Positions 1 through 64,000 of a stretch of DNA of 64,000 bases are shown here, piece by piece (the stretch's first letter is position 1; every line of letters starts with the position of its first letter). The stretch spans positions 1,568,001 through 1,632,000 of the forward strand of contig OZ242195.1 in assembly GCA_965205975.1 (NCBI GenBank). Reading direction: 5' to 3'. The notes under the pieces were generated by a model. It saw only the letters and a program-made list of their open reading frames with translations, ran no database searches and was not told the DNA's origin. This DNA is from Candidatus Latescibacterota bacterium. GTDB lineage: Bacteria; Latescibacterota; UBA2968. The translations under genes were made by a program, and so were the position numbers.

Positions 1-160
1 CACGAGGAACGGGTACGGGCGGAACCTCGCTGGGCACTTCCAATCCCAATAGAGCAGCTATATGGGGATTTACGCGATAGGGACCGGCAATCAGGAGTGC
101 CGTAACAAAAATCCCCAGGACGATAAGACTCCAGGTGATGTGCTTATAATATTTATCCAT
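1..160 (-). CDS. Partial (runs off window) membrane-anchored hypothetical protein
   Basis: ATG at 160 overlaps the stop of the upstream gene; translates MDKYYKHITWSLIVLGIFVTALLIAGPY..., with one hydrophobic helix. Confidence 0.6.
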   Translation of the reverse strand, partial: MDKYYKHITWSLIVLGIFVTALLIAGPYRVNPHIAALLGLEVPSEVPPVPVPR

Positions 161-2144
161 AGCGATGTACCCAATGTCCGCGTTCAGGGAACCAGATCAT
201 GTCGATACCCAATGACAAAGCCACGCCGAGAATATATCCGACGAGCAAACCGATGAACAGGGGTCTCGATTTGCGATAAACCGTTGGCCCGCCTACTTTT
301 ATGATTACAAACTTAATCAACCAAGCCAGAAAAGTTGTAAAGCTGGTGCGTCGGGCCAGATAAGAACCCGAAATCGCCAACCCCACGGGATGCAGCGGCC
401 ACCACACAAAGCGATAGCGCATATAGATCAATCCAGCCATCAGCAGACCGCCAATGCCCAAAAATACCGCTTGTTCGGGATGTTCCTCATAAAATGGCGG
501 CTCGTCAGGTTTTTTGATCGCATCAACCGTGCTCTGAAAATGGCGTTCGGCTGCCCGCGTGATCTCCCAACTGTTGAAATTATAAGCCCCTTGATCGTAA
601 CCCAACCACACGGTAAACAACATATTAAACAGCAAGCTGACCATAAATACCAGTCCAAGCGCCCCCATCAACCGCCGCCGCTGATTGCCGGGAACACCCT
701 CGGAAACACGCCCGGCATGGGAAAGCGCGGGCATAAACAAGCCCTTAAAATTCTCGTTAATCAGTGCAGAAAAGCGAAAAGAGACGAGGGTGGAAAGCGA
801 GATATTGCGCCTTCCATAAAACGATGCGACCATACTCCATGACCCAATGGGTTTGCTCGCAAATGGCATGCCGGTATCGGCGAGGATCTTCGCCATACCC
901 GTATAGACAAAAATCGCTGCCAGAATATATAAAAATCCTTTAAACGGATCGAAATTCATCTGCGTCAGCCAGATAAACAAATACGCTATGCTGCACAGCA
1001 AACCGATACAAGCGGCGCGATAGGACATCAATTCCTGGGAGTCATCCACTGTGGGATCCCTCCCGAGAGCCTTCATCAACACATCGCGCAAATGTTTTCT
1101 CGCTACCCAGAATGTCGAACCCACAAAAACGACAAAGGCTCCAAAAGTCTGCCAGTAATACACTCCCGTGCGATAATAAGGCGTGGTGGCTTTATAGCCC
1201 CACTTAGTGAGCTGGCCACCTTCAAAGATGAACACCAGATCAAAAAACCAGATGGAAAACAGAACATCCAGGCTGGCAAAATAAGAAAAAAGAATGGTAA
1301 AAATGCCAAAGTATCCCCTGATAGGCGGCAATTGGCGATCTATCCAGTACCAGCGCGACCGATAAATGGGAAAACGCGGAAAGCCCGGCAAAAAGTAATT
1401 GATACAATTCCAGGCCAGCACCCCAAACGCAATGGCAAATCCGATCCAGAACAAGCGATTGCGCATAAACTCGGGCAACCATCCCTCACCATCGCCCGGT
1501 TCAGAAGCCATATCGATCAACGGCGCCATTGCGGGAAAAACCAGGCGTTCGTTTTGCACCCATTGTTTTCTAAAAACAGTGGCCACACAGGCCAGCATTA
1601 AAAAAGCCGCCGCCACAACCGTCGTCCACCAGAACAGGGGCAATATCCACACGCCCCAGGGGATAGTAGCACCACTCGGCAAGCCTTCGTAAAACCACGC
1701 AACGGCATTGCCCTCGTGGCTCGGCAAGAGCCAGTTGGGCAAATGCGGGTGCAAGTGCTCAGCCCACTGATTTTCTTCCGTCGCAAAATAATAAGGTGCC
1801 GTAATATAGCCGATCAAATAACCCGTCATTCCAAAACACGGCAGTGCTGCGCCCACAAGGCCCATCGCCAATATTGCATGCCATTCGCCTTTTGAAAGAA
1901 CCCAGCCGGTCATTTTGGCAACAATGGCAAGCCCGATCATCAGAATCATCAAAATGATCAGCATGGCCATTGGAATGTGGCTATACGTCATCAGCGAAGC
2001 GTGCAAGACATAGCGTACATACATAGCCAACAGATCGAGGGCAATGACGAGAAAAACGCCCAATCCCACAGCGCGCAGTGTTACTGCGGGTTGTGAACTC
2101 GCATCATCTGCTTCTGTCTGAATATTTTGTATATCAAGAGCCAT
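153..2144 (-). CDS. Polytopic membrane protein, DUF6785/DUF6784-like (putative transporter)
   Basis: 663 aa, many TM segments, motifs W..NERLVFP and WWPLHPVG. Confidence 0.7.
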   Translation of the reverse strand: MALDIQNIQTEADDASSQPAVTLRAVGLGVFLVIALDLLAMYVRYVLHASLMTYSHIPMAMLIILMILMIGLAIVAKMTGWVLSKGEWHAILAMGLVGAALPCFGMTGYLIGYITAPYYFATEENQWAEHLHPHLPNWLLPSHEGNAVAWFYEGLPSGATIPWGVWILPLFWWTTVVAAAFLMLACVATVFRKQWVQNERLVFPAMAPLIDMASEPGDGEGWLPEFMRNRLFWIGFAIAFGVLAWNCINYFLPGFPRFPIYRSRWYWIDRQLPPIRGYFGIFTILFSYFASLDVLFSIWFFDLVFIFEGGQLTKWGYKATTPYYRTGVYYWQTFGAFVVFVGSTFWVARKHLRDVLMKALGRDPTVDDSQELMSYRAACIGLLCSIAYLFIWLTQMNFDPFKGFLYILAAIFVYTGMAKILADTGMPFASKPIGSWSMVASFYGRRNISLSTLVSFRFSALINENFKGLFMPALSHAGRVSEGVPGNQRRRLMGALGLVFMVSLLFNMLFTVWLGYDQGAYNFNSWEITRAAERHFQSTVDAIKKPDEPPFYEEHPEQAVFLGIGGLLMAGLIYMRYRFVWWPLHPVGLAISGSYLARRTSFTTFLAWLIKFVIIKVGGPTVYRKSRPLFIGLLVGYILGVALSLGIDMIWFPERGHWVHRYG

Positions 2145-2358
2145 TGGCGTGATTTTCGCAATACAAGGTAAAATCCCTTAAAAAATGTGCGGGGATAATT
2201 AACCCTTGCCCCTTGCATTTGTCAAATGGTTTATATGTTTATAATTGTAATCCTGCACATAGCGCAACATCATTTCTGTTTGAGAAAAAACGTAAGCAAG
2301 AACCTTGACACCAATTAGTCGTTTTGTTAAATTTGGTCGTCTTATCGAGAAAGATGAT

Positions 2359-2434
<76 letters not shown>

Positions 2435-2484
2435 TTTTTTTTAACCATATACAGACGTAATTTTTCAGTACAAGTTCCAATAAT

Positions 2485-2520
2485 AAAAGGGTGTGAACTT
2501 TCAGTGTTCACACCCTTTTT
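2485..2520. terminator. Bidirectional intrinsic terminator
   Basis: AAAAGGGTGTGAAC-tttcagt-GTTCACACCCTTTT between the convergent tRNA and FGE gene. Confidence 0.8.
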
Positions 2521-2548
2521 GTTTTTTCACTGGATTAATAATATCATC

Positions 2549-2575
2549 GTAGGGGACGGTCCCTGTGCCGTCCCG
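2549..2575 (+). repeat. REP-like GTAG palindrome
   Basis: GTAGGGGACGGTCCCTGTGCCGTCCCG; related copy in reverse orientation at 9663-9688. Confidence 0.6.
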
Positions 2576-2610
2576 AACAGTCAGCATAGCAGGTTGCTTT
2601 TAAATTCGCA

Positions 2611-3402
2611 TTACAAACTCTGTGCAACCCGAAACCCCACATAAAGGCTCCCGGCAAAGGTTCTGTGTTGATCGCGAGCAGCCGAGCGAAGGAAATATCC
2701 TTCCAGGTACCAGGCACCGCCGCGCACCACGCGCGCAGTAGAATCGCCGACCTCCCACGCAGACCCGTCATTGGGTGCGCCCACATATCTATTATTATAA
2801 CGATCCTGAGTCCATTCCCACACATTGCCGTGCATATCGTGAAGGCCCCAGGCATTGGCCTCGAACGATCCCACAGGTGCTGACATCTCGTTATCCCACT
2901 GACTGCCGCACCCATTGCAGTTGGCGCGGTTGTGACCAAGATTATGCCCCCAGCTATACCTCGTCACTGTTCCCGCGCGCGCCGCATACTCCCACTCTGC
3001 TTCGCTTGGCAAACGATAATTCTTTCCCGTCTGCTTCGATAACCACGCTGTGTACGCCACCGCATCATCCCAGGTGATATTGACCACGGGACGCTGCCCC
3101 CGGCCGAAACCCCGGTCGTCTGCTCGCTCGCGCCCCGTCGCATCCGTGAAGAGATCGTACTCCTCAAATGTCACCTCGTACTTCGAAAGCGCGAACGACT
3201 CAATCGTTACTTCATGCACTGGCCTCTCGCTATTATTACAACTTCTTCCCGATACGCACCCCATCTTAAAACTTCCCGCAGGAATCACCACCATCTCCGG
3301 CGGCTCAAAAGTAGCCTCTTTCTCCTGCGAAACCTGAGCGGATGTACCTGTGGAAAATCCCAACAAAAATAGAACGGAAAAGCTACTGATGATTCCCCGC
3401 AT
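2611..3402 (-). CDS. Secreted FGE-sulfatase/SUMF1-domain protein
   Basis: RBS AGGAG before ATG 3402, signal peptide, motifs YRLPSEAEWEYAARAG, GLHDMHGNVWEW, RVVRGG, GFRVA. Confidence 0.9.
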   Translation of the reverse strand: MRGIISSFSVLFLLGFSTGTSAQVSQEKEATFEPPEMVVIPAGSFKMGCVSGRSCNNSERPVHEVTIESFALSKYEVTFEEYDLFTDATGRERADDRGFGRGQRPVVNITWDDAVAYTAWLSKQTGKNYRLPSEAEWEYAARAGTVTRYSWGHNLGHNRANCNGCGSQWDNEMSAPVGSFEANAWGLHDMHGNVWEWTQDRYNNRYVGAPNDGSAWEVGDSTARVVRGGAWYLEGYFLRSAARDQHRTFAGSLYVGFRVAQSL

Positions 3403-3485
3403 GATATCTCTCCTGTCATTGATCATCTGTAAATGCTCATGACATAAAAAATAAGACAACTTCTTATGCATGAGAAACATATTTT

Positions 3486-4214
3486 TTACCTCCCGATAGT
3501 CACATTGACCAGGGCGCCGGGTCTGACATGCTTTCCCGCATTTAAAAAAAGACCCGTTACTTTACACGTCCCATTTTCCGGATCAATAACAGGACTGATC
3601 CCGACAATGCGCCCGGGCAGCGCGCGCTTTCCGCCAGCGGTCAGCACGGCAGACAGCGGCATATTCTTATGAATCGCGTTCAGCCTACCCTCGGGCACAA
3701 ACATAAACACCTGAAGATCCACAGGGTCAATCACCCGCGCGACCGCGGTGTAAGCCAGTACCCAGTCACCTGCCTTTACATTGACCTCGACCACCATCCC
3801 GTCCTGGGGTGCGATGATTGCGGTTCTGTCCAGTTCCATACGCGCGGCGACCCAGTTATAGTGTGCGACCTCGGCATCGAATCGGACATTTTCGAGCTGC
3901 TGGTCACTGATCAGCTTCTTATCGTGCAACACTTCCAATCGCGCTTGCAGAGTCTGGGCCTTCTTCAGTGCAATTCGAGCCGCGACTTCCTTCACGCGCA
4001 AATCTCGGCGGGATAATACCATGAGGGTATCCCCTTTGACCACCCGGTCTCCCACCTCGAAATTGACCTGCTGCATCCGCGCGTTCATCCCAGCATAGAC
4101 AGTTGCCGATCGCGCAGATACTAAAGGTGCTCTCAACATCAATTCTTCTGCATTGGCCCTTGCGGCAATGAACATGAGGAACAGACCGCACAGAAACATC
4201 GCGTTGTATATCAT
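3486..4214 (-). CDS. HlyD/RND-type periplasmic adaptor (membrane fusion protein)
   Basis: Lipoyl half-motifs GDRVVKGDTL and IIAPQDGMV...VKAGDWV, coiled hairpin, ISPVIDPENGT. Confidence 0.85.
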   Translation of the reverse strand: MIYNAMFLCGLFLMFIAARANAEELMLRAPLVSARSATVYAGMNARMQQVNFEVGDRVVKGDTLMVLSRRDLRVKEVAARIALKKAQTLQARLEVLHDKKLISDQQLENVRFDAEVAHYNWVAARMELDRTAIIAPQDGMVVEVNVKAGDWVLAYTAVARVIDPVDLQVFMFVPEGRLNAIHKNMPLSAVLTAGGKRALPGRIVGISPVIDPENGTCKVTGLFLNAGKHVRPGALVNVTIGR

Positions 4215-5404
4215 AGTTGATCTCCTATCAGGCGAATACGTAACACACCCCAGAATCGTACGTTTTTGCGTTTCAGAGCCTCAATCTCTTTCTCCTTATC
4301 CGCCAGTTCTCTCTCAACTTGTTCCAGTTTCAGATAGTGAACGGGCGGATAAGCCATTTTCAGGTCCTCCAGTTTTTCAAAAACCTCTTGCTTCTGCCTT
4401 AACAAATCTTTTATGCGTTGTGAAAGGCCTCTTAAAATAGGCTGAAACCGCAAAATCTCCTTTTTTTGGGCAAAATTGAATTCAATTTTTCGGGTAGTGA
4501 AACTGACGGCACTGCTCGGAGCGTCTTCCTCCTCAACTTCAAAAGAAGCATCTGCCTCGAGCAGTCCAGAGACAAAACTGTTTTCCTGGATCTGATCCAC
4601 CAGTTCCCGATAGGTCTCGCCTTTCAACCGGAGCGCCTGTATTCTCACGGGGCGATCCGTCTCCTCCACGCGCACCTTATCCGGCAAAATCGCACCGTGT
4701 TCTCCGCACGTCAGAACCCGCCCATCGAAAAAGATCCAGAACCACGCGGGCCTGGCATCGAGAATCAGAGCTTTTCCACTTACCTTCTCCCGCGTGTGTC
4801 GCCATTGTCCTTCAAAATTCAAATAGGTTTCTGTATTGGCGCTCCGATAATCTGCATAAGCAGCCGAAGGCGTCGCCATCAGATATCTGAACGACCGCCA
4901 GATACCGCCCATAGTCGATATGGGCATGAACAATAGGAGCAGTATGACAAACACAGCCAATACAGTACCCTCCCCCAGGAGGGATCCGGTTTTGACCCTG
5001 TACTTCGCACTGCCTGGAAAAACACAAACCGCGGGATGGGGATAAAACAAAGGCACGCCGCTTTTGGTTGCACTATCGGCGATCAGGTGGCTCATATACC
5101 CTAATAGTATGGCTGTATAACATGCGGTTTGCCAGACAAGCAAGGGCAAGGTGACAACCGATAGAGCGAGCATACAGAGCATCGAATGCGTAATCGTCCG
5201 GTGCCCCCATCGTCGCTCAATCGGAATAGAAGCAAAGGGCATCACCCGGCCAATATAACTTCTCGGCGAATCTACATCCGGAAGCAGACTCCCTATGATC
5301 GCGCATGCAATCGCGGGAAGATTGCGGTGGATGGACATGGAAAAGAGCGAGAAGGAGCTCGCCACAGTGAGCAGCCCAAATGCGATGTGTGTAGGTGCAG
5401 TCAT
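4211..5404 (-). CDS. YdjM-type inner-membrane metal-dependent hydrolase with C-terminal extension
   Basis: THIAFG, GSLLPDVD, GHRTITHS, SHLIADSATKSGVPLFYP; C-terminal coiled coil. Confidence 0.85.
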   Translation of the reverse strand: MTAPTHIAFGLLTVASSFSLFSMSIHRNLPAIACAIIGSLLPDVDSPRSYIGRVMPFASIPIERRWGHRTITHSMLCMLALSVVTLPLLVWQTACYTAILLGYMSHLIADSATKSGVPLFYPHPAVCVFPGSAKYRVKTGSLLGEGTVLAVFVILLLLFMPISTMGGIWRSFRYLMATPSAAYADYRSANTETYLNFEGQWRHTREKVSGKALILDARPAWFWIFFDGRVLTCGEHGAILPDKVRVEETDRPVRIQALRLKGETYRELVDQIQENSFVSGLLEADASFEVEEEDAPSSAVSFTTRKIEFNFAQKKEILRFQPILRGLSQRIKDLLRQKQEVFEKLEDLKMAYPPVHYLKLEQVERELADKEKEIEALKRKNVRFWGVLRIRLIGDQL

Positions 5405-7077
5405 CGGTTGAACCTGTACATGAAAAATCGAATGCCCACCAAAAGCGCACTGCCAATACCTGCCAGCACATAGCCCTCCATGCTTCCGATACCGCGCATG
5501 AAGAATCGCGCTGCGACCACAGCCAGCAGAAGCAGCACCACGGCGAACGTAAGATCGATCTGGTTTCGCGCGCCCGTATGCAACACATCTCGCACCACGG
5601 ATCGGGTTACCGCCGGTTCTTTGCGAAACCGTTCCACAATCTCAATAATGGCGCGCGGATTGCCAGCACTCTGCTGCAAGATATTCGTCTCAGTCATTCG
5701 GTAGTCTTCTATATTGGCGCCAGCAGTACACAGACGGATGAGTTTTTTCGCGTCCGCAGTAGATAAGCGCTCTATTTCTACGCGGTCGAACTTCCAGAAG
5801 TGTTTCTCGTAGGACCTCCGTACTTCTGGCAGGGCCGCGATAATGGTAAACTTGCGGTTGAGTTTGTCGATCAACCGCCCGACGGAGGCGGTCATATCGG
5901 ATAGATCATCCACAATCAGCACGAACTCATTTTTCTTCACCGAGCCGAGCACCATATCTGTCCAGCCCTGGATGGTCGTGCGGGTGTGTTGCTTTTTGAT
6001 TGTTTCAAAGGGAATGGATGCCCCGGGCGCGATATTGGGAACTGAATGATCTGTTTCAATAGCATCACCTCCTTCGGCTATGTGTGATTGATTGTTGTCT
6101 TGATCTGCCCCAACATCAGCAATCAGAGTCTCCCCCTTCATCTCTTCTTGCCGTTGCCGTGCCCGGGGCCTCTCCCCTTCCTCTTTGTCCGGACCGTCCG
6201 GACATAGCCTTCCTATTTTGTGCAGCTCCTCTGCAATATTTATCAGGCTCTCTTTCGCCGGTGAAAGCGTCTTCACCACGAGCGCGTTTTCAGCCTCGAG
6301 CAGTGCGAGCAAATGACTTTTGCCCACGCCGATCGGGCCGAGCACCAGCGTATCAATACTCTTACTCAAGTTGTCTTTGAGCTGGCGCAATTCTTTGTCG
6401 CGTCCCACTGTCTGTAGGACCCCGATATGCAACTGCTTTCTCGGCTGAACAAAAAATCTGTAATCGCGGTTCTTCTGCCGCGACCACCACCGCGACAACC
6501 ACGACCTGCGGTCGATGCGGTCAACAGAATGTCGCTTTTGTTCGGCACTCACAGAAATGTAGATGGACGACGTCTCGATGGACGCATGCCCCATCAGATC
6601 TTTGATGCGCTCGACCGGTACATTTCGATCTGCCAGGTCCGTGCCGAAAGTGTGCCTGAGCATGTGCGGATGAACGTGGCGGATCCCCGCGCGCTGCGCG
6701 TAGGTCTTCATGGCTGCCCACACGGTCTTGCGGCTGAGACGTTGTCCGTTGCGGAGATTGCAAAAGACATAAGGAGAATCCGAAAAATGACGGGACTCCA
6801 GCCACTCGCGGAGCACGTCCTGCACCTCGAGGTTCATCGGGACAACCCGCTCTTTGTTGCGTTTGCCCGTGAAGCGAAGGCTCGGTGTGCCCGTTGACCA
6901 ATGGATATTGTCAACCGTGAGTGAACACGCTTCGGATACGCGCAGTCCACACCGCGAGAGCACGGCGATAAGCGCGCGATCGCGCGGGTTCATGCGTACG
7001 GATTGGAGTGCTTCAAGCTCGTCTTGCGCGAGCGCTTTGGGGAGTTTCTGTATGGATGATCGTGATGTCATAAGCAA
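5401..7077 (-). CDS. Tyrosine recombinase catalytic domain fused to P-loop (AAA/STAND-like) ATPase and 2 C-terminal TM helices
   Basis: GLRVSE, GKRNKER, HMLRH, MGH, SSIY; Walker A GPIGVGKS, Walker B VLIVDD, GNPR; two hydrophobic helices at the C-terminus. Confidence 0.88.
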   Translation of the reverse strand: MLMTSRSSIQKLPKALAQDELEALQSVRMNPRDRALIAVLSRCGLRVSEACSLTVDNIHWSTGTPSLRFTGKRNKERVVPMNLEVQDVLREWLESRHFSDSPYVFCNLRNGQRLSRKTVWAAMKTYAQRAGIRHVHPHMLRHTFGTDLADRNVPVERIKDLMGHASIETSSIYISVSAEQKRHSVDRIDRRSWLSRWWSRQKNRDYRFFVQPRKQLHIGVLQTVGRDKELRQLKDNLSKSIDTLVLGPIGVGKSHLLALLEAENALVVKTLSPAKESLINIAEELHKIGRLCPDGPDKEEGERPRARQRQEEMKGETLIADVGADQDNNQSHIAEGGDAIETDHSVPNIAPGASIPFETIKKQHTRTTIQGWTDMVLGSVKKNEFVLIVDDLSDMTASVGRLIDKLNRKFTIIAALPEVRRSYEKHFWKFDRVEIERLSTADAKKLIRLCTAGANIEDYRMTETNILQQSAGNPRAIIEIVERFRKEPAVTRSVVRDVLHTGARNQIDLTFAVVLLLLAVVAARFFMRGIGSMEGYVLAGIGSALLVGIRFFMYRFNR

Positions 7078-7216
7078 CTCTATGGGTTAATGGATTAACA
7101 CATTCTTTCTACGGTATTGGGGACGTACCTGACATAATTCGTATTGGGTTGTTCGCGGCGGAATCTATCGGTGGGGTTAAAACCCCGTGCTCAGTATGGG
7201 AAAAAAACACCGCCGC

Positions 7217-7534
7217 TCACGGAAAACGACGATGCTTCGCATCCTTTTTGTTCGACCTCCGACCGAGACAAAAAGTCACCCGCTTTGCGGGCGGTCGTTT
7301 ACTCATCAGCGTCTCGAGAAGCGGTGCCAGGAAGATCGCCGCGATGAACGTTATCCAAAACCCGTTGTCGGCAATCATCGCCGGCGCAGAGAGACCGAGA
7401 ACGCGCTGAAAGTGCGCCCGAATCACATTGTCTCTGGATCCGAAGACATCGAGGACGTCGGGTGTGGGATGGGTTTCTGGTGGGACTGTACGGGACGGTA
7501 CTGCTGGACGGGTTGCGAGTGACTGGTGAACCAT
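7217..7534 (-). CDS. Small hypothetical protein (105 aa), first ORF after the sigma54 promoter
   Basis: AGGAGG RBS upstream of ATG 7534; one hydrophobic stretch FWITFIAAIFLAPLL. Confidence 0.5.
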   Translation of the reverse strand: MVHQSLATRPAVPSRTVPPETHPTPDVLDVFGSRDNVIRAHFQRVLGLSAPAMIADNGFWITFIAAIFLAPLLETLMSKRPPAKRVTFCLGRRSNKKDAKHRRFP

Positions 7535-7595
7535 GAGAAACGCCCTCCTGAATGGGTTTGGAACTGAAAATTTTGATCTCGTGCCCTGTATATAG

Positions 7596-7611
7596 TGCAA
7601 AAATCGTGCCA
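7596..7611 (-). promoter_or_regulatory. sigma54 -24/-12 promoter
   Basis: TGGCACGATTTTTGCA matches TGGCAC-N5-TTGCA. Confidence 0.8.
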
Positions 7612-7685
7612 AACAAGCCGAAAAATTCGTAAGTGCTTGCAGGAGAGCGTGTTTTTAAAAAATGACGAAAAACAGACATGCCGAA

Positions 7686-7745
7686 AACTGTTTCATTTGA
7701 AACAGTTGGTGTGTCATATGACACAGTTAGGATAGAAATGAGACA
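7686..7745. promoter_or_regulatory. Phased palindromes, candidate bEBP enhancer
   Basis: AACTGTTTCA-TT-TGAAACAGTT, TGTGTCATATGACACA and half-site ATGAGACA at ~21-bp spacing. Confidence 0.65.
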
Positions 7746-7769
7746 GGGGGATTACAGAGAAATTCACAC

Positions 7770-7800
7770 AAAAAATGCCCTGAAGAACACAGGGCATTTT
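7770..7800 (-). terminator. Intrinsic terminator
   Basis: AAATGCCCTG-aagaaca-CAGGGCATTT, giving a T-run on the minus strand. Confidence 0.7.
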
Positions 7801-7989
7801 GGTAGGTATTTATAGTGATGGTGCTCAGATGAACACTATATTGTAAATGTCGCGGTCGTTCAAAGTAACAGCCAGCGGGCGCAATAAATAAAACAAAACG
7901 ATTTTCTATTAATTGATAATGTCATACACCAGAGCGGGTCAAGTCCAATTCTGGTGAACGGACCATATCTGCGATACAGGCCGAAGCTA

Positions 7990-9567
7990 TCACATGCCCC
8001 ATACGTCAATCTCTACCCCGCTGATAGATGTTCGGCGGAAGTGGAACACCTTGTCGTCCCAACGCCTGTCTTCACGCCGATCAAAAATCACCAGATGACC
8101 CGCCTCCGCATCGCAGCGATCCATGTATTCCGCGGTCTGTTCCAGACCCTCGGCAATGGTCTGTTCCAGACTCTTGTGGAGCAATTTGCACTCAATCACA
8201 ATCTTGCGCGTCTGATTGCCCTGTGGCCATAAGATCAACAGATCGGTGCGTCCACGTCCCAAACCATACTCCCGTTCAATACGCCCACCGCTGTTGACAA
8301 TGCGCTGCAAAAACGCCTGCAACAGCAACTGAGGACCCGCCTCCTGGTATTGGAACCGCGTCACCCAATGCTCTGAGTGTTCGCGGAAAAAGGTCTGAAA
8401 CTCGGTCAGCAGTGCAACCACGTCCAGGCTACCATCAGCAGTGACATACCAGGCAGTTTCCTGCTCAAACTCCTCCTGGACCACCCACGTCAGTTCGCGG
8501 GGAACGACCTCGGCGTAGATGGGATTGGCGATACGCACGGGACGATCCTGAGCCACCAGGCCGAGATCGCGCACATACTCTATGTCGCGGTCAATGAAGC
8601 GGCGCTCCTCGGCTCCGCTCAAGAGTGGCTCGACAACGCGCCGCACGCGGTCTTCCTTGAGCTTGTCGGCCAACTGATCCAGGTGTGTCTCTCGGCGCAG
8701 GATGAGTTGCTCTTGCGCTTCTCGGATGGCCTCGGCGGTGATCGCGATACTGCGGTCTTCTGCTGCTTCCCCATAGAAACAGGTCTCATCCGCCAGCGCA
8801 TTCACCAGATAGGGTTGCCCTTGTGTCTGCGTCCAGACCGTCTCCAGCGCGGCGGCGGTGAACGCCTGTCCCGTCTCCTCCGTATGCTGCCCGAGCAGGG
8901 CAATTACCTCATCTTGCGAGAAGTCACCGAGGCGCAGGGATCGCGCTTTGATATTGAACGCACTGCCACCGGCGATGAGGGCGTTCTCTGCAGTTGATTG
9001 GATGCGGTAATCGCGCACATCGCGCACCCCGCACAGCACCACACTCTGTGGAAATCCCTCCGGGCGGCGGACATAGCCAGCCCGCAACTGCCGCAGCACA
9101 GACAGCAGCGAATCGCCAATCAGAGCATCGATCTCATCAATAAGCAGTACCAGGGGTTTTGAGTTCGCCTCGGTCCAGCGCGTCAACGCTTCGCGCAGGG
9201 CGCCGTGGGGTCCGTATTTTGATAGAATGTCGGGCCAAATATCGTCCAGAAATTCGTCGCCCAGTGTCGAACGCGCCCAGGAGGCCAGTTCGCCCAGAAT
9301 GGTACGCATCACCTGTTCCACATCTTCGCGTGCGGCCTGCCCACCTTCGATATTGACGTACACACACCGATAGGCGTCTTCGGCATTGAGCAAATCGCGC
9401 AGCGCCAACAATGCCGAAGTCTTGCCCGTCTGCCGGGGCGCGTGCAAGACAAAGTAGCGTTTGTCGCGGATAAGCCGGCGCACATCGGCAAGGTTCAGCC
9501 GTTTTAGGGGCGGGATACAGTAATGATCTGCTGCCACCACAGGACCGCTCGTATTGAAGAAGCGCAT
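7990..9567 (-). CDS. AAA-like ATPase with C-terminal PD-(D/E)XK nuclease-like domain
   Basis: Walker A APRQTGKTS, Walker B LLIDEID, C-terminal EREYGLGRGRTDL...IVIECK. Confidence 0.85.
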   Translation of the reverse strand: MRFFNTSGPVVAADHYCIPPLKRLNLADVRRLIRDKRYFVLHAPRQTGKTSALLALRDLLNAEDAYRCVYVNIEGGQAAREDVEQVMRTILGELASWARSTLGDEFLDDIWPDILSKYGPHGALREALTRWTEANSKPLVLLIDEIDALIGDSLLSVLRQLRAGYVRRPEGFPQSVVLCGVRDVRDYRIQSTAENALIAGGSAFNIKARSLRLGDFSQDEVIALLGQHTEETGQAFTAAALETVWTQTQGQPYLVNALADETCFYGEAAEDRSIAITAEAIREAQEQLILRRETHLDQLADKLKEDRVRRVVEPLLSGAEERRFIDRDIEYVRDLGLVAQDRPVRIANPIYAEVVPRELTWVVQEEFEQETAWYVTADGSLDVVALLTEFQTFFREHSEHWVTRFQYQEAGPQLLLQAFLQRIVNSGGRIEREYGLGRGRTDLLILWPQGNQTRKIVIECKLLHKSLEQTIAEGLEQTAEYMDRCDAEAGHLVIFDRREDRRWDDKVFHFRRTSISGVEIDVWGM

Positions 9568-9662
9568 GGATCACACCCTCTCTGTAGAAATCCATGTGAA
9601 ACAGAGGTAGATGTCAAAAGATATATCTGCCCAGAAACATTGTCAAATGCCAACCCTACAAT

Positions 9663-9688
9663 CGGGCAGGCACAAGACCTGCCCCTAC
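9663..9688 (-). repeat. REP-like GTAG palindrome
   Basis: Reverse complement reads GTAGGGGCAGGTCTTGTGCCTGCCCG. Confidence 0.6.
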
Positions 9689-9698
9689 GGACCAATTT

Positions 9699-9809
9699 TC
9701 ACGGTGCTCTGGAACCAGGCCGTTCACGAGACGGATGCTGTCCCCGGTAGGGATGTGGAGCCACCGCCATCGTCCGTGCAACCCGAAAACCGATATAATT
9801 CCGCCGCCA
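9699..9809 (-). pseudogene. 3' relic of an FGE/SUMF1-domain gene
   Basis: Translates WRRNYIGFRVARTM...*; shares TTTCGGGTTGCAC with the end of the FGE gene at 2611. Confidence 0.55.
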
Positions 9810-9811
9810 AG

Positions 9812-9990
9812 TAGCGGTAGATCATGACATTCCAAGTTTACTAATGGTAGCGAGATCTCCGTTCCACGGTCTTCTACCAATTGTACCCAGGGAGATGTAT
9901 CAGGTTGCTTTTGAGTACCCCACAGGACATGGTATTCTGTTAGTGCATTGGTCAGGCCTTCCGTTCTCAGACAACGGCTTTGCCAACGGG
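9812..9990 (-). pseudogene. Csx19-like fragment (type III-D CRISPR-Cas)
   Basis: Translates WQSRCLRTEG...EYHVLWGTQ...LVEDRGTEISLP; lies after the RAMP fragments. Confidence 0.55.
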
Positions 9991-10990
9991 ATGTTCAGGA
10001 GGAGATTGGGCTTTTTTCACACAACATTCGAGGAATGAGGCATCACCACTACACCCGACAAGAGTCATACCGCTATTATACTGCGAAAACTCCCACTCAG
10101 TCTTTGACGATTTGCGCCGCTTCAATTGCAACTCAGCTTTGACACCCTGGAGAGTTCCACGACCATTGCTCGTTTCTCCGCCCAGAGCAGCATGCCCATG
10201 CCAGAAGTCGCGCAAAGTCAAGAACAACAAGCCATTGTGTTCTAATTGCAAGAGACGTTCCTGATCAAGTGTTTTTTCAGCCTTAAACACAAAAACACTA
10301 CCAGAGGCGATAGCGGGCCATTGCTGACGCGGGAGGCGCAGGTGGGAATTATATCCGCCAATTATCTCAGTGCGGGTATAGCTACTGCATAGTTTGAGTT
10401 CCGAGGTCTTCAGCCCCAGATTGTCAGCCAACTTACGCTCGGGAAAACACGCCTCCGGGTGTCCGTAATCGTTGACAGTCAGCAAAATTGAGTAGCGCAT
10501 TGCCAGGAGGCTCAAAGAACCTTACTCGCGCTTGAAATACCAGATCTGCTTTCAAGGTACGGGTGAGACGGAGTGTATTCTCAAGTGCTGCGCCTGTCCT
10601 GCGGTCAATAGCGGTCTGGGCACGCACGGAGGCAAAATGCTCCACAACATCGTCTGGGGAAAGTTTTTTATGGTGCTGTAAATATCTCAACCATTCTCTT
10701 AAAGACGACGCCTCTTGTAATTCAGCATTGGCAATATATAGACAAGCATCCCCTTGTCCTGAATTACCGAAAATATGCTCCACTGGCATAGGGAATTCAC
10801 CGCATAACTTCCACGCATCGGCAACATCGCGATAGGCTTCGCGCCATAACCCTTTGATTCGCCTGCCAGGGAGAATGGGTAATCCTAAGTCGTCAAAGGC
10901 TATATCGCGATCAACCACGCCCACACGCCCTTCACCAGCGGCAGAGGTTAGCGGCGATTGCAGTGTGATTTGCAAAAAATACTCAGTCAT
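9967..10990 (-). pseudogene. Collapsed type III-D RAMP genes (Csx10 N-terminal and middle fragments joined to a Csm3/Cas7-like C-terminus)
   Basis: GLPILPGRRIKGLWREA, TAIDRRTGAA, GGYN..LRLPRQ...AIASGSVFVF, G-rich loop LGGETSNGRG; frameshift near 10490. Confidence 0.8.
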
Positions 10991-11042
10991 TCTTGATCTC
11001 CTTCCCTGTACTCTCGCCATCTTTTACTGGTTTCTTCACTTC

Positions 11043-11209
11043 TAAAAGGAAGCGCGGTTGGCTATCTTCTCCTACATTGAAGGATGGTATAATCCGCATC
11101 GCAGGCATTCTTCCATCGCCTACTATGCGCCGATAGCTTATGAAAAGTTGCATCTATCACAGGCTTGATACACAAGCCCTAAACTCTCCACCGAAGCGGG
11201 GTAACTCCA
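11043..11209 (+). mobile_element. IS3-family right-end remnant
   Basis: Translates EARLAIFSYIEGWYNPHRRHSSIAYYAPIAYE*, followed by an IR-like end ...CTCTCCACCGAAGCGGGGTAACTCCA. Confidence 0.8.
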
Positions 11210-11961
11210 CCCATCAAGGATGTGTTATCCTGGAGCCACAAAACCTCAAGATTGGAGAGTTTACCCAATGCTGCTGGAATCGCACCCTCCAACTGATTGC
11301 TACTGAGGTCCAGGTAAGTGAGACTGGGAAGGCTGAACAATTCGGAAGGAATTGTCATCAGTTGATTATCTCTCATATAGAGCCTGCTGAGCACGGTCAG
11401 ATCATCAAAGAGGCCATCGGGCAGACTACTGAGTCGATTCTCTTGCAGGTTGAGCTTTGTCAGACAAGTCAGACCAGATAAATCCCCTGCCTTCAGTTCT
11501 GTGAGACGTGCATCAGATAGACTCAGAGAATCTATGGCTGATAGATGTGCCACTGTCACATCGCCGCAAGTGCTTACAGGCACTTGTGCCATAATCGAGT
11601 CGCGTACGGCAACTGTGCGGTCGCATACCGATACGCCTGGTGGAGGGACTTCTGTGCCAAATGAATCCACAAATACCAAAAAATCTGAAAATTCAATCAC
11701 ACCATTGCCATCCAGATCATATTGGGCTTGATATGTCTCATCGCCTTGACGCGCTCCAAACTTCTCCACAAACGCCAAAAAGTCGGAAAAACCTACGAGA
11801 CCATCTCCATCAAAGTCCGCAGAACGTGTCGTGTTCGCAGAGGCATAACCCATACATACCAATACCGCTAAAGCGGTCATAAGCACCCATCTCCTTCTCA
11901 TACTATTACACCCTCCTTCAATAAATGTGACCCAAATGGGGTCAAGGCCGATCAAAAACAT
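11179..11961 (-). pseudogene. Secreted dockerin/EF-hand-like + LRR protein truncated by the IS3 end
   Basis: Signal peptide from MRRRW (likely true start), DFDGDGLVGFSDF / DLDGNGVIEFSDF pair, LRRs; last codons read into the IS3 IR. Confidence 0.75.
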
Positions 11962-12187
11962 TTCTACTCCTTTAGCACCAAGTAGAACAATGCAACTTGA
12001 TTTTATGCTTGCGGGTCAAGTCCACACCAATCACACCATTTTCATCCGTCCTGATTAGGAGAGGACAACCCGAAGGGAGTTCGCTGATGGTCATCACTCA
12101 TCAGCCGAAATTAAAGGTTGCCCTCCCATTTTCTTGAGTCTTGTATCCAGATTTCGGTTATGATGATGGCATTAGGACAGTATTTAA

Positions 12188-12203
12188 TGCAAAAAGCGTG
12201 CCA
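12188..12203 (-). promoter_or_regulatory. sigma54 -24/-12 promoter
   Basis: TGGCACGCTTTTTGCA; IHF-like TAAAGGGTTGTTT at 12234-12246. Confidence 0.85.
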
Positions 12204-12315
12204 ATGCGAGCGTTGTTCCGAAGAGCTTATTCGTAAAGGGTTGTTTTCTATAAAGAAAAAGAGCCAATCTGACTATATCATAGCGTCGCAGAATAGTCGG
12301 ATTGGCTCTTATACA

Positions 12316-12370
12316 AGACCTTATATGGTCTTATAAAGACGTATTATAGTTTTTAGACCATAATACGTCT
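12316..12370. promoter_or_regulatory. AGAC-N8-GTCT palindromes, candidate enhancer for bEBP1
   Basis: AGACCTTATATGGTCT, AGACGTATTATAGTTT, AGACCATAATACGTCT. Confidence 0.6.
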
Positions 12371-12480
12371 CCGTTGTTATTTCTGTTTTCAAGTGTGAAA
12401 TTTAATATTATGTTTCTTTTTCAAGTGTGAAATTCAATGTATAAACCCGTTTTTTTTACCCATATCACAAGGTTCTTCCT

Positions 12481-15400
12481 ATGACCAAACCACTTGACCG
12501 CACGGGTACCTATCGGACTTATTCTGTGACCAATGGCCTGGCCGGAATGCGTATTGAACACATTGCCGAAGATAGCGAGGGGTGTATCTGGTTCGCCACC
12601 TGGGACAATGGCGTTAGTCGCTTTGATGGAAATGAATTCCAGAATTTTACCAAACAGGACGGTCTTATTGATGATCGTACTTATTTTGTTGCACAAGACA
12701 GTCAGAATCGAATGTGGTTCGGGACAGCAAATGGCGTCTGCTGGTACGACGGAGCTAGATTTCACCATTTGGATGACGATGGCATTGTAGACCGAGACGT
12801 GCGGTGCATCTACGAAGACAGGGAAGGCCGTGTATGGTTCGGTGGTACCCGTACTCTGGGGTATTGCGATGGCACTGCTTTCCACGACATGATTCCGCTC
12901 TACCTTCAGCACCACGAAAAGCCACCTTCTCCGAGGTGGAATCAGTGTTGGGGTATTACTCAGGATCCGCAAGGTCAGATGTGGTTTGGCTTCAACTACC
13001 TCATCCGCTTCGATGGTCAATCCTTCCACCGCTATGATAAGAGAGACGGTTTTATCCAAGATGGAACCGCCTATGCCTTAGATAAAGACCATACCGGCAA
13101 AGTGTGGATCGGTCGTTTCGATAAACGAGATGAACTCTGGTGCTATGCCGATGGCACCTTCCAGTCTATTCAGGTGGATTTAGGTGGCGCACTGCGCAAA
13201 ATACAGTGTGACCGAGAAGGGCGGATGTGGTTTAGCACTTCGGAAGGGGCATGGTATCAGGACGGTGATGGGTTCAGCAGATTTACCCCTGCCGATGGCT
13301 TGCCCCAATCCGCAGTCAAAGCCGTGTTCCAGGATCGCGATCATCAGTTCTGGTTTGCCACCTGGAGCGGCGTCGGTCTTTACGATGCACACAGTATCAG
13401 TGTATTTGACCTCAATAAGGCTTCTCCCAAAGACAAAAAGCCGAACGAGGTCTCGCAGATCGTACAAGACCGGCAAGGGGATATATGGATCGGACGTGTG
13501 TCTCCTGTTTTCAACTATTTGGACAAAAGCGTTTTTCGCTTCGATGGCGAGCACTTTGCAGTTTTAGACTCCGAGCAAGATTTTGATATCGATAACTGTT
13601 TCTCTATGTACAAGGATCACGAGGGGTATCTGTGGTTTGGCGGTCTCAACGGCCTGTTCCGCTACGATGGGCAGAAGCTGAAAAAGATGAAAATAGCCGC
13701 GGGTTTAGGCGACAGGAGTATCAGTGCAATTACCCAGGATTCGCAAGGTCAATTCCTTTTTGGCTATTGGGAAAAGGGCACCTATAAAACCGAATTTAAA
13801 AAAGAAGTACTTTCGGCCAGTCCATTAAAGATCATTTACCAGCGGGACGAGCAGTTCCAAACCATTTTTGTGCAGAAAAAAAACAAAGATGTATTAGACC
13901 GTATTGGCACTATAATTGCCGGTCGCAACAGCGAGGTCTATTTTCATTTGGCCTGCCACACTGGCGGCTGGGGCCTGGCGCGGTGGCATCCCGAGGATGG
14001 TCTCAAATTTTATGGGATTGAAGATGGACTGATCGACGACAGAGTCACAGATCTTTTGGAAGACCGCGATGGCAACCTGTGGATCGCTACTCTAAGTGGT
14101 CTTTGTCGCTTTGATGGCAGCACCTTCCAGATCTTCACGACGGAAGACGGGTTGCCGAGCAACCGCATCCGTTGCGTGTTTGAGGATCGAAAAGGCCATC
14201 TATGGCTCGGTACAGACCAGGGTGTGGCGCACTGCGATGGTCAGCTTTTCCAGACCATCAACTCACCGCATATAGGACCGGTTTGTCGGATACTCGAAGA
14301 TCGAGATGGAACGTTCTATTTTGGCACTATTATGGGTTCTATCATACGCTACCGTCTGCGGCAAACTGCGCCTCGGATTCGCTTGCTTCAGGTGATTGCC
14401 GATAAGGTCTATGAGAACTCGGAGGAAGCCATCGTATCGAAGACAGGCCAGCAGGTGATTTTCGAGTACAAGGGCCTGAGTTTTTCCACCCATCCCAGCG
14501 ACATGCTCTATGTCTATCGCTTGAAAGGCTATGACGCCGACTGGCAACCAGCAACTCGAAGGATGCGAGCCTTTTACCGGAACTTGCCACCGGGCGATTA
14601 CACCTTTCAGGTCAGAGCGATAGATCGCGATCTGAATTACTCAGAGATAGCGCAAGCGCGACTCTCGATCACAGAAGACCCGCGTATCGAAGCATGGACC
14701 GACGTCATCAACCGTCGAGAAAGCCAGAAGTTTATCGGGCATAGCGCGGCTCTGCGCCAATTTCAGATCAATCTTGAAAAAATAGCATCTACCAATATGA
14801 CCGTGCTGATTATGGGTGAGACAGGGGTGGGTAAGGGATTGGCTGCTCGGACACTACACGCGCTGAGTGCCCATAACACTGGGCCTTTGATAGAGGTGAG
14901 TTGCGGTGCATTGCCCGGGACATTGATCGATAGTGAGTTGTTTGGTCACGAGAGAGGGGCTTTTACTGGCGCAGTTTTCCACAGATTGGGCAGGGTGGAA
15001 CTGGCAGAAGGTGGCACACTCTTTCTGGATGAGATCGGCGATATGGCGCTGGAAACGCAGTCCAAGCTGTTGCGCTTGCTGGAAGAAGGCACGTTTGAGC
15101 GGATTGGGAGCAGTGAGACGCGGATGGCAAAGACGCGGATTGTGGCCGCGACGAATCGCAATCTTGAGGAGATGGTCAGCAGGGGTGATTTTAGGGAGGA
15201 TCTCTATTACCGCCTCAATGCCTTTCCGATGTATTTGCCGCCGCTACGCGAGCGCAAGGAGGATATACCACACCTATCCGAGTATTTCAAGGATCGCATG
15301 GCATCACATTTAGGCAAGCAAATTATCCCCTTGGCGCCAGAAATTATCGAGGTGTTGCAAAGCTACGATTGGCCGGGCAATGTGCGGGAATTAGAGCATA

Positions 15401-15702
15401 CCATACAGCGGGCAGTGGTTTTGTGTACTGACTCTCAAATCGTAAAGAGGGATCTGGGACTGTATGGTTCTCGAATCGAAGATACAACTCAGGACCTTGA
15501 GAGGCGCACCTTATCGACTTCTCAAAACCGAGAAGTCGTGCCTTTGGCAGAATTGGAGCGGCGCCACATCCTCGATGTGCTCGAAGCCGCCAACTATCAG
15601 ATAAAGGGACCCGAGGGCGCGGCAACGCTGCTGAAAGTACCGCCTTCTACGCTGTATGGAAAAATGCAAAGACTGGGCATTGAAATAAAACGCGGTGTTT
15701 GA
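12481..15702 (+). CDS. sigma54 bEBP 1: beta-propeller (Reg_prop) + Y_Y_Y + AAA+ + Fis-type HTH
   Basis: Repeated ED..G.LW..T..G..RFDG, YRLKGYD...[43 protein letters not shown]-terminal HTH. Confidence 0.95.
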   Translation: MTKPLDRTGTYRTYSVTNGLAGMRIEHIAEDSEGCIWFATWDNGVSRFDGNEFQNFTKQDGLIDDRTYFVAQDSQNRMWFGTANGVCWYDGARFHHLDDDGIVDRDVRCIYEDREGRVWFGGTRTLGYCDGTAFHDMIPLYLQHHEKPPSPRWNQCWGITQDPQGQMWFGFNYLIRFDGQSFHRYDKRDGFIQDGTAYALDKDHTGKVWIGRFDKRDELWCYADGTFQSIQVDLGGALRKIQCDREGRMWFSTSEGAWYQDGDGFSRFTPADGLPQSAVKAVFQDRDHQFWFATWSGVGLYDAHSISVFDLNKASPKDKKPNEVSQIVQDRQGDIWIGRVSPVFNYLDKSVFRFDGEHFAVLDSEQDFDIDNCFSMYKDHEGYLWFGGLNGLFRYDGQKLKKMKIAAGLGDRSISAITQDSQGQFLFGYWEKGTYKTEFKKEVLSASPLKIIYQRDEQFQTIFVQKKNKDVLDRIGTIIAGRNSEVYFHLACHTGGWGLARWHPEDGLKFYGIEDGLIDDRVTDLLEDRDGNLWIATLSGLCRFDGSTFQIFTTEDGLPSNRIRCVFEDRKGHLWLGTDQGVAHCDGQLFQTINSPHIGPVCRILEDRDGTFYFGTIMGSIIRYRLRQTAPRIRLLQVIADKVYENSEEAIVSKTGQQVIFEYKGLSFSTHPSDMLYVYRLKGYDADWQPATRRMRAFYRNLPPGDYTFQVRAIDRDLNYSEIAQARLSITEDPRIEAWTDVINRRESQKFIGHSAALRQFQINLEKIASTNMTVLIMGETGVGKGLAARTLHALSAHNTGPLIEVSCGALPGTLIDSELFGHERGAFTGAVFHRLGRVELAEGGTLFLDEIGDMALETQSKLLRLLEEGTFERIGSSETRMAKTRIVAATNRNLEEMVSRGDFREDLYYRLNAFPMYLPPLRERKEDIPHLSEYFKDRMASHLGKQIIPLAPEIIEVLQSYDWPGNVRELEHTIQRAVVLCTDSQIVKRDLGLYGSRIEDTTQDLERRTLSTSQNREVVPLAELERRHILDVLEAANYQIKGPEGAATLLKVPPSTLYGKMQRLGIEIKRGV

Positions 15703-15721
15703 AATAGCCCACGCTTGTATA

Positions 15722-16063
15722 TCACCCGGCGGATTTGTAGAGGGTGCGTCCAAGTTTGAAAATTTCCTCGAGAAAGGGATCAAAGTTTTGCAGATGGGTT
15801 TGAATTTCTTCAGGTGTACGCACGACAATATCCATCGCAACATATTTGGGACGACAAATGCGAGCAATTGCGGCACTTCGCGCTGTTGGACGCAAATCTG
15901 TATCCATAATGACGAGCAAATCTAAATCGCTATCGGTCTTTGGCTCGCCATAAGCATAAGAGCCAAAGAGGATGATCTGATCTGGTGGATGAAAGTGTTC
16001 AACAATTTTATTTGCGATCTCATCCAAAAGCGATTCTGTTATTTTTTGTTCTTTTACATTCAT
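15722..16063 (-). CDS. Minimal nucleotidyltransferase (MNT antitoxin-like)
   Basis: LFGSYAYGEPKTDSDLDLLVI. Confidence 0.88.
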   Translation of the reverse strand: MNVKEQKITESLLDEIANKIVEHFHPPDQIILFGSYAYGEPKTDSDLDLLVIMDTDLRPTARSAAIARICRPKYVAMDIVVRTPEEIQTHLQNFDPFLEEIFKLGRTLYKSAG

Positions 16064-16115
16064 CTAAGCATTTCCTACTTTTGGCTAAAGATTTCGCCCT
16101 ACCCCGTACGTTCAG

Positions 16116-17551
16116 CGGTGTTGTCCTTATATTAGTTGAAATAGTAGAGGCTCCAATGTAAATTGGAGACAGCAGATTCAAACCGTGAAAACGCTGTGTC
16201 CACAACCAAAGGAGCCCGTGATGAAAAAAGTATCGCACAAAGCCCCCAAAGTCAAGGCAATCCACAAAGGCGATGCAACGTTTGATACACCCGTTGAAGA
16301 GGAACTGGGCGCACTGGATACCCGCATCGCGCTGATCCAGGCCTTGATCCCATTAGGATTAGACGCCGTGGCAGAAGAATTGCAGGAGGAAGTGAGCCGC
16401 TTGGCCGGGGACAGATACAGTCGCAAAGACACCGAAAACCCCAATCGTCGGTGGGGCAGTCAACAAGGGTCTGTGTATCTGGCCGATCAAAAAGTGCCGA
16501 TCTCTGTACCGAGGGTACGTAATGTGGAGAGGGATGAGGAAGTCTGCCTTGAGACCTATCATCACCTCCAAGTTCCCAGACGTATGGATGAAGGGCTGCT
16601 CCTTCGCGTGATCAAAGGCATTGCGACTCGGTCTTATCAAGCCTGCGCTGAGGCGATCCCGAAAGCCTTTGGGCTGTCCTCATCAACGGTATCGAGACGT
16701 TTTATCAAGGCGTCGGCACAAAAGCTGAAGCAGTTCCGTGAACGCTCTCTATCGCAGTATGACTTGGTTGCCCTCTTTATAGATGGCAAGACCTTTGCAG
16801 ACCAAGAGATGATCATTGCTCTGGGCGTGACGATAGAAGGGCACAAAATCCCAATAGGCTTTGTCCAGGCTGCCACTGAGAACGAACGCGTCTGTCGGCA
16901 GTTTATACAGTCTCTCATCAATCGTGGCTTGGTCTATCACAAGGGCCTGCTGTGTCTTATTGACGGCTCAAAAGGCTTGTATGCTGCCCTTACAAAGGCA
17001 TTGGACGGTTACGTGGTCATCCAACGTTGTCAGTGGCACAAGAGAGAGAACGTGCTTTCCTATCTGCCTAAAAATAAACAGGATCAGATCAAAAAGGCCC
17101 TACAAAATGCCTACGACCAGCCCACCTACAAAGATGCTAAAATGGCACTCTTATCCCTCAAAGCGGAATTGGCCTTGATCAACGAAGACGCGCTCTCCAG
17201 CCTTGAAGAAGGAATAGAAGAAACCCTTTCCTTGCATCGCCTCGGACTGATGCCGCACTTGAAGCAGTCCTTTCGTACGACAAACTGCATTGAGTCCATA
17301 AACTCAATGGTCGCACAAATCACACGAAATGTGAAGAGATGGACAAACTCGAATCAACGCAGGAGATGGTTAGCCACCGCTCTGCTGGACATTGAACCCC
17401 GATTGCGAAGGGTCAAAGGTTACAAAAGCCTACCCAGGCTCAGGCGCGCACTGCACAAGCACTTGAAACTCGATACAGACTGGCAAGACGCAATTGCTGC
17501 GGATTGAAAACACCGGCCTCAATTATTTCAACTAAATATAGGACTTGACCC
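16116..17551 (+). mobile_element. IS256-family insertion sequence
   Basis: Imperfect ~36-bp terminal IRs (core TTAGTTGAAATA.T.GAGGC) around the transposase; no target duplication seen. Confidence 0.85.
16185..17507 (+). CDS. IS256/mutator-family DDE transposase
   Basis: FIDGK, LIDGSKGL, QRCQWHKRENV, RTTNCIESINS. Confidence 0.92.
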   Translation: MKTLCPQPKEPVMKKVSHKAPKVKAIHKGDATFDTPVEEELGALDTRIALIQALIPLGLDAVAEELQEEVSRLAGDRYSRKDTENPNRRWGSQQGSVYLADQKVPISVPRVRNVERDEEVCLETYHHLQVPRRMDEGLLLRVIKGIATRSYQACAEAIPKAFGLSSSTVSRRFIKASAQKLKQFRERSLSQYDLVALFIDGKTFADQEMIIALGVTIEGHKIPIGFVQAATENERVCRQFIQSLINRGLVYHKGLLCLIDGSKGLYAALTKALDGYVVIQRCQWHKRENVLSYLPKNKQDQIKKALQNAYDQPTYKDAKMALLSLKAELALINEDALSSLEEGIEETLSLHRLGLMPHLKQSFRTTNCIESINSMVAQITRNVKRWTNSNQRRRWLATALLDIEPRLRRVKGYKSLPRLRRALHKHLKLDTDWQDAIAAD

Positions 17552-17877
17552 ACTCTATCTGTTGCAGTTGTATTGTCGTCATCTACGACGGTTAGACGAA
17601 ACACCAACACCTGGTATCCTTTGACTTTGGGTGCTACAAAAGATGCAGATGCCTGATTCGCGTTTGAGATCGACACAGAAGGACCCTCAACCTGTTCCCA
17701 ACGATAGGCCTGAATCGTGCCGTCCGGATCCGATGCACTGCCGCGGAGCCTCACTTTATCGCCTGCGGCAACCATCAGATCGGGGCCGCTGGCTTTTACA
17801 TTGGGCAACTGGTTTAACTCACAGCCTGCGAACAGGGCAACCGTCGCAATCAACATGAACATGTTGTTGTGTCTCAT
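17552..17877 (-). pseudogene. PKD-domain lipoprotein truncated by IS256
   Basis: Lipobox LFAGC; ASDPDGTIQAYRWEQVEG...FRLTVVDDD; frame runs into the IS end after ...TATDRV. Confidence 0.75.
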
Positions 17878-18101
17878 TTTACTCCCTCCCCTGAGAGAGG
17901 TGTTCCAAGCCGTTATACTCGTATTCTCTAATCGGAGTGATGTAAAAGTGTGCCGATAGGGGTAAGCAAGCGGTCCATATAACTTGATACCCCTATCAGC
18001 TTACGCCGGGAAAAGGTATTATGGGAGGACCAAAACCCGGCGTGTGCTTGCGTGATAGAGCTGCATTATCGCAACCCTGCACGTTATTTCAACAGCCGCC
18101 G

Positions 18102-21100
18102 CTACCAGCCTATTGTGGCGCGTCCAGTAACCCCGTTATCCGCACCGATAGACAACGGACTCGCGCGCCGATGGGCATCGAGGTTCAACTCAAACCTCAA
18201 ACCCTCGCTAACGAGTGTACCGATGCCATAACCAACGCGGTAATCCCGACCTTGAGCCGAGGTCGCAAAGCCCAAACGCGGCGTGCCCACAAAGCGCCTG
18301 CCCAACGCCAAACCATACCCCAGATCCGCATCGAGACGGTTGCCCGTCGCATAACCACCACCCGCTATGCCCGACATCGTGGGCCGACCCCACAACGCCT
18401 CGGCTCCGCTCGTCGCCTGACCGCCCCACGAAGGCGACATACGCATCGTCAAACCCAATGGCGTCGATGGACTCGGATTGTAACGCAAAGACACCGCCAT
18501 ACCGCGCTCACGGTAGCCTTCCGCCTCGTGGATCAGCAACGTCCGCACGCGCATATCTACCTCCAGACCCGTCAAAGGATCCGAAACGACCAGACCCCCT
18601 GCGATATCCAGACCCGATCCTGTCTCGGCATCGCCCCCATCGTGACGAAGACCAACCATCACGCTCGGAGATAGAGACAATCGGCTCCGGAACGTCAGGG
18701 CATGAGATCCCTCAAGTGCTGTGCGCACACGGCTTACCACTGAACGCGTCGCTGCCAGATTGCCCGAAGAACCAGATACTGCCTCGCTCGACGTACCTAC
18801 CCACAACGCATCGGCCTTATACGACAACCTGAAACCGTCTGCGCTCCTGCCGATCAATTCGCCGCGCGTGCCCACCGCCGCCAGCGACATCGACAGACCC
18901 GCCGACAGTTGCGAGGCGCCTTCTTGACTCAGCAGCATACCACCCACACCGTAGCCACCTACTGCCCACACCGTCATCCGATCCGTCAAACGATAGCCCA
19001 GCCACGGATAAAGACCCGTCACCGACGAAGCCACACGACCACCACCCACCCCACCCGTGTAACTGCCCAATCCCCAACTGCGAGACAAAGACAAGCCCAC
19101 CAGAAAAGGTCCCTTCGCGTAGTCAGTACCGAGCATCGCCGTGCGAACAGTGCCATCCAGACCCAGATCATCTTCGCGACCAAAAAAGGACGACCGCGCA
19201 CCACGGCTCCAGAAAGAGAACACGCCTCCCCGATCCATCTCACGGTTAAGCGTAAACGACGAACCCGTCAGCACATCGCCCATCCTGAAAAGCGACCTCA
19301 GCATGCCTGCAAGACCAAAGGAAGAGCCAGACGACGCCATCCCTACATCGCGCCGCCCCAACGACGGGTTGTGTGACCCATACCCGCCGAGGCCATACAC
19401 AAAGCGATTCGCCACATCCCTGACCATATCCTCAGCACGACCCAACTGATGACCCGCCAAACGCCCCTCAAAACCCGACTCACGCCGTGCCTGCAGACGC
19501 TCCTCCACATATTCCACCACCTGCAACGCCGCCGTCCGACCAAACCGCGCAAGCAGGCCCTTAGGCATTGGATCGATGTTCTCAATGGTGCCAGTTGCAT
19601 CCGCGTCGGAGAGATACGCGTTGCCGCCCGACGCGTTGGAGAGCGTCAGCGTGAACGTCTCTGAACCCTCGTCAATGGCATCGTCGAGCACTGGCACCGA
19701 AATTGTCTTCTCTGTCTGTCCCGCATCGAACGTCAGCGTACCCGACGTAGATGTGTAGTCCACTCCGACCGTTGCCGTGCCGTCAGAGGTCGCATAATCC
19801 ACTGTCACGGTCTCCGACAAAGCCCGACTCAGCGTCACTGCAAAATCGACTGTCGCATTGGCAGCCTCCTGCACGCTCGCATCCGCCACAGACAACCCCG
19901 GCGGCCCCTGAACTGTCGCCGATACTGCCCCCTGCAACTGACGACCATCGGACGTCTCCACGGCGCCAGCCGGCAGGCTGATCGTCACCGCATCATACGT
20001 ATCCGGCGCCACCGTGATCTCCCAACCCTGGTTGTTGCCCGACACGAGACGCCCCGCCTTCGTCACCGCACCCCCCGTCACCGTGAAGGCATTATCGCGC
20101 AGCGTCCGGTAGCTAAGACCCACCACATCCTCACTGAAATGCAATTCGAACTTGAACGCACTCGACCCGTCGTGGGACGACGGCACATTTCCGAAACTCG
20201 CTGTCAACGGCTCGGGTTCCGTATCGGGCGGCTGATTCTGGACGGTCTGTGCCACCGTCGCCGAAACCGTCTCCGAAACTGTCGCCGACAACGGGCGGTT
20301 ATCCTCGGTGCAGATCGCACCGGTCTCCCCACAGTCTGCCGCAAGCAGTGTGATCGTCACATCCTGATCATTGTCGGGCGTAACCGTCACATTCCACGCC
20401 TGATTCTTCCCCGTTTCCTGGCGCCCTACCCCGGTGAGTTCCCCATTGGTCACCTGCAGCGCGTGATCGCGTAGCGTCCGGTAGCTCAGGTTGAACTCCT
20501 CGGAGAAGTGCAACTCAAAGGTGAACGCGGATTCGCCGTGGGAAGCCGGCAGTCCCTGGAACTCCGCCGTCAACGGCTCGACCGGATCGTTGTCTGGTGG
20601 GTCGTTAGTTGGGGGAGACCCTGCGACGGTGATGGTGGCCTCGCCGCTCCAGCCTCCGGAGGTGCCGCTATATGAGGCGCGTATCTTCACCTTGTATTCT
20701 TCTCCGTCCTCCAGACCCGTGATGGTGTAGGAAGGCTCGGTGGGATAGGCATTGCCAGTGTTGTCGGTCCAGGTCTTGTAACCCTCGTCCTGCTTTGCCC
20801 ATGTTATGCGGTAGTTGGCCGGAGCCTCCGTTGGTGCTTCCCAGGAGGCCTGGATGGTTCCGGGCGTGTCTGCCGTCAGGGTAATGGTTCCGATGTCGCG
20901 GGCACCGCGCGGTTCTTCCGGTTCCAGCACGACGGTATTGCCCGAAGGTGGATCGGCCGAATCGTCGTTGTTAATGGTCCCGGTCGCAGTCGCATCTGAG
21001 AGATACGCATCGCCACCCGATGCGTTGGAGAGCGTCAGCGTAAACGTCTCTGAACGCTCGTCAACGGTATCGTCAAGCACCGGCACCGAGACCGTCTTCT

Positions 21101-24100
21101 CCGTCTGTCCCGCATTGAATGTGAGCGTCCCGGACGTAGATGTGTAGTCCTCCCCAGCCGTCGCCGTGCCGTCCGAGGTGGTATAATCCACCGTCACCGC
21201 CTCGGTAGCCGCCGGGCTGAGGGCGACGACAAATTCTGCCGAGGCGTCGGTCCCCTCCATCACCGTCACGTCCGCCACAGAGAGTTCGGGTGCGTTCCCG
21301 AAGGCCACATCCGCCACCCTGCCATCAGTATCCTGAATGGTGACCCCATTCAGCGCGATCTCATTTGACACGATCCTTACCTGCTGCGACCCGTCGTCCG
21401 AGGCGGTCACCGGGTATTCAAATCGCAGGATATCGGTTGCGGAACCACTCACAAACGCCGCCTCGCGGCGCGTGCCGTCAAGGGCGATGCCGACGGTGGC
21501 CTTCGCGTTGGAGGAACTCTGCACCTGCACCGGGCGGATGAACCGGACCTCCACGACCACAGTCTCGCCGGTGTCCCAGGTGCCGTTTGCGCCAGGCTCG
21601 GAGGTCACTGTTGCGCTTATCGCGCCCGAAGGCTCGTCGTCCAGGATATCACCGGTTACATGTGCTTCCGCAAGGTATGCCTTTGCTCCCGAGTGGTTCG
21701 ACAGCGTCAGGGTAAACGACTCGGCATGTTCGCTCACCGAGTCGTTGAGCACCGGCACCGAGACCGTCTTTGAGGTCTCCCCCGGGACAAAGGTGAGCGT
21801 GCCAGAGGTTTCCTCATAATCTTCCCCAGCCGTCGCCGTGCCGTCCGAGGTCGCATAATCTACCGTCACTGTATCTGCCACCGCCCGGCTCAAGGTCACC
21901 TCGAATGCCGCCGTGGCATCTGCCGCCTCGGTCACTTCGGTATCCGCCACCGAGAGCACGGGCGGACCCTTGATCCGTGCGAAAAGCCGGTTCGACAGCT
22001 TCCGTCCGTCTTCTGTACACACCGCACCCTCGTCATTGCAGTTCTCGGTCGGGTTAATCGTAATGGTGAAGTCCTCGGTCGCGTATTCGGCATCGGATTT
22101 CCTGCGTTCCACCACGACCCCCCAGCGCTTCCCACTCGGCGGATCGAGCTTGTACCCCCTTTTCGCATTGTAGGCGCGCGGACCGAGCCGCATAATCAGC
22201 GTCTCTAATCGCAGCGTCATATAGTTGTAGCTGCTTGCGGGTTCCTCGCTGAACACAATACGGAATTCGATCGGGCCGACGCCGTCATGGACCTTCGGGA
22301 GGCTGCCCTCCTCGAATTTTACCGTGAACTTCGGTGCGGGGATCTTCGCCGTGATCGTCGCCGAGGCCGCGCGGTTGCCCGCCCTGTCCTGTATCGGGTT
22401 CTCCGAAGGCACCGCGTAGCTCACCCTCACAGAATCGCCGGGTGCCGCCGCCGAGGCAAACCTCAGCATCACGGTCAATCCGCTCACCACGACCGGATCG
22501 CTCGACGCCAGATCCCGCGTCTGACCGCCCACCGTCACGGTGAACGCATCCACCCCCGGCGTGGAGGTCTCGTCAAGCGCTTCGCTATACGTCAGCACCA
22601 CCGAGTCCCTTCTCGCCACGGCAGCCTCGAACGCCGGCGCCGTGGTATCACTTTCCGGTGTGTGGTTGGTCACTGCCTGATCGCTCAACGCCACCACCGC
22701 GTTGCCCGCCCTGTCCTGTATCGGGTTCTCCGAAGGCACCGCGTAGCTCACCGTCACAGAATCACCAGACGCCGCCGCCGAGGCAAGCCTCAGCATCACG
22801 GTCAATCCGCTCACCACGACCGGATCGCTCGACGCCAGATCCCGCGTCTGACCGCCCACCGTCACTGTGAACGCATCCACTCCCGGCGTGGAGGTCTCGT
22901 CAAGTGCTTCGCTATACGTCAGCACCACCGAGTCCCGGCGCGCCACGGCAGCCTCGAACGCCGGCGCCGTTGTGTCACCTTCCGGTGTGTGGTTGGTCAC
23001 TGCCTGATCGCTCAACGCCACCACCGCATTGCCCGCCCTGTCCTGTATCGGGTTCTCCGAAGGCACCGCGTAGCTCACCCTCACAGAATCGCCAGACGCA
23101 ACCGCCGAGGCAAGCCTCAGCCTCACGCGCCGCCCATCTACTGCCACCGGATCGCTCGACGCCAGATCCCGCGTCTGACCGCCCACCGTCACGGTGAACG
23201 CATCCGCGGCCGGTGTGGCGTCCTCGTCGAGTCCATCCCTGTACAATAGTACCAGTTGCGCGCCATCCACCTCCGCACGCAAAAACGCCGGCGCAGTCTC
23301 ATCTACTGCGTTCGGATCACTCGGCATAATATCCCAAAACGCCCTGTTCGACAGGGGTCGCCCGTCCTCGGTGCAGATCGCCCCTTCCGCGTCGCAGTCG
23401 GTGGTGGGTAGCAATTCGACCCGAATCGTCTCGTTGTACAGCGGCTTGATCCAGAACACCCAGGTCTTTGGCTGATTATCTTTGGGGAACGCGTTCGTGA
23501 CCTCGCCGTTGGTACTCCGGACCGCATCCCGCATGGCCTCGCGCGAGGTCGTCACCGGATAGCTGAACTCGGCGTTGAGCGCGAACAGCTTCGAGCCGTC
23601 GTGCCCGTCGCCGTACCTCTGCCACTGAACCGTAAGCGGAATGCTCGCCGGTCCCTTCACGCGGACTTCCGCACCCGACGACAACTTGCGCCCGTCCGTC
23701 GCGCACAGCGCGCCCGAGTCGCCGCAGGATTCGGGTGGTGCGACCGATAGAACCACGTCCTCGATCGAGGACGGCGCCACCGTGAGCCGCCAACTGTGGC
23801 GGAGTCCGATCTCGTGCTCCGCCGACCGTACCCGACCGCCGGTGACGGCAACCGCCCTGTTGGCCATCATCCACTTGCTCAGGTCGGTCGCCCCGTTGAA
23901 ATTGAGCCACACCGTAAAGTCTTCCGAGCCGTCGTGCGCCTCCGGCGTGTCGAACTCGGCCGTCAGCGGCGGCACGGTCCCCTGAGAGATCGTCGCCGTT
24001 ACCGCTTCCTCCAGGGGCCGGTCGTCCTCCGTACACACCGCGTCCTCGGCGTCGCAGTCTGTCGTCGCTGGCAGTTCAACTGTCACGTCGCCGCCCGTCG

Positions 24101-27100
24101 GCTCGAGCGTGACCTCCCAAGCCGCGTTCTCTGGACCCTCGCCATTCAACCGGCGCGCCCGCGTTAGCTGGCCGTTTGTCACGCTCAGGGCGTGGTCGCG
24201 CATTGCAGTCCACGACACAGCGGTCGCCTCGCTGAAGCGCACCTGCAGCACGAATGGCCTGCCCGCGTGCGCCTCCGGCGCGCCCTCAATGGTCGCCGTC
24301 AACGGCAGCAGCGACGATGATAGGACAGTCGCCACGACCGCGGCAGAGAGCGGGCGGGCGTCCTCCGTACACACCGCATCCTCGGCGTCGCAGTCTGCGC
24401 TCGTCGGCAGCGTGATGGTGACGTCTTCATCGACGTCCGGCGTAATGGTGATCTCCCAGTTGTGGTTCTTATTTGACACCAGCCGGCGCGCCGCCGTGAC
24501 CTCGCCGTTCGTGACCGAGAGCACATCCGACTGCCCGTTGCTGCCCATGATCTTCTGATGGCTCACCGAGACGTTCTCATCGCTGAACACGAGCTCGAAC
24601 TTGAATGGATTCCCGCCGTGTATCGCCGGCAGTTTCCAGAACTGCGCCGTCAATGGCGCGGACTGGCTCGTTTCCAGTTGCGTGCCGACCCGGCTCACTG
24701 GCTGACTGAAACTCTCGGCATCGACGCCTGCCCGGTTTTGCAGTGCAAGTTCGTCGTCGCCTGCGGTGGGATCGCTATAGGTGACGGTCACAGTTTGCGC
24801 GGACGCGGGAATCGCGGGCGAAATGTCCAGCGCGATGGCCCTATAATCCGAACCCGAGCCACGCACGCCAGTGACCGTTGCCGACGCGCTGTCGTAGGTC
24901 ACCGCAAACGCCTCCAGCGCGGGAAGCGCGTAGAAATCAATCGCCCGGGTGAAGCGCAGGGAAAGCTCGTCGCCTGCGGCGTTGAGTTGCACCGGACCCA
25001 CCAGCACCGGTGCGGCCGGGTCCGACACCGTCGAGCCGTTGATCGCCGCAAATCCGGAAAAACTCTCCGCGTCTTCGCCGCTGCGGAGTTGCAACGCGGC
25101 GTAGTCATCGCCATCGGTCGGGTCGCGGTAACTCACCGTGACTGTCTGATGCGCTTTGATGGGGAGAACGAACGACAGCCGTATCCATTGGTCGGAGGCC
25201 GATGCCTCGATGCTGGACACGAGATGCAGGACGCCGTCGGCGTTCACGATAAAGGCACTTTTCGGCGGTGTCCGCCCCGTTCGGTTGTCGAATGCCCGGT
25301 CGAAGAACAACTGGAGTTGGTCGCCTGCCGACGGTATCGTCGCCGACTGCGGAGCCGGCGGCTGGAGGCCGATGACCCTATCCGTGACCGCCGCCGACAG
25401 CGGCCGGTCGTCTCCGGTGCATACCGCGCCTGTGGCGTCGCAGTCCGTCGTCTCGGACAACGCGACTGTCACGTCGTCTTTTCCGTCCGGCGTGACAGTG
25501 ATGCTCCACGTTCGGTTTTCTCCCGCGACGACGCGGCTCGCCGCGGTCACCTGACCCCCCGTGACCGACAGCACGCCCTGCTGCCCATCGCTGCCCGTAA
25601 CGTCATCGAGGCCGAGCGAAACTTCCTCGCTGAAGCGCAATGTGAATGTGAACGCATCCCCGACATGGTGTGCCGGCATCCGCACAAATTCTGCCGTCAG
25701 CGCCGTCACTTGCGTCGTTACCGGCACGGGGTCGTCGTTGAGGATGGTGGCGATGCCCCAGGCGTCGGCAATGTACGCGTTGCCGCCCCGGGGATTCTCC
25801 AACTTCAGCCTGAAGGTCTCGCCGCTGTCTTCGAAAAAGTCATCGAGCACCGGTACCGAGATGTTCCTGGTGGTCTGACCGGCGTTGAAGGTCAGCGTGC
25901 CCGAGGTGTGCGTGTAGTCCTCCCCCGGGGTCGCGCTGTTGACCGGGACGGTCTCATAATCCACCCTCACCTGCGCCGTCGCCGCCGGGCGCAGCGTGAC
26001 CTCGAAGTTTGCCCTGGCTCCCCTGGCTTCCCGCACCGTCGTGTCCGACACGTAGAGCGCGGGCGCATTGGGATTGGGCACATGTATGGCCTCCAGGTTG
26101 AAAAAAACGGGCGCCTGGTTGCCATCCTGATCCAACACGCCGGGCGGCCGCGGACTGACCACCTGTGCGCGGTCGTAGGTCACATACAGACTGGCCCCAT
26201 TGCGCACGTCCTGATCGGAAACACCGCTCCCCAGTCTCAGTTTCACCACCCGGGGCCTGCCCAGGTAATCGTCGATGATGCTGATTTCGTCAACCGCGAA
26301 GCCCGAGGATTGCGAGCCTGTAAAATGCACGTCATACAGGTACTGCGCATCGCTCAGTCTCGAGTTCCGGTCGAGGTCGCGGTTGTAGTGGACGTAGATC
26401 TCGACTCTTCCCGAAACCTTGCGCCAGGTGAGGGTCTCGCCCCACTGCGCCAGCGGATAACCCGGGCGCGCAGAATACGACCACGCCCCGTTACCGATCG
26501 GATTCTCCCAGCGCACCCGCACATCGTAGGCCAGCCCCTGTGTCACCGGCGCGGAGGTCACCGAGTGTCGCTCATCCGGCCCCTTGCGCCGCCAGTTCCA
26601 GAAATCTCTCGCCTGCGACCACCTGTGGTCGGACAGCTTGTATTGCAGGCGGTACAATTTTGCCTCGTTGGTGCCAGCAAAGGACACCTGCAGCCGATCC
26701 GCGCCGCGCTCCTGCACGGTTTGCACCATCAAATCGGCCGGTGCCGACGGCACACGGCGGATGCCGCGCACCCGGTGGACCGTCCGCTCCCGGAGACCGC
26801 TGCCGCTTACTTGAGAGCACAATGACCCTAATGTATTGCAGGGCAACGGCTCCAGCGTCAGGGTCAGGTCTTCGCGACTCGACGGCTCGATCTGCAGCAC
26901 AAACAGTGTATTATCGGAGAACGTCTCGATCGAGGACACCCGTCCACCGACCACCCCGATGGCGCGGTCCGGGCCGATCAGGTCCGTCAACATCGGTCCG
27001 GAGAGATAGAGGGTCCTGTTTCTCGGACCGGTGAAATCATCTATCCGCTCGTGTACGCGGATGTTATCCGTGAACCGTATGCGAATTTCGAACGACTCGC

Positions 27101-29582
27101 CGAAGTGGACGCCCGCCGGCGTGCCCCCCGGCACGTTGGCGTCGGGGTAGAAAACCGTCGCGCCGACCGTGCCCGTGTTCGTCGCATCCGACACCTGGCC
27201 CCGCACGCGGCCCGTGCCCGGCTCCGACCAGTCGGTCGTCACACCGGTGGTCACCATCCGGACCCGCACCTGGTATTCTGCACCCGATCTCAGCGACTCG
27301 ATCAGCCTGAACGGATCGAGTCCGGTATCCGGATGGCGTGTCCACGAGCCGCTGGTGCCCCGTCGATATTCCACCTCGAAGGCGGTAATCTCATCCCCGG
27401 TACTTCGAACACGCCAGCGCGCCACCAGGCTGTTCGTCAAGTACCGCGGCGCCACGACCGACGGCGTCTCCAGGGGGTCCCGCGGCTCGTCCACGTTGAC
27501 CACCTCGATGGTCACGTCGATCCGGGTTGCTCCGCCGCTGCGCCCGTCGTCGGCCTTGACCCTGACCGAATGGGTCGTCTGCATCTCGTAATCGAGCACC
27601 ACCTTCGTCCTGATCTGGCCGGTGGAGGAGTTGATGGTGAAGTTGCCTTTGTCCGGTCCTTCCAGCGAATAGGTCACCTCGTCGCCGTCCGCGTCCTCCG
27701 CCACGAAGGGCTCGCCGACATCCTCGTTCGCCGGCGTGTTCTCGACCACGCTGCGCGTCAGAATCGGTTCCCCGAAGTCCGGCGCATTGTTGATCGTCAG
27801 CTTTACCGAGGTGATGTCTCCCCATGCCCAGTCCAGGCCTGCCGGCCGCGGCCACGCATAACACTTCGATTGCGGGGACTGAGTGCCGAGCCTGCGGCCA
27901 TCATCGAAGTCGAATTCATGACCGTCAACGTCCAGTTCCAGCCGGTTGCGGACGTCATCGTTTGGTGCTCTGGCTCCGAAACAGAAGGCGACCGTCTCGG
28001 CGGTGAAAAACGACGTGGGCGCGTCGCCGACGACAAGTGCGGCGGCGATGTCGTAGGTCGTGCCGCCGACCCGAAAATTCGAGGGGGCTATCGCGCCCCA
28101 ATCGGTGGCGAAGTCGGCATATCCGAGGGTGCCGGCGCCCTCACCCACCGTCACGTTGGCGGTGAGCACGGCATCCGGGTCGGCCGGCGGCGATGCGGCC
28201 TCGCGCACGACCGTTACGTCGTAGGTCAGCGTTGTAAACATGTCTTCCGCCGTCACGCGCGCCGAACCGGCGTTGCGGCCCGGGCTGAGAGAGAGATTCC
28301 TGCCCTTCGGGTAACTGACCGTGGCGTCGTCGTGGTTGGGTGTCGCGCTCAGCCTCACCCCAGAGACGCTGTTCCGCACCCAGGCGCGGTAGGAGGTGAT
28401 GTCGTTTGCAAACGGCGGGTCCAGCGCAACCGCATTGCCCCCGGCGGTCAGCCGGAACCTCTCCAGGGTCGCGTCGTCGGAGGGCGGGAGGCGGCTGCCG
28501 TCCACCAGATGACCGGACTGTATGCCCAGTTCGTCGTGGGTGAGCACAGCATCGACGCTGCCGAGGTTGTCGGTGATGCGCTCGCCGCTGCCGAGCTTGA
28601 TGGTCTGGGATTGATCGCCGGCCCAGATGCCGTCCATGTCCCAGTTGCCCTCCACCACCGTGTACGCGAACACGAGCGAATCCGTGTCCGCGCCTTCTAC
28701 GAGCGCCGCCTGCTTGGTGGCCGTGTTGCCGCTTGGCCCCAGCTCGAACTCGAAATGCGGCTCGCCCGTCAACTTTACCGGGACACTGAATTTCACCGAG
28801 AACTTGATCTGTTCGCCACGCCAGTAGGTGTTCGCGTGCGTGCGCGGCCTCGAGCTTACCGCCACGGAAGTAATCACCGGAGGGGGGACATCGCCGTTTA
28901 TGCGCACAAGTAATGGACGGAAATTAGCAGCTCCCGGCGGGGCGATAGAAAAGGAGCCGTCTGAGTTGGCAGGCCTCGAGTGAAGCTGGTTGTGCAAGGA
29001 CCAGCCGGAAGCCGCTCCCGGATCATCACTACCGGTCCCGGTCGAACGCAGCCAGATTCTTCCCGTTGATCCAGGATGCTCCAGCCGAACGTAGTAGGTG
29101 GTGTTCGGTTCGAGCGCGGTGTTTGCCGGCGCCCTGAATGTCTCCGTGGAATGGTTTGCATTTTGACCAGGACCGAAGGTACCACCCGAGTGGGTTAGCG
29201 TCGCCACCGTAGTCCCCCTCGGGTTGCCCTCGCGTACCGTGACGATCGGAACCGTGCCGGTGGTGCCTAGCAGCGCAAGAATATCGACGCTCGTCAGCGT
29301 GAACGTTCCAGAGGCTGGACCGGTCTTGAAGCGCTGAGCGATGTCAGCGAGCAACAGGTTATGGAGGGTAAAGGTGTTTGGGATGTGTGAAAAGTTGCTG
29401 ACCAGCACCTCCGCGTGCGCGAGGCCGGCGGTGCCGAACAGGCCGGCGGCGAGCGCAACGGCCCGGAGGCCGGGCACCCGCGGGCGCATCAGGCCCCTGA
29501 TGCGGCGTGAGATTTCTCCAAAAACCGCGTTGATCCATATCCTTCTCGTATGACCCGTGTTGCCTACCAATGAAGTTCCCAT
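18102..29582 (-). CDS. Giant modular surface protein (3826 aa): cadherin, fn3, Calx-beta, SwmB-like repeats, C-terminal autotransporter-like beta-barrel
   Basis: GGAGG RBS, long signal peptide, LDYE cadherin motif, DY..TSGTLTF Calx-beta, amphipathic beta C-terminus ending in W. Confidence 0.9.
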   Translation of the reverse strand: MGTSLVGNTGHTRRIWINAVFGEISRRIRGLMRPRVPGLRAVALAAGLFGTAGLAHAEVLVSNFSHIPNTFTLHNLLLADIAQRFKTGPASGTFTLTSVDILALLGTTGTVPIVTVREGNPRGTTVATLTHSGGTFGPGQNANHSTETFRAPANTALEPNTTYYVRLEHPGSTGRIWLRSTGTGSDDPGAASGWSLHNQLHSRPANSDGSFSIAPPGAANFRPLLVRINGDVPPPVITSVAVSSRPRTHANTYWRGEQIKFSVKFSVPVKLTGEPHFEFELGPSGNTATKQAALVEGADTDSLVFAYTVVEGNWDMDGIWAGDQSQTIKLGSGERITDNLGSVDAVLTHDELGIQSGHLVDGSRLPPSDDATLERFRLTAGGNAVALDPPFANDITSYRAWVRNSVSGVRLSATPNHDDATVSYPKGRNLSLSPGRNAGSARVTAEDMFTTLTYDVTVVREAASPPADPDAVLTANVTVGEGAGTLGYADFATDWGAIAPSNFRVGGTTYDIAAALVVGDAPTSFFTAETVAFCFGARAPNDDVRNRLELDVDGHEFDFDDGRRLGTQSPQSKCYAWPRPAGLDWAWGDITSVKLTINNAPDFGEPILTRSVVENTPANEDVGEPFVAEDADGDEVTYSLEGPDKGNFTINSSTGQIRTKVVLDYEMQTTHSVRVKADDGRSGGATRIDVTIEVVNVDEPRDPLETPSVVAPRYLTNSLVARWRVRSTGDEITAFEVEYRRGTSGSWTRHPDTGLDPFRLIESLRSGAEYQVRVRMVTTGVTTDWSEPGTGRVRGQVSDATNTGTVGATVFYPDANVPGGTPAGVHFGESFEIRIRFTDNIRVHERIDDFTGPRNRTLYLSGPMLTDLIGPDRAIGVVGGRVSSIETFSDNTLFVLQIEPSSREDLTLTLEPLPCNTLGSLCSQVSGSGLRERTVHRVRGIRRVPSAPADLMVQTVQERGADRLQVSFAGTNEAKLYRLQYKLSDHRWSQARDFWNWRRKGPDERHSVTSAPVTQGLAYDVRVRWENPIGNGAWSYSARPGYPLAQWGETLTWRKVSGRVEIYVHYNRDLDRNSRLSDAQYLYDVHFTGSQSSGFAVDEISIIDDYLGRPRVVKLRLGSGVSDQDVRNGASLYVTYDRAQVVSPRPPGVLDQDGNQAPVFFNLEAIHVPNPNAPALYVSDTTVREARGARANFEVTLRPAATAQVRVDYETVPVNSATPGEDYTHTSGTLTFNAGQTTRNISVPVLDDFFEDSGETFRLKLENPRGGNAYIADAWGIATILNDDPVPVTTQVTALTAEFVRMPAHHVGDAFTFTLRFSEEVSLGLDDVTGSDGQQGVLSVTGGQVTAASRVVAGENRTWSITVTPDGKDDVTVALSETTDCDATGAVCTGDDRPLSAAVTDRVIGLQPPAPQSATIPSAGDQLQLFFDRAFDNRTGRTPPKSAFIVNADGVLHLVSSIEASASDQWIRLSFVLPIKAHQTVTVSYRDPTDGDDYAALQLRSGEDAESFSGFAAINGSTVSDPAAPVLVGPVQLNAAGDELSLRFTRAIDFYALPALEAFAVTYDSASATVTGVRGSGSDYRAIALDISPAIPASAQTVTVTYSDPTAGDDELALQNRAGVDAESFSQPVSRVGTQLETSQSAPLTAQFWKLPAIHGGNPFKFELVFSDENVSVSHQKIMGSNGQSDVLSVTNGEVTAARRLVSNKNHNWEITITPDVDEDVTITLPTSADCDAEDAVCTEDARPLSAAVVATVLSSSLLPLTATIEGAPEAHAGRPFVLQVRFSEATAVSWTAMRDHALSVTNGQLTRARRLNGEGPENAAWEVTLEPTGGDVTVELPATTDCDAEDAVCTEDDRPLEEAVTATISQGTVPPLTAEFDTPEAHDGSEDFTVWLNFNGATDLSKWMMANRAVAVTGGRVRSAEHEIGLRHSWRLTVAPSSIEDVVLSVAPPESCGDSGALCATDGRKLSSGAEVRVKGPASIPLTVQWQRYGDGHDGSKLFALNAEFSYPVTTSREAMRDAVRSTNGEVTNAFPKDNQPKTWVFWIKPLYNETIRVELLPTTDCDAEGAICTEDGRPLSNRAFWDIMPSDPNAVDETAPAFLRAEVDGAQLVLLYRDGLDEDATPAADAFTVTVGGQTRDLASSDPVAVDGRRVRLRLASAVASGDSVRVSYAVPSENPIQDRAGNAVVALSDQAVTNHTPEGDTTAPAFEAAVARRDSVVLTYSEALDETSTPGVDAFTVTVGGQTRDLASSDPVVVSGLTVMLRLASAAASGDSVTVSYAVPSENPIQDRAGNAVVALSDQAVTNHTPESDTTAPAFEAAVARRDSVVLTYSEALDETSTPGVDAFTVTVGGQTRDLASSDPVVVSGLTVMLRFASAAAPGDSVRVSYAVPSENPIQDRAGNRAASATITAKIPAPKFTVKFEEGSLPKVHDGVGPIEFRIVFSEEPASSYNYMTLRLETLIMRLGPRAYNAKRGYKLDPPSGKRWGVVVERRKSDAEYATEDFTITINPTENCNDEGAVCTEDGRKLSNRLFARIKGPPVLSVADTEVTEAADATAAFEVTLSRAVADTVTVDYATSDGTATAGEDYEETSGTLTFVPGETSKTVSVPVLNDSVSEHAESFTLTLSNHSGAKAYLAEAHVTGDILDDEPSGAISATVTSEPGANGTWDTGETVVVEVRFIRPVQVQSSSNAKATVGIALDGTRREAAFVSGSATDILRFEYPVTASDDGSQQVRIVSNEIALNGVTIQDTDGRVADVAFGNAPELSVADVTVMEGTDASAEFVVALSPAATEAVTVDYTTSDGTATAGEDYTSTSGTLTFNAGQTEKTVSVPVLDDTVDERSETFTLTLSNASGGDAYLSDATATGTINNDDSADPPSGNTVVLEPEEPRGARDIGTITLTADTPGTIQASWEAPTEAPANYRITWAKQDEGYKTWTDNTGNAYPTEPSYTITGLEDGEEYKVKIRASYSGTSGGWSGEATITVAGSPPTNDPPDNDPVEPLTAEFQGLPASHGESAFTFELHFSEEFNLSYRTLRDHALQVTNGELTGVGRQETGKNQAWNVTVTPDNDQDVTITLLAADCGETGAICTEDNRPLSATVSETVSATVAQTVQNQPPDTEPEPLTASFGNVPSSHDGSSAFKFELHFSEDVVGLSYRTLRDNAFTVTGGAVTKAGRLVSGNNQGWEITVAPDTYDAVTISLPAGAVETSDGRQLQGAVSATVQGPPGLSVADASVQEAANATVDFAVTLSRALSETVTVDYATSDGTATVGVDYTSTSGTLTFDAGQTEKTISVPVLDDAIDEGSETFTLTLSNASGGNAYLSDADATGTIENIDPMPKGLLARFGRTAALQVVEYVEERLQARRESGFEGRLAGHQLGRAEDMVRDVANRFVYGLGGYGSHNPSLGRRDVGMASSGSSFGLAGMLRSLFRMGDVLTGSSFTLNREMDRGGVFSFWSRGARSSFFGREDDLGLDGTVRTAMLGTDYAKGPFLVGLSLSRSWGLGSYTGGVGGGRVASSVTGLYPWLGYRLTDRMTVWAVGGYGVGGMLLSQEGASQLSAGLSMSLAAVGTRGELIGRSADGFRLSYKADALWVGTSSEAVSGSSGNLAATRSVVSRVRTALEGSHALTFRSRLSLSPSVMVGLRHDGGDAETGSGLDIAGGLVVSDPLTGLEVDMRVRTLLIHEAEGYRERGMAVSLRYNPSPSTPLGLTMRMSPSWGGQATSGAEALWGRPTMSGIAGGGYATGNRLDADLGYGLALGRRFVGTPRLGFATSAQGRDYRVGYGIGTLVSEGLRFELNLDAHRRASPLSIGADNGVTGRATIGW
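22370..23290 (-). repeat. Three tandem 327-bp (109-aa) SwmB-like repeats
   Basis: GCCCTGTCCTGTATCGGGTTCTCCGAAGGC recurs at 22381, 22708 and 23035. Confidence 0.9.
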
Positions 29583-29696
29583 ACAGCGATTCCTCCCTTT
29601 TGGTTTAAAATTACCTCACGTTGTGCAAGGCATCCCCCGTCGCTGCCACGCGCTTCAGAGATGCCCTTTTGAGGCTCTGACAAACTTTTATATATA

Positions 29697-29712
29697 TGCA
29701 AAAAGCGTGCCA
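29697..29712 (-). promoter_or_regulatory. sigma54 promoter of the 3826-aa gene
   Basis: TGGCACGCTTTTTGCA; IHF-like CAACACATTGTTT at 29741-29753. Confidence 0.88.
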
Positions 29713-29810
29713 CTGTGAATAGAACCCAAAATGATACTCGCAACACATTGTTTTAAAAGAATATAGAACTGTAAATAAAAACAAAAAACCAGACTGAATT
29801 TTATACCCAG

Positions 29811-29929
29811 GGACAATGTATCGCCCCTGATATAATCAGTCTGGCTCATTTTCTACTTATTATTACAATGATTTATGGCTTTAGGGCGACTATTCGCCCT
29901 AAAAAGCGTTATCGGGCTACTATTCGCCC
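29811..29929. promoter_or_regulatory. GGGCGA-N4-TCGCCC palindromes, candidate enhancer
   Basis: 29884-29899 perfect, 29914-29929 and 29811-29826 degenerate. Confidence 0.7.
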
Positions 29930-29979
29930 CTGAAAGCGTTTAATGCCCAGCCTTTTTATTTTTCTAAAAAGAGTAGAAG
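29930..29979 (-). pseudogene. Isolated 3' end of a bEBP gene
   Basis: Encodes STLFRKIKRLGIKR; near-identical to the ends of bEBP2 and bEBP3. Confidence 0.8.
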
Positions 29980-30012
29980 TCTGACCAGGGACCTCCATAG
30001 CATTTCGACGCA

Positions 30013-32514
30013 TCATTCATAACGCACATCAACCTCTCTCTCCTCAAGGGTTGGAATGTGCGTGTTCAGTGATGTGTCACTCAATGAGTTGTTCCTCAAG
30101 TCAACAGAATCGCCACTACCCAATCCCGTATTTGTGACCAATGACAAAATATCCGAGATGCTGTTGCCGCTGAGATCCAGCCATTCCAGGTACGTCAAGC
30201 CCGATAGTGACGAAATATCCGAGATGCTGTTGCCGCTAAGAAACAGCCATTCCAGGTTCGTCAAGCCCGATAGTGACGAAATATCCGAGATGCTGTTGCC
30301 GCTGAGATCCAGCCGTTCCAGGTCTGTCAAGCTCGATAGCGAGGAAATATCCGAGATGCTGTTGTCGCTAAGAAACAGCCATTCCAGGTTCGTCAAGCTC
30401 GATAGTGACGAAATATCCGAGATGCTGTTGGAATAAAGGTGCAGCCATTCCAGGTTCGTCAAGCCCGATAGCGACGAAATATCCGAGATACTGTTGTTGT
30501 CAAGCGTTAGCTTTTCCAGACGGGTCAAGTTTGATAGCGAGGAAATATCCGAGATGCTGTTGCCGCTAAGAAACAGCCGTTTCAGATTCGTCAATTCTGA
30601 TAGCGAGGAAATAGCCGAGACGCTGTTGTTTTCAAGTTGCAGCGTTTCCAGATTCGTCAATTCTGATAGCGAGGAAATATCCGAGATGCTGTTGTTGTAA
30701 AGTTGCAGCCGTTCCAGGGCCGTCAATTCTGATAGTGACGAAATATCCGAGACGCTGTTGTTGTCGAGTTCCAGCCATTCCAGATTCGTCAATTCTGATA
30801 GTGACGAAATATCCGAGACGCTGTTGTTGTCAAGTTGCAGCCGTTCCAGGGCCGTCAATTCTGATAGTGACGAAATATCATCGATGCTGTTGTTGTAAAG
30901 TACCAGGTCTGTTAGACCGGTGGCAAACTCCAGCCCGGTCAAATCCCCAATGCTCACACCTGTTGCCTGAAGAGTAGTTAAGGTTGACATCTCTTCTTCG
31001 GTGATTGGCGCACCGGCTGTCTTTTCCAGACTGCTCTCAATAGCAGTGCGCAGGTTTGGATCGGGAATGTTCACCCCTGAAATCTGCTGCTGTTGCCGTG
31101 ATATTGGTGGCGTCGGGTCGTTCACAGGTGGTGGCGTCGTAACGTCGCTCCCACGACTGCCACTATCACTGCCACTGCCACTGCCACCCGGTATGACCTT
31201 CAATTCAGAGGTCTTCCACTCACTCGATTCAGACCATTCACTCACACCTTCCTCATTCGTCGCCCGCACCTGTATCGCATAGCTTGTGGTCGAAAACAAT
31301 CCCGTCAAGCGCACCCGCCTTTCCGTGCCGTCATAATTCGCATCTGTGAACACATCGCTGTCGGCTTGCCGGTATTGCACATCGTAGTCCGTGATCTCAG
31401 GACCCGTGTTTACAGGCTCTTCCCAGACTACGGTCAGGCTCGTCGAAGCAATCGCCGAGACACTCGGCGGGGCAGGCTGCAGAGGCGGTTCGTCGATGTC
31501 AGTGATGGTAATAGCTACAGCAAGACGCGTCTCGCCGCCTTCGCCATCACTGACATCGACGGTGACGGAATACATATCCTTTTGCTCAAAGTTATACGTG
31601 CCTTTCGCCTGAATTTGTCCCGTGCTCTCATCTATAGCAAAACTGTCTGCATCGGCACCGCTGAGGCGATAGGTGAGGGGATCACCATCGCCATCGGTTG
31701 CAACTATCGGTTCGCCTATCGCCTGTCCAGGTGCGGTGTTCTCATTCAGGGAGAGCGTCACAGGAGGTTCTAACGTGAAGACAGGTGGGCGATTGACTAC
31801 TTTGCCAAAGTTATCCATAAAGAGCAGAAAATCGGGAATCCCAATCTCGCCATCCCCATTTAGATCGTATTTTGCCTCATAAGTATCTTGACCTTCCTTT
31901 GATCCGAACACATCGATAAAGAGCAAGAAGTCCGGGATACCAACCGTGCTACTCCTGTCAAAGTCTGGAGATGGCAGTTGGGCGAGCCTCAAGGTAGCAC
32001 TCAGGTCCATCGATACGGTCTCTGTCTGTCCATCTCGCACAAGCCTTGCACGCACCAATCCTATGTCTGTGCCTGAAAAGGCTTCTGTTGTGCGAAAGCG
32101 TATCGTGCCGATAAGACCGCTACCTGGACTGTTAGCCGATAGGGTTATCCCGATATTTGCAACGTCATTTCCCGTAAGTGCCGAGGTGCCAGATACGATA
32201 TGGGATCGCTTGAAGCCTTCGTAAGTAGCCTGAGAGGGGTCGAATTCAAAGCGGAGGGAGAGGTCGCTTGCAGATGCAATATCTGTGGCGAAGATTTGGA
32301 TGGGGACGGTGCGATTGGGTAAGACATCGAGAGAGGAGATTGCTTGATCGCCTTCAGAGCTATTCAGGTCCAGAGAGAGGGAAAAACTGCTCGTCTGGGT
32401 GGATAGAGACCACGGAAATAGCAAGAGCAGAAGGCTCAGCACACGGACTATGCCGACCGCGAAGGGGAAAATTTTAACGCGGGAGAGGGGTGTGTTTTTG
32501 AGATATATATTCAT
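30013..32514 (-). CDS. Secreted cohesin-like/dockerin-like/cadherin/fn3 protein with internalin-like LRRs
   Basis: Signal peptide, DFDRSSTVGIPDF pair, cadherin, fn3, IPDPNLRTAI cap, ~12 LRRs of 22 aa. Confidence 0.9.
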   Translation of the reverse strand: MNIYLKNTPLSRVKIFPFAVGIVRVLSLLLLLFPWSLSTQTSSFSLSLDLNSSEGDQAISSLDVLPNRTVPIQIFATDIASASDLSLRFEFDPSQATYEGFKRSHIVSGTSALTGNDVANIGITLSANSPGSGLIGTIRFRTTEAFSGTDIGLVRARLVRDGQTETVSMDLSATLRLAQLPSPDFDRSSTVGIPDFLLFIDVFGSKEGQDTYEAKYDLNGDGEIGIPDFLLFMDNFGKVVNRPPVFTLEPPVTLSLNENTAPGQAIGEPIVATDGDGDPLTYRLSGADADSFAIDESTGQIQAKGTYNFEQKDMYSVTVDVSDGEGGETRLAVAITITDIDEPPLQPAPPSVSAIASTSLTVVWEEPVNTGPEITDYDVQYRQADSDVFTDANYDGTERRVRLTGLFSTTSYAIQVRATNEEGVSEWSESSEWKTSELKVIPGGSGSGSDSGSRGSDVTTPPPVNDPTPPISRQQQQISGVNIPDPNLRTAIESSLEKTAGAPITEEEMSTLTTLQATGVSIGDLTGLEFATGLTDLVLYNNSIDDISSLSELTALERLQLDNNSVSDISSLSELTNLEWLELDNNSVSDISSLSELTALERLQLYNNSISDISSLSELTNLETLQLENNSVSAISSLSELTNLKRLFLSGNSISDISSLSNLTRLEKLTLDNNSISDISSLSGLTNLEWLHLYSNSISDISSLSSLTNLEWLFLSDNSISDISSLSSLTDLERLDLSGNSISDISSLSGLTNLEWLFLSGNSISDISSLSGLTYLEWLDLSGNSISDILSLVTNTGLGSGDSVDLRNNSLSDTSLNTHIPTLEEREVDVRYE
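30140..30900 (-). repeat. ~12 tandem 66-bp LRR-coding repeats
   Basis: GAAATATCCGAGA(T/C)GCTGTTG recurs every 66 bp. Confidence 0.92.
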
Positions 32515-32553
32515 ATTATTCCAATATTTATGGTTGTTGGGCGATCATTCGCC

Positions 32554-35500
32554 CTAAGTGCGTTTAAGACCCAGCCTTTTTATTTTGCTAAAAAGAGTAG
32601 AAGACGGTAATCCCAGCAGGGCCGCTGCACCCTGAGCGCCTTTTACCCGATAGTTGGTCGCTTTGAGCACTTTGAGGATGTGACGGCGTTCGAGTTCATC
32701 CAAAGTCACAACTGCTCGGCTCTGATCTAACTCGTGAGCGAGATCTGTAATCTGGGCATTAGACAGTCCAAGGTCACTTACGCCAATTTGAGAATTGCGA
32801 CACACAATTACGGCGTGGTTTATCGCATGCTCCAATTCCCGCACATTACCCGGCCAATCGCAGGCTTGCAACACCTCAATAACCGCTATCGTCAAAGGAG
32901 CTATGTCCTTGCCCAGATGCGCTGCCATGCGGGCCTTGAAATACTCCGCCAACTCCGGGATGTCCTCCCTGCGCTCGCGAAGCGGCGGCAAAGACATCGG
33001 AAACGCGTGGAGGCGGTAATAGAGATCCTCCCGAAAATCACCTGTGCCGACCATCTCCTCAAGATTGCGATTCGTCGCTGCCACAATCCGCGTCTTTGCC
33101 ATCAGCGTCTCACTGCCCCCAACCCGCTCATAAGTGCCCTCTTCCAGCAAGCGCAACAGCCTGGCCTGTGTTGCCAGAGTCATATCGCCGATCTCATCGA
33201 GGAAGAGCGTGCCATCTTTGGCCAGTTCCACCTTGCCCAGCCTGCGAGAAACTGCACTGGTAAACGCCCCTCTCTCGTGACCAAACAGTTCACTGTCAAT
33301 TAGTGTTTCAGGCAGTGCACCGCAGTTGACCTGTATAAAAGGCCCATCGCTATGGGCACTTTGTGCGTGTAACACCCGTGCAGCCAAGCCCTTACCCACA
33401 CCTGTCTCGCCCATAATCAGCACCGTAATATCAGTGGGTGCCACCTTCAGGAGTTTGTTTTGAAACTGATACAGAGCAGCGCTTTGTCCAATAAATCTTT
33501 TGTCTCCCTGACTATTGAGCGCCGTTTTCAGGCCTTCGATACGCGGATCTTCTTCTACCGAGATCTGCACCTGCGCGATCTCCGAGTAATTGAGGTCGCG
33601 ATCTATCGCCCGGACCTGAAAGGTGTAGTCTCCCGGCGGCAAGTCCCGGTAATGCGCCCGCGTCTTTCGGGTCGGTAGCTGCCAGTTGGGGTCGTGTCCT
33701 TTTAATCGGCAAACATACAGCATATCGCTGGAATGGGTGGAAAAACTCAGGCCCTTGTACTCTAAAATCACATTCTGATCTGCGGTAGATACGATAATTT
33801 CCTCCGGACTCTCATAGACCTGATTGGCAATCACCTGCAGCAGGCGAATCCGGGGCGGCGTTTGTAGCGGACGGTAGCGTATGACAGTACCCAGCGTCGT
33901 GCCAAACCAAAAAGCGCCGTCGCGATCTTCGAATATCTGAGAAACCGGTCCTATATGCGGTGACTTGATGGCCTGAAAAAGCTGACCATCGTAGTGGATC
34001 ACACCCACATCTGTGCCGAACCAGAGGTGGCCTTGCGAATCCTCGAATAGACAACGGATACGATCACTCGGCAACCCGTCTTCTGTCGTGAAGGTGTGGA
34101 AAGTGCGACCATCAAAGCGGCACATACCGCTCAAAGTGGCGATCCACAGGTTGCCTGCGCGGTCTAAGAGCAGGTCAGTGACCTTGTCGTCGATCAACCC
34201 ATCTTCAATGCCATAAAATTTGAGACCCTCTTCGGGATGCCAGCGCGCCAGACCCCTGTCGCCAGTGTGGCAGACCAAATGAAAATAGATCTCGCCCTTG
34301 CGCCCGACAACCACAGTGCCAATGCGGTCTAAAAAACCTTCCTTTTTGTCCTTTAAAAAAATGGTTTGAAACTGCTCGCCCCGCTGGTAAATGATCTTTA
34401 ATGGCCTATCCAAAAGCCTTTCTTTTTTTGTTTTCATTTCATTAAATTTCTTTTCCCTACAGCCGAAAAGGAATTGACCTTGCGCGTCCTGGGTGATTGC
34501 GCTGATGCTCATGTCGGCTGACCCCGCATCTATTTTTTCCTTTTTAAACTCCTGCCCATCGTAGCGGAACAGGCCGTTGAAGCCGCCAAACCACAGATAC
34601 CCTTCGCGGTCCTCGTACATAGAGAAACAGTTGTCGATATCAAAGCCCTGCTCGGAGCCTAAAAATGCAAAGTGTTCGCCATCAAAACGGGCGACGTCTT
34701 TGTTCAGGGAGGTGAGAATAGGGGAAACATACCCGATCCATATATCACCTCGCCGGTCTTGCACGATCTGCGAGACCTCGCTCGGCTCTTTGTCTTTGGG
34801 AGAAGCCTTCTCGAGGCCAAGAACGCTGATACTATGTTCATCGTAAAGCATCACACCACACCAGGTAGCGAACCAATACTGATGATTGCGATCCTGGAAT
34901 ACAGCTTTAACTGCATTCTGGGGCAGCTCATCAACAGGGGTAAACCTGCTGAACCCATCACCGTTCTGATACCATACGCCTTCCGAGGTGCACAACCACA
35001 TTCGCCCTTCCCGATCAAACTGAATTTTGCGTAGCCCCCACCCCAAACCTATTTGAACGGACTGGAAGGCACCATCGGCATAGCACCAGAGTTCATCTCG
35101 ATTTCCAAACCGACCGATCCACACTTTGCCGGTATGATCTTTATCTACGATATAGGCGGTTCCATCTGGCGGAAAGCCATCTTTCTCCTCATAGCGGTGG
35201 AAGGATGTACCATCGAAGCGGATGAGGTAGTTAAAGCCAAACCACAGGTGTCCTTGCGGATCCTGGGTAATACCCCAACACGGAGGCCACTTATTAGAAG
35301 GAGGCACCTCGTATTGCTGAAGGTAGAGCGGAATCATGTCGTGGAAAGCAGTGCCATCGCAATACCCCAGGGTACTCGTGCCACCAAACCATACACGTCC
35401 CTCACGGTCTTCGTAGATGGACTGCACAGTTCGGCCTGCAATGCCCGTGTCCTTCAAATGGTGAAATTCTGCTCCGTCATACCAGCAGACGCCATTTTCG

Positions 35501-35745
35501 GTGCCAAACCACAACCGATTCTGACTGTCTTGTAAAACAAAAAAAGTCCGGTCACTACAAAGACCATCTCTTTCGGTAAAATTCTTGAATTCGTCTCCAT
35601 CAAAGCGGCTCACGCCGTTGTCCCAGGTGGCGAACCAGATACAGCCCTCGCTATCCTCAGCGATGTGTTCAACGCGCATCCCTGCAAGGCCATCGGCGAT
35701 AGAATAAGTCCGACAGATGCCCGTGTGACCAAGTGATCCGATCAT
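32554..35745 (-). CDS. sigma54 bEBP 2 (propeller + Y_Y_Y + AAA+ + HTH)
   Basis: Same architecture as bEBP1; GAFTSA variant. Confidence 0.95.
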
Positions 35746-35797
35746 AATAAAAATCCTTATTATTACGCGCCTGCATTATCGCAACCCTGCGGACGCA

Positions 35798-35876
35798 CTA
35801 TTTCAGCAGCAAAAGACGGCGTACCTGCACCTCCTGTGCACTGGACAACCGATACAGATAGATCCCACTGGCAACC
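35798..35876 (-). pseudogene. Relic of a FlgD/T9SS-like C-terminal tail
   Basis: Matches the last ~26 codons (VASGIYLYRLSSAQEVQVRRLLLLK*) of the genes ending at 41268 and 47190. Confidence 0.85.
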
Positions 35877-35902
35877 AGATGAGACATGCACACGGGGCGC
35901 CT

Positions 35903-38900
35903 CTACCAGCCTATTGTGGCGCGACCAACAATCCCATGATCCGCACCGATAGACAACGGACTCGCACGACGATGGGCATCAACACCCAACTCAAAACGCA
36001 AGCCCTCATTAACAGGCGCACTGATGCCATAACCAACGCGATAATCCCGACCTTGAACCGAGGTCGCAAAGCCCAAACGCGGCGTGCCCACAAAGCGCCT
36101 GCCCAACGCCAAACCATACCCCAGATCCGCATCGAGCCGGTTGCCCAACGTGTAGCTGCCACCCGCTATACCCGACATCGTAGGCCGACCCCACAACGCC
36201 TCGGCTCCGCTCGTCGCCTGATCCCCCCAGGAAGGCGACACACGCATCGTCAAACCCAATGGCGTCGATGGACTCGGATTGTAACTGAAAGACACTGCCA
36301 TACCGCGCTCACCGTAGCCTTCCGCCTCGTGGACCAGCAACGTCCGCACGCGCATATCCACCTCCAGACCCGTCAAAGGATCGGAAACAACCAGACCCCC
36401 TGCAATATCCAGACCCGATCCTGTCTCGGCATCGCCCCCATCGTGACGAAGACCAACCATCACGCTCGGAGATAGAGACAATCGGCTCCGGAACGTCAGG
36501 ACATGAGATCCTTCAAGTGCTGTGCGCACACGGCTTACCACTGAACGCGTCGCTGCCAGATTGCCCGAAGAACCAGATACTGCACCACTCGACGTACCTA
36601 CCCACAACGCATCGGCCTTATACGACAACCTGAAACCATTCCCGCCACTGCCGATCAATTCGCCGCGCGTGCCCACCGCAGCCAGCGACATCGACAGACC
36701 CGCAGACAGTTGCAAGGCGTCTTCTTGACTCAACAGCATATCACCCACACCGTAGCCACCTACTGCCCACACCGTCATCCGATCCGTCAAACGATAGCCC
36801 AGCCACGGATAAAGACCCGTCACCGACGAAGCCACACGACCACCACCCACCCCACCCGTGTAACTGCCCAATCCCCAACTGCGAGACAAAGACAAGCCCA
36901 CCAGAAAAGGTCCCTTCGCGTAGTCAGTACCGAGCATCGCCGTGCGAACAGTGCCATCCAGACCCAGATCATCTTCGCGACCAAAAAAGGACGACCGCGC
37001 ACCACGGCTCCAGAAAGAGAACACGCCTCCCCGATCCATCTCACGGTTAAGCGTAAACGACGAACCCGTCAGCACATCGCCCGTCCTGAAAAGGGAACGC
37101 AACACTCCCGAAAGACCAAAGTCCCTATCGACGTCATCACCATATCTCAGACCGCCAAGACCATACACAAAGCGATCCGCCACGTCTGTAACCATATCCT
37201 CAGCCCCGCGCAACTGATGACCCGCCAAACGTCCCTCAAAACCCGACTCACGCCGTGCCTGCAGACGCTCCTCCACATATTCCACCACCTGCAACGCCGC
37301 CGTCCGACCAAACCGCGCAAGCAGGCCCTTAGGCATTGGATCGATGTTCACGATCGTCCCGGTCGCGTCGCCGTCGTCGATCCACACGTCGCCGCCCGAC
37401 GCGTTGGTCAGCGTCAGCTTGAACGTCTCCTCGCCCTCGTCAATGGCATCGTCGAGCACCGCCACCGCCACCGTCGTCGCCGTCTCGCCGACCGCGAACG
37501 TCAGCGTGCCCGTGGCCTGCGTGTAGTCCGACCCTGCTCTCGCGGAGCCGTTCGCAGTCGCGTAGTCCACCGTCACCGTCTCCGACGAAGCCCGACTCAG
37601 CGTCACCGCGAAGTCCACCGTCGCCCCGGCCGCCTCCGTCACCCGCGCGTCCGCCACCCTAAAGGCCGGCGGCCCCTTGATCTCCGCGGTCGCCGTGTTC
37701 GACAGCGCCTCGCCGTTGGGCATGCACACCGCCCCCTCGTCCGAACACGAGCCGCTCGGGCCGATCGACACCTCCATGTCGGTATGCGCGATCGGCTGTA
37801 TGACGACCACCCAGCGGTCGTTGCGCGCGCTGTCCTCACGCCGTACCCTGACCCTTCCTGGCACGTTGCTCTGCCGCATCTTCAGGGCGTGCTCCTGCAG
37901 CGTCCGGTAGCTCAAGCCTTCCGGGTTCTTGTTGAACACCAACCGGAGCTCCACCTCGTTGCTTCCGTCATGCGTGGCCGGCACGTCCTCGAATCGCACG
38001 GTGAACGGTTCACCCGGGACCACGCCTGACACGGCGGCTGCCAGCGGGCGATTGTCCGACGTGCAGATCGCGTCGCTTGCCGTGCAGTCAGTCGTCTCAG
38101 GCAGCACGATCGACACATCCGCTCCCACCTCCGGCTCCACCCGGATTCGCCAGCGCCGGTTGTTGTCCGCCTCGAAGCGGCTCACGCCGGTCACCGCGCC
38201 GCCGGTCACCTGCACACCGTCCTGCAGCGTCCGGTAGCTCAGCGAGATCTGCTCGCTGAACCGCAGCTCGAACGTGAACGCCTCGTCGCTGTGGGTATCC
38301 GGCAGGTCGTGGAACTCCCCGGACAGCGGCGACTCGGTATCGTTGTCGGAGATGGTCACCACCGCGGTGCCGTCGACTATGTGCGACCCGCCGCCAGCGG
38401 GATTGGAGAACTGCAGCGTAAAGGTCTCGCCGCCGTCGTCGAAGTTGTCGTTGAGCAGCGGCACCGATACGGTCGCCTCGCTCTCGCCCGCCGCGAAGGT
38501 GAGCGTCCCGGACGTAGATATGTAGTCCTGCCCCGCGATCGCCGTGCCGTCGGCGGTGGCATAGTCCACCGTCACGCTGCCAGCGGATGCCCGGCTCAGG
38601 GTGACCCGCACATCCGCGGTCGCGTTCCGGTCCTCGTTGGCCCGCGTGTCGCGCACCGAGACCCCCGGCGGCCCCTTGATTCTCTTGGTGATCTGGTTCG
38701 AGAGCTTCAGGCCTTCTTCCGTACACACCGCGCCCTCGTCCTCGCAGTTCTGGGTCGGGCCGACGCTCACGACGATGTCTTCGTGTTTGGAATTCTCATA
38801 GAACGGCATGAACGGGACGTCGAAGTGCCAACGCCGCCCGCTGTCGTCGCCGATCTTGTACACCCTGGTCGCCCGGATATCCCGGTATCCCAGGCTCATC

Positions 38901-41221
38901 AGCAACACGTTGGCGCGCAGGGTCGCGGCGTCGAGGCTGCTCTTGGGTGCGAGGCTGAAGGCGAGCCGGATGGAGAAGGCGGTGGAACCGTCGTGGGTGT
39001 CCGGAATGCGCTCGAATGCCACCGTCAGCTTTTCTTCCTTTACTACCTCCTCTTCCTCCTCTTCCTCCTCTTCCTCCGGCTCCTGCACGACGACCGGAGG
39101 CGTCTCCGGTACCACCGCCACCACCGACGCGGCGAGCGGTCGGTCGTCTTCCGTGCAGATCGCCCCGTCCGCCTCGCAGTCGTCCATCGCTGGCAACGTT
39201 ACCACCACGTTGCCCGAGCTGATCGGTTGGACGGTGATTCTCCAGCGCAGGTTATTGTCCCGTTCGATCCGCCCGGCCCTTATCACGTTCCCGTTCATGA
39301 CCGTGAACGCCGTACTGCGCAACGTCAGGTAGCTCACCGGCACCGACTCGCTGAAACGCAACTCGAAGGTGAATGGCTGCGTGCCGTGGCTCTCCGGCAG
39401 GTTGTGAAACGTCGCCGTCAACGCGTCGTCCTCCATCTGCTGCGTGGAGGTACCGGGCGACTGATTGGTCACCTCGTGGCCGCTCACCGCCGCGGCCGCG
39501 TTGCCCGCGATGTCCTGCAGCGGGTTGCTCGCCGGCACCGTATAGCTCACCGTCACGCTCTCCCCATGCACCACCGCCGTCGCTAGTGCCAGCGTCACCG
39601 TGCGCCCACTCACCGACACAGGTTCGCTGTCCGCCAGCACGCGCGACGCGCCCGCCACCGTCACCGCGAACGCAGAAGCGGGCGGCGGGTTCCCGTCCAG
39701 ATCCTCGCTGTACGTCAGCACCACGTACTGGCCGTTCGCCGTCGCCGAATGCAGCGTCGGCGCCGTGCTGTCCGACTCCGGGGTCAGGTTGCTCACCGTG
39801 TAGTCGCTCACCGCCGCGGCCGCGTTGCCCGCGATGTCCTGCAGCGGGTTGCTCGCCGGCACCGTATAGCTCACCGTCACGCTCTCCCCGTGTGCCACCG
39901 CCGTCGTCAGTGTCAGCGTCACCCGGCGCCCGCTCACCGCCACCGGATCGCTGTCCGTCAGCGCGCGCGACGCGCCCGCCACCGTCACCGCGAACGCAGA
40001 AGCGGGCGGCGGCGTATCCTCCTGCAGCCCCTCCGCGTAGGTGAGCACCAAGCTCGTTCCCGTCACTTCCGCCCGCCTCACCTCCGGCGCGGTCTCGTCG
40101 GGTGGGCCTCCGTACATGAATTCCCAATGGATCCGCTGCGACAGCTTGCGTCCGTCCGAGGTGCAGATCGCGCCTTCGGCCTCGCAGTCCGTGGTCACCG
40201 GCAGCACCACCCCCATACCCTTGTACGACAGCGGCAGGATCCAGAACACCCAGGTATTGTCCTCGCTGCCCAGCACCCGGTACGCGTTGGTGACTTCGGC
40301 GTTGGTGAGCTGGAAGGCGTGGTTTTTCATGTCCTCCGGCGTGATCGTCACCGGCCAACTGAAATCGATCCTAAGTTCGATCACCGTCGGCCCGAAGTGT
40401 ACGGGCTCGTACCCGTGGCGCGTCCCTGTCAGCGGAACGCTCAGCGGCCCTTCCACCCGCAACTCAGCGGCACTCGACAGCATGCGCCCGTCCCTCGCGC
40501 ACACCGCCCCCCAGGAGTCACACGACGTGGTGGGGGCCAGCGCAACCGTCACGTCCTGAACCGCCGTCGGTTCGATGGAGACCAGCCACTCGTCCGCCCG
40601 CCCGATCGTCATCGTCACCGACCGCACCCGCCCGTTTGTCACGCTCAGCGCCGGGCCGCGCTGCTTCGAGGGGGTAGTGACCGCGCTGCTGAAGTTCACA
40701 TAGACCTCGAACCGCTCCTGGCTATCGTGCGTGTCCGGCGCCCCCGAGAACCAGGCCGTCAGCGGCGGTACCGTCCCCTCCGGCACCGTCACCGTGGTCG
40801 CCGCCGCCAGCGGCCGCCGGTCGGCCGTACACACCGCGTCCGCGTCGTCGCAGTCGGTGGTGGCTGGCACCGTGATCTCCAGGTCCCCGCCGTGAGGCTC
40901 GATGGTGATTCTCCAGCGCGCGGTGAGGTCGTAGCCGTTGACATGTACCATGTCGCTGGCCCGCTGCGCCCGCGTCACCTGCCCATTGGTCACGCTCAGC
41001 AGGCGGTCGCGCACCGTCTTCCAGCTGGCGCTGACTGGCTCACTGAATGCCAGGTCCACGACAATGACCCGGCCCTCGTGCGCGTCCGGTGCTCCCTCAA
41101 TCGCCGCCGTGAGGGGCTCGGCATGCGCTGGCACCGCAGGCCAAGCCAGCATCGCAAGTGCAGCACTGGCAAGCGCGAGCACCGCCGCACGCAGCGCGCT
41201 AAGTCTCAATAAATATCCCAT
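35903..41221 (-). CDS. Modular surface protein (1772 aa): Cys-loop Ig-like repeats, SwmB-like, Calx-beta, autotransporter-like barrel
   Basis: Signal peptide ...VPAHA|E; C-terminal ~480 aa nearly identical to the 3826-aa protein. Confidence 0.9.
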   Translation of the reverse strand: MGYLLRLSALRAAVLALASAALAMLAWPAVPAHAEPLTAAIEGAPDAHEGRVIVVDLAFSEPVSASWKTVRDRLLSVTNGQVTRAQRASDMVHVNGYDLTARWRITIEPHGGDLEITVPATTDCDDADAVCTADRRPLAAATTVTVPEGTVPPLTAWFSGAPDTHDSQERFEVYVNFSSAVTTPSKQRGPALSVTNGRVRSVTMTIGRADEWLVSIEPTAVQDVTVALAPTTSCDSWGAVCARDGRMLSSAAELRVEGPLSVPLTGTRHGYEPVHFGPTVIELRIDFSWPVTITPEDMKNHAFQLTNAEVTNAYRVLGSEDNTWVFWILPLSYKGMGVVLPVTTDCEAEGAICTSDGRKLSQRIHWEFMYGGPPDETAPEVRRAEVTGTSLVLTYAEGLQEDTPPPASAFAVTVAGASRALTDSDPVAVSGRRVTLTLTTAVAHGESVTVSYTVPASNPLQDIAGNAAAAVSDYTVSNLTPESDSTAPTLHSATANGQYVVLTYSEDLDGNPPPASAFAVTVAGASRVLADSEPVSVSGRTVTLALATAVVHGESVTVSYTVPASNPLQDIAGNAAAAVSGHEVTNQSPGTSTQQMEDDALTATFHNLPESHGTQPFTFELRFSESVPVSYLTLRSTAFTVMNGNVIRAGRIERDNNLRWRITVQPISSGNVVVTLPAMDDCEADGAICTEDDRPLAASVVAVVPETPPVVVQEPEEEEEEEEEEVVKEEKLTVAFERIPDTHDGSTAFSIRLAFSLAPKSSLDAATLRANVLLMSLGYRDIRATRVYKIGDDSGRRWHFDVPFMPFYENSKHEDIVVSVGPTQNCEDEGAVCTEEGLKLSNQITKRIKGPPGVSVRDTRANEDRNATADVRVTLSRASAGSVTVDYATADGTAIAGQDYISTSGTLTFAAGESEATVSVPLLNDNFDDGGETFTLQFSNPAGGGSHIVDGTAVVTISDNDTESPLSGEFHDLPDTHSDEAFTFELRFSEQISLSYRTLQDGVQVTGGAVTGVSRFEADNNRRWRIRVEPEVGADVSIVLPETTDCTASDAICTSDNRPLAAAVSGVVPGEPFTVRFEDVPATHDGSNEVELRLVFNKNPEGLSYRTLQEHALKMRQSNVPGRVRVRREDSARNDRWVVVIQPIAHTDMEVSIGPSGSCSDEGAVCMPNGEALSNTATAEIKGPPAFRVADARVTEAAGATVDFAVTLSRASSETVTVDYATANGSARAGSDYTQATGTLTFAVGETATTVAVAVLDDAIDEGEETFKLTLTNASGGDVWIDDGDATGTIVNIDPMPKGLLARFGRTAALQVVEYVEERLQARRESGFEGRLAGHQLRGAEDMVTDVADRFVYGLGGLRYGDDVDRDFGLSGVLRSLFRTGDVLTGSSFTLNREMDRGGVFSFWSRGARSSFFGREDDLGLDGTVRTAMLGTDYAKGPFLVGLSLSRSWGLGSYTGGVGGGRVASSVTGLYPWLGYRLTDRMTVWAVGGYGVGDMLLSQEDALQLSAGLSMSLAAVGTRGELIGSGGNGFRLSYKADALWVGTSSGAVSGSSGNLAATRSVVSRVRTALEGSHVLTFRSRLSLSPSVMVGLRHDGGDAETGSGLDIAGGLVVSDPLTGLEVDMRVRTLLVHEAEGYGERGMAVSFSYNPSPSTPLGLTMRVSPSWGDQATSGAEALWGRPTMSGIAGGSYTLGNRLDADLGYGLALGRRFVGTPRLGFATSVQGRDYRVGYGISAPVNEGLRFELGVDAHRRASPLSIGADHGIVGRATIGW

Positions 41222-41267
41222 AATCGATTGCTCCTCTTCAAGATTGATTTAAAACCGAATAGACGCG

Positions 41268-44200
41268 CTATTTCAGCAGCAAAAGACGGCGTACCTGCAC
41301 CTCCTGTGCACTGGACAACCGATACAGATAGATCCCACTGGCAACGGGCGCACCATTATCGTTGCGCCCATTCCAGACCACCCGATAGCGACCAGCCGAC
41401 TGGACCTCCTGCACCAGAGTCCGTATCCGCTGTCCCAGAATATTGTAAATCGCCAACTCTACAGCACCCGACGTGGATAGGCGATAGGCGATATGCGTCT
41501 CGGGATTAAACGGATTCGGATAATTCGCTTCCAGTCCGAAGGTCAGACTCGGCACTATGGGCTTAGACGACTGTGACTCGACGACTGTGATCGTAGCCTG
41601 ACCGCTCCAGTCGCCAGCAGTGCCGTTGTATCGGGCGCGTATCTTCACCTTGTATTCCTCACCCGCCTCCAGACCCGTAATCGCGTAGGAAGGTTCGGTG
41701 GGATAGGCGTTGCCAGTGTTGTCGGTCCAGGTCTTGAAGGACTCATCGACCTTAGCCCACATTATGCGGTAATCGGCTGGAGACTCGCTGGGCGCCTCCC
41801 AGGATGCCTGGATCGTTGCTGGGGTCGCTGCCGTCAGGGTAATCGTTCCGATGTCGCGGGCACCGCGCGGTTCTTCCGGCTCCAGCACAACGGTATTGCT
41901 CGGGGGTGGGTTGTTGACAGGCGGCTCGTCGTCCTCCGGCCCCACGACCGTCGCCGAGACCGCCGCCGATAGCGGGCGATTATCGCCGGTGCAGACAGCC
42001 CCTGTGGCCGTGCAGTCGGTCGTCGCCACCAGCGTGATCGTTACGTCCTCGTCGCCGTCGGGCACGACCGTCACATTCCACGCCTGATTCTTCCCCGTTT
42101 CTTGGCGTCCTACCCCGGTGAGTTCTCCGTTGGTCACCTCCAGCGCGTGGTCTTGCAGCGTCGTGTAGCTCAGGCTGAACTCCTCGGAGAAGCGCAACGC
42201 AAAAGTGAACGCCGACTCGTCGTGGGAAGCCGGCATATTCTCGAAGCGGGCCGTCAGCGGTACGGCCGGCTGGTTGTCAGGCGGAGACTCGGCGACGGTG
42301 ATGGTGGCTTGGCCGCTCCAGCCCCCTGCAGTGCCGTTGTATGAAGCGCGCATCTTCACCTTGTATTCTTCTCCCGCCTCCAGACCCGTAATTGTGTAGG
42401 AAGGTTCGGTGGGGTAGGCGTTGCCGGACGGGTCGGTCCAGGTGAGGAAGTTTTCGCCGACCTTAGCCCATGCGATGCGGTAGTTGGCCGGCGTCTCCGT
42501 TGGCTCCTCCCAGGCGGCCTGGATGGTTCCAGGGGTGTCTGCTGTCAGGGTAATCGTTCCGATGTCGCGGGAACCGCGCGGTTCTTCTGGCTCCAGCACG
42601 ACGGTATTGCTCTCGGGTGGGTCCTCCTCCTCCGGTTCCGCCGTAGGCTCCGTGCCCCCATGGGACAGATCCGCCACAAGCCCGCTCGCTCGCGAAGCGA
42701 TTGTCCCACCGCTCGCCCCCAAGCTGTTCGCAGTGATCCCGATCTGGGTGTGCCTTGCCTGTTCGTCGGCCACCTCATGGACGAACACCAGCGTGGCGCT
42801 CCCAGAACCGGACGCAAGACCCAGTATGGCCGGCCCGCCGGCGATCGTGATCCCAAGGGTCGCAGCGCCCCCCTTAAACGACACCGCCTCGTTGAAGGCG
42901 ACGCGCACCTCGATGGTCTCGCCATGCGTCCAGATGCCGTCGCCCGACGCGTCTGCGACCAGTTCCACACCGGTCACGTACGGCACTGTCGCGAAATCGA
43001 GTTCCGCCTCTTGGTCGTTGTTGTCGCCGAGCACGGTGCCGTTCAACGACAGCCCATTGGCTGCCACCCGCGCCTTCCGCGCTCCAGCATCCGCGGCCGT
43101 CACCGCGTAGCTAAACCGCAAGAGGGCGCTGCCCGAACCTCCTGTGTAATCGGCTTCCCTCCGGGTTCCGTCGAGCAGAATCCCAAGCATCGGGCCGACG
43201 CCCACCGGTCCGGTGACCGCCACCGGACCGCTGAACCGCACCTCGGCCACGACCGTCTCACCGGTGTCCCAGACCCCGTTGCTGCCCGGATCAGAGGTCA
43301 CTGACACCTCCGTCACGTACGGCACGGGCTTCGGCCCCAGCACCGTCGCGGACACGGCCTCGGCAAGGCCGCGGTCGTCCTCGGTGCAGAGCGCACCGGT
43401 CTCGGTGCAGCTTTCCTTGGGCTGAAGCGCGATCGTCACCTCGGCCTGGGACGACGGCTCCACCGTGATCGTCCAGGTCTGGCTCTTGCCTTCCTCGACC
43501 TGCTCGGCTCCCGTCACCTGACCGTTCGTTACATCCAACGCCGAGTCGCGCAGGACGGCCGCGTCCACCGGAAACTCCTCGCTGAACGCCAACCGGAAGG
43601 TGAACGCCGTTTCCGCGTGGTGGGTGGGCACAGACTCGAAGGTGGCCGTGACCGGCTCGCCGGGTACCCGTTGGGCTTCGGGGACGCGGGTGGTAATCGT
43701 GGTCGAAGCCGCGAGGTTGCCCGAGGGGTCTTGCAGCGGGTTGGTCAGCAGTATCGTGTAGCGCACCGTCACTGGCTGCCCGGCTGCCACCGCTGAGGCA
43801 AACGTCAGCGTCACGGTCGATCCGCTTACTACAACCGGATCGGTCTCGGCTAGGCTTTGCGCTTGGTCTGCCACCGTCACCGCAAACGCCGCCGCCACGG
43901 GTGTCGAGGTCTCGTCGAGCGCCTCACTGTAGGTCAGCACCACCGAGTCCGTACTCGCCGTAGCTTCCTCGAGCTCGGGTGCGGTGGTGTCTCCTTCCGG
44001 GGTGTGGTTGGTCACGGCCTGATCATTCAGGGCCGCCGCCGCGTTGCCCGCCCGGTCCTGAATCGGGTTCTCTGTCGGCACGCTGTAGCGCACCGTCACC
44101 GTGTCGCCGTGGGCGACCGCGGATGTGAGCGTCAGCCTGACCCGCCGCCCGTCCACGGCCACCGGATTGCTCGCCGCTAGGCTCCGCGGCTGGCCTCCCA

Positions 44201-47135
44201 CCGTCACCGTAAACGCTTCCACCGCAGGCGTGGAGGTCTCATCGAGCCCCTCGCGATACAATAACAAGAGGTGCGCGCCATCTACCTCCGCACGCAACAA
44301 CTCCGGCGCGGTCTCATCTACTGCGTTCGGATCCCTCGGCATGATATCCCACAGCACCCGGTTCGTCAGCGGCCGTCCATCCTCGGTGCAGATCGCCCCC
44401 TCGGCGGTGCAGTCGGTGGTCGGCAGTAACTCGACCCGTATCGTCTCGTTGTACAGCGGCTTGATCCGGAATACCCAGATCTTTGGCTGATTGCGTTTGG
44501 GGAACGCGTTCGTGGCCTCGCCGTTGGTAACCCGAACCGCCTGCTGGTACATAGCCTCGCGCGAGGTCGCCACCGGCCAGCTGAACTCGGCGTTGAGCGT
44601 GAACACCTTCGTGCCGTCGTGCCTGCCGACGTACGTCTGCCAATGCGCCGTCAGCGGAATGTTCGCCGGTCCGGTCACGCGGACCTCCGCACCGGATGAC
44701 AGCTTGCGCCCGTCCGGCGCGCACACCGCGTCCGCGTCGCCACAGGAGGCGGCGAGTGGGGCGAGCACCAGAACCACATCCTCGATCGATGTCGGCGCGA
44801 TGGTGAGCAGCCACCGGTCGCGGCGTCCGAGCTCGTGCTCGGCCGACCGTATCCGCCCCCAGGTTACGCTCAGCACTTTGGTGCGCATTGCCGTTTCGGT
44901 CACGTTGACTGGACCAGTGAAGTTGAGCCTCACCGTAAAGTCTTCCGATCCGTCATGCTCTTTCGGTGCCTCGGCGAATGCCGCTGTCAGCGGCGGCACA
45001 GTTCTCTCGGCAATCGTCGCCGTCACGGCTTCCATCATGGAACGGCCATCTTCCGTACACACCGCATCCTCGGCCTCGCAGTCCGTTGTCGCCGGCAGTT
45101 GGACTGTCACATCGCCGCCCGACGGCTCGATCGTGATCTCCCACTGCTTGTCCCCGTCGTTGCCGTGTCGGCGCGCCCGTGTCACCCGCCCGTTCGTCAC
45201 CCTCAGCAGGCGGTCGCGCATCGCAGTCCACGAGACGCTGACCGCTTCGCTGAAGCGCACGCGCAGCACGAATGGCGCACCATCATGCGTGTTCGGCACG
45301 CTTTCGAAACTCGCGGTCAGCAAGGGCCTCAGGAGGGTTTCAATCGTCGCCGAGGCGGCCGGATTGCCCGCGATGTCTCGTAGCGGATTCGAGGACGGCA
45401 CCGTATAGCTTGCGGTGACGGAATTGCCCCACGCCAGCGCCGAGCCGGTCAGCGTCAGCCATACTATGTTGCGCTCCAGCCGCACGCTCTCGATGCCGCG
45501 CGAAATCTCATTCACGGTCACCGCGAAGGCCCCCGGGGCAGGCGTAGAAGACGCGTCCAATATCTCGTCGAACACCAGCAACAGCGCGTTTCCGTCCTTA
45601 CTCGCCGACTTGAGTTCGGGACCGCCCTCCTCGTCGACGTCCGCGAGGGTGACGGTCAGGGTATCACCCACCGTGTTCGCACCGTCGCCCACCTGCACCA
45701 CCACTTCGTAGCTTCCGTCGCGATCGGTGTCGTCTGGTGTCTCGAAGTCCTTGGCAGTCCTGAAGGCGAGTGCGCTACCCTCGGTGAAGGTGAGGTGATC
45801 TGCATCCACACCGCCCTCGATGGACCAGACTAGGTCCTGGACCGGCGTGTCCCCGTCGGTCGCCGTCAAGGCGGCCACCGCGGTTTCCCCCTCGTACACC
45901 GTGAACGGACCGGTGCTGGTGATTATCGGTGGCTCAGTCACGAGAAGTGGCTCACTGTACACGGTCTGCTGGGTGTCGTCGGTGTAGATGGCGCGTACCT
46001 TGAGCGACTTGCCTTGGTCGGACGGCCTGATGGTGTATTCGGTCCCGGTGGCTCCGGCAATCTCCGCAAAGGAATCGCCGTCGCCGTCGCTGACCAGCCA
46101 TTGCCACTGGAACGTCGGAATGGTTAATCCGTCCTGGTCATGGATGCCGGTGGCGGATGCGATCAGCGTACGACCCACATTCGCACTGCCCGTCACGGTG
46201 ATCGAGGGAGCATCCACCAACTGGTATACCCGGACCCAGTCCACCAGGGCCTCGTTGGGGAACGTACCGGTATGTGCGTTGCCCGCGAACCAACTCACCC
46301 CGGTGGACAGAATGACGTATCCGTCACTGTGGGATACGGCATCGAACATCTGCTCCTTCCGTTGTCCGTCTGCGTAGAAGGTGTAGCTGTCCGGTGTCCA
46401 CGCGAGCCCGTAGACGTGGAACTGTCCGCCGTGTATCGGAGGGAACTCGGCCTCCTCGACGAGACTGCGGCCGCCGTCCCAATGAACGGCCATGGCATAG
46501 CGGTCGGTAGTGTACACCGACTCGAGGATGTCGATTTCGGCTCCGTCGGAGGGCCCGTCGACACCGCCGTTACTGGCCTTTTTGTTCCGGTTGTCGTTCT
46601 GCAGCCAGAAGGCCGTGTGGACGCCGTCCCCGGTGGGGGCGATCCTGATGCTGGCCTCGAAGTAGCCGTAGGTCTGCTCGAACTTGCCCTTGGTGTCGAT
46701 CGCGGCGGCCTTGACCAGGTCGTATTCATCACCCAACTGCCGGGTATTGCGCAGTACCAGGTGGCTGTTCGCGATACTGACGTTGTCGTGCTCGTATCGC
46801 CACTTGATCCGGTGACCGTTGTGCGAGCGGTCACCTCGAAACGCCTCACTCCGGTGATTCCATTTAGACTCATCGAGCGCGGTGCCGTCGAAGTCCTCAC
46901 TCCACGCAAGGACCCAGCGCTTGCCGTAAGGGGGAGGGGGAAGCTGTGCGTCGGCAGCCCGCGGCTGGAGGAACAGGGACAGCGGTATCACCCACGCAAC
47001 AAGGACCCAGGCACGGGTCCTAGGATGCGAGAATCGCGAGACGTTCCAACGAGATAGCATATTGTCTGTCATTCCCTGAACGGTGAACGGTCTATTTGTT
47101 CGCCGGATGGCCAGCGATCTACTCACATACCCCAT
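41268..47135 (-). CDS. GH16-tipped modular surface protein (1955 aa) with FlgD-Ig/T9SS-like CTD
   Basis: WSEDFDG, YGYFEASI, EIDILE, FHVYGLAW, VDWVRVYQ; cadherin, SwmB-like, fn3; NYPNPFNP...LLLLK tail. Confidence 0.9.
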   Translation of the reverse strand: MGYVSRSLAIRRTNRPFTVQGMTDNMLSRWNVSRFSHPRTRAWVLVAWVIPLSLFLQPRAADAQLPPPPYGKRWVLAWSEDFDGTALDESKWNHRSEAFRGDRSHNGHRIKWRYEHDNVSIANSHLVLRNTRQLGDEYDLVKAAAIDTKGKFEQTYGYFEASIRIAPTGDGVHTAFWLQNDNRNKKASNGGVDGPSDGAEIDILESVYTTDRYAMAVHWDGGRSLVEEAEFPPIHGGQFHVYGLAWTPDSYTFYADGQRKEQMFDAVSHSDGYVILSTGVSWFAGNAHTGTFPNEALVDWVRVYQLVDAPSITVTGSANVGRTLIASATGIHDQDGLTIPTFQWQWLVSDGDGDSFAEIAGATGTEYTIRPSDQGKSLKVRAIYTDDTQQTVYSEPLLVTEPPIITSTGPFTVYEGETAVAALTATDGDTPVQDLVWSIEGGVDADHLTFTEGSALAFRTAKDFETPDDTDRDGSYEVVVQVGDGANTVGDTLTVTLADVDEEGGPELKSASKDGNALLLVFDEILDASSTPAPGAFAVTVNEISRGIESVRLERNIVWLTLTGSALAWGNSVTASYTVPSSNPLRDIAGNPAASATIETLLRPLLTASFESVPNTHDGAPFVLRVRFSEAVSVSWTAMRDRLLRVTNGRVTRARRHGNDGDKQWEITIEPSGGDVTVQLPATTDCEAEDAVCTEDGRSMMEAVTATIAERTVPPLTAAFAEAPKEHDGSEDFTVRLNFTGPVNVTETAMRTKVLSVTWGRIRSAEHELGRRDRWLLTIAPTSIEDVVLVLAPLAASCGDADAVCAPDGRKLSSGAEVRVTGPANIPLTAHWQTYVGRHDGTKVFTLNAEFSWPVATSREAMYQQAVRVTNGEATNAFPKRNQPKIWVFRIKPLYNETIRVELLPTTDCTAEGAICTEDGRPLTNRVLWDIMPRDPNAVDETAPELLRAEVDGAHLLLLYREGLDETSTPAVEAFTVTVGGQPRSLAASNPVAVDGRRVRLTLTSAVAHGDTVTVRYSVPTENPIQDRAGNAAAALNDQAVTNHTPEGDTTAPELEEATASTDSVVLTYSEALDETSTPVAAAFAVTVADQAQSLAETDPVVVSGSTVTLTFASAVAAGQPVTVRYTILLTNPLQDPSGNLAASTTITTRVPEAQRVPGEPVTATFESVPTHHAETAFTFRLAFSEEFPVDAAVLRDSALDVTNGQVTGAEQVEEGKSQTWTITVEPSSQAEVTIALQPKESCTETGALCTEDDRGLAEAVSATVLGPKPVPYVTEVSVTSDPGSNGVWDTGETVVAEVRFSGPVAVTGPVGVGPMLGILLDGTRREADYTGGSGSALLRFSYAVTAADAGARKARVAANGLSLNGTVLGDNNDQEAELDFATVPYVTGVELVADASGDGIWTHGETIEVRVAFNEAVSFKGGAATLGITIAGGPAILGLASGSGSATLVFVHEVADEQARHTQIGITANSLGASGGTIASRASGLVADLSHGGTEPTAEPEEEDPPESNTVVLEPEEPRGSRDIGTITLTADTPGTIQAAWEEPTETPANYRIAWAKVGENFLTWTDPSGNAYPTEPSYTITGLEAGEEYKVKMRASYNGTAGGWSGQATITVAESPPDNQPAVPLTARFENMPASHDESAFTFALRFSEEFSLSYTTLQDHALEVTNGELTGVGRQETGKNQAWNVTVVPDGDEDVTITLVATTDCTATGAVCTGDNRPLSAAVSATVVGPEDDEPPVNNPPPSNTVVLEPEEPRGARDIGTITLTAATPATIQASWEAPSESPADYRIMWAKVDESFKTWTDNTGNAYPTEPSYAITGLEAGEEYKVKIRARYNGTAGDWSGQATITVVESQSSKPIVPSLTFGLEANYPNPFNPETHIAYRLSTSGAVELAIYNILGQRIRTLVQEVQSAGRYRVVWNGRNDNGAPVASGIYLYRLSSAQEVQVRRLLLLK

Positions 47136-47189
47136 TGTCGTTTATCTCCTTTCCCAATGATTAGACAGGCTCCAGCGTAGATAGACGCG

Positions 47190-50100
47190 CTATTTCAGCA
47201 GCAAAAGACGGCGTACCTGCACCTCCTGTGCACTGGACAACCGATACAGATAGATCCCACTGGCAACGGGCGCACCATTATCGTTGCGCCCATTCCAGAC
47301 CACCCGATAGCGACCAGCCGACTGGACCTCCTGCACCAGAGTCCGTATCCGCTGTCCCAGAATATTGTAAATCGCCAACTCTACAGCACCCGACGTGGAT
47401 AGGCGATAGGCGATATGCGTCTCGGGATTAAACGGATTCGGATAATTCGCCTCCAGCCCGAAGGTCAGACTCGGCACTATGGGCTTAGACGACTGTGACT
47501 CGACGACTGTGATCGTAGCCTGACCGCTCCAGTCGCCAGCAGTGCCGTTGTATCGGGCGCGTATCTTCACCTTGTATTCCTCACCCGCCTCCAGACCCGT
47601 AATCGCGTAGGAAGGTTCGGTGGGATAGGCGTTGCCAGTGTTGTCGGTCCAGGTCTTGTAACCCTCGTCCTGCTTTGCCCATGTTATGCGGTAGTTGGCC
47701 GGAGCCTCCGTTGGCGCCTCCCAGGATGCCTGGATCGTTGCTGGGGTCGCTGCCGTCAGGGTAATCGTTCCGATGTCGCGGGAACCGCGCGGTTCTTCCG
47801 GCTCCAGCACAACGGTATTCTCCTGAGGTGGATCGTTGGCGGGTGATTCTGCGACCGTGATGGTGGCCTGACCGCTCCAGTCGCCAGCGGTGCCGCTATA
47901 TGAGGCGCGTATCTTCACCTTGTATTCTTCTCCCGCCTCCAGACCCGTAATCGCGTAGGAAGGTTCGGTGGGATAGGCGTTGCCGGTGTTGTCGGTCCAG
48001 GTCTTGAAACCCTCGCCCTGCTTTGCCCATGCTATGCGATAGTTGGCCGGTGCTTCACTGGGTGCCTCCCAACTGGCCTGGATGGTTCCCGGCTGAGAAC
48101 TGACCAGAGTGATCCTTCCTATGTCGCGAGTGCCACGCTGCTCGGGTGGCTCCAGCACAACGGTATTCTCCTGAGGTGGATCCGCAGGAATGTTCTGGAC
48201 TGTGACGATAACCGTGTCAGAGTCTGTGGCGCCGTGCTCGTCGGTGGCAGTAAGCGTAAAGGTGATGGTGGCATCAGAGTCCACCTGGGGCGCAGTAAAT
48301 GTAGCAGAGAGAGCTGCTGGGTCATCCAGCGAGAGGTCCAGATCATCCTGGTCGTGGGTCCACTGGTAGGTCAGATTATCGTTGTCAGGGTCAGAGGCTG
48401 TTCCGGACAGCGTCACCTCAGAGCCTTCCTGAACGGTCTGGTCAGATCCGGCGTCGGCAGTCGGCGCTTCGTTGGATGGAGACCCTGTGACCGTGATGGT
48501 GGCCTCGCCGCTCCAGCCTCCGGAGGTGCCGCTATATGAGGCGCGTATCTTCACCTTGTATTCTTCTCCCGCCTCCAGACCCGTGATGGTGTAGGAAGGT
48601 TCGGTGGGATAGGCGTTGCCGGTGTTGTCGGTCCAGGTCTTGTAACCCTCGCCCTGCTTTGCCCATGTTATGCGGTAGTTGGCCGGAGCCTCCGTTGGTG
48701 CTTCCCAGGAGGCCTGGATGGTTCCGGGCGTGTCTGCCGTCAGGGTAATGGTTCCGATGTCGCGGGCACCGCGCGGTTCTTCCGGCTCCAGCACAACGGT
48801 ATTGCTCGGGGGTGGGTCGCTGTCATCCTCCGGTTCCGCCGTAGGCTCCGTGCCCTCGTGGGACAGGTCCGCCACGATGCCGGTCGCTCGCGACACGATT
48901 TTCCCACCGGTCGATCCGAGGCTGTTCTCCGTGATCGCGATCCGGATGTGCCTTGCCTCTTCGTCCGCCACCTCCTGTCCAAATACCAGCGTTGCAGTTC
49001 CGGAACCGGACGCAAGGGCGAGTACCGCCGGCCCGCCGGAGATCGTTACCCAAAGAGTCAGGCTGCCCTTCACGGACACCGGCTCGCTGAAGGTGACGCG
49101 CGCCTCGATGCTCTCTCCGTGTGTCCAGGCGCGGTCGCCCGACTCGTCCGCGACCAGTTCCACGGCGGTCACGTAGGGCGCGACCGGCGGTGTTCCCAGC
49201 ACCGTTCCCAAAAGTGCTGCAGACCACTCCCCATCGCCTTCCGAGCTCGTCGCCCTTACCCGCACCTCATATTTAGCTCCCTCCACCAGCCCCGATATTT
49301 TCGCGCGGGTCTCCGCCACATCCTGCGGTCCGTCTCTGAACGGGTCGCCGGCCGGCCACCCCACCAGGCGGTAGCCCAGGTCGTAGTGCAGAATGTCCGG
49401 TTTGCCCGAGTTTGCCGGGGCGAGCCACGACACCGTCAAACTCTCGCGGTCCCGCGACTCCAGCGTCGGCGCGGCCAGGCTGTCGGGTGGTTCGTCCTGA
49501 TTCGAGACCGTGATCGTCAGTCCGTGCTCGGCGCTATCCTCACCGTCCCGCACAATGATCGAAAGCGCGTGCTCGCTGGCCTTCTCGAAGTCCAGCACCG
49601 CCTTCGTCCTCAGCTGCGCAGTCGTCGAATCAATCGCGAAATCGTCCTTGCCGGGCCCGTCCAGAGAATAGGTCAACGCAGCGTTCGGATCCGTGCGGGA
49701 CGCGGTGAAGGGTTCGCCGATCTTCGTGTCCGTTGGCGTATTCTCGGCGACTGACAGCGTCACCGGCAGACCTGCGTCGAATACGAGCGGACGTTCAACG
49801 CGTGCGCCCAGGATCTTCATCTTCATTACATAGTCTCTGGTGCTCCATTCAATCCAGCCGGTTTGCTTCCAATGACTGTCGTCTGCAATCCGCCAGGCGT
49901 CCGTTCCGGATTCGGCGCCACTGTTGGTCGCCTCGATCTTGAACCATCGCTCAGTGCCTGAAGTGTGCAATGCGAACTGGATCACATAGTCGGTATTGGG
50001 CTGAAGAATCCTGCTCTCCTCCGACGTACCATCGACAGGTACGAACGTCACCGGGCCGCCGTCGCCGAGGAACTTGCCGTACGTCGTTGGATTCTCGAAA

Positions 50101-52235
50101 TCCAGGATCTTCTCCCCGAGTGGGTCGCTTGCGTCACCGAACAAATGGAGCGATGCCTCCAGATTATCCCCGTCGATCTCTTCGTAGAAGCCAAAGTTCA
50201 ACACGACCGATGTCAGTTCGTAGCCATCCCTTGAATCGCCGGTGGTAAAGACCTGTGCCCCCCGCTGATTGAGGCTAGTGCCGTCTGCCTTGCCGATTTT
50301 GGGTCGCCAGTCCAGCGGTCGATCCAGGTTGCTGACCAAAACATCGCCCTGCGGGACGCCGACGGGCGGTGTCGTCGAGTCATCGTCCGCGATGGTGCCG
50401 GTTGCCGTGGTGTCCGACAGATACGCCCGCCCGCCCGACGCATTGCTCAGCGTCAGCGTGAACGTCTCGGCGCCTTCCTCGACTTCATCTGACAGCAACG
50501 GCACCGAGACCGTCTTGCCGGTCTCGCCCGTCGCGAACGTCAGCGTTCCCGACGTGGCCGTGTAATCCGCTCCGGCGGTCGCCGTCCCATCGGAGGTTGC
50601 GTAGTCCACCGTCACGGTTTCAGCCACCGTGCGGTTCAGCGTCACCGCGAAGTCCACGGTCGTGTTCGCACCCTCCACCTCGCTCGCATCGACCACCGAC
50701 AGCCAGGGCGCCGGACCCGGAACCGTCGCCGCCACCGGCACCGAGAGCGGCCGCCCATTGTCGGTGCAGATCGCGTTGGCCGCCGAGCAGTCCGTCGTCG
50801 CGAGGAGAGTGATGGCAATGTCCGCAACGTCGCTGTCCGGAGCGATGCGAATCCGCCAGACAAGATTCCGGTGGTTCGACCCGTACCGGTACGTCCGCTC
50901 CAACCGTCCGTTGACCACGGCAAGCGCGCCCGCCCGCCTTCCATCCCCCTTCAGGTTCAAGTAGCTGAAGAGCGAATCCGGTTCTTCGCTGAAGCTGAGC
51001 AGAAATTCGAATGCCGCCCCGTCGTGACTGGTCGGCACCCCGACAAACTCTGCCGTAAGCTCGGCCCCGTCGATCCGCCCTGTCGCTATCGCGTCCAGGA
51101 CTCGCGCGTTGGCGCTCGGGTTGCTCAGCGTCAGCCTGAATTCCTCAAAGTCCTCGTGAACATCGTCGTCGGAGATTGTCACGGTCACGGTTTTCGAGGT
51201 CTCGCCCGCGGCGAACGTCAGCGTCCCCGAAACGGCCGTGTAGTCGGATCCGGCGATGGCCGTCCAGTCGGAAGTCTCGTAGTCCACGGTGGCCGCATTC
51301 GGCAGCGCCCCGTCCATCGTCACGACGAAGGATGCGGTGTAGCCCTCGACAGCCATCGCGTCGGCTACGTACAGACCGCCGGGTCCCTGGGTGTCGGGCG
51401 CCACCTGGAAAACGGAGGAGAGGGCATAGACCCGGGTGGACAATGTGCCGTCGGCACCAGCGCCCCGGTCAACGCTGTACATGGGCATTCCGCCGGAGTT
51501 CAACTTTCCGCCGCCGACCCTTTCGCCCTCGGTCGTAATATTGCGAAACGGCCACTTGGGTTTGGAACGGCCGTCCGACGTGCTGCCGTTGAGTACGCCA
51601 AGTGCCTCGTCCGATCCCGATCCGCCCGCCTCGGTGGTCCAGGATTCGCTATCCCAGTACCCGTCGTACAGGTCCTCGTAGTCGTCCGCGACCCTGACGC
51701 CGCTGCCAAGCCAGTAGATGGGCTCGCCGGGGCCATCCGTGTTGGGGTTCGTACCGGTGTTGTCCCGCGCGGCTACCGCGGCCGTACTGGCCAGGACCCG
51801 GAAGAGTGAACTGTGCGATTGAATGGCCGCGTGGCCCGCCGCCGCGCGGGCCTGCACGAACGCGTTGTAGTCGTCGATGTCGTTGGAGTTGAGCTGGATC
51901 TCAGTGGAGGTCACGAACAACAGGCGGAACGTGTCTCCGGCCCCTACTTCGGGCGGAATCAGCGACCAGTCCGACGGAACCCTGGTCTGTGCCCAGGCTG
52001 GCACCCCCGACAGAAGCGCAGCAAGCGCGAGGAGCACGGCTACAGTCCAGCCCGCAGTGGTGGATCGCGCCCGACCGTGGCGGATCAACAATCCATGCCG
52101 GACCACATCGTCCACCTCGTTGTGAGTGTTCGGACAGGGCTCGAGACAGCTAACTCGCATGGAAGTGCCTTGCTTGTCAATCGGTGCTCCGCAATTCAAG
52201 GTAGCCGTTTGCTGGACTGAAGTTGTCATGCTCAT
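47190..52235 (-). CDS. Modular surface protein (1681 aa): lectin-like N-terminal domain (tentative), Calx-beta, cadherin, fn3, PKD, FlgD-Ig/T9SS-like CTD
   Basis: VPSDWSLIP...FRLLFVTS tip, PTADAGSDQTV PKD motif, tail identical to the 1955-aa protein. Confidence 0.88.
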   Translation of the reverse strand: MSMTTSVQQTATLNCGAPIDKQGTSMRVSCLEPCPNTHNEVDDVVRHGLLIRHGRARSTTAGWTVAVLLALAALLSGVPAWAQTRVPSDWSLIPPEVGAGDTFRLLFVTSTEIQLNSNDIDDYNAFVQARAAAGHAAIQSHSSLFRVLASTAAVAARDNTGTNPNTDGPGEPIYWLGSGVRVADDYEDLYDGYWDSESWTTEAGGSGSDEALGVLNGSTSDGRSKPKWPFRNITTEGERVGGGKLNSGGMPMYSVDRGAGADGTLSTRVYALSSVFQVAPDTQGPGGLYVADAMAVEGYTASFVVTMDGALPNAATVDYETSDWTAIAGSDYTAVSGTLTFAAGETSKTVTVTISDDDVHEDFEEFRLTLSNPSANARVLDAIATGRIDGAELTAEFVGVPTSHDGAAFEFLLSFSEEPDSLFSYLNLKGDGRRAGALAVVNGRLERTYRYGSNHRNLVWRIRIAPDSDVADIAITLLATTDCSAANAICTDNGRPLSVPVAATVPGPAPWLSVVDASEVEGANTTVDFAVTLNRTVAETVTVDYATSDGTATAGADYTATSGTLTFATGETGKTVSVPLLSDEVEEGAETFTLTLSNASGGRAYLSDTTATGTIADDDSTTPPVGVPQGDVLVSNLDRPLDWRPKIGKADGTSLNQRGAQVFTTGDSRDGYELTSVVLNFGFYEEIDGDNLEASLHLFGDASDPLGEKILDFENPTTYGKFLGDGGPVTFVPVDGTSEESRILQPNTDYVIQFALHTSGTERWFKIEATNSGAESGTDAWRIADDSHWKQTGWIEWSTRDYVMKMKILGARVERPLVFDAGLPVTLSVAENTPTDTKIGEPFTASRTDPNAALTYSLDGPGKDDFAIDSTTAQLRTKAVLDFEKASEHALSIIVRDGEDSAEHGLTITVSNQDEPPDSLAAPTLESRDRESLTVSWLAPANSGKPDILHYDLGYRLVGWPAGDPFRDGPQDVAETRAKISGLVEGAKYEVRVRATSSEGDGEWSAALLGTVLGTPPVAPYVTAVELVADESGDRAWTHGESIEARVTFSEPVSVKGSLTLWVTISGGPAVLALASGSGTATLVFGQEVADEEARHIRIAITENSLGSTGGKIVSRATGIVADLSHEGTEPTAEPEDDSDPPPSNTVVLEPEEPRGARDIGTITLTADTPGTIQASWEAPTEAPANYRITWAKQGEGYKTWTDNTGNAYPTEPSYTITGLEAGEEYKVKIRASYSGTSGGWSGEATITVTGSPSNEAPTADAGSDQTVQEGSEVTLSGTASDPDNDNLTYQWTHDQDDLDLSLDDPAALSATFTAPQVDSDATITFTLTATDEHGATDSDTVIVTVQNIPADPPQENTVVLEPPEQRGTRDIGRITLVSSQPGTIQASWEAPSEAPANYRIAWAKQGEGFKTWTDNTGNAYPTEPSYAITGLEAGEEYKVKIRASYSGTAGDWSGQATITVAESPANDPPQENTVVLEPEEPRGSRDIGTITLTAATPATIQASWEAPTEAPANYRITWAKQDEGYKTWTDNTGNAYPTEPSYAITGLEAGEEYKVKIRARYNGTAGDWSGQATITVVESQSSKPIVPSLTFGLEANYPNPFNPETHIAYRLSTSGAVELAIYNILGQRIRTLVQEVQSAGRYRVVWNGRNDNGAPVASGIYLYRLSSAQEVQVRRLLLLK

Positions 52236-52271
52236 ACCTCAACTTTTGAAGCTCTGGATTAAGATTATATA

Positions 52272-52287
52272 TGCAAAAAGCGTGCCA
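52272..52287 (-). promoter_or_regulatory. sigma54 promoter of the three-gene surface-protein cluster
   Basis: TGGCACGCTTTTTGCA, within a ~290-bp near-duplicate of 29690-29979. Confidence 0.88.
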
Positions 52288-52385
52288 CTGTGAATAGAAC
52301 CCAAAATTATACTCACAACACATTGTTTTAAAAGAATATAGAACTGTAAATAAAAACAAAAAACCAGACTGAATTTTATACCAGG

Positions 52386-52504
52386 GGGCAAGTTATCGCC
52401 CCTGATATAATCAGCCTGGCTCATTTTCTACTTATTATTACAATATTTATGACTGTTGGGCGGCGATTCGCCCTTAAAAATGGCTATCGGGCTACTATTC
52501 GCCC
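52386..52504. promoter_or_regulatory. GGGCGA-N4-TCGCCC-type palindromes, candidate enhancer
   Basis: 52386-52401, 52458-52473, 52489-52504 (abutting the bEBP3 stop). Confidence 0.7.
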
Positions 52505-55500
52505 CTAAGAGCGTTTAATGCCCAGCTTTTTTATTTTGCTAAAAAGAGTAGAAGACGGTAATCCCAGCAGGGCCGCTGCACCCTGAGCGCCTTTTACCCG
52601 ATAGTTGGTCGCTTTGAGCACTTTGAGGATGTGACGGCGTTCGAGTTCATCCAAAGTCACAACTGCTCGGCTCTGATCTAACTCGTGAGCGAGATCTGCA
52701 ATCTGAGCCTTAGACAGTTCAAGGTCACTTACGCCAATTTGAGAATTGCGACACACAATTACGGCGTGGTTTATCGCATGCTCCAATTCCCGCACATTAC
52801 CCGGCCAATCGCAGGCTTGCAACACCTCAATAACCGCTATCGTCAAAGGAGCTATGTCCTTGCCCAGATGCGCTGCCATGCGGGCCTTGAAATACTCCGC
52901 CAACTCCGGGATGTCCTCCCTGCGCTCGCGAAGCGGCGGCAAAGACATCGGAAACGCGTGGAGGCGGTAATAGAGATCCTCCCGAAAATCACCTGTGCCG
53001 ACCATCTCCTCAAGATTGCGATTCGTCGCTGCCACAATCCGCGTCTTTGCCATCAGCGTCTCACTGCCCCCAACCCGCTCATAAGTGCCCTCTTCCAGCA
53101 AGCGCAACAGCCTGGCCTGTGTTGCCAGAGTCATATCGCCGATCTCATCGAGGAAGAGCGTGCCATCTTTGGCCAGTTCCACCTTGCCCAGCCTGCGAGA
53201 AACCGCACTGGTAAACGCCCCTCTCTCGTGACCAAACAGTTCACTGTCAATTAGTGTTTCAGGCAGTGCACCGCAGTTGACCTGTATAAAAGGCCCATCG
53301 CTATGGGCACTCTGTACGTGTAACACCCGTGCAGCCAGTCCCTTCCCCACACCTGTCTCGCCCATAATCAGCACCGTAATAGCAGTGGGTGCCACCTTCA
53401 GGAGTTTGTTTTGAAACTGATACAGAGCAGCGCTTTGTCCAATAAATCTATTGTCTCCCTGGCTATTGAGCGCCGTTTTCAGGCCTTCGATACGCGGATC
53501 TTCCTCTACCGAGATCTGCACCTGCACAATCTCCGAGTAATTGAGGTCGCGATCTATCGCCCGGACCTGAAAGGTGTAGTCTCCCGGCGGCAAGTCCCGG
53601 TAATGCGCCCGCGTCTTTCGGGTCGGTAGCTGCCAGTTGGGGTCGTGTCCTTTTAATCGGCAAACATACAGCATATCGCGGGAATGGGTGGAAAAACTCA
53701 GGCCCTTGTACTCTAAAATCACATTCTGATCTGCGGTAGATACGATAATTTCCTCCGGACTCTCATAGACCTGATTGGCAATCACCTGCAGCAGGCGAAT
53801 CCGGGGCGGCGTTTGTAGCGGACGGTAGCGTATGACATTACCCTGCATAGTGCCAAACCAAAAGGCGCCGTCGCGATCTTCGAATATCTGAGAAACCGGT
53901 CCTATATGCGGTGACTTGATGGCCTGAAAATGCTGTCCATTGTAGTGAACCACGCCCCTATCTGTGCCGAACCAGAGGTGGCCTTGCGAATCCTCGAATA
54001 GACAACGGATGTGGTTGCTCGGCAACCCGTCTTCTGTCGTGAAGGTGTGGAAAGTGCGACCATCAAAGCGGCACATACCGCTCAAAGTGGCGATCCACAG
54101 GTTGCCTGCGCGGTCTAAGAGCAGGTCAGTGACCTGGTTGTCTGTCAGCCCATCTTCAATGCCATAAAATTTGAGACCCTCTTCGGGATGCCAGCGCGCC
54201 AGACCCTTGTCGCCAACTGAGAAATTGTGGCAGACCAAATGAAAATAGATCTCGCCCTTGCGCCCGACAACCACAGTGCCAATGCGGTCTAAAAAACCTT
54301 CCTTTTTGTCCTTTAAAAAAATGGTTTGAAACTGCTCGCCCCGCTGGTAAATGATCTTTAATGGGCTGGGCGAAAGCACTTCTTTTTTTATAAATTCGGT
54401 TTTATAGGTGCTCTGTTCCCAATAGCCAAAAATGAATTGGCCTTCCTGGTCCTGCGCGATTGCACTAACACTTTTTTTGTCTAATTCTGCGATTGTTTCT
54501 ATTTTTTTAACCTTCTGCCCATCGTAGCGGAACACGCCATTGAGGCCGCCAAACCACAGATACCCTTCGCGGTCCTCGTACATAGAGAAACAGTTGTGGA
54601 TATCGAAGCCCTGCTCGGAGCCTAAAAATGCAAAGTGTTCGCCATCAAAACGGGCGATGTCGTTGCTCTGGGTGACCAGAATAGGGGAAACATACCCGAT
54701 CCATATATCACCTCGCCGGTCTTGCGCGATCTGCGAGACCTCGCTCGGCTCTTTGGAAAACGCCTTACCCAGGTCAAAAACGCTGATACTATGTGCATCG
54801 TAGAGCCCTAAACCGCCCCAGGTGGCAAACCAATACTGATGATTGCGATCCTGAAACACGGCTTTGACTGCGGGATGGGGCAAGCCATCGGCAAGGGGAA
54901 ACCTGTTGAATCCTTCTCCGTCCTGGTATAATACGCCCTCAGAAGTGCTGAACCACATCCGACCTGTACCGTCACACTGAATTTTACGTAATCTACCACC
55001 CAAATCTATTTGAACAGACTGGAAGGTCCCATCGGCATAGCACCGGAGTTCATCTCGATTTCCAAACCGACCGATCCACACTTTGCCGGTATGATCTTTA
55101 TCTACGATATAGGCGGTTCCATCTGGCGGAAAGCCATCTTTCTCCTCATAGCGGTGGAAGGATTCACCATCAAAGCGGATGAGGAAACTACAGCCAAACC
55201 ACAGATGACCTTGCGGATCCTGGGTAATACCCCAACACTTGGCCCACCTATCAGAAGGCGGCTGCTTGTATTGCTGAAGGTAGAGCGGAATCATGTCGTG
55301 GAAAGCAGTGCCATCGCAATACCCCAGAGTTCTCGGGCCACCGCACCATATACGCCCCTCACGGTCTTCGTAGATGGACTGCACGTCTCGGCCTGCAATG
55401 CCCTCGTCATTCAAATGGTGAAAATCTGTTCCATCGTACCAGCATACGCCATTTTCTGTACCGAACCACAACCGATTCTGACTGTCTTGTAAAACAAAAT

Positions 55501-55702
55501 AAGTACGATCGTGAATAAGACCGTCCTGTTTGGTAAAATTCTGGAACTCGTCCCCATCAAAGCGACAGGCACCGTTGTCCCATGTGGCGAACCAGATACA
55601 GCCCTCGCTATCTTCGGCGATGTGTTCAATGCGCGTCCCGGTCAGGCCATCGGCTATCGAATAAGTCCGATAGGTACCCGTGCGGTCAAGTGGTTTGATC
55701 AT
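52505..55702 (-). CDS. sigma54 bEBP 3 (propeller + Y_Y_Y + AAA+ + HTH)
   Basis: Same architecture; C-terminal half near-identical to bEBP2; GAFTSA. Confidence 0.95.
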
Positions 55703-55797
55703 AGGAAGAACCTTGTGATAGTGAGAATGGTTGAGGGATTTGTCGGTGTTGGCATTGGGGCGCTGACATAATCCGGCTTTATGTCATTGGCTCGGTC

Positions 55798-56391
55798 TTA
55801 TCCTTTATTAAATGTTATTACTTTTTTTGGTGTAGGGATAAAGATGTCAAAGTCTTCGGGTGGTCCGTAAGTAATACCGACCTGAGAAAGAGCAATGGTA
55901 AATTCCTGCGTCACATTTACTTTGGTAACGAACTCGACCCGAGCTAAAAACCCGGACGATGGTAGGCGCACCTTTGGTTGTTCATTTCTCACAGAAAGAA
56001 TACTTTCATTGGCAGATGCTATAAAAGCATTGAAGAAGACATTGTTCTCGATTTTGGAATACGTTAGAATATTTGAATCAAAATCAAACTTAATGTACGC
56101 GCCTAAGAAAGGTCTGTTCACGATGGCGAATACTTCAATGGCAATTTTCTTACCCTGTCCAGACACTTGCCCTGAAGTAACGCGATCATCTCTCTTGTTA
56201 CCTATCCCACCATCGATAATAAAATCAAGTGCTAAGGTGTCAGAAGGAGCAGTCTGTGCGACCTGTTCATCTCTTTCATTTGGCGTATCTGGCTCAACCG
56301 GCTGAGGCCCTGATATCTTGTTACCACCGCAAGACAACACCGATAAACAAAAGAGCAGAACGCAAGATAACCACAATCTATTGCTCAACAT
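55798..56391 (-). CDS. Lipoprotein with cohesin-like beta domain
   Basis: GGGAG RBS, lipobox VLSC, IKFDFDSNILTY segment resembling the N-domain of 30013-32514. Confidence 0.7.
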   Translation of the reverse strand: MLSNRLWLSCVLLFCLSVLSCGGNKISGPQPVEPDTPNERDEQVAQTAPSDTLALDFIIDGGIGNKRDDRVTSGQVSGQGKKIAIEVFAIVNRPFLGAYIKFDFDSNILTYSKIENNVFFNAFIASANESILSVRNEQPKVRLPSSGFLARVEFVTKVNVTQEFTIALSQVGITYGPPEDFDIFIPTPKKVITFNKG

Positions 56392-56439
56392 GTAAATCTC
56401 CCTTTTCTTGTCACAATATAAACTTGCCTTCCGTTATAC

Positions 56440-56455
56440 TGCAAAAAGTGTGCCA
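56440..56455 (-). promoter_or_regulatory. sigma54 -24/-12 promoter
   Basis: TGGCACACTTTTTGCA. Confidence 0.82.
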
Positions 56456-56457
56456 AC

Positions 56458-56700
56458 GGGTCAAGTCCAAAAAGTTCTGTAAAATAGTAGCTCCGTGAAA
56501 GTGGTGGTCAGAGATAACCAGTTGCACACCCTTTAACCCACGCTTTTTAAGGTCTTTAAACAAATCCCCATACGTGGCTTCTGTCTCGGTGTGTGCCACG
56601 TCAATGGCCAAAATGTCGCGGTGCCCACTCTCTGCGATCCCAGAAACGATTAAGACGGCCTCAGAAGCGACCTGTCCTCGACTACGGATGTGGAGAAGGA
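56458..56700 (-). pseudogene. IS256 transposase internal fragment beside an IS-end-like motif
   Basis: IRSRGQVASEAVLIVSGIAESGHRDILAIDV...LKKRGLKGVQLVISDHH; GGGTCAAGTCC at 56458. Confidence 0.8.
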
Positions 56701-56852
56701 ATAACAAAACAAGCCAAATACGAAAAATCGAAATAAAAGACACGCCTTCTACCCACCCCCACTTTCAGACTCGTCCAATTAAGTCTTCAAATGTTCGATA
56801 GCGATTGATCGATCAAATATATCATTGGAGGTGCCTGACAAAACTATGGAGG

Positions 56853-56921
56853 TGTCCCTATTGAGATAGACAATTGTAGGATAGTGTCTCTTTTGAGACT
56901 GACAATTGCAGGATTATGTCT
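56853..56921. repeat. 32-bp tandem repeat carrying TGTCTC-N4-GAGAC-like palindromes
   Basis: TGTCCCTATTGAGATAGACAATTGTAGGATAG / TGTCTCTTTTGAGACTGACAATTGCAGGATTA / TGTCT. Confidence 0.75.
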
Positions 56922-56950
56922 ATAACTGCGGAGGCATCCGTGAAAAATCC

Positions 56951-56986
56951 AAAAAAATAGGGCAGACCTTGTGTGGTCTGCCCTAC
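56951..56986 (-). terminator. Intrinsic terminator after the ABC ATPase gene
   Basis: TAGGGCAGACC-ttgtgt-GGTCTGCCCTA with an A7 run on its left. Confidence 0.8.
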
Positions 56987-57035
56987 TATTGGGATTATTT
57001 TGCTTCAGATGAATCCAGAAATGCCTTAACGCTGT

Positions 57036-57815
57036 TTACTCAGCCGTTGGATCAAAGCCTTCAATACGCCCTTCCTGAATCTCTATCTCATCGCGGCGTC
57101 TCACCCGCTCAACCTGTCCATCGCGCAAATCGACCACGCGGTCAGATACCCCGAGCATCTTGTGGTCGTGGGTATTGGTCACAATGGTCACACCGCTTTC
57201 GCCCTGCATCTTGAGCAACAACTCAATAATTTCCTGCCCGGTCTTCAAATCGAGGTTACCAGTCGGCTCATCAGCCAAAATCAAATCGGGATCATTGGCC
57301 ATGGCTCTCGCAATAGCCACGCGCTGCTGCTGTCCGCCCGACAGTTCGTAGGGTTTGTGATGCAGGCGGTCGGAAAGCCCCACCAGCGACAATTTGTGTG
57401 CGGCTTTTTCTTCGTAATCACTGCGCGACATGCCCGAAAACACCATGGGCAAAGACACATTTTCAAGTGCCGACATAACGGGAATCAGGTTAAACGACTG
57501 GAAAATATACCCCACACTGTGGCAGCGCAAATAGGCAATTTGTCCCTGACTCATATCGCCCATATTGGCACCATTGACCAATACGGTACCCTTAGTGGGT
57601 GTATCCAATGCCCCGACCATGTTAAACATCGTGGTTTTGCCCGACCCCGAAGGCCCCATAATGGACAAATATTCACCGCGAATCACATCGAGATACACCC
57701 CGCGCAGGGCATGCACTTCCTGGTCGCCCATCCGATAGGTCTTCCAGACCCCCTGGACTTTGATAATATAATCTTCAGTATCAACCTGTTGTTCAGCAGC
57801 CGATTCCTGAGCCAT
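57036..57815 (-). CDS. ABC transporter ATP-binding protein (LolD/MacB-like)
   Basis: GPSGSGKT, LSGGQQQRVAIARA, ILADEPTGNLD, THD. Confidence 0.95.
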   Translation of the reverse strand: MAQESAAEQQVDTEDYIIKVQGVWKTYRMGDQEVHALRGVYLDVIRGEYLSIMGPSGSGKTTMFNMVGALDTPTKGTVLVNGANMGDMSQGQIAYLRCHSVGYIFQSFNLIPVMSALENVSLPMVFSGMSRSDYEEKAAHKLSLVGLSDRLHHKPYELSGGQQQRVAIARAMANDPDLILADEPTGNLDLKTGQEIIELLLKMQGESGVTIVTNTHDHKMLGVSDRVVDLRDGQVERVRRRDEIEIQEGRIEGFDPTAE

Positions 57816-58005
57816 TGTGTTCTCCTCTTAAACAGTAATTCTACCATTGAACTCCCGTATGGTAGCGAAAACCCATGAGCCTGTCAAGCCATTTTAATCG
57901 CAATAAAATTCTGCGTGATTCCACAGGCGTCTTCTGCTATATTCTAAGCCGCATTGTGCTACTCACCAGTAGCGTCTCCAAAACCACGACAGAAAGGATC
58001 GCATC

Positions 58006-58830
58006 ATGAAACTCGCAGTGTGCAATGAATTTTTTGAAGATTGGAAAATCGAAGACGTCTTTAACTATGCAGCGGAAATCGGCTGTGACGGCGTGGAACT
58101 CGCGCCTTTTACACTCGCGGAAAGCGTCACGGAAATTTCTACCAAACAGCGCAGCGACATTCGCAAAGCCGCTGAAAAAGCCGGCGTCGAAATTGTTGGC
58201 CTGCACTGGCTACTCGCCAGTCCACCGGGGCTTTATCTCACGCATCCCGACAAAGCCATCCGCGACAAAACTGAAGATTATATTAAAGCATTGATCAATT
58301 TCTGTGGCGACCTGAGCGGGCCAATTATGATCCACGGTTCACCGGCACAGCGCAACATCCAAAAAGGTTGGGACCGAGAAGAATGCTGGAAATACGCTGT
58401 CGATATCTTTTCGAACTGCACCTCAGAAATGGAACAAAACAACGTTACCTATTGCATCGAAGCACTCACGGGCAAAGAAACTAATATTTTGAACTCCATC
58501 TCTGAAGCCCTCAAAATGGTTGCCGATGTCGGCCACCCAAATTTTCAGACCATGGTCGATACCAAAGCCGCAGCCGCTGAAAACAAATCCCATGTGGATG
58601 TGATCGCCGAAGCGGGCAAAGCTCTGCGCCATGTCCATGTCAACGACCCCAATTTGCGCGGTCCGGGATTTGGCGATCTGCAATTTGCATCTATTCTCCG
58701 CGCCCTCAAAGACCGCCACTACGATGGTTATATATCCGTAGAAGTCTTTGATTTCAAACCCGACCCACAAACCATTGCCGCGCGCAGCATCGGCTATCTC
58801 AAGGGTATTCTTGAAGGATTGGAAGGGTGA
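58006..58830 (+). CDS. Sugar phosphate isomerase/epimerase (D-psicose/tagatose 3-epimerase-like)
   Basis: GVELAPF, CIEAL, HVHVND, GPGFG, YDGYISVEVF. Confidence 0.9.
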   Translation: MKLAVCNEFFEDWKIEDVFNYAAEIGCDGVELAPFTLAESVTEISTKQRSDIRKAAEKAGVEIVGLHWLLASPPGLYLTHPDKAIRDKTEDYIKALINFCGDLSGPIMIHGSPAQRNIQKGWDREECWKYAVDIFSNCTSEMEQNNVTYCIEALTGKETNILNSISEALKMVADVGHPNFQTMVDTKAAAAENKSHVDVIAEAGKALRHVHVNDPNLRGPGFGDLQFASILRALKDRHYDGYISVEVFDFKPDPQTIAARSIGYLKGILEGLEG

Positions 58831-58890
58831 TTCTCACCCGGCTGCGCGACCTGATTCCTCACGGGACGGGGTGTCTGTTGTTTAGCTTTA

Positions 58891-59736
58891 TCAATCATCA
58901 GAACCTCCGCGTTCTGGCAACCGCTCTGCTACAAAACCCAATTCTTCTTTAATCCGGCTCACATCATAAACACTATCGTATTCATGCCCCGGCCGTTCAA
59001 AATGCGACAGATCTACCTCATCGCCCCACCAGGCGCGAAAAATCTCCGCCACGGGGACAGCAACCCACGCCTTTGGACCGGCGGCATTCATAATGCGAAC
59101 CCCGGGTTTGTGCGGTGATAGTGCAGACAGCGCGAATACCCGAACGGCGTCTGGCAAATCCATAATGGTCATACTGCCCAAACCCCACTGCCGCGTCGGC
59201 GAAATATTTCGCAAAGGCGGCAATCCAGCGTGTGGCACCGAAGACAGCCGCAAATTAATCACATCGATATCGCCATTTTGCCGCGCATAGAACTTTGTGA
59301 TCTCCTCCATCAAATATTTCGACAAACCATACCCATTGCGATCCAGACATGGGTGTTCGTCGGGAATCGGCAATGTCTGCGGACGAAAAGCCTCATTCTG
59401 CATCCCGACTGCTGCGATCGAACTCGCCATCACAAATTTCCGGCATCCGCGATCCATCAAATAGCGCATCAAACACCGCGTGCCCTCCACATTGACAATC
59501 AGCGCGTCGCGCTCCGAACAACCACCAGTCACAGCCGCGAGGTGAATCACAACATCAATCGCCTCATCATTGAGTTGTTGCAAATCTTCAAAAGATCCAA
59601 ATTCGCCATTCACATAGGGCAAATCCAATTCTGGATCTTTTCGACTCATACAAATCACCCTGTGATCTGCTGCCATCGAGACCGACAGTGCCCGACCGAT
59701 AAAACCACTCGCTCCAGTAATCAGTACTGTGCTCAC
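58891..59736 (-). CDS. NAD-dependent epimerase/dehydratase
   Basis: TGASGFIG, HLAA, YGLSK. Confidence 0.92.
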   Translation of the reverse strand: MSTVLITGASGFIGRALSVSMAADHRVICMSRKDPELDLPYVNGEFGSFEDLQQLNDEAIDVVIHLAAVTGGCSERDALIVNVEGTRCLMRYLMDRGCRKFVMASSIAAVGMQNEAFRPQTLPIPDEHPCLDRNGYGLSKYLMEEITKFYARQNGDIDVINLRLSSVPHAGLPPLRNISPTRQWGLGSMTIMDLPDAVRVFALSALSPHKPGVRIMNAAGPKAWVAVPVAEIFRAWWGDEVDLSHFERPGHEYDSVYDVSRIKEELGFVAERLPERGGSDD

Positions 59737-59749
59737 AATCCCTCCTCAT

Positions 59750-60208
59750 TTAATCGCTAAAAATATCACTCGCCCCACTTAAAACATCTGCGGTGACCTC
59801 TCCCTCTTTCATCACCATCTTCACCTGCCGCAAGCATGCGATATCTTCAAACGGATTGCCGTCCAGTGCAATCACATCTGCGAACATCCCAACACCGAGA
59901 TGCCCAACGCAATCCGCCATGCCCAACATCTCAGCCGTATTCGTCGTTACCGCCTTCAACGCATCCAGATCGAAATGCGCGCTCAAAGGCAAATGGAACC
60001 GATTGTTAATCGTAATATGCACATGAGAATCAATCAACGCTGGCATTACAGTATATGACGAGCAATCCACCACCTCGGCGTTTGGAGGTACATCTACTTC
60101 CGTTCCAACACCAATTACGCGGCCTTTATCTACCACGACCATCCCCTGCGGAACAGGTACACAATCGGGATGAACAATCAACAAGTTGGATTTAATCACT
60201 TTTGACAT
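59750..60208 (-). pseudogene. Amidohydrolase with a large in-frame internal deletion
   Basis: N-terminal PALIDSHVH joined almost directly to C-terminal ALKAVT..TAEMLG...ADVIALDGNP; only 152 aa. Confidence 0.8.
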
Positions 60209-60277
60209 GATTATTTTGTTTGTATAATGTAGGTGGAACAACAAAACACCGTCATATTGATCACCGGAGATCTATTC

Positions 60278-61543
60278 ATGCAATTTGGCATCTTTTACGA
60301 ACACCAGATCCCCCGTCCCTGGGCAGAAGGCGAAGAACACCAGCTTTTCAAAGACGCACTCGAGCAAGTCGAAGTCGCAGATCGGATTGACATTGAATAT
60401 GTTTGGGAAGTTGAACATCACTTTTTGGAAGAATATTCCCACTCCTCAGCCCCCGAAGTCTTTCTCGCCGCATGTAGCCAACGCTCGAAAAATATCCGCC
60501 TGGGACACGGCATTGTACTCATGCCCCCCAATTACAACCATCCGGCTCGCGTTGCCGAACGCATCGCAACCCTCGACCTGATCAGCGACGGACGCGTCGA
60601 ATGGGGCACGGGTGAATCGGCCTCGCGCGCAGAACTCGAAGGATTCAACGTACCACCCGGAGAAAAAAAAGCAATGTGGGCGGAAACCGTACGGGAAACC
60701 GCCAAAATGCTCGCATCAGACCCGTATCCCGGATATGACGGCGAATTTTTCTCAATGCCCGAACGCAACGTCTTGCCCAAACCCCTGCAAAAACCCCACC
60801 CACCGCTATGGGTCGCCTGTTCCAACCGCGAAAGCATTCGCTGGGCGGGAAAACACGGCATTGGCGCGCTCACCTTCGCCTTTATCGAACCCGAAGACGC
60901 CAAATACTGGGTTGACGAATACTACACCGCATTTGAAAACGAATGCGAACCCCTCGGACAAGCCGTCAACCCCACCATCGCTATGGTCGCCGGATTTATG
61001 TGTCACGAAAACGGGGAAAAAGCGCGAGCACAGGGCCTCGAAGGATTCCAATTTTTCGGCTATGCACTCTCCCATTACTACCGCCACGGGACTCACATTC
61101 CCGGCGAATTTGACATCTGGGCAGACTTCCAGCAAAACAAACCCGAACGGAAAAAAGGTTCGGGATCGGGCTGCATTGGCTCCCCGGACGAAATACGCGC
61201 TCACCTCGAATCAATGGAAGATATCGGCGTCGATCAGGTCGTCTTCCTGCAGCAAGCTGGCAACAACAGACACGATCATATATGCGAATCTCTCGAATGT
61301 TTCGCACAAAATGTATTGCCAGAATTCAAAGTGCGACACGAAATATACGCCGCACAAAAAGCAGAACGGCTCGGCCCCGCCATCGAAAAAGCACTTACTA
61401 AAATTCCACCAATTGACAAACCCAAATCCACACCCTTCGAAGCCTATCCACTCTCAAAATCACCCGACGAAAAGCAAGAAGACCTCGAAATTGTGGAATC
61501 TGTTGCGGGAAAAAGACAAAAGAAGACAGCGAATCAACGATAG
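60278..61543 (+). CDS. LLM-class (luciferase-like) flavin-dependent oxidoreductase
   Basis: GGAG RBS before ATG 60278; WEVEHHF, HPARVAERIATLD, PKPLQKPHPPLWVA. Confidence 0.93.
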   Translation: MQFGIFYEHQIPRPWAEGEEHQLFKDALEQVEVADRIDIEYVWEVEHHFLEEYSHSSAPEVFLAACSQRSKNIRLGHGIVLMPPNYNHPARVAERIATLDLISDGRVEWGTGESASRAELEGFNVPPGEKKAMWAETVRETAKMLASDPYPGYDGEFFSMPERNVLPKPLQKPHPPLWVACSNRESIRWAGKHGIGALTFAFIEPEDAKYWVDEYYTAFENECEPLGQAVNPTIAMVAGFMCHENGEKARAQGLEGFQFFGYALSHYYRHGTHIPGEFDIWADFQQNKPERKKGSGSGCIGSPDEIRAHLESMEDIGVDQVVFLQQAGNNRHDHICESLECFAQNVLPEFKVRHEIYAAQKAERLGPAIEKALTKIPPIDKPKSTPFEAYPLSKSPDEKQEDLEIVESVAGKRQKKTANQR

Positions 61544-61598
61544 CAGTTGGGTGGTAGGGCGGGGTTGGTCTATGAACTGGTCTGGGAAACGACCAGTT

Positions 61599-62816
61599 TT
61601 ATCCCGCTCCGTCTATTCGTCCAATCGCCTCGCGCACCGCTTCTATTGTATCTTCAATATCCGCCTCTGTATGGGCAAGAGAGAGAAACATCGGATGCGA
61701 GGGATGTAAGTAATACCCCTGAGCAAGACATCCCCGCAACATCTCCATGCAGCGGTCGCGGTCAGAATCTTCCATCACGGGACGCGGCATTGGCCCAACG
61801 CCAATGAGCCGATAACTCAGCCCTCCTGCTTTGCACACCGCGTTGATACCTTCAATCAACCGATTCCCAATCTTCCATTGATAGGCAATGCCATTGCGCC
61901 TCTGCAGTTCCCCTATCACGACCTCCATAGCCGTCAAACTGAGCGGATCTCCGTGTGCAGTGGCTGTCATCCACACATACTGGCACGCTTTTGACGCCAG
62001 AATCTCGCGCTTCCCGGCAATAAAACTTCCGGCATACCCATTGCAACACGCTTTGCCAAACGTCGCAATATCGGGTACAACCCCATAATACTCACCCGCG
62101 CCGCCCATTGCCACGCGAAACCCCACCTTTGTCTCATCAAACACGCAGATTGCTCCGTGGGCATGCGCCAGATCCACGCATCCTTGCAAAAACCCATCTG
62201 GTGGTCCCCCCGCTTGAATCGTCTCCATCACCACACACGCCACCTGATTGTCATACTTTTTCAAACGCGATTCCAAAGCGTCTAAATCGCCGTAGGGAAC
62301 CGCACAGGTCAACTCGCTGACGGATTTCGGGACACCCTCATCGTCCGGACGCGCCCAATCGTGCCAGCCGTGATACCCGCACATAATCACTCTATCGCGT
62401 CCTGTATATACCCGCGCCAGTCGCACCGCGCTTGAAGTCGCTGCACTGCCCCCAATAAAAAACCCCACCACCCCAGCCCCCGGGATAACTTCGATGAGCA
62501 ATTCTGCAACCGTCAACTCCCGGGGATGAGCCAGACCGTACACCGTGCCATTCGCCATTTGCTCCTGTACTGCACGGCATACAGCAGGGTCATCATACCC
62601 CAGAACAATCGGCCCAAAACCCATTAAATAATCCAAATACACATTGCCATCCACATCCCAAAACCGCGCCCCCGATGCGCGCTGGACAAATGTGGGATAG
62701 CCCATGTCCGCCTGGCGAAAAATATTCTTATGCGGAATGTATCCGCGCAACAGAACATCGTCATAGCGATTCAGCAGAGCCTTTGACTTTTCAATGGTGT
62801 GATTTTCTTTTGACAT
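61599..62816 (-). CDS. Class III PLP aminotransferase (GSA aminomutase-like)
   Basis: WDVDGNVYLDY, GYHGWHDW, FDETKVGFR, PDIATFGK. Confidence 0.9.
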   Translation of the reverse strand: MSKENHTIEKSKALLNRYDDVLLRGYIPHKNIFRQADMGYPTFVQRASGARFWDVDGNVYLDYLMGFGPIVLGYDDPAVCRAVQEQMANGTVYGLAHPRELTVAELLIEVIPGAGVVGFFIGGSAATSSAVRLARVYTGRDRVIMCGYHGWHDWARPDDEGVPKSVSELTCAVPYGDLDALESRLKKYDNQVACVVMETIQAGGPPDGFLQGCVDLAHAHGAICVFDETKVGFRVAMGGAGEYYGVVPDIATFGKACCNGYAGSFIAGKREILASKACQYVWMTATAHGDPLSLTAMEVVIGELQRRNGIAYQWKIGNRLIEGINAVCKAGGLSYRLIGVGPMPRPVMEDSDRDRCMEMLRGCLAQGYYLHPSHPMFLSLAHTEADIEDTIEAVREAIGRIDGAG

Positions 62817-62987
62817 TTATTGACCTCCCCCACGCGTAAATTGAACCTCTTTTTCTAACAAATAAACTTATCGCACAGACACAAGCACAAAATAGACTGC
62901 TTCCACGCTCCTATTGTACTTGCCCCCCGTCTTTTCTTACCTTATCCTATTTTGATAGGATCGCCCTCACCCCTCACAGGATAATTT

Positions 62988-64000
62988 ATGCCACGCGAAC
63001 TCATCGCAGACCGACCGGGACACACGGCATTGCGAGAATACGATGAAGCCCCCTTAAAACCCGATCAAGTGCGTGCAAAATCCTTATTTTCAGCGGTAAA
63101 ACACGGTACTGAATTTCGGGGATTTCAGGCCAATACCCTCGATGCGTCCGATGTTTTTAGCTGGGAATGGCGCATGCACCTGCGCGGACAAAAACAGAAA
63201 GATGCGTTTCCAAAACGGCTGGGCAATATGTATGTCGCCGAAGTGACAGACATGGGACAAGACGTGTCCAATATTCGGGTGGGAGATCGGATTTTTGGTC
63301 ATGGTCCCGTTCGAGAGACGCATATACTCTCGGCGGATCGCGTAGAAAAAGCACCGGATAGAGTTCCGTGGCAGGCTCTAATGGCTACAGATCCCGCGGG
63401 CGTTGCCCTCGGTGGCATCAGAGATGCCAATATTCGCATTGGGGATCGCGTCGCTGTCTTTGGTCTGGGGGCGATTGGATTGATGTCCGTACAACTCGCC
63501 CGCATTGCCGGCGCGCGCTGGGTCGCGGCAATTGACCCCATTGAAAAGCGGTGTCTGATATCCGAAGCCTACGGCGCGGACCTCGTCCTGGACCCGCGCG
63601 AAGCCGATGTGGGCATGGTCATTAAGCAAGCCACCGCAAAACTCGGCGTCGATGTATCTATGGAAACCAGCGGATCATCCGCTGCAATGACCGACGCCCT
63701 GCGTTCAACGCGCTATCAGGGCACCGTTGTATCCACAGCCTATTACAACGCCCCCATGCAAAATCTGCATTTAACCGGCGAATGGCATCGCAATCGAATT
63801 CGCATTATATCCGTGAGATCCGACAGCGAACCCTGGCTGGATTACGGCTGGGACAAAAAGCGCGGAAATAAAGAAGCCTACGACTTGCTCGTTGAAGGCC
63901 GTCTAAACGCCGAGGGCTTAATCGATCCCATCGTGCCATTTAATCGCGTTGCCGAAGCCTATATGCAAATGAACGAACATCCCGAAACGGGCATCAAACT
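62988..64000 (+). CDS. Zinc-binding (MDR) alcohol dehydrogenase-like protein, runs off window
   Basis: Not in the ORF track (no stop in window); MPRELIADRPG...KHGTE...GDRVAVFGLGAIGL. Confidence 0.88.
   Translation, partial: MPRELIADRPGHTALREYDEAPLKPDQVRAKSLFSAVKHGTEFRGFQANTLDASDVFSWEWRMHLRGQKQKDAFPKRLGNMYVAEVTDMGQDVSNIRVGDRIFGHGPVRETHILSADRVEKAPDRVPWQALMATDPAGVALGGIRDANIRIGDRVAVFGLGAIGLMSVQLARIAGARWVAAIDPIEKRCLISEAYGADLVLDPREADVGMVIKQATAKLGVDVSMETSGSSAAMTDALRSTRYQGTVVSTAYYNAPMQNLHLTGEWHRNRIRIISVRSDSEPWLDYGWDKKRGNKEAYDLLVEGRLNAEGLIDPIVPFNRVAEAYMQMNEHPETGIK

Follow-up and report, generated by a model that had tools for sequence, protein, structure and literature searches.

One-component sigma54-dependent bEBPs such as NifA, NorR, FhlA and DmpR/XylR follow a common plan, with an N-terminal sensor, an AAA+ domain with a GAFTGA-type loop, a Fis-type HTH, upstream palindromes and a -24/-12 box. 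Their sensors are GAF, PAS or V4R domains. Sensors composed of two seven-bladed propellers and a Y_Y_Y domain are known from the HTCS proteins BT4663, BT3049 and BT4673, in which they form the periplasmic domains of membrane kinases, and in BT4663 disaccharides are bound on the propeller entry faces (PMC5121618). A tandem propeller with Y_Y_Y and a DNA-binding output, no phosphorelay and a conserved upstream motif also characterize BguR/SusR; in BguR a signal peptide and a TM helix accompany the GerE output, and the targets of BguR serve glycan utilisation (bioRxiv 10.64898/2026.01.10.698779). The GAFTGA loop has been lost in atypical sigma70 bEBPs (TyrR, VpsR, HupR, PhhR and NtrX; PMC6158489). 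For sponge-associated bacteria, eukaryotic-like repeat proteins and adhesins have been catalogued in a paper whose main text contains neither “sigma” nor “regulator” (PMC12993501). A search of openly accessible main texts found no paper on what turns on such proteins, and none on a fusion of a propeller to a sigma54-type AAA+ domain.

Three soluble bEBPs with a predicted propeller sensor

The window (the whole stretch of 64,000 nucleotides that was analysed) encodes three bEBPs (Table 1), each with Reg_prop, Y_Y_Y, Sigma54_activat, AAA lid and HTH_8 domains and a PF00158 match at E<=3e-63. A 730-aa double propeller with Y_Y_Y, arranged as in the HTCS proteins, is joined to the AAA+ domain by a linker of ~30 aa. 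The Walker A/B, arginine-finger and sensor II motifs are intact, and the putative sigma54-contact loop is kept in all three, GAFTSA, not GAFTGA, being the form found in most copies (90 of 120 database homologues). Between bEBP2 and bEBP3, identity is 97% over the last 320 aa and 83% over the sensor. The best NCBIfam matches were NifA, NorR and FhlA, all far under their cut-offs; unlike these proteins and DmpR/XylR, the propeller bEBPs have a double-propeller sensor, occur in as many as about ten copies per genome, show a readable code between helix and base, and are predicted to target exported proteins.

None of the three has a hydrophobic N-terminus or TM helix (maximum 19-residue hydropathy 1.4), as the first-pass annotation had held for these ~1070-aa proteins. 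The same hydropathy scan picked out four other propeller proteins in this genome (G000), but none of 91 locus proteins and none of 120 database homologues reached 1.8, i.e., the signal peptide and TM helix of the periplasmic BT4663 type were not seen in the family. The domain search detected no HisKA/HATPase, receiver or AraC output in bEBP1-3, and the GerE/LuxR output with a single TM helix of the BguR/SusR type is also absent. Thus, in contrast to the HTCS proteins and BguR, these are soluble proteins in which the propeller sits on a sigma54 ATPase.

The closest solved structures, by sequence and by fold, were the sensors of BT4663, BT3049 and BT4673 (the predicted structure is of moderate quality: pLDDT 66.6, pTM 0.45), and variability clusters in the loops of the entry face (mean entropy 1.31 vs 0.78). 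The propeller sensor likely binds an intracellular ligand. As one would expect if it were a sensor, the soluble propeller also occurs elsewhere with a histidine kinase or SpoIIE domain as its output. The genome contains 17 other bEBP ORFs, one split and one internally deleted paralogue of the propeller family, an RpoN gene and IHF/HU-family genes; no candidate IHF subunit in the genome reaches its NCBIfam cut-off.

Table 1. Coordinates of bEBPs, promoter elements, cargo genes and mobile elements in the window.
Feature	Position	Strand	Remarks
P12189 cargo	11179-11961	-	signal peptide, dockerin/EF-hand-like motifs, LRRs
sigma54 -24/-12 box P12189	12189-12203	-	divergent from bEBP1
IHF-like site of P12189	12234-12246	-	~45 bp upstream of box
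Outer inverted repeat, then T-tract (P12189)	12259-12310	-	conserved
Predicted bEBP1 enhancer	12316-12331, 12337-12352, 12355-12370	.	three 16-bp palindromes; half-site base 5 mostly C
bEBP1	12481-15702	+	1073 aa; double propeller, Y_Y_Y, AAA+ (GAFTGA), HTH; helix residue G1060
IS256/Mutator element	16116-17520	+	truncates PKD lipoprotein gene
Truncated PKD lipoprotein	17440-17877	-	residues 1-110 match 816-aa cargo of relative L055
3826-aa Calx-beta/SWM/fn3/cadherin surface protein	18102-29582	-	autotransporter-like C-terminus; 63% GC
sigma54 box P29698	29698-29712	-	exact match
P29698 module	29741-29929	-	IHF-like 29741-29753; hairpin arms 29786-29797, 29836-29847
P29698 palindromes, bEBP2/3 type	29811-29826, 29884-29899, 29914-29929	-	base 5 G in 3/6 half-sites, C in 0/6
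3' remnant of lost bEBP	29908-29979	-	reads as HTH recognition helix
833-aa signal-peptide protein	30013-32514	-	dockerin-like, cadherin, fn3, LRR; 40 bp behind bEBP2
bEBP2	32554-35745	-	1063 aa; loop GAFTSA; helix residue S1053
1772-aa Calx-beta/SWM protein	35903-41221	-	1.8-kb 3' end common with 3826-aa gene (88%)
1955-aa GH16/SWM/fn3 protein	41268-47135	-	FlgD_ig / T9SS-like C-terminal domain
1681-aa fn3/Calx-beta/PKD protein	47190-52235	-	first P52273 cargo
sigma54 box P52273	52273-52287	-	216 bp past bEBP3 stop
P52273 module	52316-52504	-	IHF-like 52316-52328; hairpin arms 52361-52372, 52411-52422
P52273 palindromes	52386-52401, 52458-52473, 52489-52504	-	
bEBP3	52505-55702	-	1065 aa; loop GAFTSA; helix residue S1055
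197-aa lipoprotein	55798-56391	-	cohesin-like domain
sigma54 box P56440	56441-56455	-	without family enhancer
IS remnant at -24 element of P56440	56453-56696	.	196 bp match two further genome sites at 99.5%

Sigma54 boxes and promoter modules

All four boxes of the first-pass annotation are exact TGGCAC-N5-TTGC matches. Boxes with at most one mismatch number 14 in the window against 4.88 expected, a count reached in 0 of 100 shuffles; not listed earlier were one box inside bEBP1 (13905) and a fifth intergenic one (7597-7611), which lies beyond the studied span. The genome has 58 exact boxes, 36 of them intergenic, so boxes alone are common in it. The palindromes that had been noted ~100-220 bp upstream of three boxes were likewise seen, at about 110-215 bp from boxes 12189, 29698 and 52273. 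Promoters of the family have two to three palindromes each, of 16 bp, and a motif at -41 to -45 in 71 of 75 cases, which, like the 12234-12246 site, we take to resemble the IHF consensus.

P29698 and P52273 carry two copies of a single module (316 bp at 90% identity; 29666-29979 vs 52243-52554), and the bEBP remnant at P29698 indicates that its module once directly followed a bEBP. Between P29698 and bEBP2 lies the 833-aa LRR gene, which is preceded by a single palindrome (32539-32554) and whose junction with bEBP2 is bridged by an independent contig. Upstream of box 56441 no enhancer palindromes were found (rank 56/92), and the IS remnant there has an end resembling that of the IS256-type element at 16116-17520. 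A hybrid sigma70 promoter made by the IS at 56441 was also considered and looked weak by eye; between 46500 and 58000, sigma70-like matches were about as frequent as by chance (8 vs 6.3).

As to an RNA-terminator reading of the outer inverted repeat, the mismatch bias on the sense strand is opposite in its two forms: 50 G-U vs 5 A-C in 32 long-spaced copies, and 12 vs 31, mostly at one fixed position, in 27 short-spaced copies.

Covariation of helix residue and half-site base

Residue 1055 ranks first of 1060 columns for base 5 of the half-site (MI 0.67, next 0.13), and columns 1049/1051 are best for base 4. Promoters of bEBPs with S/T in the helix have G at base 5 in 20 of 23 cases, and those with G/N have C in 47 of 52. 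Physical linkage of HTH and enhancer makes co-inheritance possible in downstream-type loci; in divergent loci, where 3 kb separate the HTH from its site, the pairing holds in 5/5 (S/T and G) and 21/22 (G/N and C). For new loci of a distant family (f4), the helix-base rule was predicted beforehand, together with the adjacent box, and the rule held in 21 of 21 (S with G 10/10, G/N with C 11/11). The loci are kin, and the AAA tree (built with FastTree) offers 4 independent pairs (p 0.125). The palindromes covary with the HTH and are predicted to be the cognate sites of the bEBPs.

Cargo genes

The first gene downstream of every box looks exported, in agreement with the first-pass annotation: a dockerin-like/LRR protein, a 3826-aa Calx-beta/SWM/fn3 protein, a 1681-aa fn3/Calx-beta protein and a cohesin-like lipoprotein. 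The first of these is a short form (the family in relatives is mostly 400-1000 aa) and aligns with the 954-aa cargo of L032 over residues 1-237 of the latter (69%); for the 197-aa lipoprotein, relatives gave domain-level matches only (about 50%). The truncated PKD lipoprotein is likely the last gene of the P29698 unit, and the IS256/Mutator element has three further copies in the genome (98.5-99.9%). The last 658 bp of the 1681-aa gene are 96% identical to those of the 1955-aa gene. Contig comparison yielded no credible rearrangement joints, the joints being short-sided and inside repeats; in the contigs compared, nothing points to programmed phase variation, and shuffling would have occurred over evolutionary time.

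The family in relatives

Among 20 other genomes of the genus, 15 have 2-11 family matches, and about 90 copies retain open frames >950 aa; a genome-contig search for related loci returned AAA-domain matches only, and no close relatives. An adjacent box is present in 71 of 88 evaluable copies (controls: 35/2577 ORFs and 7/17 other bEBPs in G000), located downstream in 44 (155-368 bp), divergently in 23 (248-379 bp) and on both sides in 4; bEBP2 is among the 17 without one. The first downstream gene looks exported in 62 of 76 cases, compared to 806 of 4002 control ORFs (20%) and 7 of 27 other sigma54 promoters. The enrichment of boxes and exported genes beside homologues, which had been put forward as a check, is strong in families f1/f2. 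Of the repeated unit described earlier, a soluble sensor bEBP with its palindromic enhancer and a sigma54 promoter leading to exported-looking cargo are conserved; the pairing of one sensor with one cargo is not supported.

These proteins are probably cytoplasmic one-component sigma54 activators with HTCS-like sensors, acting through matching palindromes on adjacent promoters of mostly secreted or surface proteins. This reading builds on the domain order, the lack of signal peptide and TM helix, the motifs, the fixed promoter module, the exported-looking cargo and the 1055/base-5 covariation, and we infer ligand sensing, DNA binding, dependence on RpoN and IHF, and transcription.

Proposed wiring and possible feedback

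An intracellular ligand would act on the propeller sensor of the cytoplasmic bEBP, which would bind 16-bp palindromes of its own type and turn on the adjacent sigma54 promoter. bEBP1 would serve P12189 together with the orphan promoter found at 2772837 in the genome. bEBP2 and bEBP3, with different sensors and a near-identical output, would form an OR gate on P52273 and P29698 and on two orphan promoters of adhesin genes, at 4499897 and 1412493. At least four orphan copies of the module occur elsewhere in G000, with sites of either the bEBP1 or the bEBP2/3 type; since, in addition, helix class and enhancer are the same in bEBP2 and bEBP3, the wiring appears to be many-to-many.

It is unlikely, by comparison, that sensors and adhesin or LRR cargo are strictly paired, each sensor activating its own cargo alone, and that P56440, bEBP3 and bEBP2 form a working cascade, as first proposed. 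The 2-5 helix classes among the 3-9 copies of complete genomes do imply partial insulation, and bEBP genes are found directly behind a family promoter (5 of 76 cases) or behind one or two cargo genes (L035, L042, L023). The gaps from the P52273 unit to bEBP2 (55, 47 and 158 bp) show no terminator-like match, although terminator scans were at chance level (13 vs 13.2; 11 vs 10.0), so that missing terminators between cargo genes are weak evidence. Strict pairing is contradicted by the common helix class and enhancer of bEBP2 and bEBP3, by the orphan promoters and by cargo beyond adhesins and LRR proteins (PL8 lyase, multicopper oxidase, TonB-dependent receptors, P450, regulators), and the cascade by the missing enhancer of P56440 and the IS256-like end that abuts its box. 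Under many-to-many wiring, feedback from bEBP3 through P52273 to bEBP2 is plausible; it would be positive if the P52273 transcript crosses three adhesin genes into bEBP2.

Loss of the sigma54-contact loop

The prediction of an adjacent box in most f4 copies failed: only 2 of 20 copies have one at a score >=14. Thirteen of the f4 copies form one clade without the GAFTGA loop, and 12 of the 13 lack any box (scores below 0), whereas all nine loop-intact copies score 2.8-24.9, four of them reaching 14 under a relaxed box definition. Similarly, 7 of 8 f1 copies with Thr->Ala in the loop are without a box, compared to 71 of 82 intact copies with one. The explanation of the f4 failure by loop loss is after the fact and concerns one f4 clade and one f1 clade. 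In one clade of genus g23, loop and sigma54 box are lost and the palindromes retained, with sigma70-like promoters downstream in L212 and L222 (11 and 10 of 12 consensus bases); this clade, alike in its lost loop to the atypical sigma70 bEBPs, seems to have shifted to sigma54-independent control.

With this clade in mind, and with 17 other bEBPs at hand to serve the sigma54 boxes, the window proteins might bind their palindromes mainly as repressors or sigma70 regulators of the TyrR/VpsR kind; we consider this quite improbable, because they keep all catalytic and putative sigma54-contact motifs (the likeness is confined to relatives), box presence tracks loop integrity across the family, and the palindromes lie at enhancer distance with an IHF-like site in between. 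Least probable of all is that the pattern reflects mostly co-inheritance of one multiplied cassette, many of whose copies are decaying, with the propeller as a scaffold or repressive domain. The duplicated module, the split and deleted paralogues and several truncated or IS-hit cargo genes would speak for it, but it is at odds with the joint changes of HTH residue and palindrome base seen in a distant family and in divergent loci, where the two are unlinked, with the number of long open copies and with the kinase and SpoIIE fusions of the propeller.

Implications for the organism and the family

The activators would likely represent a new one-component bEBP variant controlling surface proteins, in which a fold known from periplasmic glycan sensing is joined to a cytoplasmic sigma54 ATPase. 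The family offers a candidate regulator, site and promoter that can be tested in E. coli, culture of the organism being unnecessary; its natural helix-to-base code, along with the clade that has apparently become independent of sigma54, would be useful both for studies of bEBP specificity and for the design of orthogonal activators. The organism is likely a sponge symbiont, and duplication and recombination probably shuffle sensors, outputs and cargo over evolutionary time. Tentatively, the family could form a recombining switchboard for host contact, in which hypervariable entry-face loops of the cytoplasmic propellers read imported host molecules (e.g., glycan fragments) and a code of a few HTH residues directs the signal to particular promoters. 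If so, newly acquired eukaryotic-like surface genes would plug in behind a portable enhancer, sensor, address and cargo would each be exchanged without the others, and OR gates and feedback would set what is displayed to the host.

Propeller bEBPs and their genomic setting

The window covers positions 1568001-1632000 of a genome that is a single contig of 5.56 Mb (50.9% GC), from a lineage that, to judge by gene content, may be a sponge-associated Latescibacterota. The genome carries RpoN and 22 bEBP (sigma54 enhancer-binding protein) ORFs, five of the propeller type. The three propeller bEBPs that the first-pass annotation placed in the window are real (pairwise identity 72-87%), with Walker A/B, GAFT[GS]A and arginine-finger motifs intact, and its four sigma54 boxes are exact matches; 36 exact boxes lie between genes in the genome. 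A hydropathy scan that flags four other propeller proteins of this genome as membrane-linked found neither signal peptide nor TM helix in bEBP1-3, in the 91 copies from the loci or in 120 homologues from databases. bEBP3 homologues with a named source are labelled Gemmatimonadetes/Gemmatimonadota MAG proteins. The LRR-bEBP2, bEBP2-adhesin and bEBP3-lipoprotein junctions are spanned by independent contigs, and the cluster may sit in an island marked by a tRNA, an integrase and a fifth box.

Features of the window and related elements elsewhere in the genome
Feature	Window position	Genome position	Remark
tRNA-Phe	2359-2434		
Region of tRNA, integrase and fifth box (cluster may lie in an island)	2359-9567		
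Tyrosine integrase-AAA fusion	5401-7077		
Fifth sigma54 box	7597-7611	2796352 (second copy)	other palindrome type
RAMP-superfamily ORF	10433-11020		isolated, downstream of LRR cargo; no further cas genes among scanned ORFs
bEBP1	12481-15702 (+)		
bEBP2	32554-35745 (-)		
bEBP3	52505-55702 (-)		
Autotransporter-like domain pair	18097-19909; 35898-37677		88% identical
Cargo with dockerin-like motifs	30013-32514		
T9SS-like tail pair	41259-41916; 47181-47838		96% identical
Cohesin-like lipoprotein	55798-56391		
Paralogue, split near N-terminus		4401932-4405137	own module precedes 939-aa exported protein
Paralogue, internal deletions		2543337-2545634	
Orphan promoters with family palindromes, no propeller bEBP alongside		1929134	precedes LacI-like regulator gene
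		4360752	
		2772837	P12189 module (82% identical) beside receiver-type bEBP with different helix
		4499897	module copy before 3607-aa protein
		1412493	module copy before 5846-aa protein
Second sigma54-promoter family, own upstream module		2009626; 2785392; 2850638; 2954319; 4084758; 4107630	several precede ABC-permease-like genes

Adjacent boxes and cargo across the family

Among 140 genomes of the phylum, 41 had matches to the N-terminal 300 aa; these include 15 of the 20 other genomes of the same genus, with 2-11 apiece. Eighty regions were retrieved around nearly all listed full-length matches and gave, with the window and two further loci of its genome, 92 distinct proteins, 88 of them evaluable (450 bp present on both sides). 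Using a PWM trained on boxes of the window's genome and a score of at least 14, an adjacent box was called in 71 of the 88 (44 downstream, 23 divergent, 4 both), compared with 35 of 2577 ORFs of that genome and 7 of 17 other bEBPs, so that the proposed enrichment of boxes beside homologues is borne out in families f1 and f2.

By a crude hydropathy rule, which asks for a hydrophobic N-terminus with no more than one TM after it, the first gene behind the box looked exported in 62 of 76 cases. The corresponding figures were 806 of 4002 for ORFs and 7 of 27 for other sigma54 promoters. These first genes fall into 34 clusters, the biggest (23) consisting of dockerin-like/LRR/cadherin proteins, and domains were scanned in 23 cluster representatives and 6 cargo proteins of relatives; PL8 lyase, multicopper oxidase, TonB-dependent receptors, a GPP34-P450 fusion and REC-AraC regulators also occur. 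Because of these counts, clusters and domains, the cargo is best described as exported proteins enriched in eukaryotic-like repeats; the suggestion of secreted or surface-protein cargo fits most loci, its restriction to adhesins and LRR proteins does not. At two loci (L046, L240) sensor-less bEBPs lie immediately behind a family promoter.

In the window, the four large cargo genes have 62-65% GC versus 51-52% in the bEBPs, which suggests acquired genes installed behind native promoters. Two large cargo proteins, the 3826-aa protein included, have an autotransporter-like C-terminal domain and two a FlgD_ig/T9SS-like tail, these export tails being interchangeable at the ends of high-GC adhesin bodies. 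The cohesin-like lipoprotein and the dockerin-like motifs of the cargo suggest a surface cohesin-dockerin assembly.

Promoter module and helix-site covariation

Aligned on the box, the promoters have four elements in common: palindromes, an outer inverted repeat with terminal T-tract (59 of 75 promoters), an IHF-like AT-rich motif at -41 to -45 (71 of 75) and the box. None of the four HU/IHF-family genes of the genome reached the IHF cut-off. The 16-bp palindromes, two to three per promoter, lie at about -205, -185 and -114 in the downstream type and -167, -148 and -128 in the divergent type; in 87% of promoters the best pair scored above the shuffles' 95th percentile.

A link first spotted by eye ties half-site base 5 to the recognition-helix residue that follows TL[YF]: of the 23 promoters whose bEBP has S/T there, 20 show G, and of the 52 with G/N, 47 show C (4 G, 1 tie); in divergent loci alone the counts are 5/5 and 21/22. 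On the propeller tree 9.7 of 11 independent pairs changed in the same direction (p about 0.002); the AAA tree left just 4 usable pairs (p 0.125). All 1060 columns were also scanned without bias over 66 promoters (effective n 45.5; the remaining 9 of the 75 were duplicates, had poor pairs or came with partial proteins): base 5 was tracked best by residue 1055 (MI 0.67; runner-up 0.13), base 4 by residues 1049 and 1051. Predictions were then written before 25 loci of another bEBP family, f4, were retrieved. A base-5-neutral PWM gave a site in 22 loci whose helix could also be read, with S to G in 10/10, G/N to C in 11/11 and one H to C, although the loci are kin, two single-site calls are possibly chance and at least two sites occur in 24 of 200 random stretches.

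Predicted wiring in the window

bEBP1 (helix residue G1060) faces P12189 (promoters are named by box position), which has C-type palindromes, while S1053 of bEBP2 and S1055 of bEBP3 both match the G-type sites of P52273 and P29698. The latter two are duplicates (90% identical), and P29698 retains the 3' end left over from a bEBP since lost. Since bEBP2 and bEBP3 have a common helix and site type, and module copies stand elsewhere without a nearby propeller bEBP, the proposal that each sensor switches on its own cargo fails.

A cascade through bEBP3 to bEBP2 had also been proposed. Its upper step, from P56440 to bEBP3, is unsupported because P56440 comes 56th of 92 by enhancer score and an IS remnant terminates at its -24 element. 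Behind P52273, three adhesin-like genes, bEBP2 and an LRR gene follow with gaps of 55, 47, 158 and 40 bp, so feedback from bEBP3 through P52273 to bEBP2 is possible; comparable chains occur in relatives (L023, L035, L042, L058, L059, L087, L091).

Joint loss of loop and box

The prediction of adjacent boxes failed in f4, where 2 of 20 evaluated copies scored at least 14. One well-supported clade of 13 copies (genus g23: L212, L213, L215, L217-L226) has lost the GAFTGA loop, and 12 lack a box scoring above 0; their paired palindromes are mostly kept, followed in some loci by sigma70-like promoters. Downstream boxes of the nine loop-intact f4 copies score 2.8-24.9. RpoN was found in 5 of 5 genomes of these copies. 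The loop-less clade has likely moved to sigma70 regulation.

The Thr of the GAFTGA loop is important. Among f1 copies, 7 of the 8 with Thr to Ala lack a box, versus 71 of 82 intact copies with one; therefore, box loss accompanies two separate loop losses. The Thr to Ala copies (L025, L036, L052, L059, L062, L076, L081, L089) form a clade; their locus is syntenic, with an aminotransferase gene in front, and in some genomes they precede a second, intact bEBP. Read after the fact, this co-loss is consistent with functional coupling, and it parallels VpsR and TyrR as described in PMC6158489.

Sensor and overall reading

The predicted sensor has 14 four-stranded blades (pLDDT 66.6, pTM 0.45; the Y_Y_Y part poorly predicted), and its best matches by fold and by sequence are the Bacteroides hybrid two-component sensors BT4663, BT3049 and BT4673. 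Loop entropy is 1.31 on the entry face versus 0.78 on the exit face, a difference that longer loops could inflate, and positions above 2 bits number 52/207 and 11/115, respectively. The sigma54 motif occurs in 19 of 149 distant representatives, all 19 without signal peptide or TM helix; among 20 scanned, soluble double propellers without TM helix likewise occur with histidine kinase or SpoIIE phosphatase outputs joined to them (P0122, P0124, P0129, P0137, P0139, P0144, P0149, P0213). Identities of sensor and output halves correlate at just 0.33-0.40, indicating mosaic halves: two pairs have propellers at least 90% identical and outputs 69-74%, and six, bEBP2/bEBP3 among them, have similar outputs and diverged propellers.

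No paper on a propeller-sigma54 bEBP fusion was found among titles and abstract beginnings; subscription reviews or supplements on bEBP architectures may list it. Judged from sequence, the window bEBPs are a real, lineage-expanded variant of the one-component sigma54 activator, and comparison gives good support to cognate enhancers and exported cargo. By likeness to the hybrid two-component sensors, the ligand may be an imported glycan fragment. Quite probably, these soluble propeller bEBPs act via matching palindromes on adjacent sigma54 promoters of exported cargo.

Follow-up and report, generated by a model that had tools for sequence, protein, structure and literature searches.

On the minus strand of the 64,000-nucleotide stretch of Candidatus Latescibacterota DNA that was analysed (the window), four genes, here called D, A, B and C, lie near one another and each encode a large surface protein. 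The encoded proteins are built as long beads on a string and are likely adhesins, and we consider it probable, judging from sequence comparison, that ordinary recombination at shared repeats has set near-identical stalks on two different tails, a predicted barrel in D and A and a T9SS tail in B and C. What is observed is that the genes share modules, that identity across the two tail classes stands at 92-97%, that mosaic tracts and hybrid genes occur, and that a scar of the FlgD/T9SS-like tail (CTD) lies behind both barrel genes.

The host genome is a single contig of 5.56 Mb (50.9% GC, 98.3% complete). The 90% cluster of its glutamate-tRNA ligase has names on 4 of the 40 members read, three of them Gemmatimonadota and one Ca. 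Latescibacterota. Along the minus strand of the window, regulator R3 comes first and is followed by a sigma-54-type site, C, B, A, the orphan end of a CTD, regulator R2, gene L, a copy (90%) of the R3 end with its promoter, D and a short CTD scar (Table 1); 3' of this scar follow a truncated PKD lipoprotein gene and an IS256 element. The gaps between C, B and A are only 54 and 46 nt, and the -24/-12 site ahead of C likely drives all three genes; scans for sigma-70 promoters and terminators stayed at chance level (2 vs 3.2 and 9 vs 9.2). The literature available in part on such lineages (PMC8163846, PMC12993501) would suggest a sponge as the putative habitat of the host. The names Ig, Z and FnX (an fn3-like module) are labels given in the present analysis, module maps were drawn with profiles built from the module coordinates, and the shared blocks are not due to chance (BLASTN E-values from 0 to about 1e-9).

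Table 1. Features of the adhesin locus (window coordinates).
Feature	Position	Strand	Details
Gene D	18102..29582	(-)	3826 aa
D tip	28887..29414	(-)	choice-of-anchor R, NF041539 56.3 bits (cut-off 30)
D three-Ig + SwmB x3 block	22347..24305	(-)	
Segment present in D and P0001, absent from D2	20955..21647 (approximate)	(-)	672 nt, in-frame, between Calx-beta repeats
D FnX	20610..20936	(-)	
D barrel tail	18102..19577	(-)	491 aa including linker; autotransporter-like; last residue Trp
CTD scar after D	18061..18095	(-)	last three codons + stop 18084-18095; flank 18061-18080
R3 3' end + promoter region, 90% copy	29666..29979	(-)	sigma-54-type -24/-12 site 29697-29712, upstream of D
Gene L	30013..32514	(-)	surface protein: dockerin-like, cadherin, fn3, LRR; host-like GC3 0.57
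Regulator R2	32554..35745	(-)	beta-propeller / Y_Y_Y / sigma-54 AAA+ activator; 91% nt to R3
Orphan CTD 3' end + flank	35771..35875	(-)	CTD end 35792-35875; 20-nt flank 35771-35790
Gene A	35903..41221	(-)	1772 aa; barrel 35903-37345
A three-Ig/SwmB block	39473-41116	(-)	
Gene B	41268..47135	(-)	1955 aa
B parts		(-)	GH16 tip 46212-46940; FnX 42279-42605, 41568-41894; CTD 41268-41564
B three-Ig/SwmB block	43689-45323	(-)	
Gene C	47190..52235	(-)	1681 aa
C parts		(-)	tip 51396-51986; choice-of-anchor R 49791-50330; CTD 47190-47486
C FnX copies	48474-48800, 47838-48164, 47490-47816	(-)	
Conversion tract in C's last FnX	47659..47712	(-)	54 nt; coordinates from module positions 105-158
Sigma-54-type -24/-12 site upstream of C	52272..52287	(-)	
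Regulator R3	52505..55702	(-)	beta-propeller / Y_Y_Y / sigma-54 AAA+ activator

Gene D encodes its tip, cadherin and fn3 domains, four Calx-beta, five SwmB and nine Ig-like modules, one FnX and the barrel; after the tip the order is ... Calx-Ig-SwmB2-Ig4-SwmB3-Ig-Calx-Z-Calx-FnX-Ig2-Calx-barrel. Gene A reads Ig3-SwmB2-Ig2-Calx-Ig2-Calx-barrel, gene B reads GH16 ... SwmB-Ig3-SwmB2-Ig-Z2-FnX-Ig-FnX-CTD with a cadherin-like part after GH16, and gene C reads tip-Calx-Ig-Calx-anchorR-cadherin-fn3-Z-FnX-PKD-FnX2-CTD. The Z module, a sandwich domain, has no NCBIfam match. The first-pass annotation of this DNA held that all four N-termini differ, which they do, except that A has no separate tip of its own and begins straight with the shared three-Ig block. 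The tip of B is a GH16 domain (PF00722 with 53.9 bits, cut-off 22), its best PDB matches being laminarinases (E 1e-15), and it contains ExDxxE, which we take to be the GH16 motif with both catalytic glutamates. Residues 636-815 of C are a choice-of-anchor R domain (NF041539, 58.8 bits, cut-off 30), and the C tip has no match in Pfam, NCBIfam or PDB sequences. Both the GH16 tip of B (90-91%) and the tip of C (77%) recur on proteins with a third tail of ~265 aa.

The barrel tail claimed for two genes is present in D and A, although to call the copies near-identical was generous, as there are 99 mismatches over 1443 aligned nt, so that the copies are 93.1% identical, with 342 nt as the longest stretch free of differences; at the protein level identity is 89-92%. 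The same wording is exact for the FlgD/T9SS-like tail, with 2 differences in 478 nt between 41259-41736 and 47181-47658 and the same number in the 297 nt of the CTD itself. The tails of B and C pass TIGR04183 (35-42 bits, cut-off 23) and PF13860, and the CTD sits at the extreme C-terminus with Lys as the final residue. The N-termini of D and A show, by eye in the translations, a basic-hydrophobic-AxA pattern. Their barrel has no Pfam or NCBIfam match at E<=1, PF03797 and the NCBIfam autotransporter models included, and belongs to a family of at least 3102 proteins; in the Atlas it scores 0.96 to autotransporter (PF03797) clusters, with 28 of 30 matches in the PF03797 set. An alignment-based model of the barrel is weak (pLDDT 54.7, pTM 0.38) and has 16 strands of >=7 residues, not 12. 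With this model, nearly every match listed by Foldseek and VIA is a membrane beta-barrel (the best with Z 11.8, rmsd 3.8 and 183 aligned), and TM-scores against autotransporter barrels are 0.13-0.22; the model fits outer-membrane barrels in general, and the lack of an autotransporter-specific match excludes nothing. A single-sequence fold was discarded (pLDDT 32.5). The tail of D and A is likely an autotransporter-like outer-membrane barrel that would work like a type Va translocator, and because no Pfam or NCBIfam model matches, D and A are filed as "autotransporter-like" and not as type Va members.

The host genome was also searched for BamA and T9SS components, as the first-pass annotation had proposed, and it contains BamA (512 bits, cut-off 297), a second Omp85 protein of 607 aa near TamB, TamB itself (158 bits), SprA and RpoN above their cut-offs, PorV with 15 of 18 matches above cut-off, and 12 CTD proteins above cut-off. 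A PorU-like C25 peptidase of 1903 aa with a FlgD tail matches NF033707 in pieces of 271 and 70 bits, below the cut-off of 420. No GldM or GldN was found at E<=0.1 in this 98% complete genome, in a search with weak controls in which no control genome passed the cut-off. Since the barrel lacks a direct model match and GldM/N were not found, the use of two export pathways by the two tails is something we infer.

The fn3-like module was reported six times in both tail classes, and this count holds: C has three copies of FnX, B two, D one and A none. The copy in D and the first of C are 96% identical (nt), the two terminal copies 94%, and other pairs 80-88%. In a quick tree of 98 distinct sequences with few columns (eight truncated, frameshifted or duplicate proteins were left out), both barrel-gene FnX copies nest among CTD-gene copies as sister to the first FnX of C (SH 92), so that the module tree conflicts with whole-gene duplication. 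Only one of the best 120 barrel homologues carries FnX, and this one is the orthologue of D, which suggests that FnX probably entered D from the CTD class. The last FnX of C has 61 informative sites, 43 of the type of B's last FnX and 18 contiguous ones of D type (3 runs, P<1e-4); the first FnX of C is almost as good a donor (5 runs vs 3, one site's difference), and therefore the tract alone is no proof of cross-class transfer. The barrel end of P0002, an orthologue of A, is 97% identical to D vs 89% to A. Near-identity within the window looks mostly like patchy gene conversion, not clean cassette swapping.

The block of three Ig-like domains plus SwmB repeats does recur in three genes (D, A and B), but the copies share only 45-79% of their aa, and the block is therefore not a recent copy. 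Of the earlier proposal of recent shuffling across two secretion pathways, the exchange between tail classes stands, and "recent" is right where FnX, both tails and the block of B type are concerned, but not for the three-Ig/SwmB block, and the two pathways are predicted ones. The Ig module resembles Big_12 clusters (Atlas 0.92) and has a cysteine pair 7 residues apart; like the barrel, it has no direct Pfam model. Its profile matches 5536 representatives at E<=0.001, and the best 150 matches end in a barrel (40), a CTD (10), the third tail (12), a stalk module (61) or otherwise (27), many of these 27 being apparently frameshifted. Among 12 loci of relatives, genes of the Ig-CTD type were seen in G015, G016, G006 and G005, and those of the Ig-Calx-barrel type in G016, G021 and G039. 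A single clade was rejected for the 22 CTDs on such proteins (p-AU 0.004), though 19 of them group together, in a quick tree with few columns and long branches; this suggests that the CTD was likely grafted more than once.

Genes from other assemblies carry the comparison further. P0292 is one uninterrupted ORF in which SwmB, Ig, a sandwich and FnX are followed by Calx-Ig repeats and the barrel. Against B, identity over its first three modules is 96, 94 and 92%, and against P0247, which has a CTD tail, it is 95, 98 and 95%; its FnX is 93% identical to that of P0247, and its fourth module only 65%. P0123 joins the N-terminal half of D (mostly 87-98%, tip 70%) to the middle of B (93-96%) and has seven modules in common with P0247 at 94-100%, while in P0003, a barrel-tailed protein, one Ig module shares 92% identity with the last Ig of B. 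As P0123 and P0003 (each on a contig of 184,043) look like one split gene, the argument for a swap rests on P0292. In P0122, a D-like leader and tip (50%) sit on a CTD. The odd tails of P0123, P0126, P0142 and P0245 were considered as new tail types and rejected, being out-of-frame read-through of Ig or FnX modules, and these four ends were excluded from the tail counts. With P0292, P0247, P0123 and P0003, some of the swaps may have occurred in other organisms.

Behind A, the stop codon is followed by 27 nt, the last 25 CTD codons, a stop and 6 nt (1 difference in 84 nt vs B and C), and a 20-nt flank; this orphan end was overlooked in the first-pass annotation. The exact flank occurs at only two sites in the genome, after this remnant and after the D scar. 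The end of an FnX-CTD gene in G039 with its flank matches the A remnant and flank at 90% over 104 nt, and thus what originally lay downstream in a CTD gene is preserved in the A remnant. A barrel block may have taken the place of most of a CTD, or A may have integrated at the CTD end of B and thereby duplicated that end.

A second copy of D, named D2, lies 2.9 Mb away (G000:C1:4488945-4499768), adjoins tRNA-Gln and has the same promoter as D. It is 85-92% identical to D across the first 400 codons and 94-100% across most of the remainder; the two tips share 70% aa, and most of the stalk and barrel 92-100%. Of the 15 barrel differences between D and D2, 9 equal A. We considered D2 as a tRNA-linked mobile element, with no integrase evident nearby among ORFs of >=200 aa.

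The stalk modules mostly have a GC3 of 0.67-0.91, while the genome median is 0.55 and its 99th percentile 0.72; both tails lie at 0.58-0.63. Of 40 relatives, 31 have barrel matches, at an identity of at most 60%. None of 15 syntenic stretches of relatives contains the D, A, B and C genes, and in the 8 of these 15 loci fetched with both flanks inside 20 kb, the flanks are 0.6-12 kb apart vs about 49 kb here. Of 20 genomes of the genus, 12 have a match to the promoter region, in most cases preceded by a regulator of the same family and followed by surface-protein genes that vary. These data suggest that the cluster is an island whose genes were imported, placed behind a sigma-54 platform that is resident. 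A GTDB scan gave three Vicinamibacterales loci with barrel relatives, which at 54-57% are too distant for this order to be named as the donor.

In the reading that we favour, the shared repeats likely act as crossover points for homologous recombination, and the high-GC3 stalks would have come from other bacteria and entered a variable site that lies behind the resident sigma-54 activator and promoter. A signal peptide would take each protein across the inner membrane. D and A may then each exit by way of the barrel that they carry, with BamA/TamAB, and remain anchored, while in B and C the CTD would hand the protein to PorV/SprA, with the PorU-like C25 peptidase probably processing it. Beta-sandwich beads would suit both routes, the cysteines of each pair being separated by only 7 residues. 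The tip (GH16 glycanase, choice-of-anchor R, or other) would be kept at a distance from the cell by the stalk, and recombination could alter tip, length and export route independently. A wider version of this idea, which we put forward only tentatively, is that beta-sandwich stalks are route-neutral cargo, and that in this lineage one and the same adhesin is sent now through BAM-dependent autotransport, now through a T9SS without the usual motor, by shared-module recombination frequent enough for barrel and CTD versions to coexist among close relatives or in one population. The barrel family (thousands of members, possibly with more than 12 strands) and the third tail would belong to the same exchange pool.

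It seems unlikely that tails were changed on import only, that is, that stalks pass from one bacterium to an unrelated one and receive, a single time, the tail that the new host uses, so that only gene conversion between neighbours, with no change of route, takes place within the genome. The foreign GC3 of the stalks, the Vicinamibacterales barrel relatives, the tips of B and C on third-tail proteins and the one clade that holds 19 of the 22 CTDs of this kit would fit such an import; however, both routes and both forms are found in the host itself, the CTD scar behind A is only 1 nt from B and C, and P0292 and P0247 have consecutive modules in common at 93-98% although their tails differ. Old whole-gene duplications with tail identity kept by selection, and with no exchange between the classes, would explain why stalk modules in the window are mostly only 55-70% identical (nt). 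They would not explain patchy identity down to silent sites (such as the 342-nt identical run in barrels of 93%), the sharp edges of the 54-nt tract in C, or module relationships that change along each gene, and we regard them as very improbable and largely refuted by the conversion tracts, the FnX tree and P0292.

A programmed system, in which a site-specific recombinase or repeat-flanked cassettes move whole genes at the CTD 3' end with the CTD direct repeats as attachment sites, is also quite improbable. A does lie within direct repeats of 84 nt and B within repeats of 658 nt, a tyrosine recombinase gene is present at 5401-7077, and there is the tRNA-Gln beside D2, but the crossovers of the hybrids vary (three-Ig/SwmB block, Ig after FnX, Calx-Calx), and the exact 20-nt flank, found only twice, is not a repeated site. 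The recombinase block occurs away from any adhesin gene as well, and at the same site in G012 without these adhesin genes. Neither a dedicated recombinase nor conserved crossover sites at module borders, as in a switch of the shufflon or integron type, were found. Collapsed or misjoined repeats, which the first-pass annotation had named as a possible source of error, can hardly account for the locus. The region is rich in repeats, none of the short-read contigs listed extends across the whole 84-nt repeat, and three of the four short-read runs are from one study and possibly the source of the assembly; yet the copies differ at many sites, and the module order of D, A, B and C is repeated in other assemblies by P0001, P0002, P0247 (with one extra Ig) and P0142, mostly at 91-100%. 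Short-read contigs of the four runs fill 30 of 30 bins of 34,500-47,150 and cross both orphan-CTD junctions with zero differences, extending into the repeat by 36 and 30 letters, of which the second is one below the bridging threshold. Joints in short-read contigs were considered as rearrangements and rejected, since paralogues explain them (the joint at 35790-35898 is the own end of D).

Recombination at shared repeats, the explanation that we favour, has several known counterparts. The choice-of-anchor term already describes one domain that occurs with LPXTG, PEP-CTERM or T9SS anchors, according to the available part of 10.1101/2023.03.06.531300; the families compared here were CAA (IPR026588/PF20597) and choice_anch_R (NF041539). 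The D tip and the middle domain of C are themselves choice-of-anchor R, and the Ig-like module behaves alike, but the pattern in that portion of the text is one of families, whereas here both anchors are adjacent in one locus, one of them being an autotransporter-like barrel, with stalks 92-98% identical on two tails and a retained scar of the other tail. Combinatorial adhesin modules with changes in repeat number and gene conversion are likewise reported for kgp, rgpA and hagA of Porphyromonas gingivalis; these are T9SS cargo for which the accessible sections of PMC5266723 describe no change of export tail, while here the exchange reaches barrel-tailed genes. Chimeric surface alleles through ectopic recombination are also known for the FLO adhesin paralogues of yeast, a eukaryote, again with no change of export route in the passages of PMC3512402 at hand.

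In comparison with type Va autotransporters (AIDA-I, EspP, NalP; PF03797), D and A are similar in a putative signal peptide, the N-terminal passenger and the C-terminal barrel, and also in the closely spaced cysteines (PMC8151025, available in part). They differ in that the passenger consists of tandem Ig/Calx/SwmB/fn3 sandwiches, as in type Ve, and not of a beta-helix, and in that the barrel region of about 400 aa may exceed 12 strands and escapes PF03797 directly. B and C resemble type A cargo of the T9SS (TIGR04183; PMC11285876, as far as its accessible text goes) in the ~90-aa CTD ending in Lys and in the presence of SprA, PorV and C25 peptidase genes, but the host is outside Bacteroidota, GldM/N were not found, and the stalks are apparently imported and also occur with barrels. 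CTDs can be specific to a species (PMC11285876). Choice-of-anchor domains and adhesin shuffling are already known; near-identical stalks on both tails are a well-supported new variation on them, with ordinary recombination as the mechanism, and the change of export route itself is a prediction. A full-text search, mostly outside subscription journals, found no paper on near-identical stalks with autotransporter-like and T9SS tails.

Studies of a secretion system mostly use the cargo that belongs to it, and the genes described here are natural pairs of stalks that are 92-98% identical but carry different tails. Such pairs make it testable what an autotransporter barrel and SprA each need from a passenger, and also whether a T9SS without detectable GldM/N exports cargo of 1700-1950 residues. 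Attachment genes with cadherin and fn3 domains are enriched and transferred among sponge symbiont phyla, Latescibacterota included, according to the portions of PMC8163846 and PMC10947273 available; these are the same domain types as in D, A, B and C, but there the domains are counted, without regard to tails or module exchange. The present data suggest that attachment genes could spread among symbiont phyla with different envelopes by keeping stalk and tip and changing the tail. A scan of JGI metagenomes added five distant loci (46-63%), three of which are barrel-ended near-copies of one locus.

Gene D, one of the stalk genes that end in an autotransporter-like barrel, has a second copy in the genome, which carries a promoter copy of its own; relative to D the tip has diverged and the Z-Calx units (an unnamed beta-sandwich with Calx-beta repeats) are one fewer. 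Immediately downstream of D lies the gene broken by the IS256-family element, which has at least three additional near-identical copies elsewhere in the genome. In a relative (G008), the site syntenic to that of the adhesin genes is occupied by an AT-rich lipoprotein-like gene (1297 aa, GC3 0.33; L099:12725-16618), and this suggests that the site is a hotspot where surface genes of foreign origin insert. In another relative (G039), a D-like barrel gene is followed, after about 1 kb, by a short reading frame consisting only of a T9SS CTD (L055:4825-5286), which is possibly another leftover CTD end.

Features in the window and elsewhere in the genome
Feature	Position	Context	Basis
Membrane-fusion-protein gene, metal-dependent hydrolase-like gene and tyrosine recombinase block	window 3495-7145		
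RAMP-family gene	window 10433-11020	solitary	
Sigma-54 activator paralogue 1	window 12481-15702		Pfam
IS256-family element	window 16117-17877	interrupts PKD-domain lipoprotein-like gene	
Sigma-54 activator paralogue 2 (R2)	window 32554-35745		Pfam
Sigma-54 activator paralogue 3 (R3)	window 52505-55702		Pfam
Second copy of gene D (L091)	G000:C1:4488945-4499768	adjoins tRNA-Gln	

For type IX secretion, the SprA gene (G000:C1:1640322-1646573) is located 8 kb past the window's end and one of the PorV genes at G000:C1:1666922; GldM and GldN were not found in the genome (98% complete) at E<=0.1, with weak controls, as none of the control genomes passed the cut-off.

The same stalks also carry a third conserved tail, the last ~265 aa of P0140, P0127, P0159, P0145, P0171 and P0179, with no convincing match in Pfam. 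Read by eye, it comprises a dockerin-like motif, an Arg-rich stretch, a hydrophobic segment reaching to near a Cys, and, after it, a small beta domain. Among the best 150 of 5536 representatives in the Ig-profile search, 12 further proteins have this tail. DUF285-repeat proteins with neither barrel nor CTD (P0130, P0137, P0139, P0185 and relatives) often carry the pair of fn3-like FnX and PKD modules, and their hosts may belong to a very different group.

Elsewhere in the window, the recombinase-containing block is duplicated at G000:C1:2791941-2795591 (89.5%), and no other cas genes were recognised among the scanned neighbours of the RAMP-family gene. In the three sigma-54 activators, AAA+/HTH is fused directly to a Reg_prop beta-propeller and a Y_Y_Y domain, the kinase domain being absent from their Pfam matches. 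This activator family is multi-copy in the genus, and surface-protein genes often come next.
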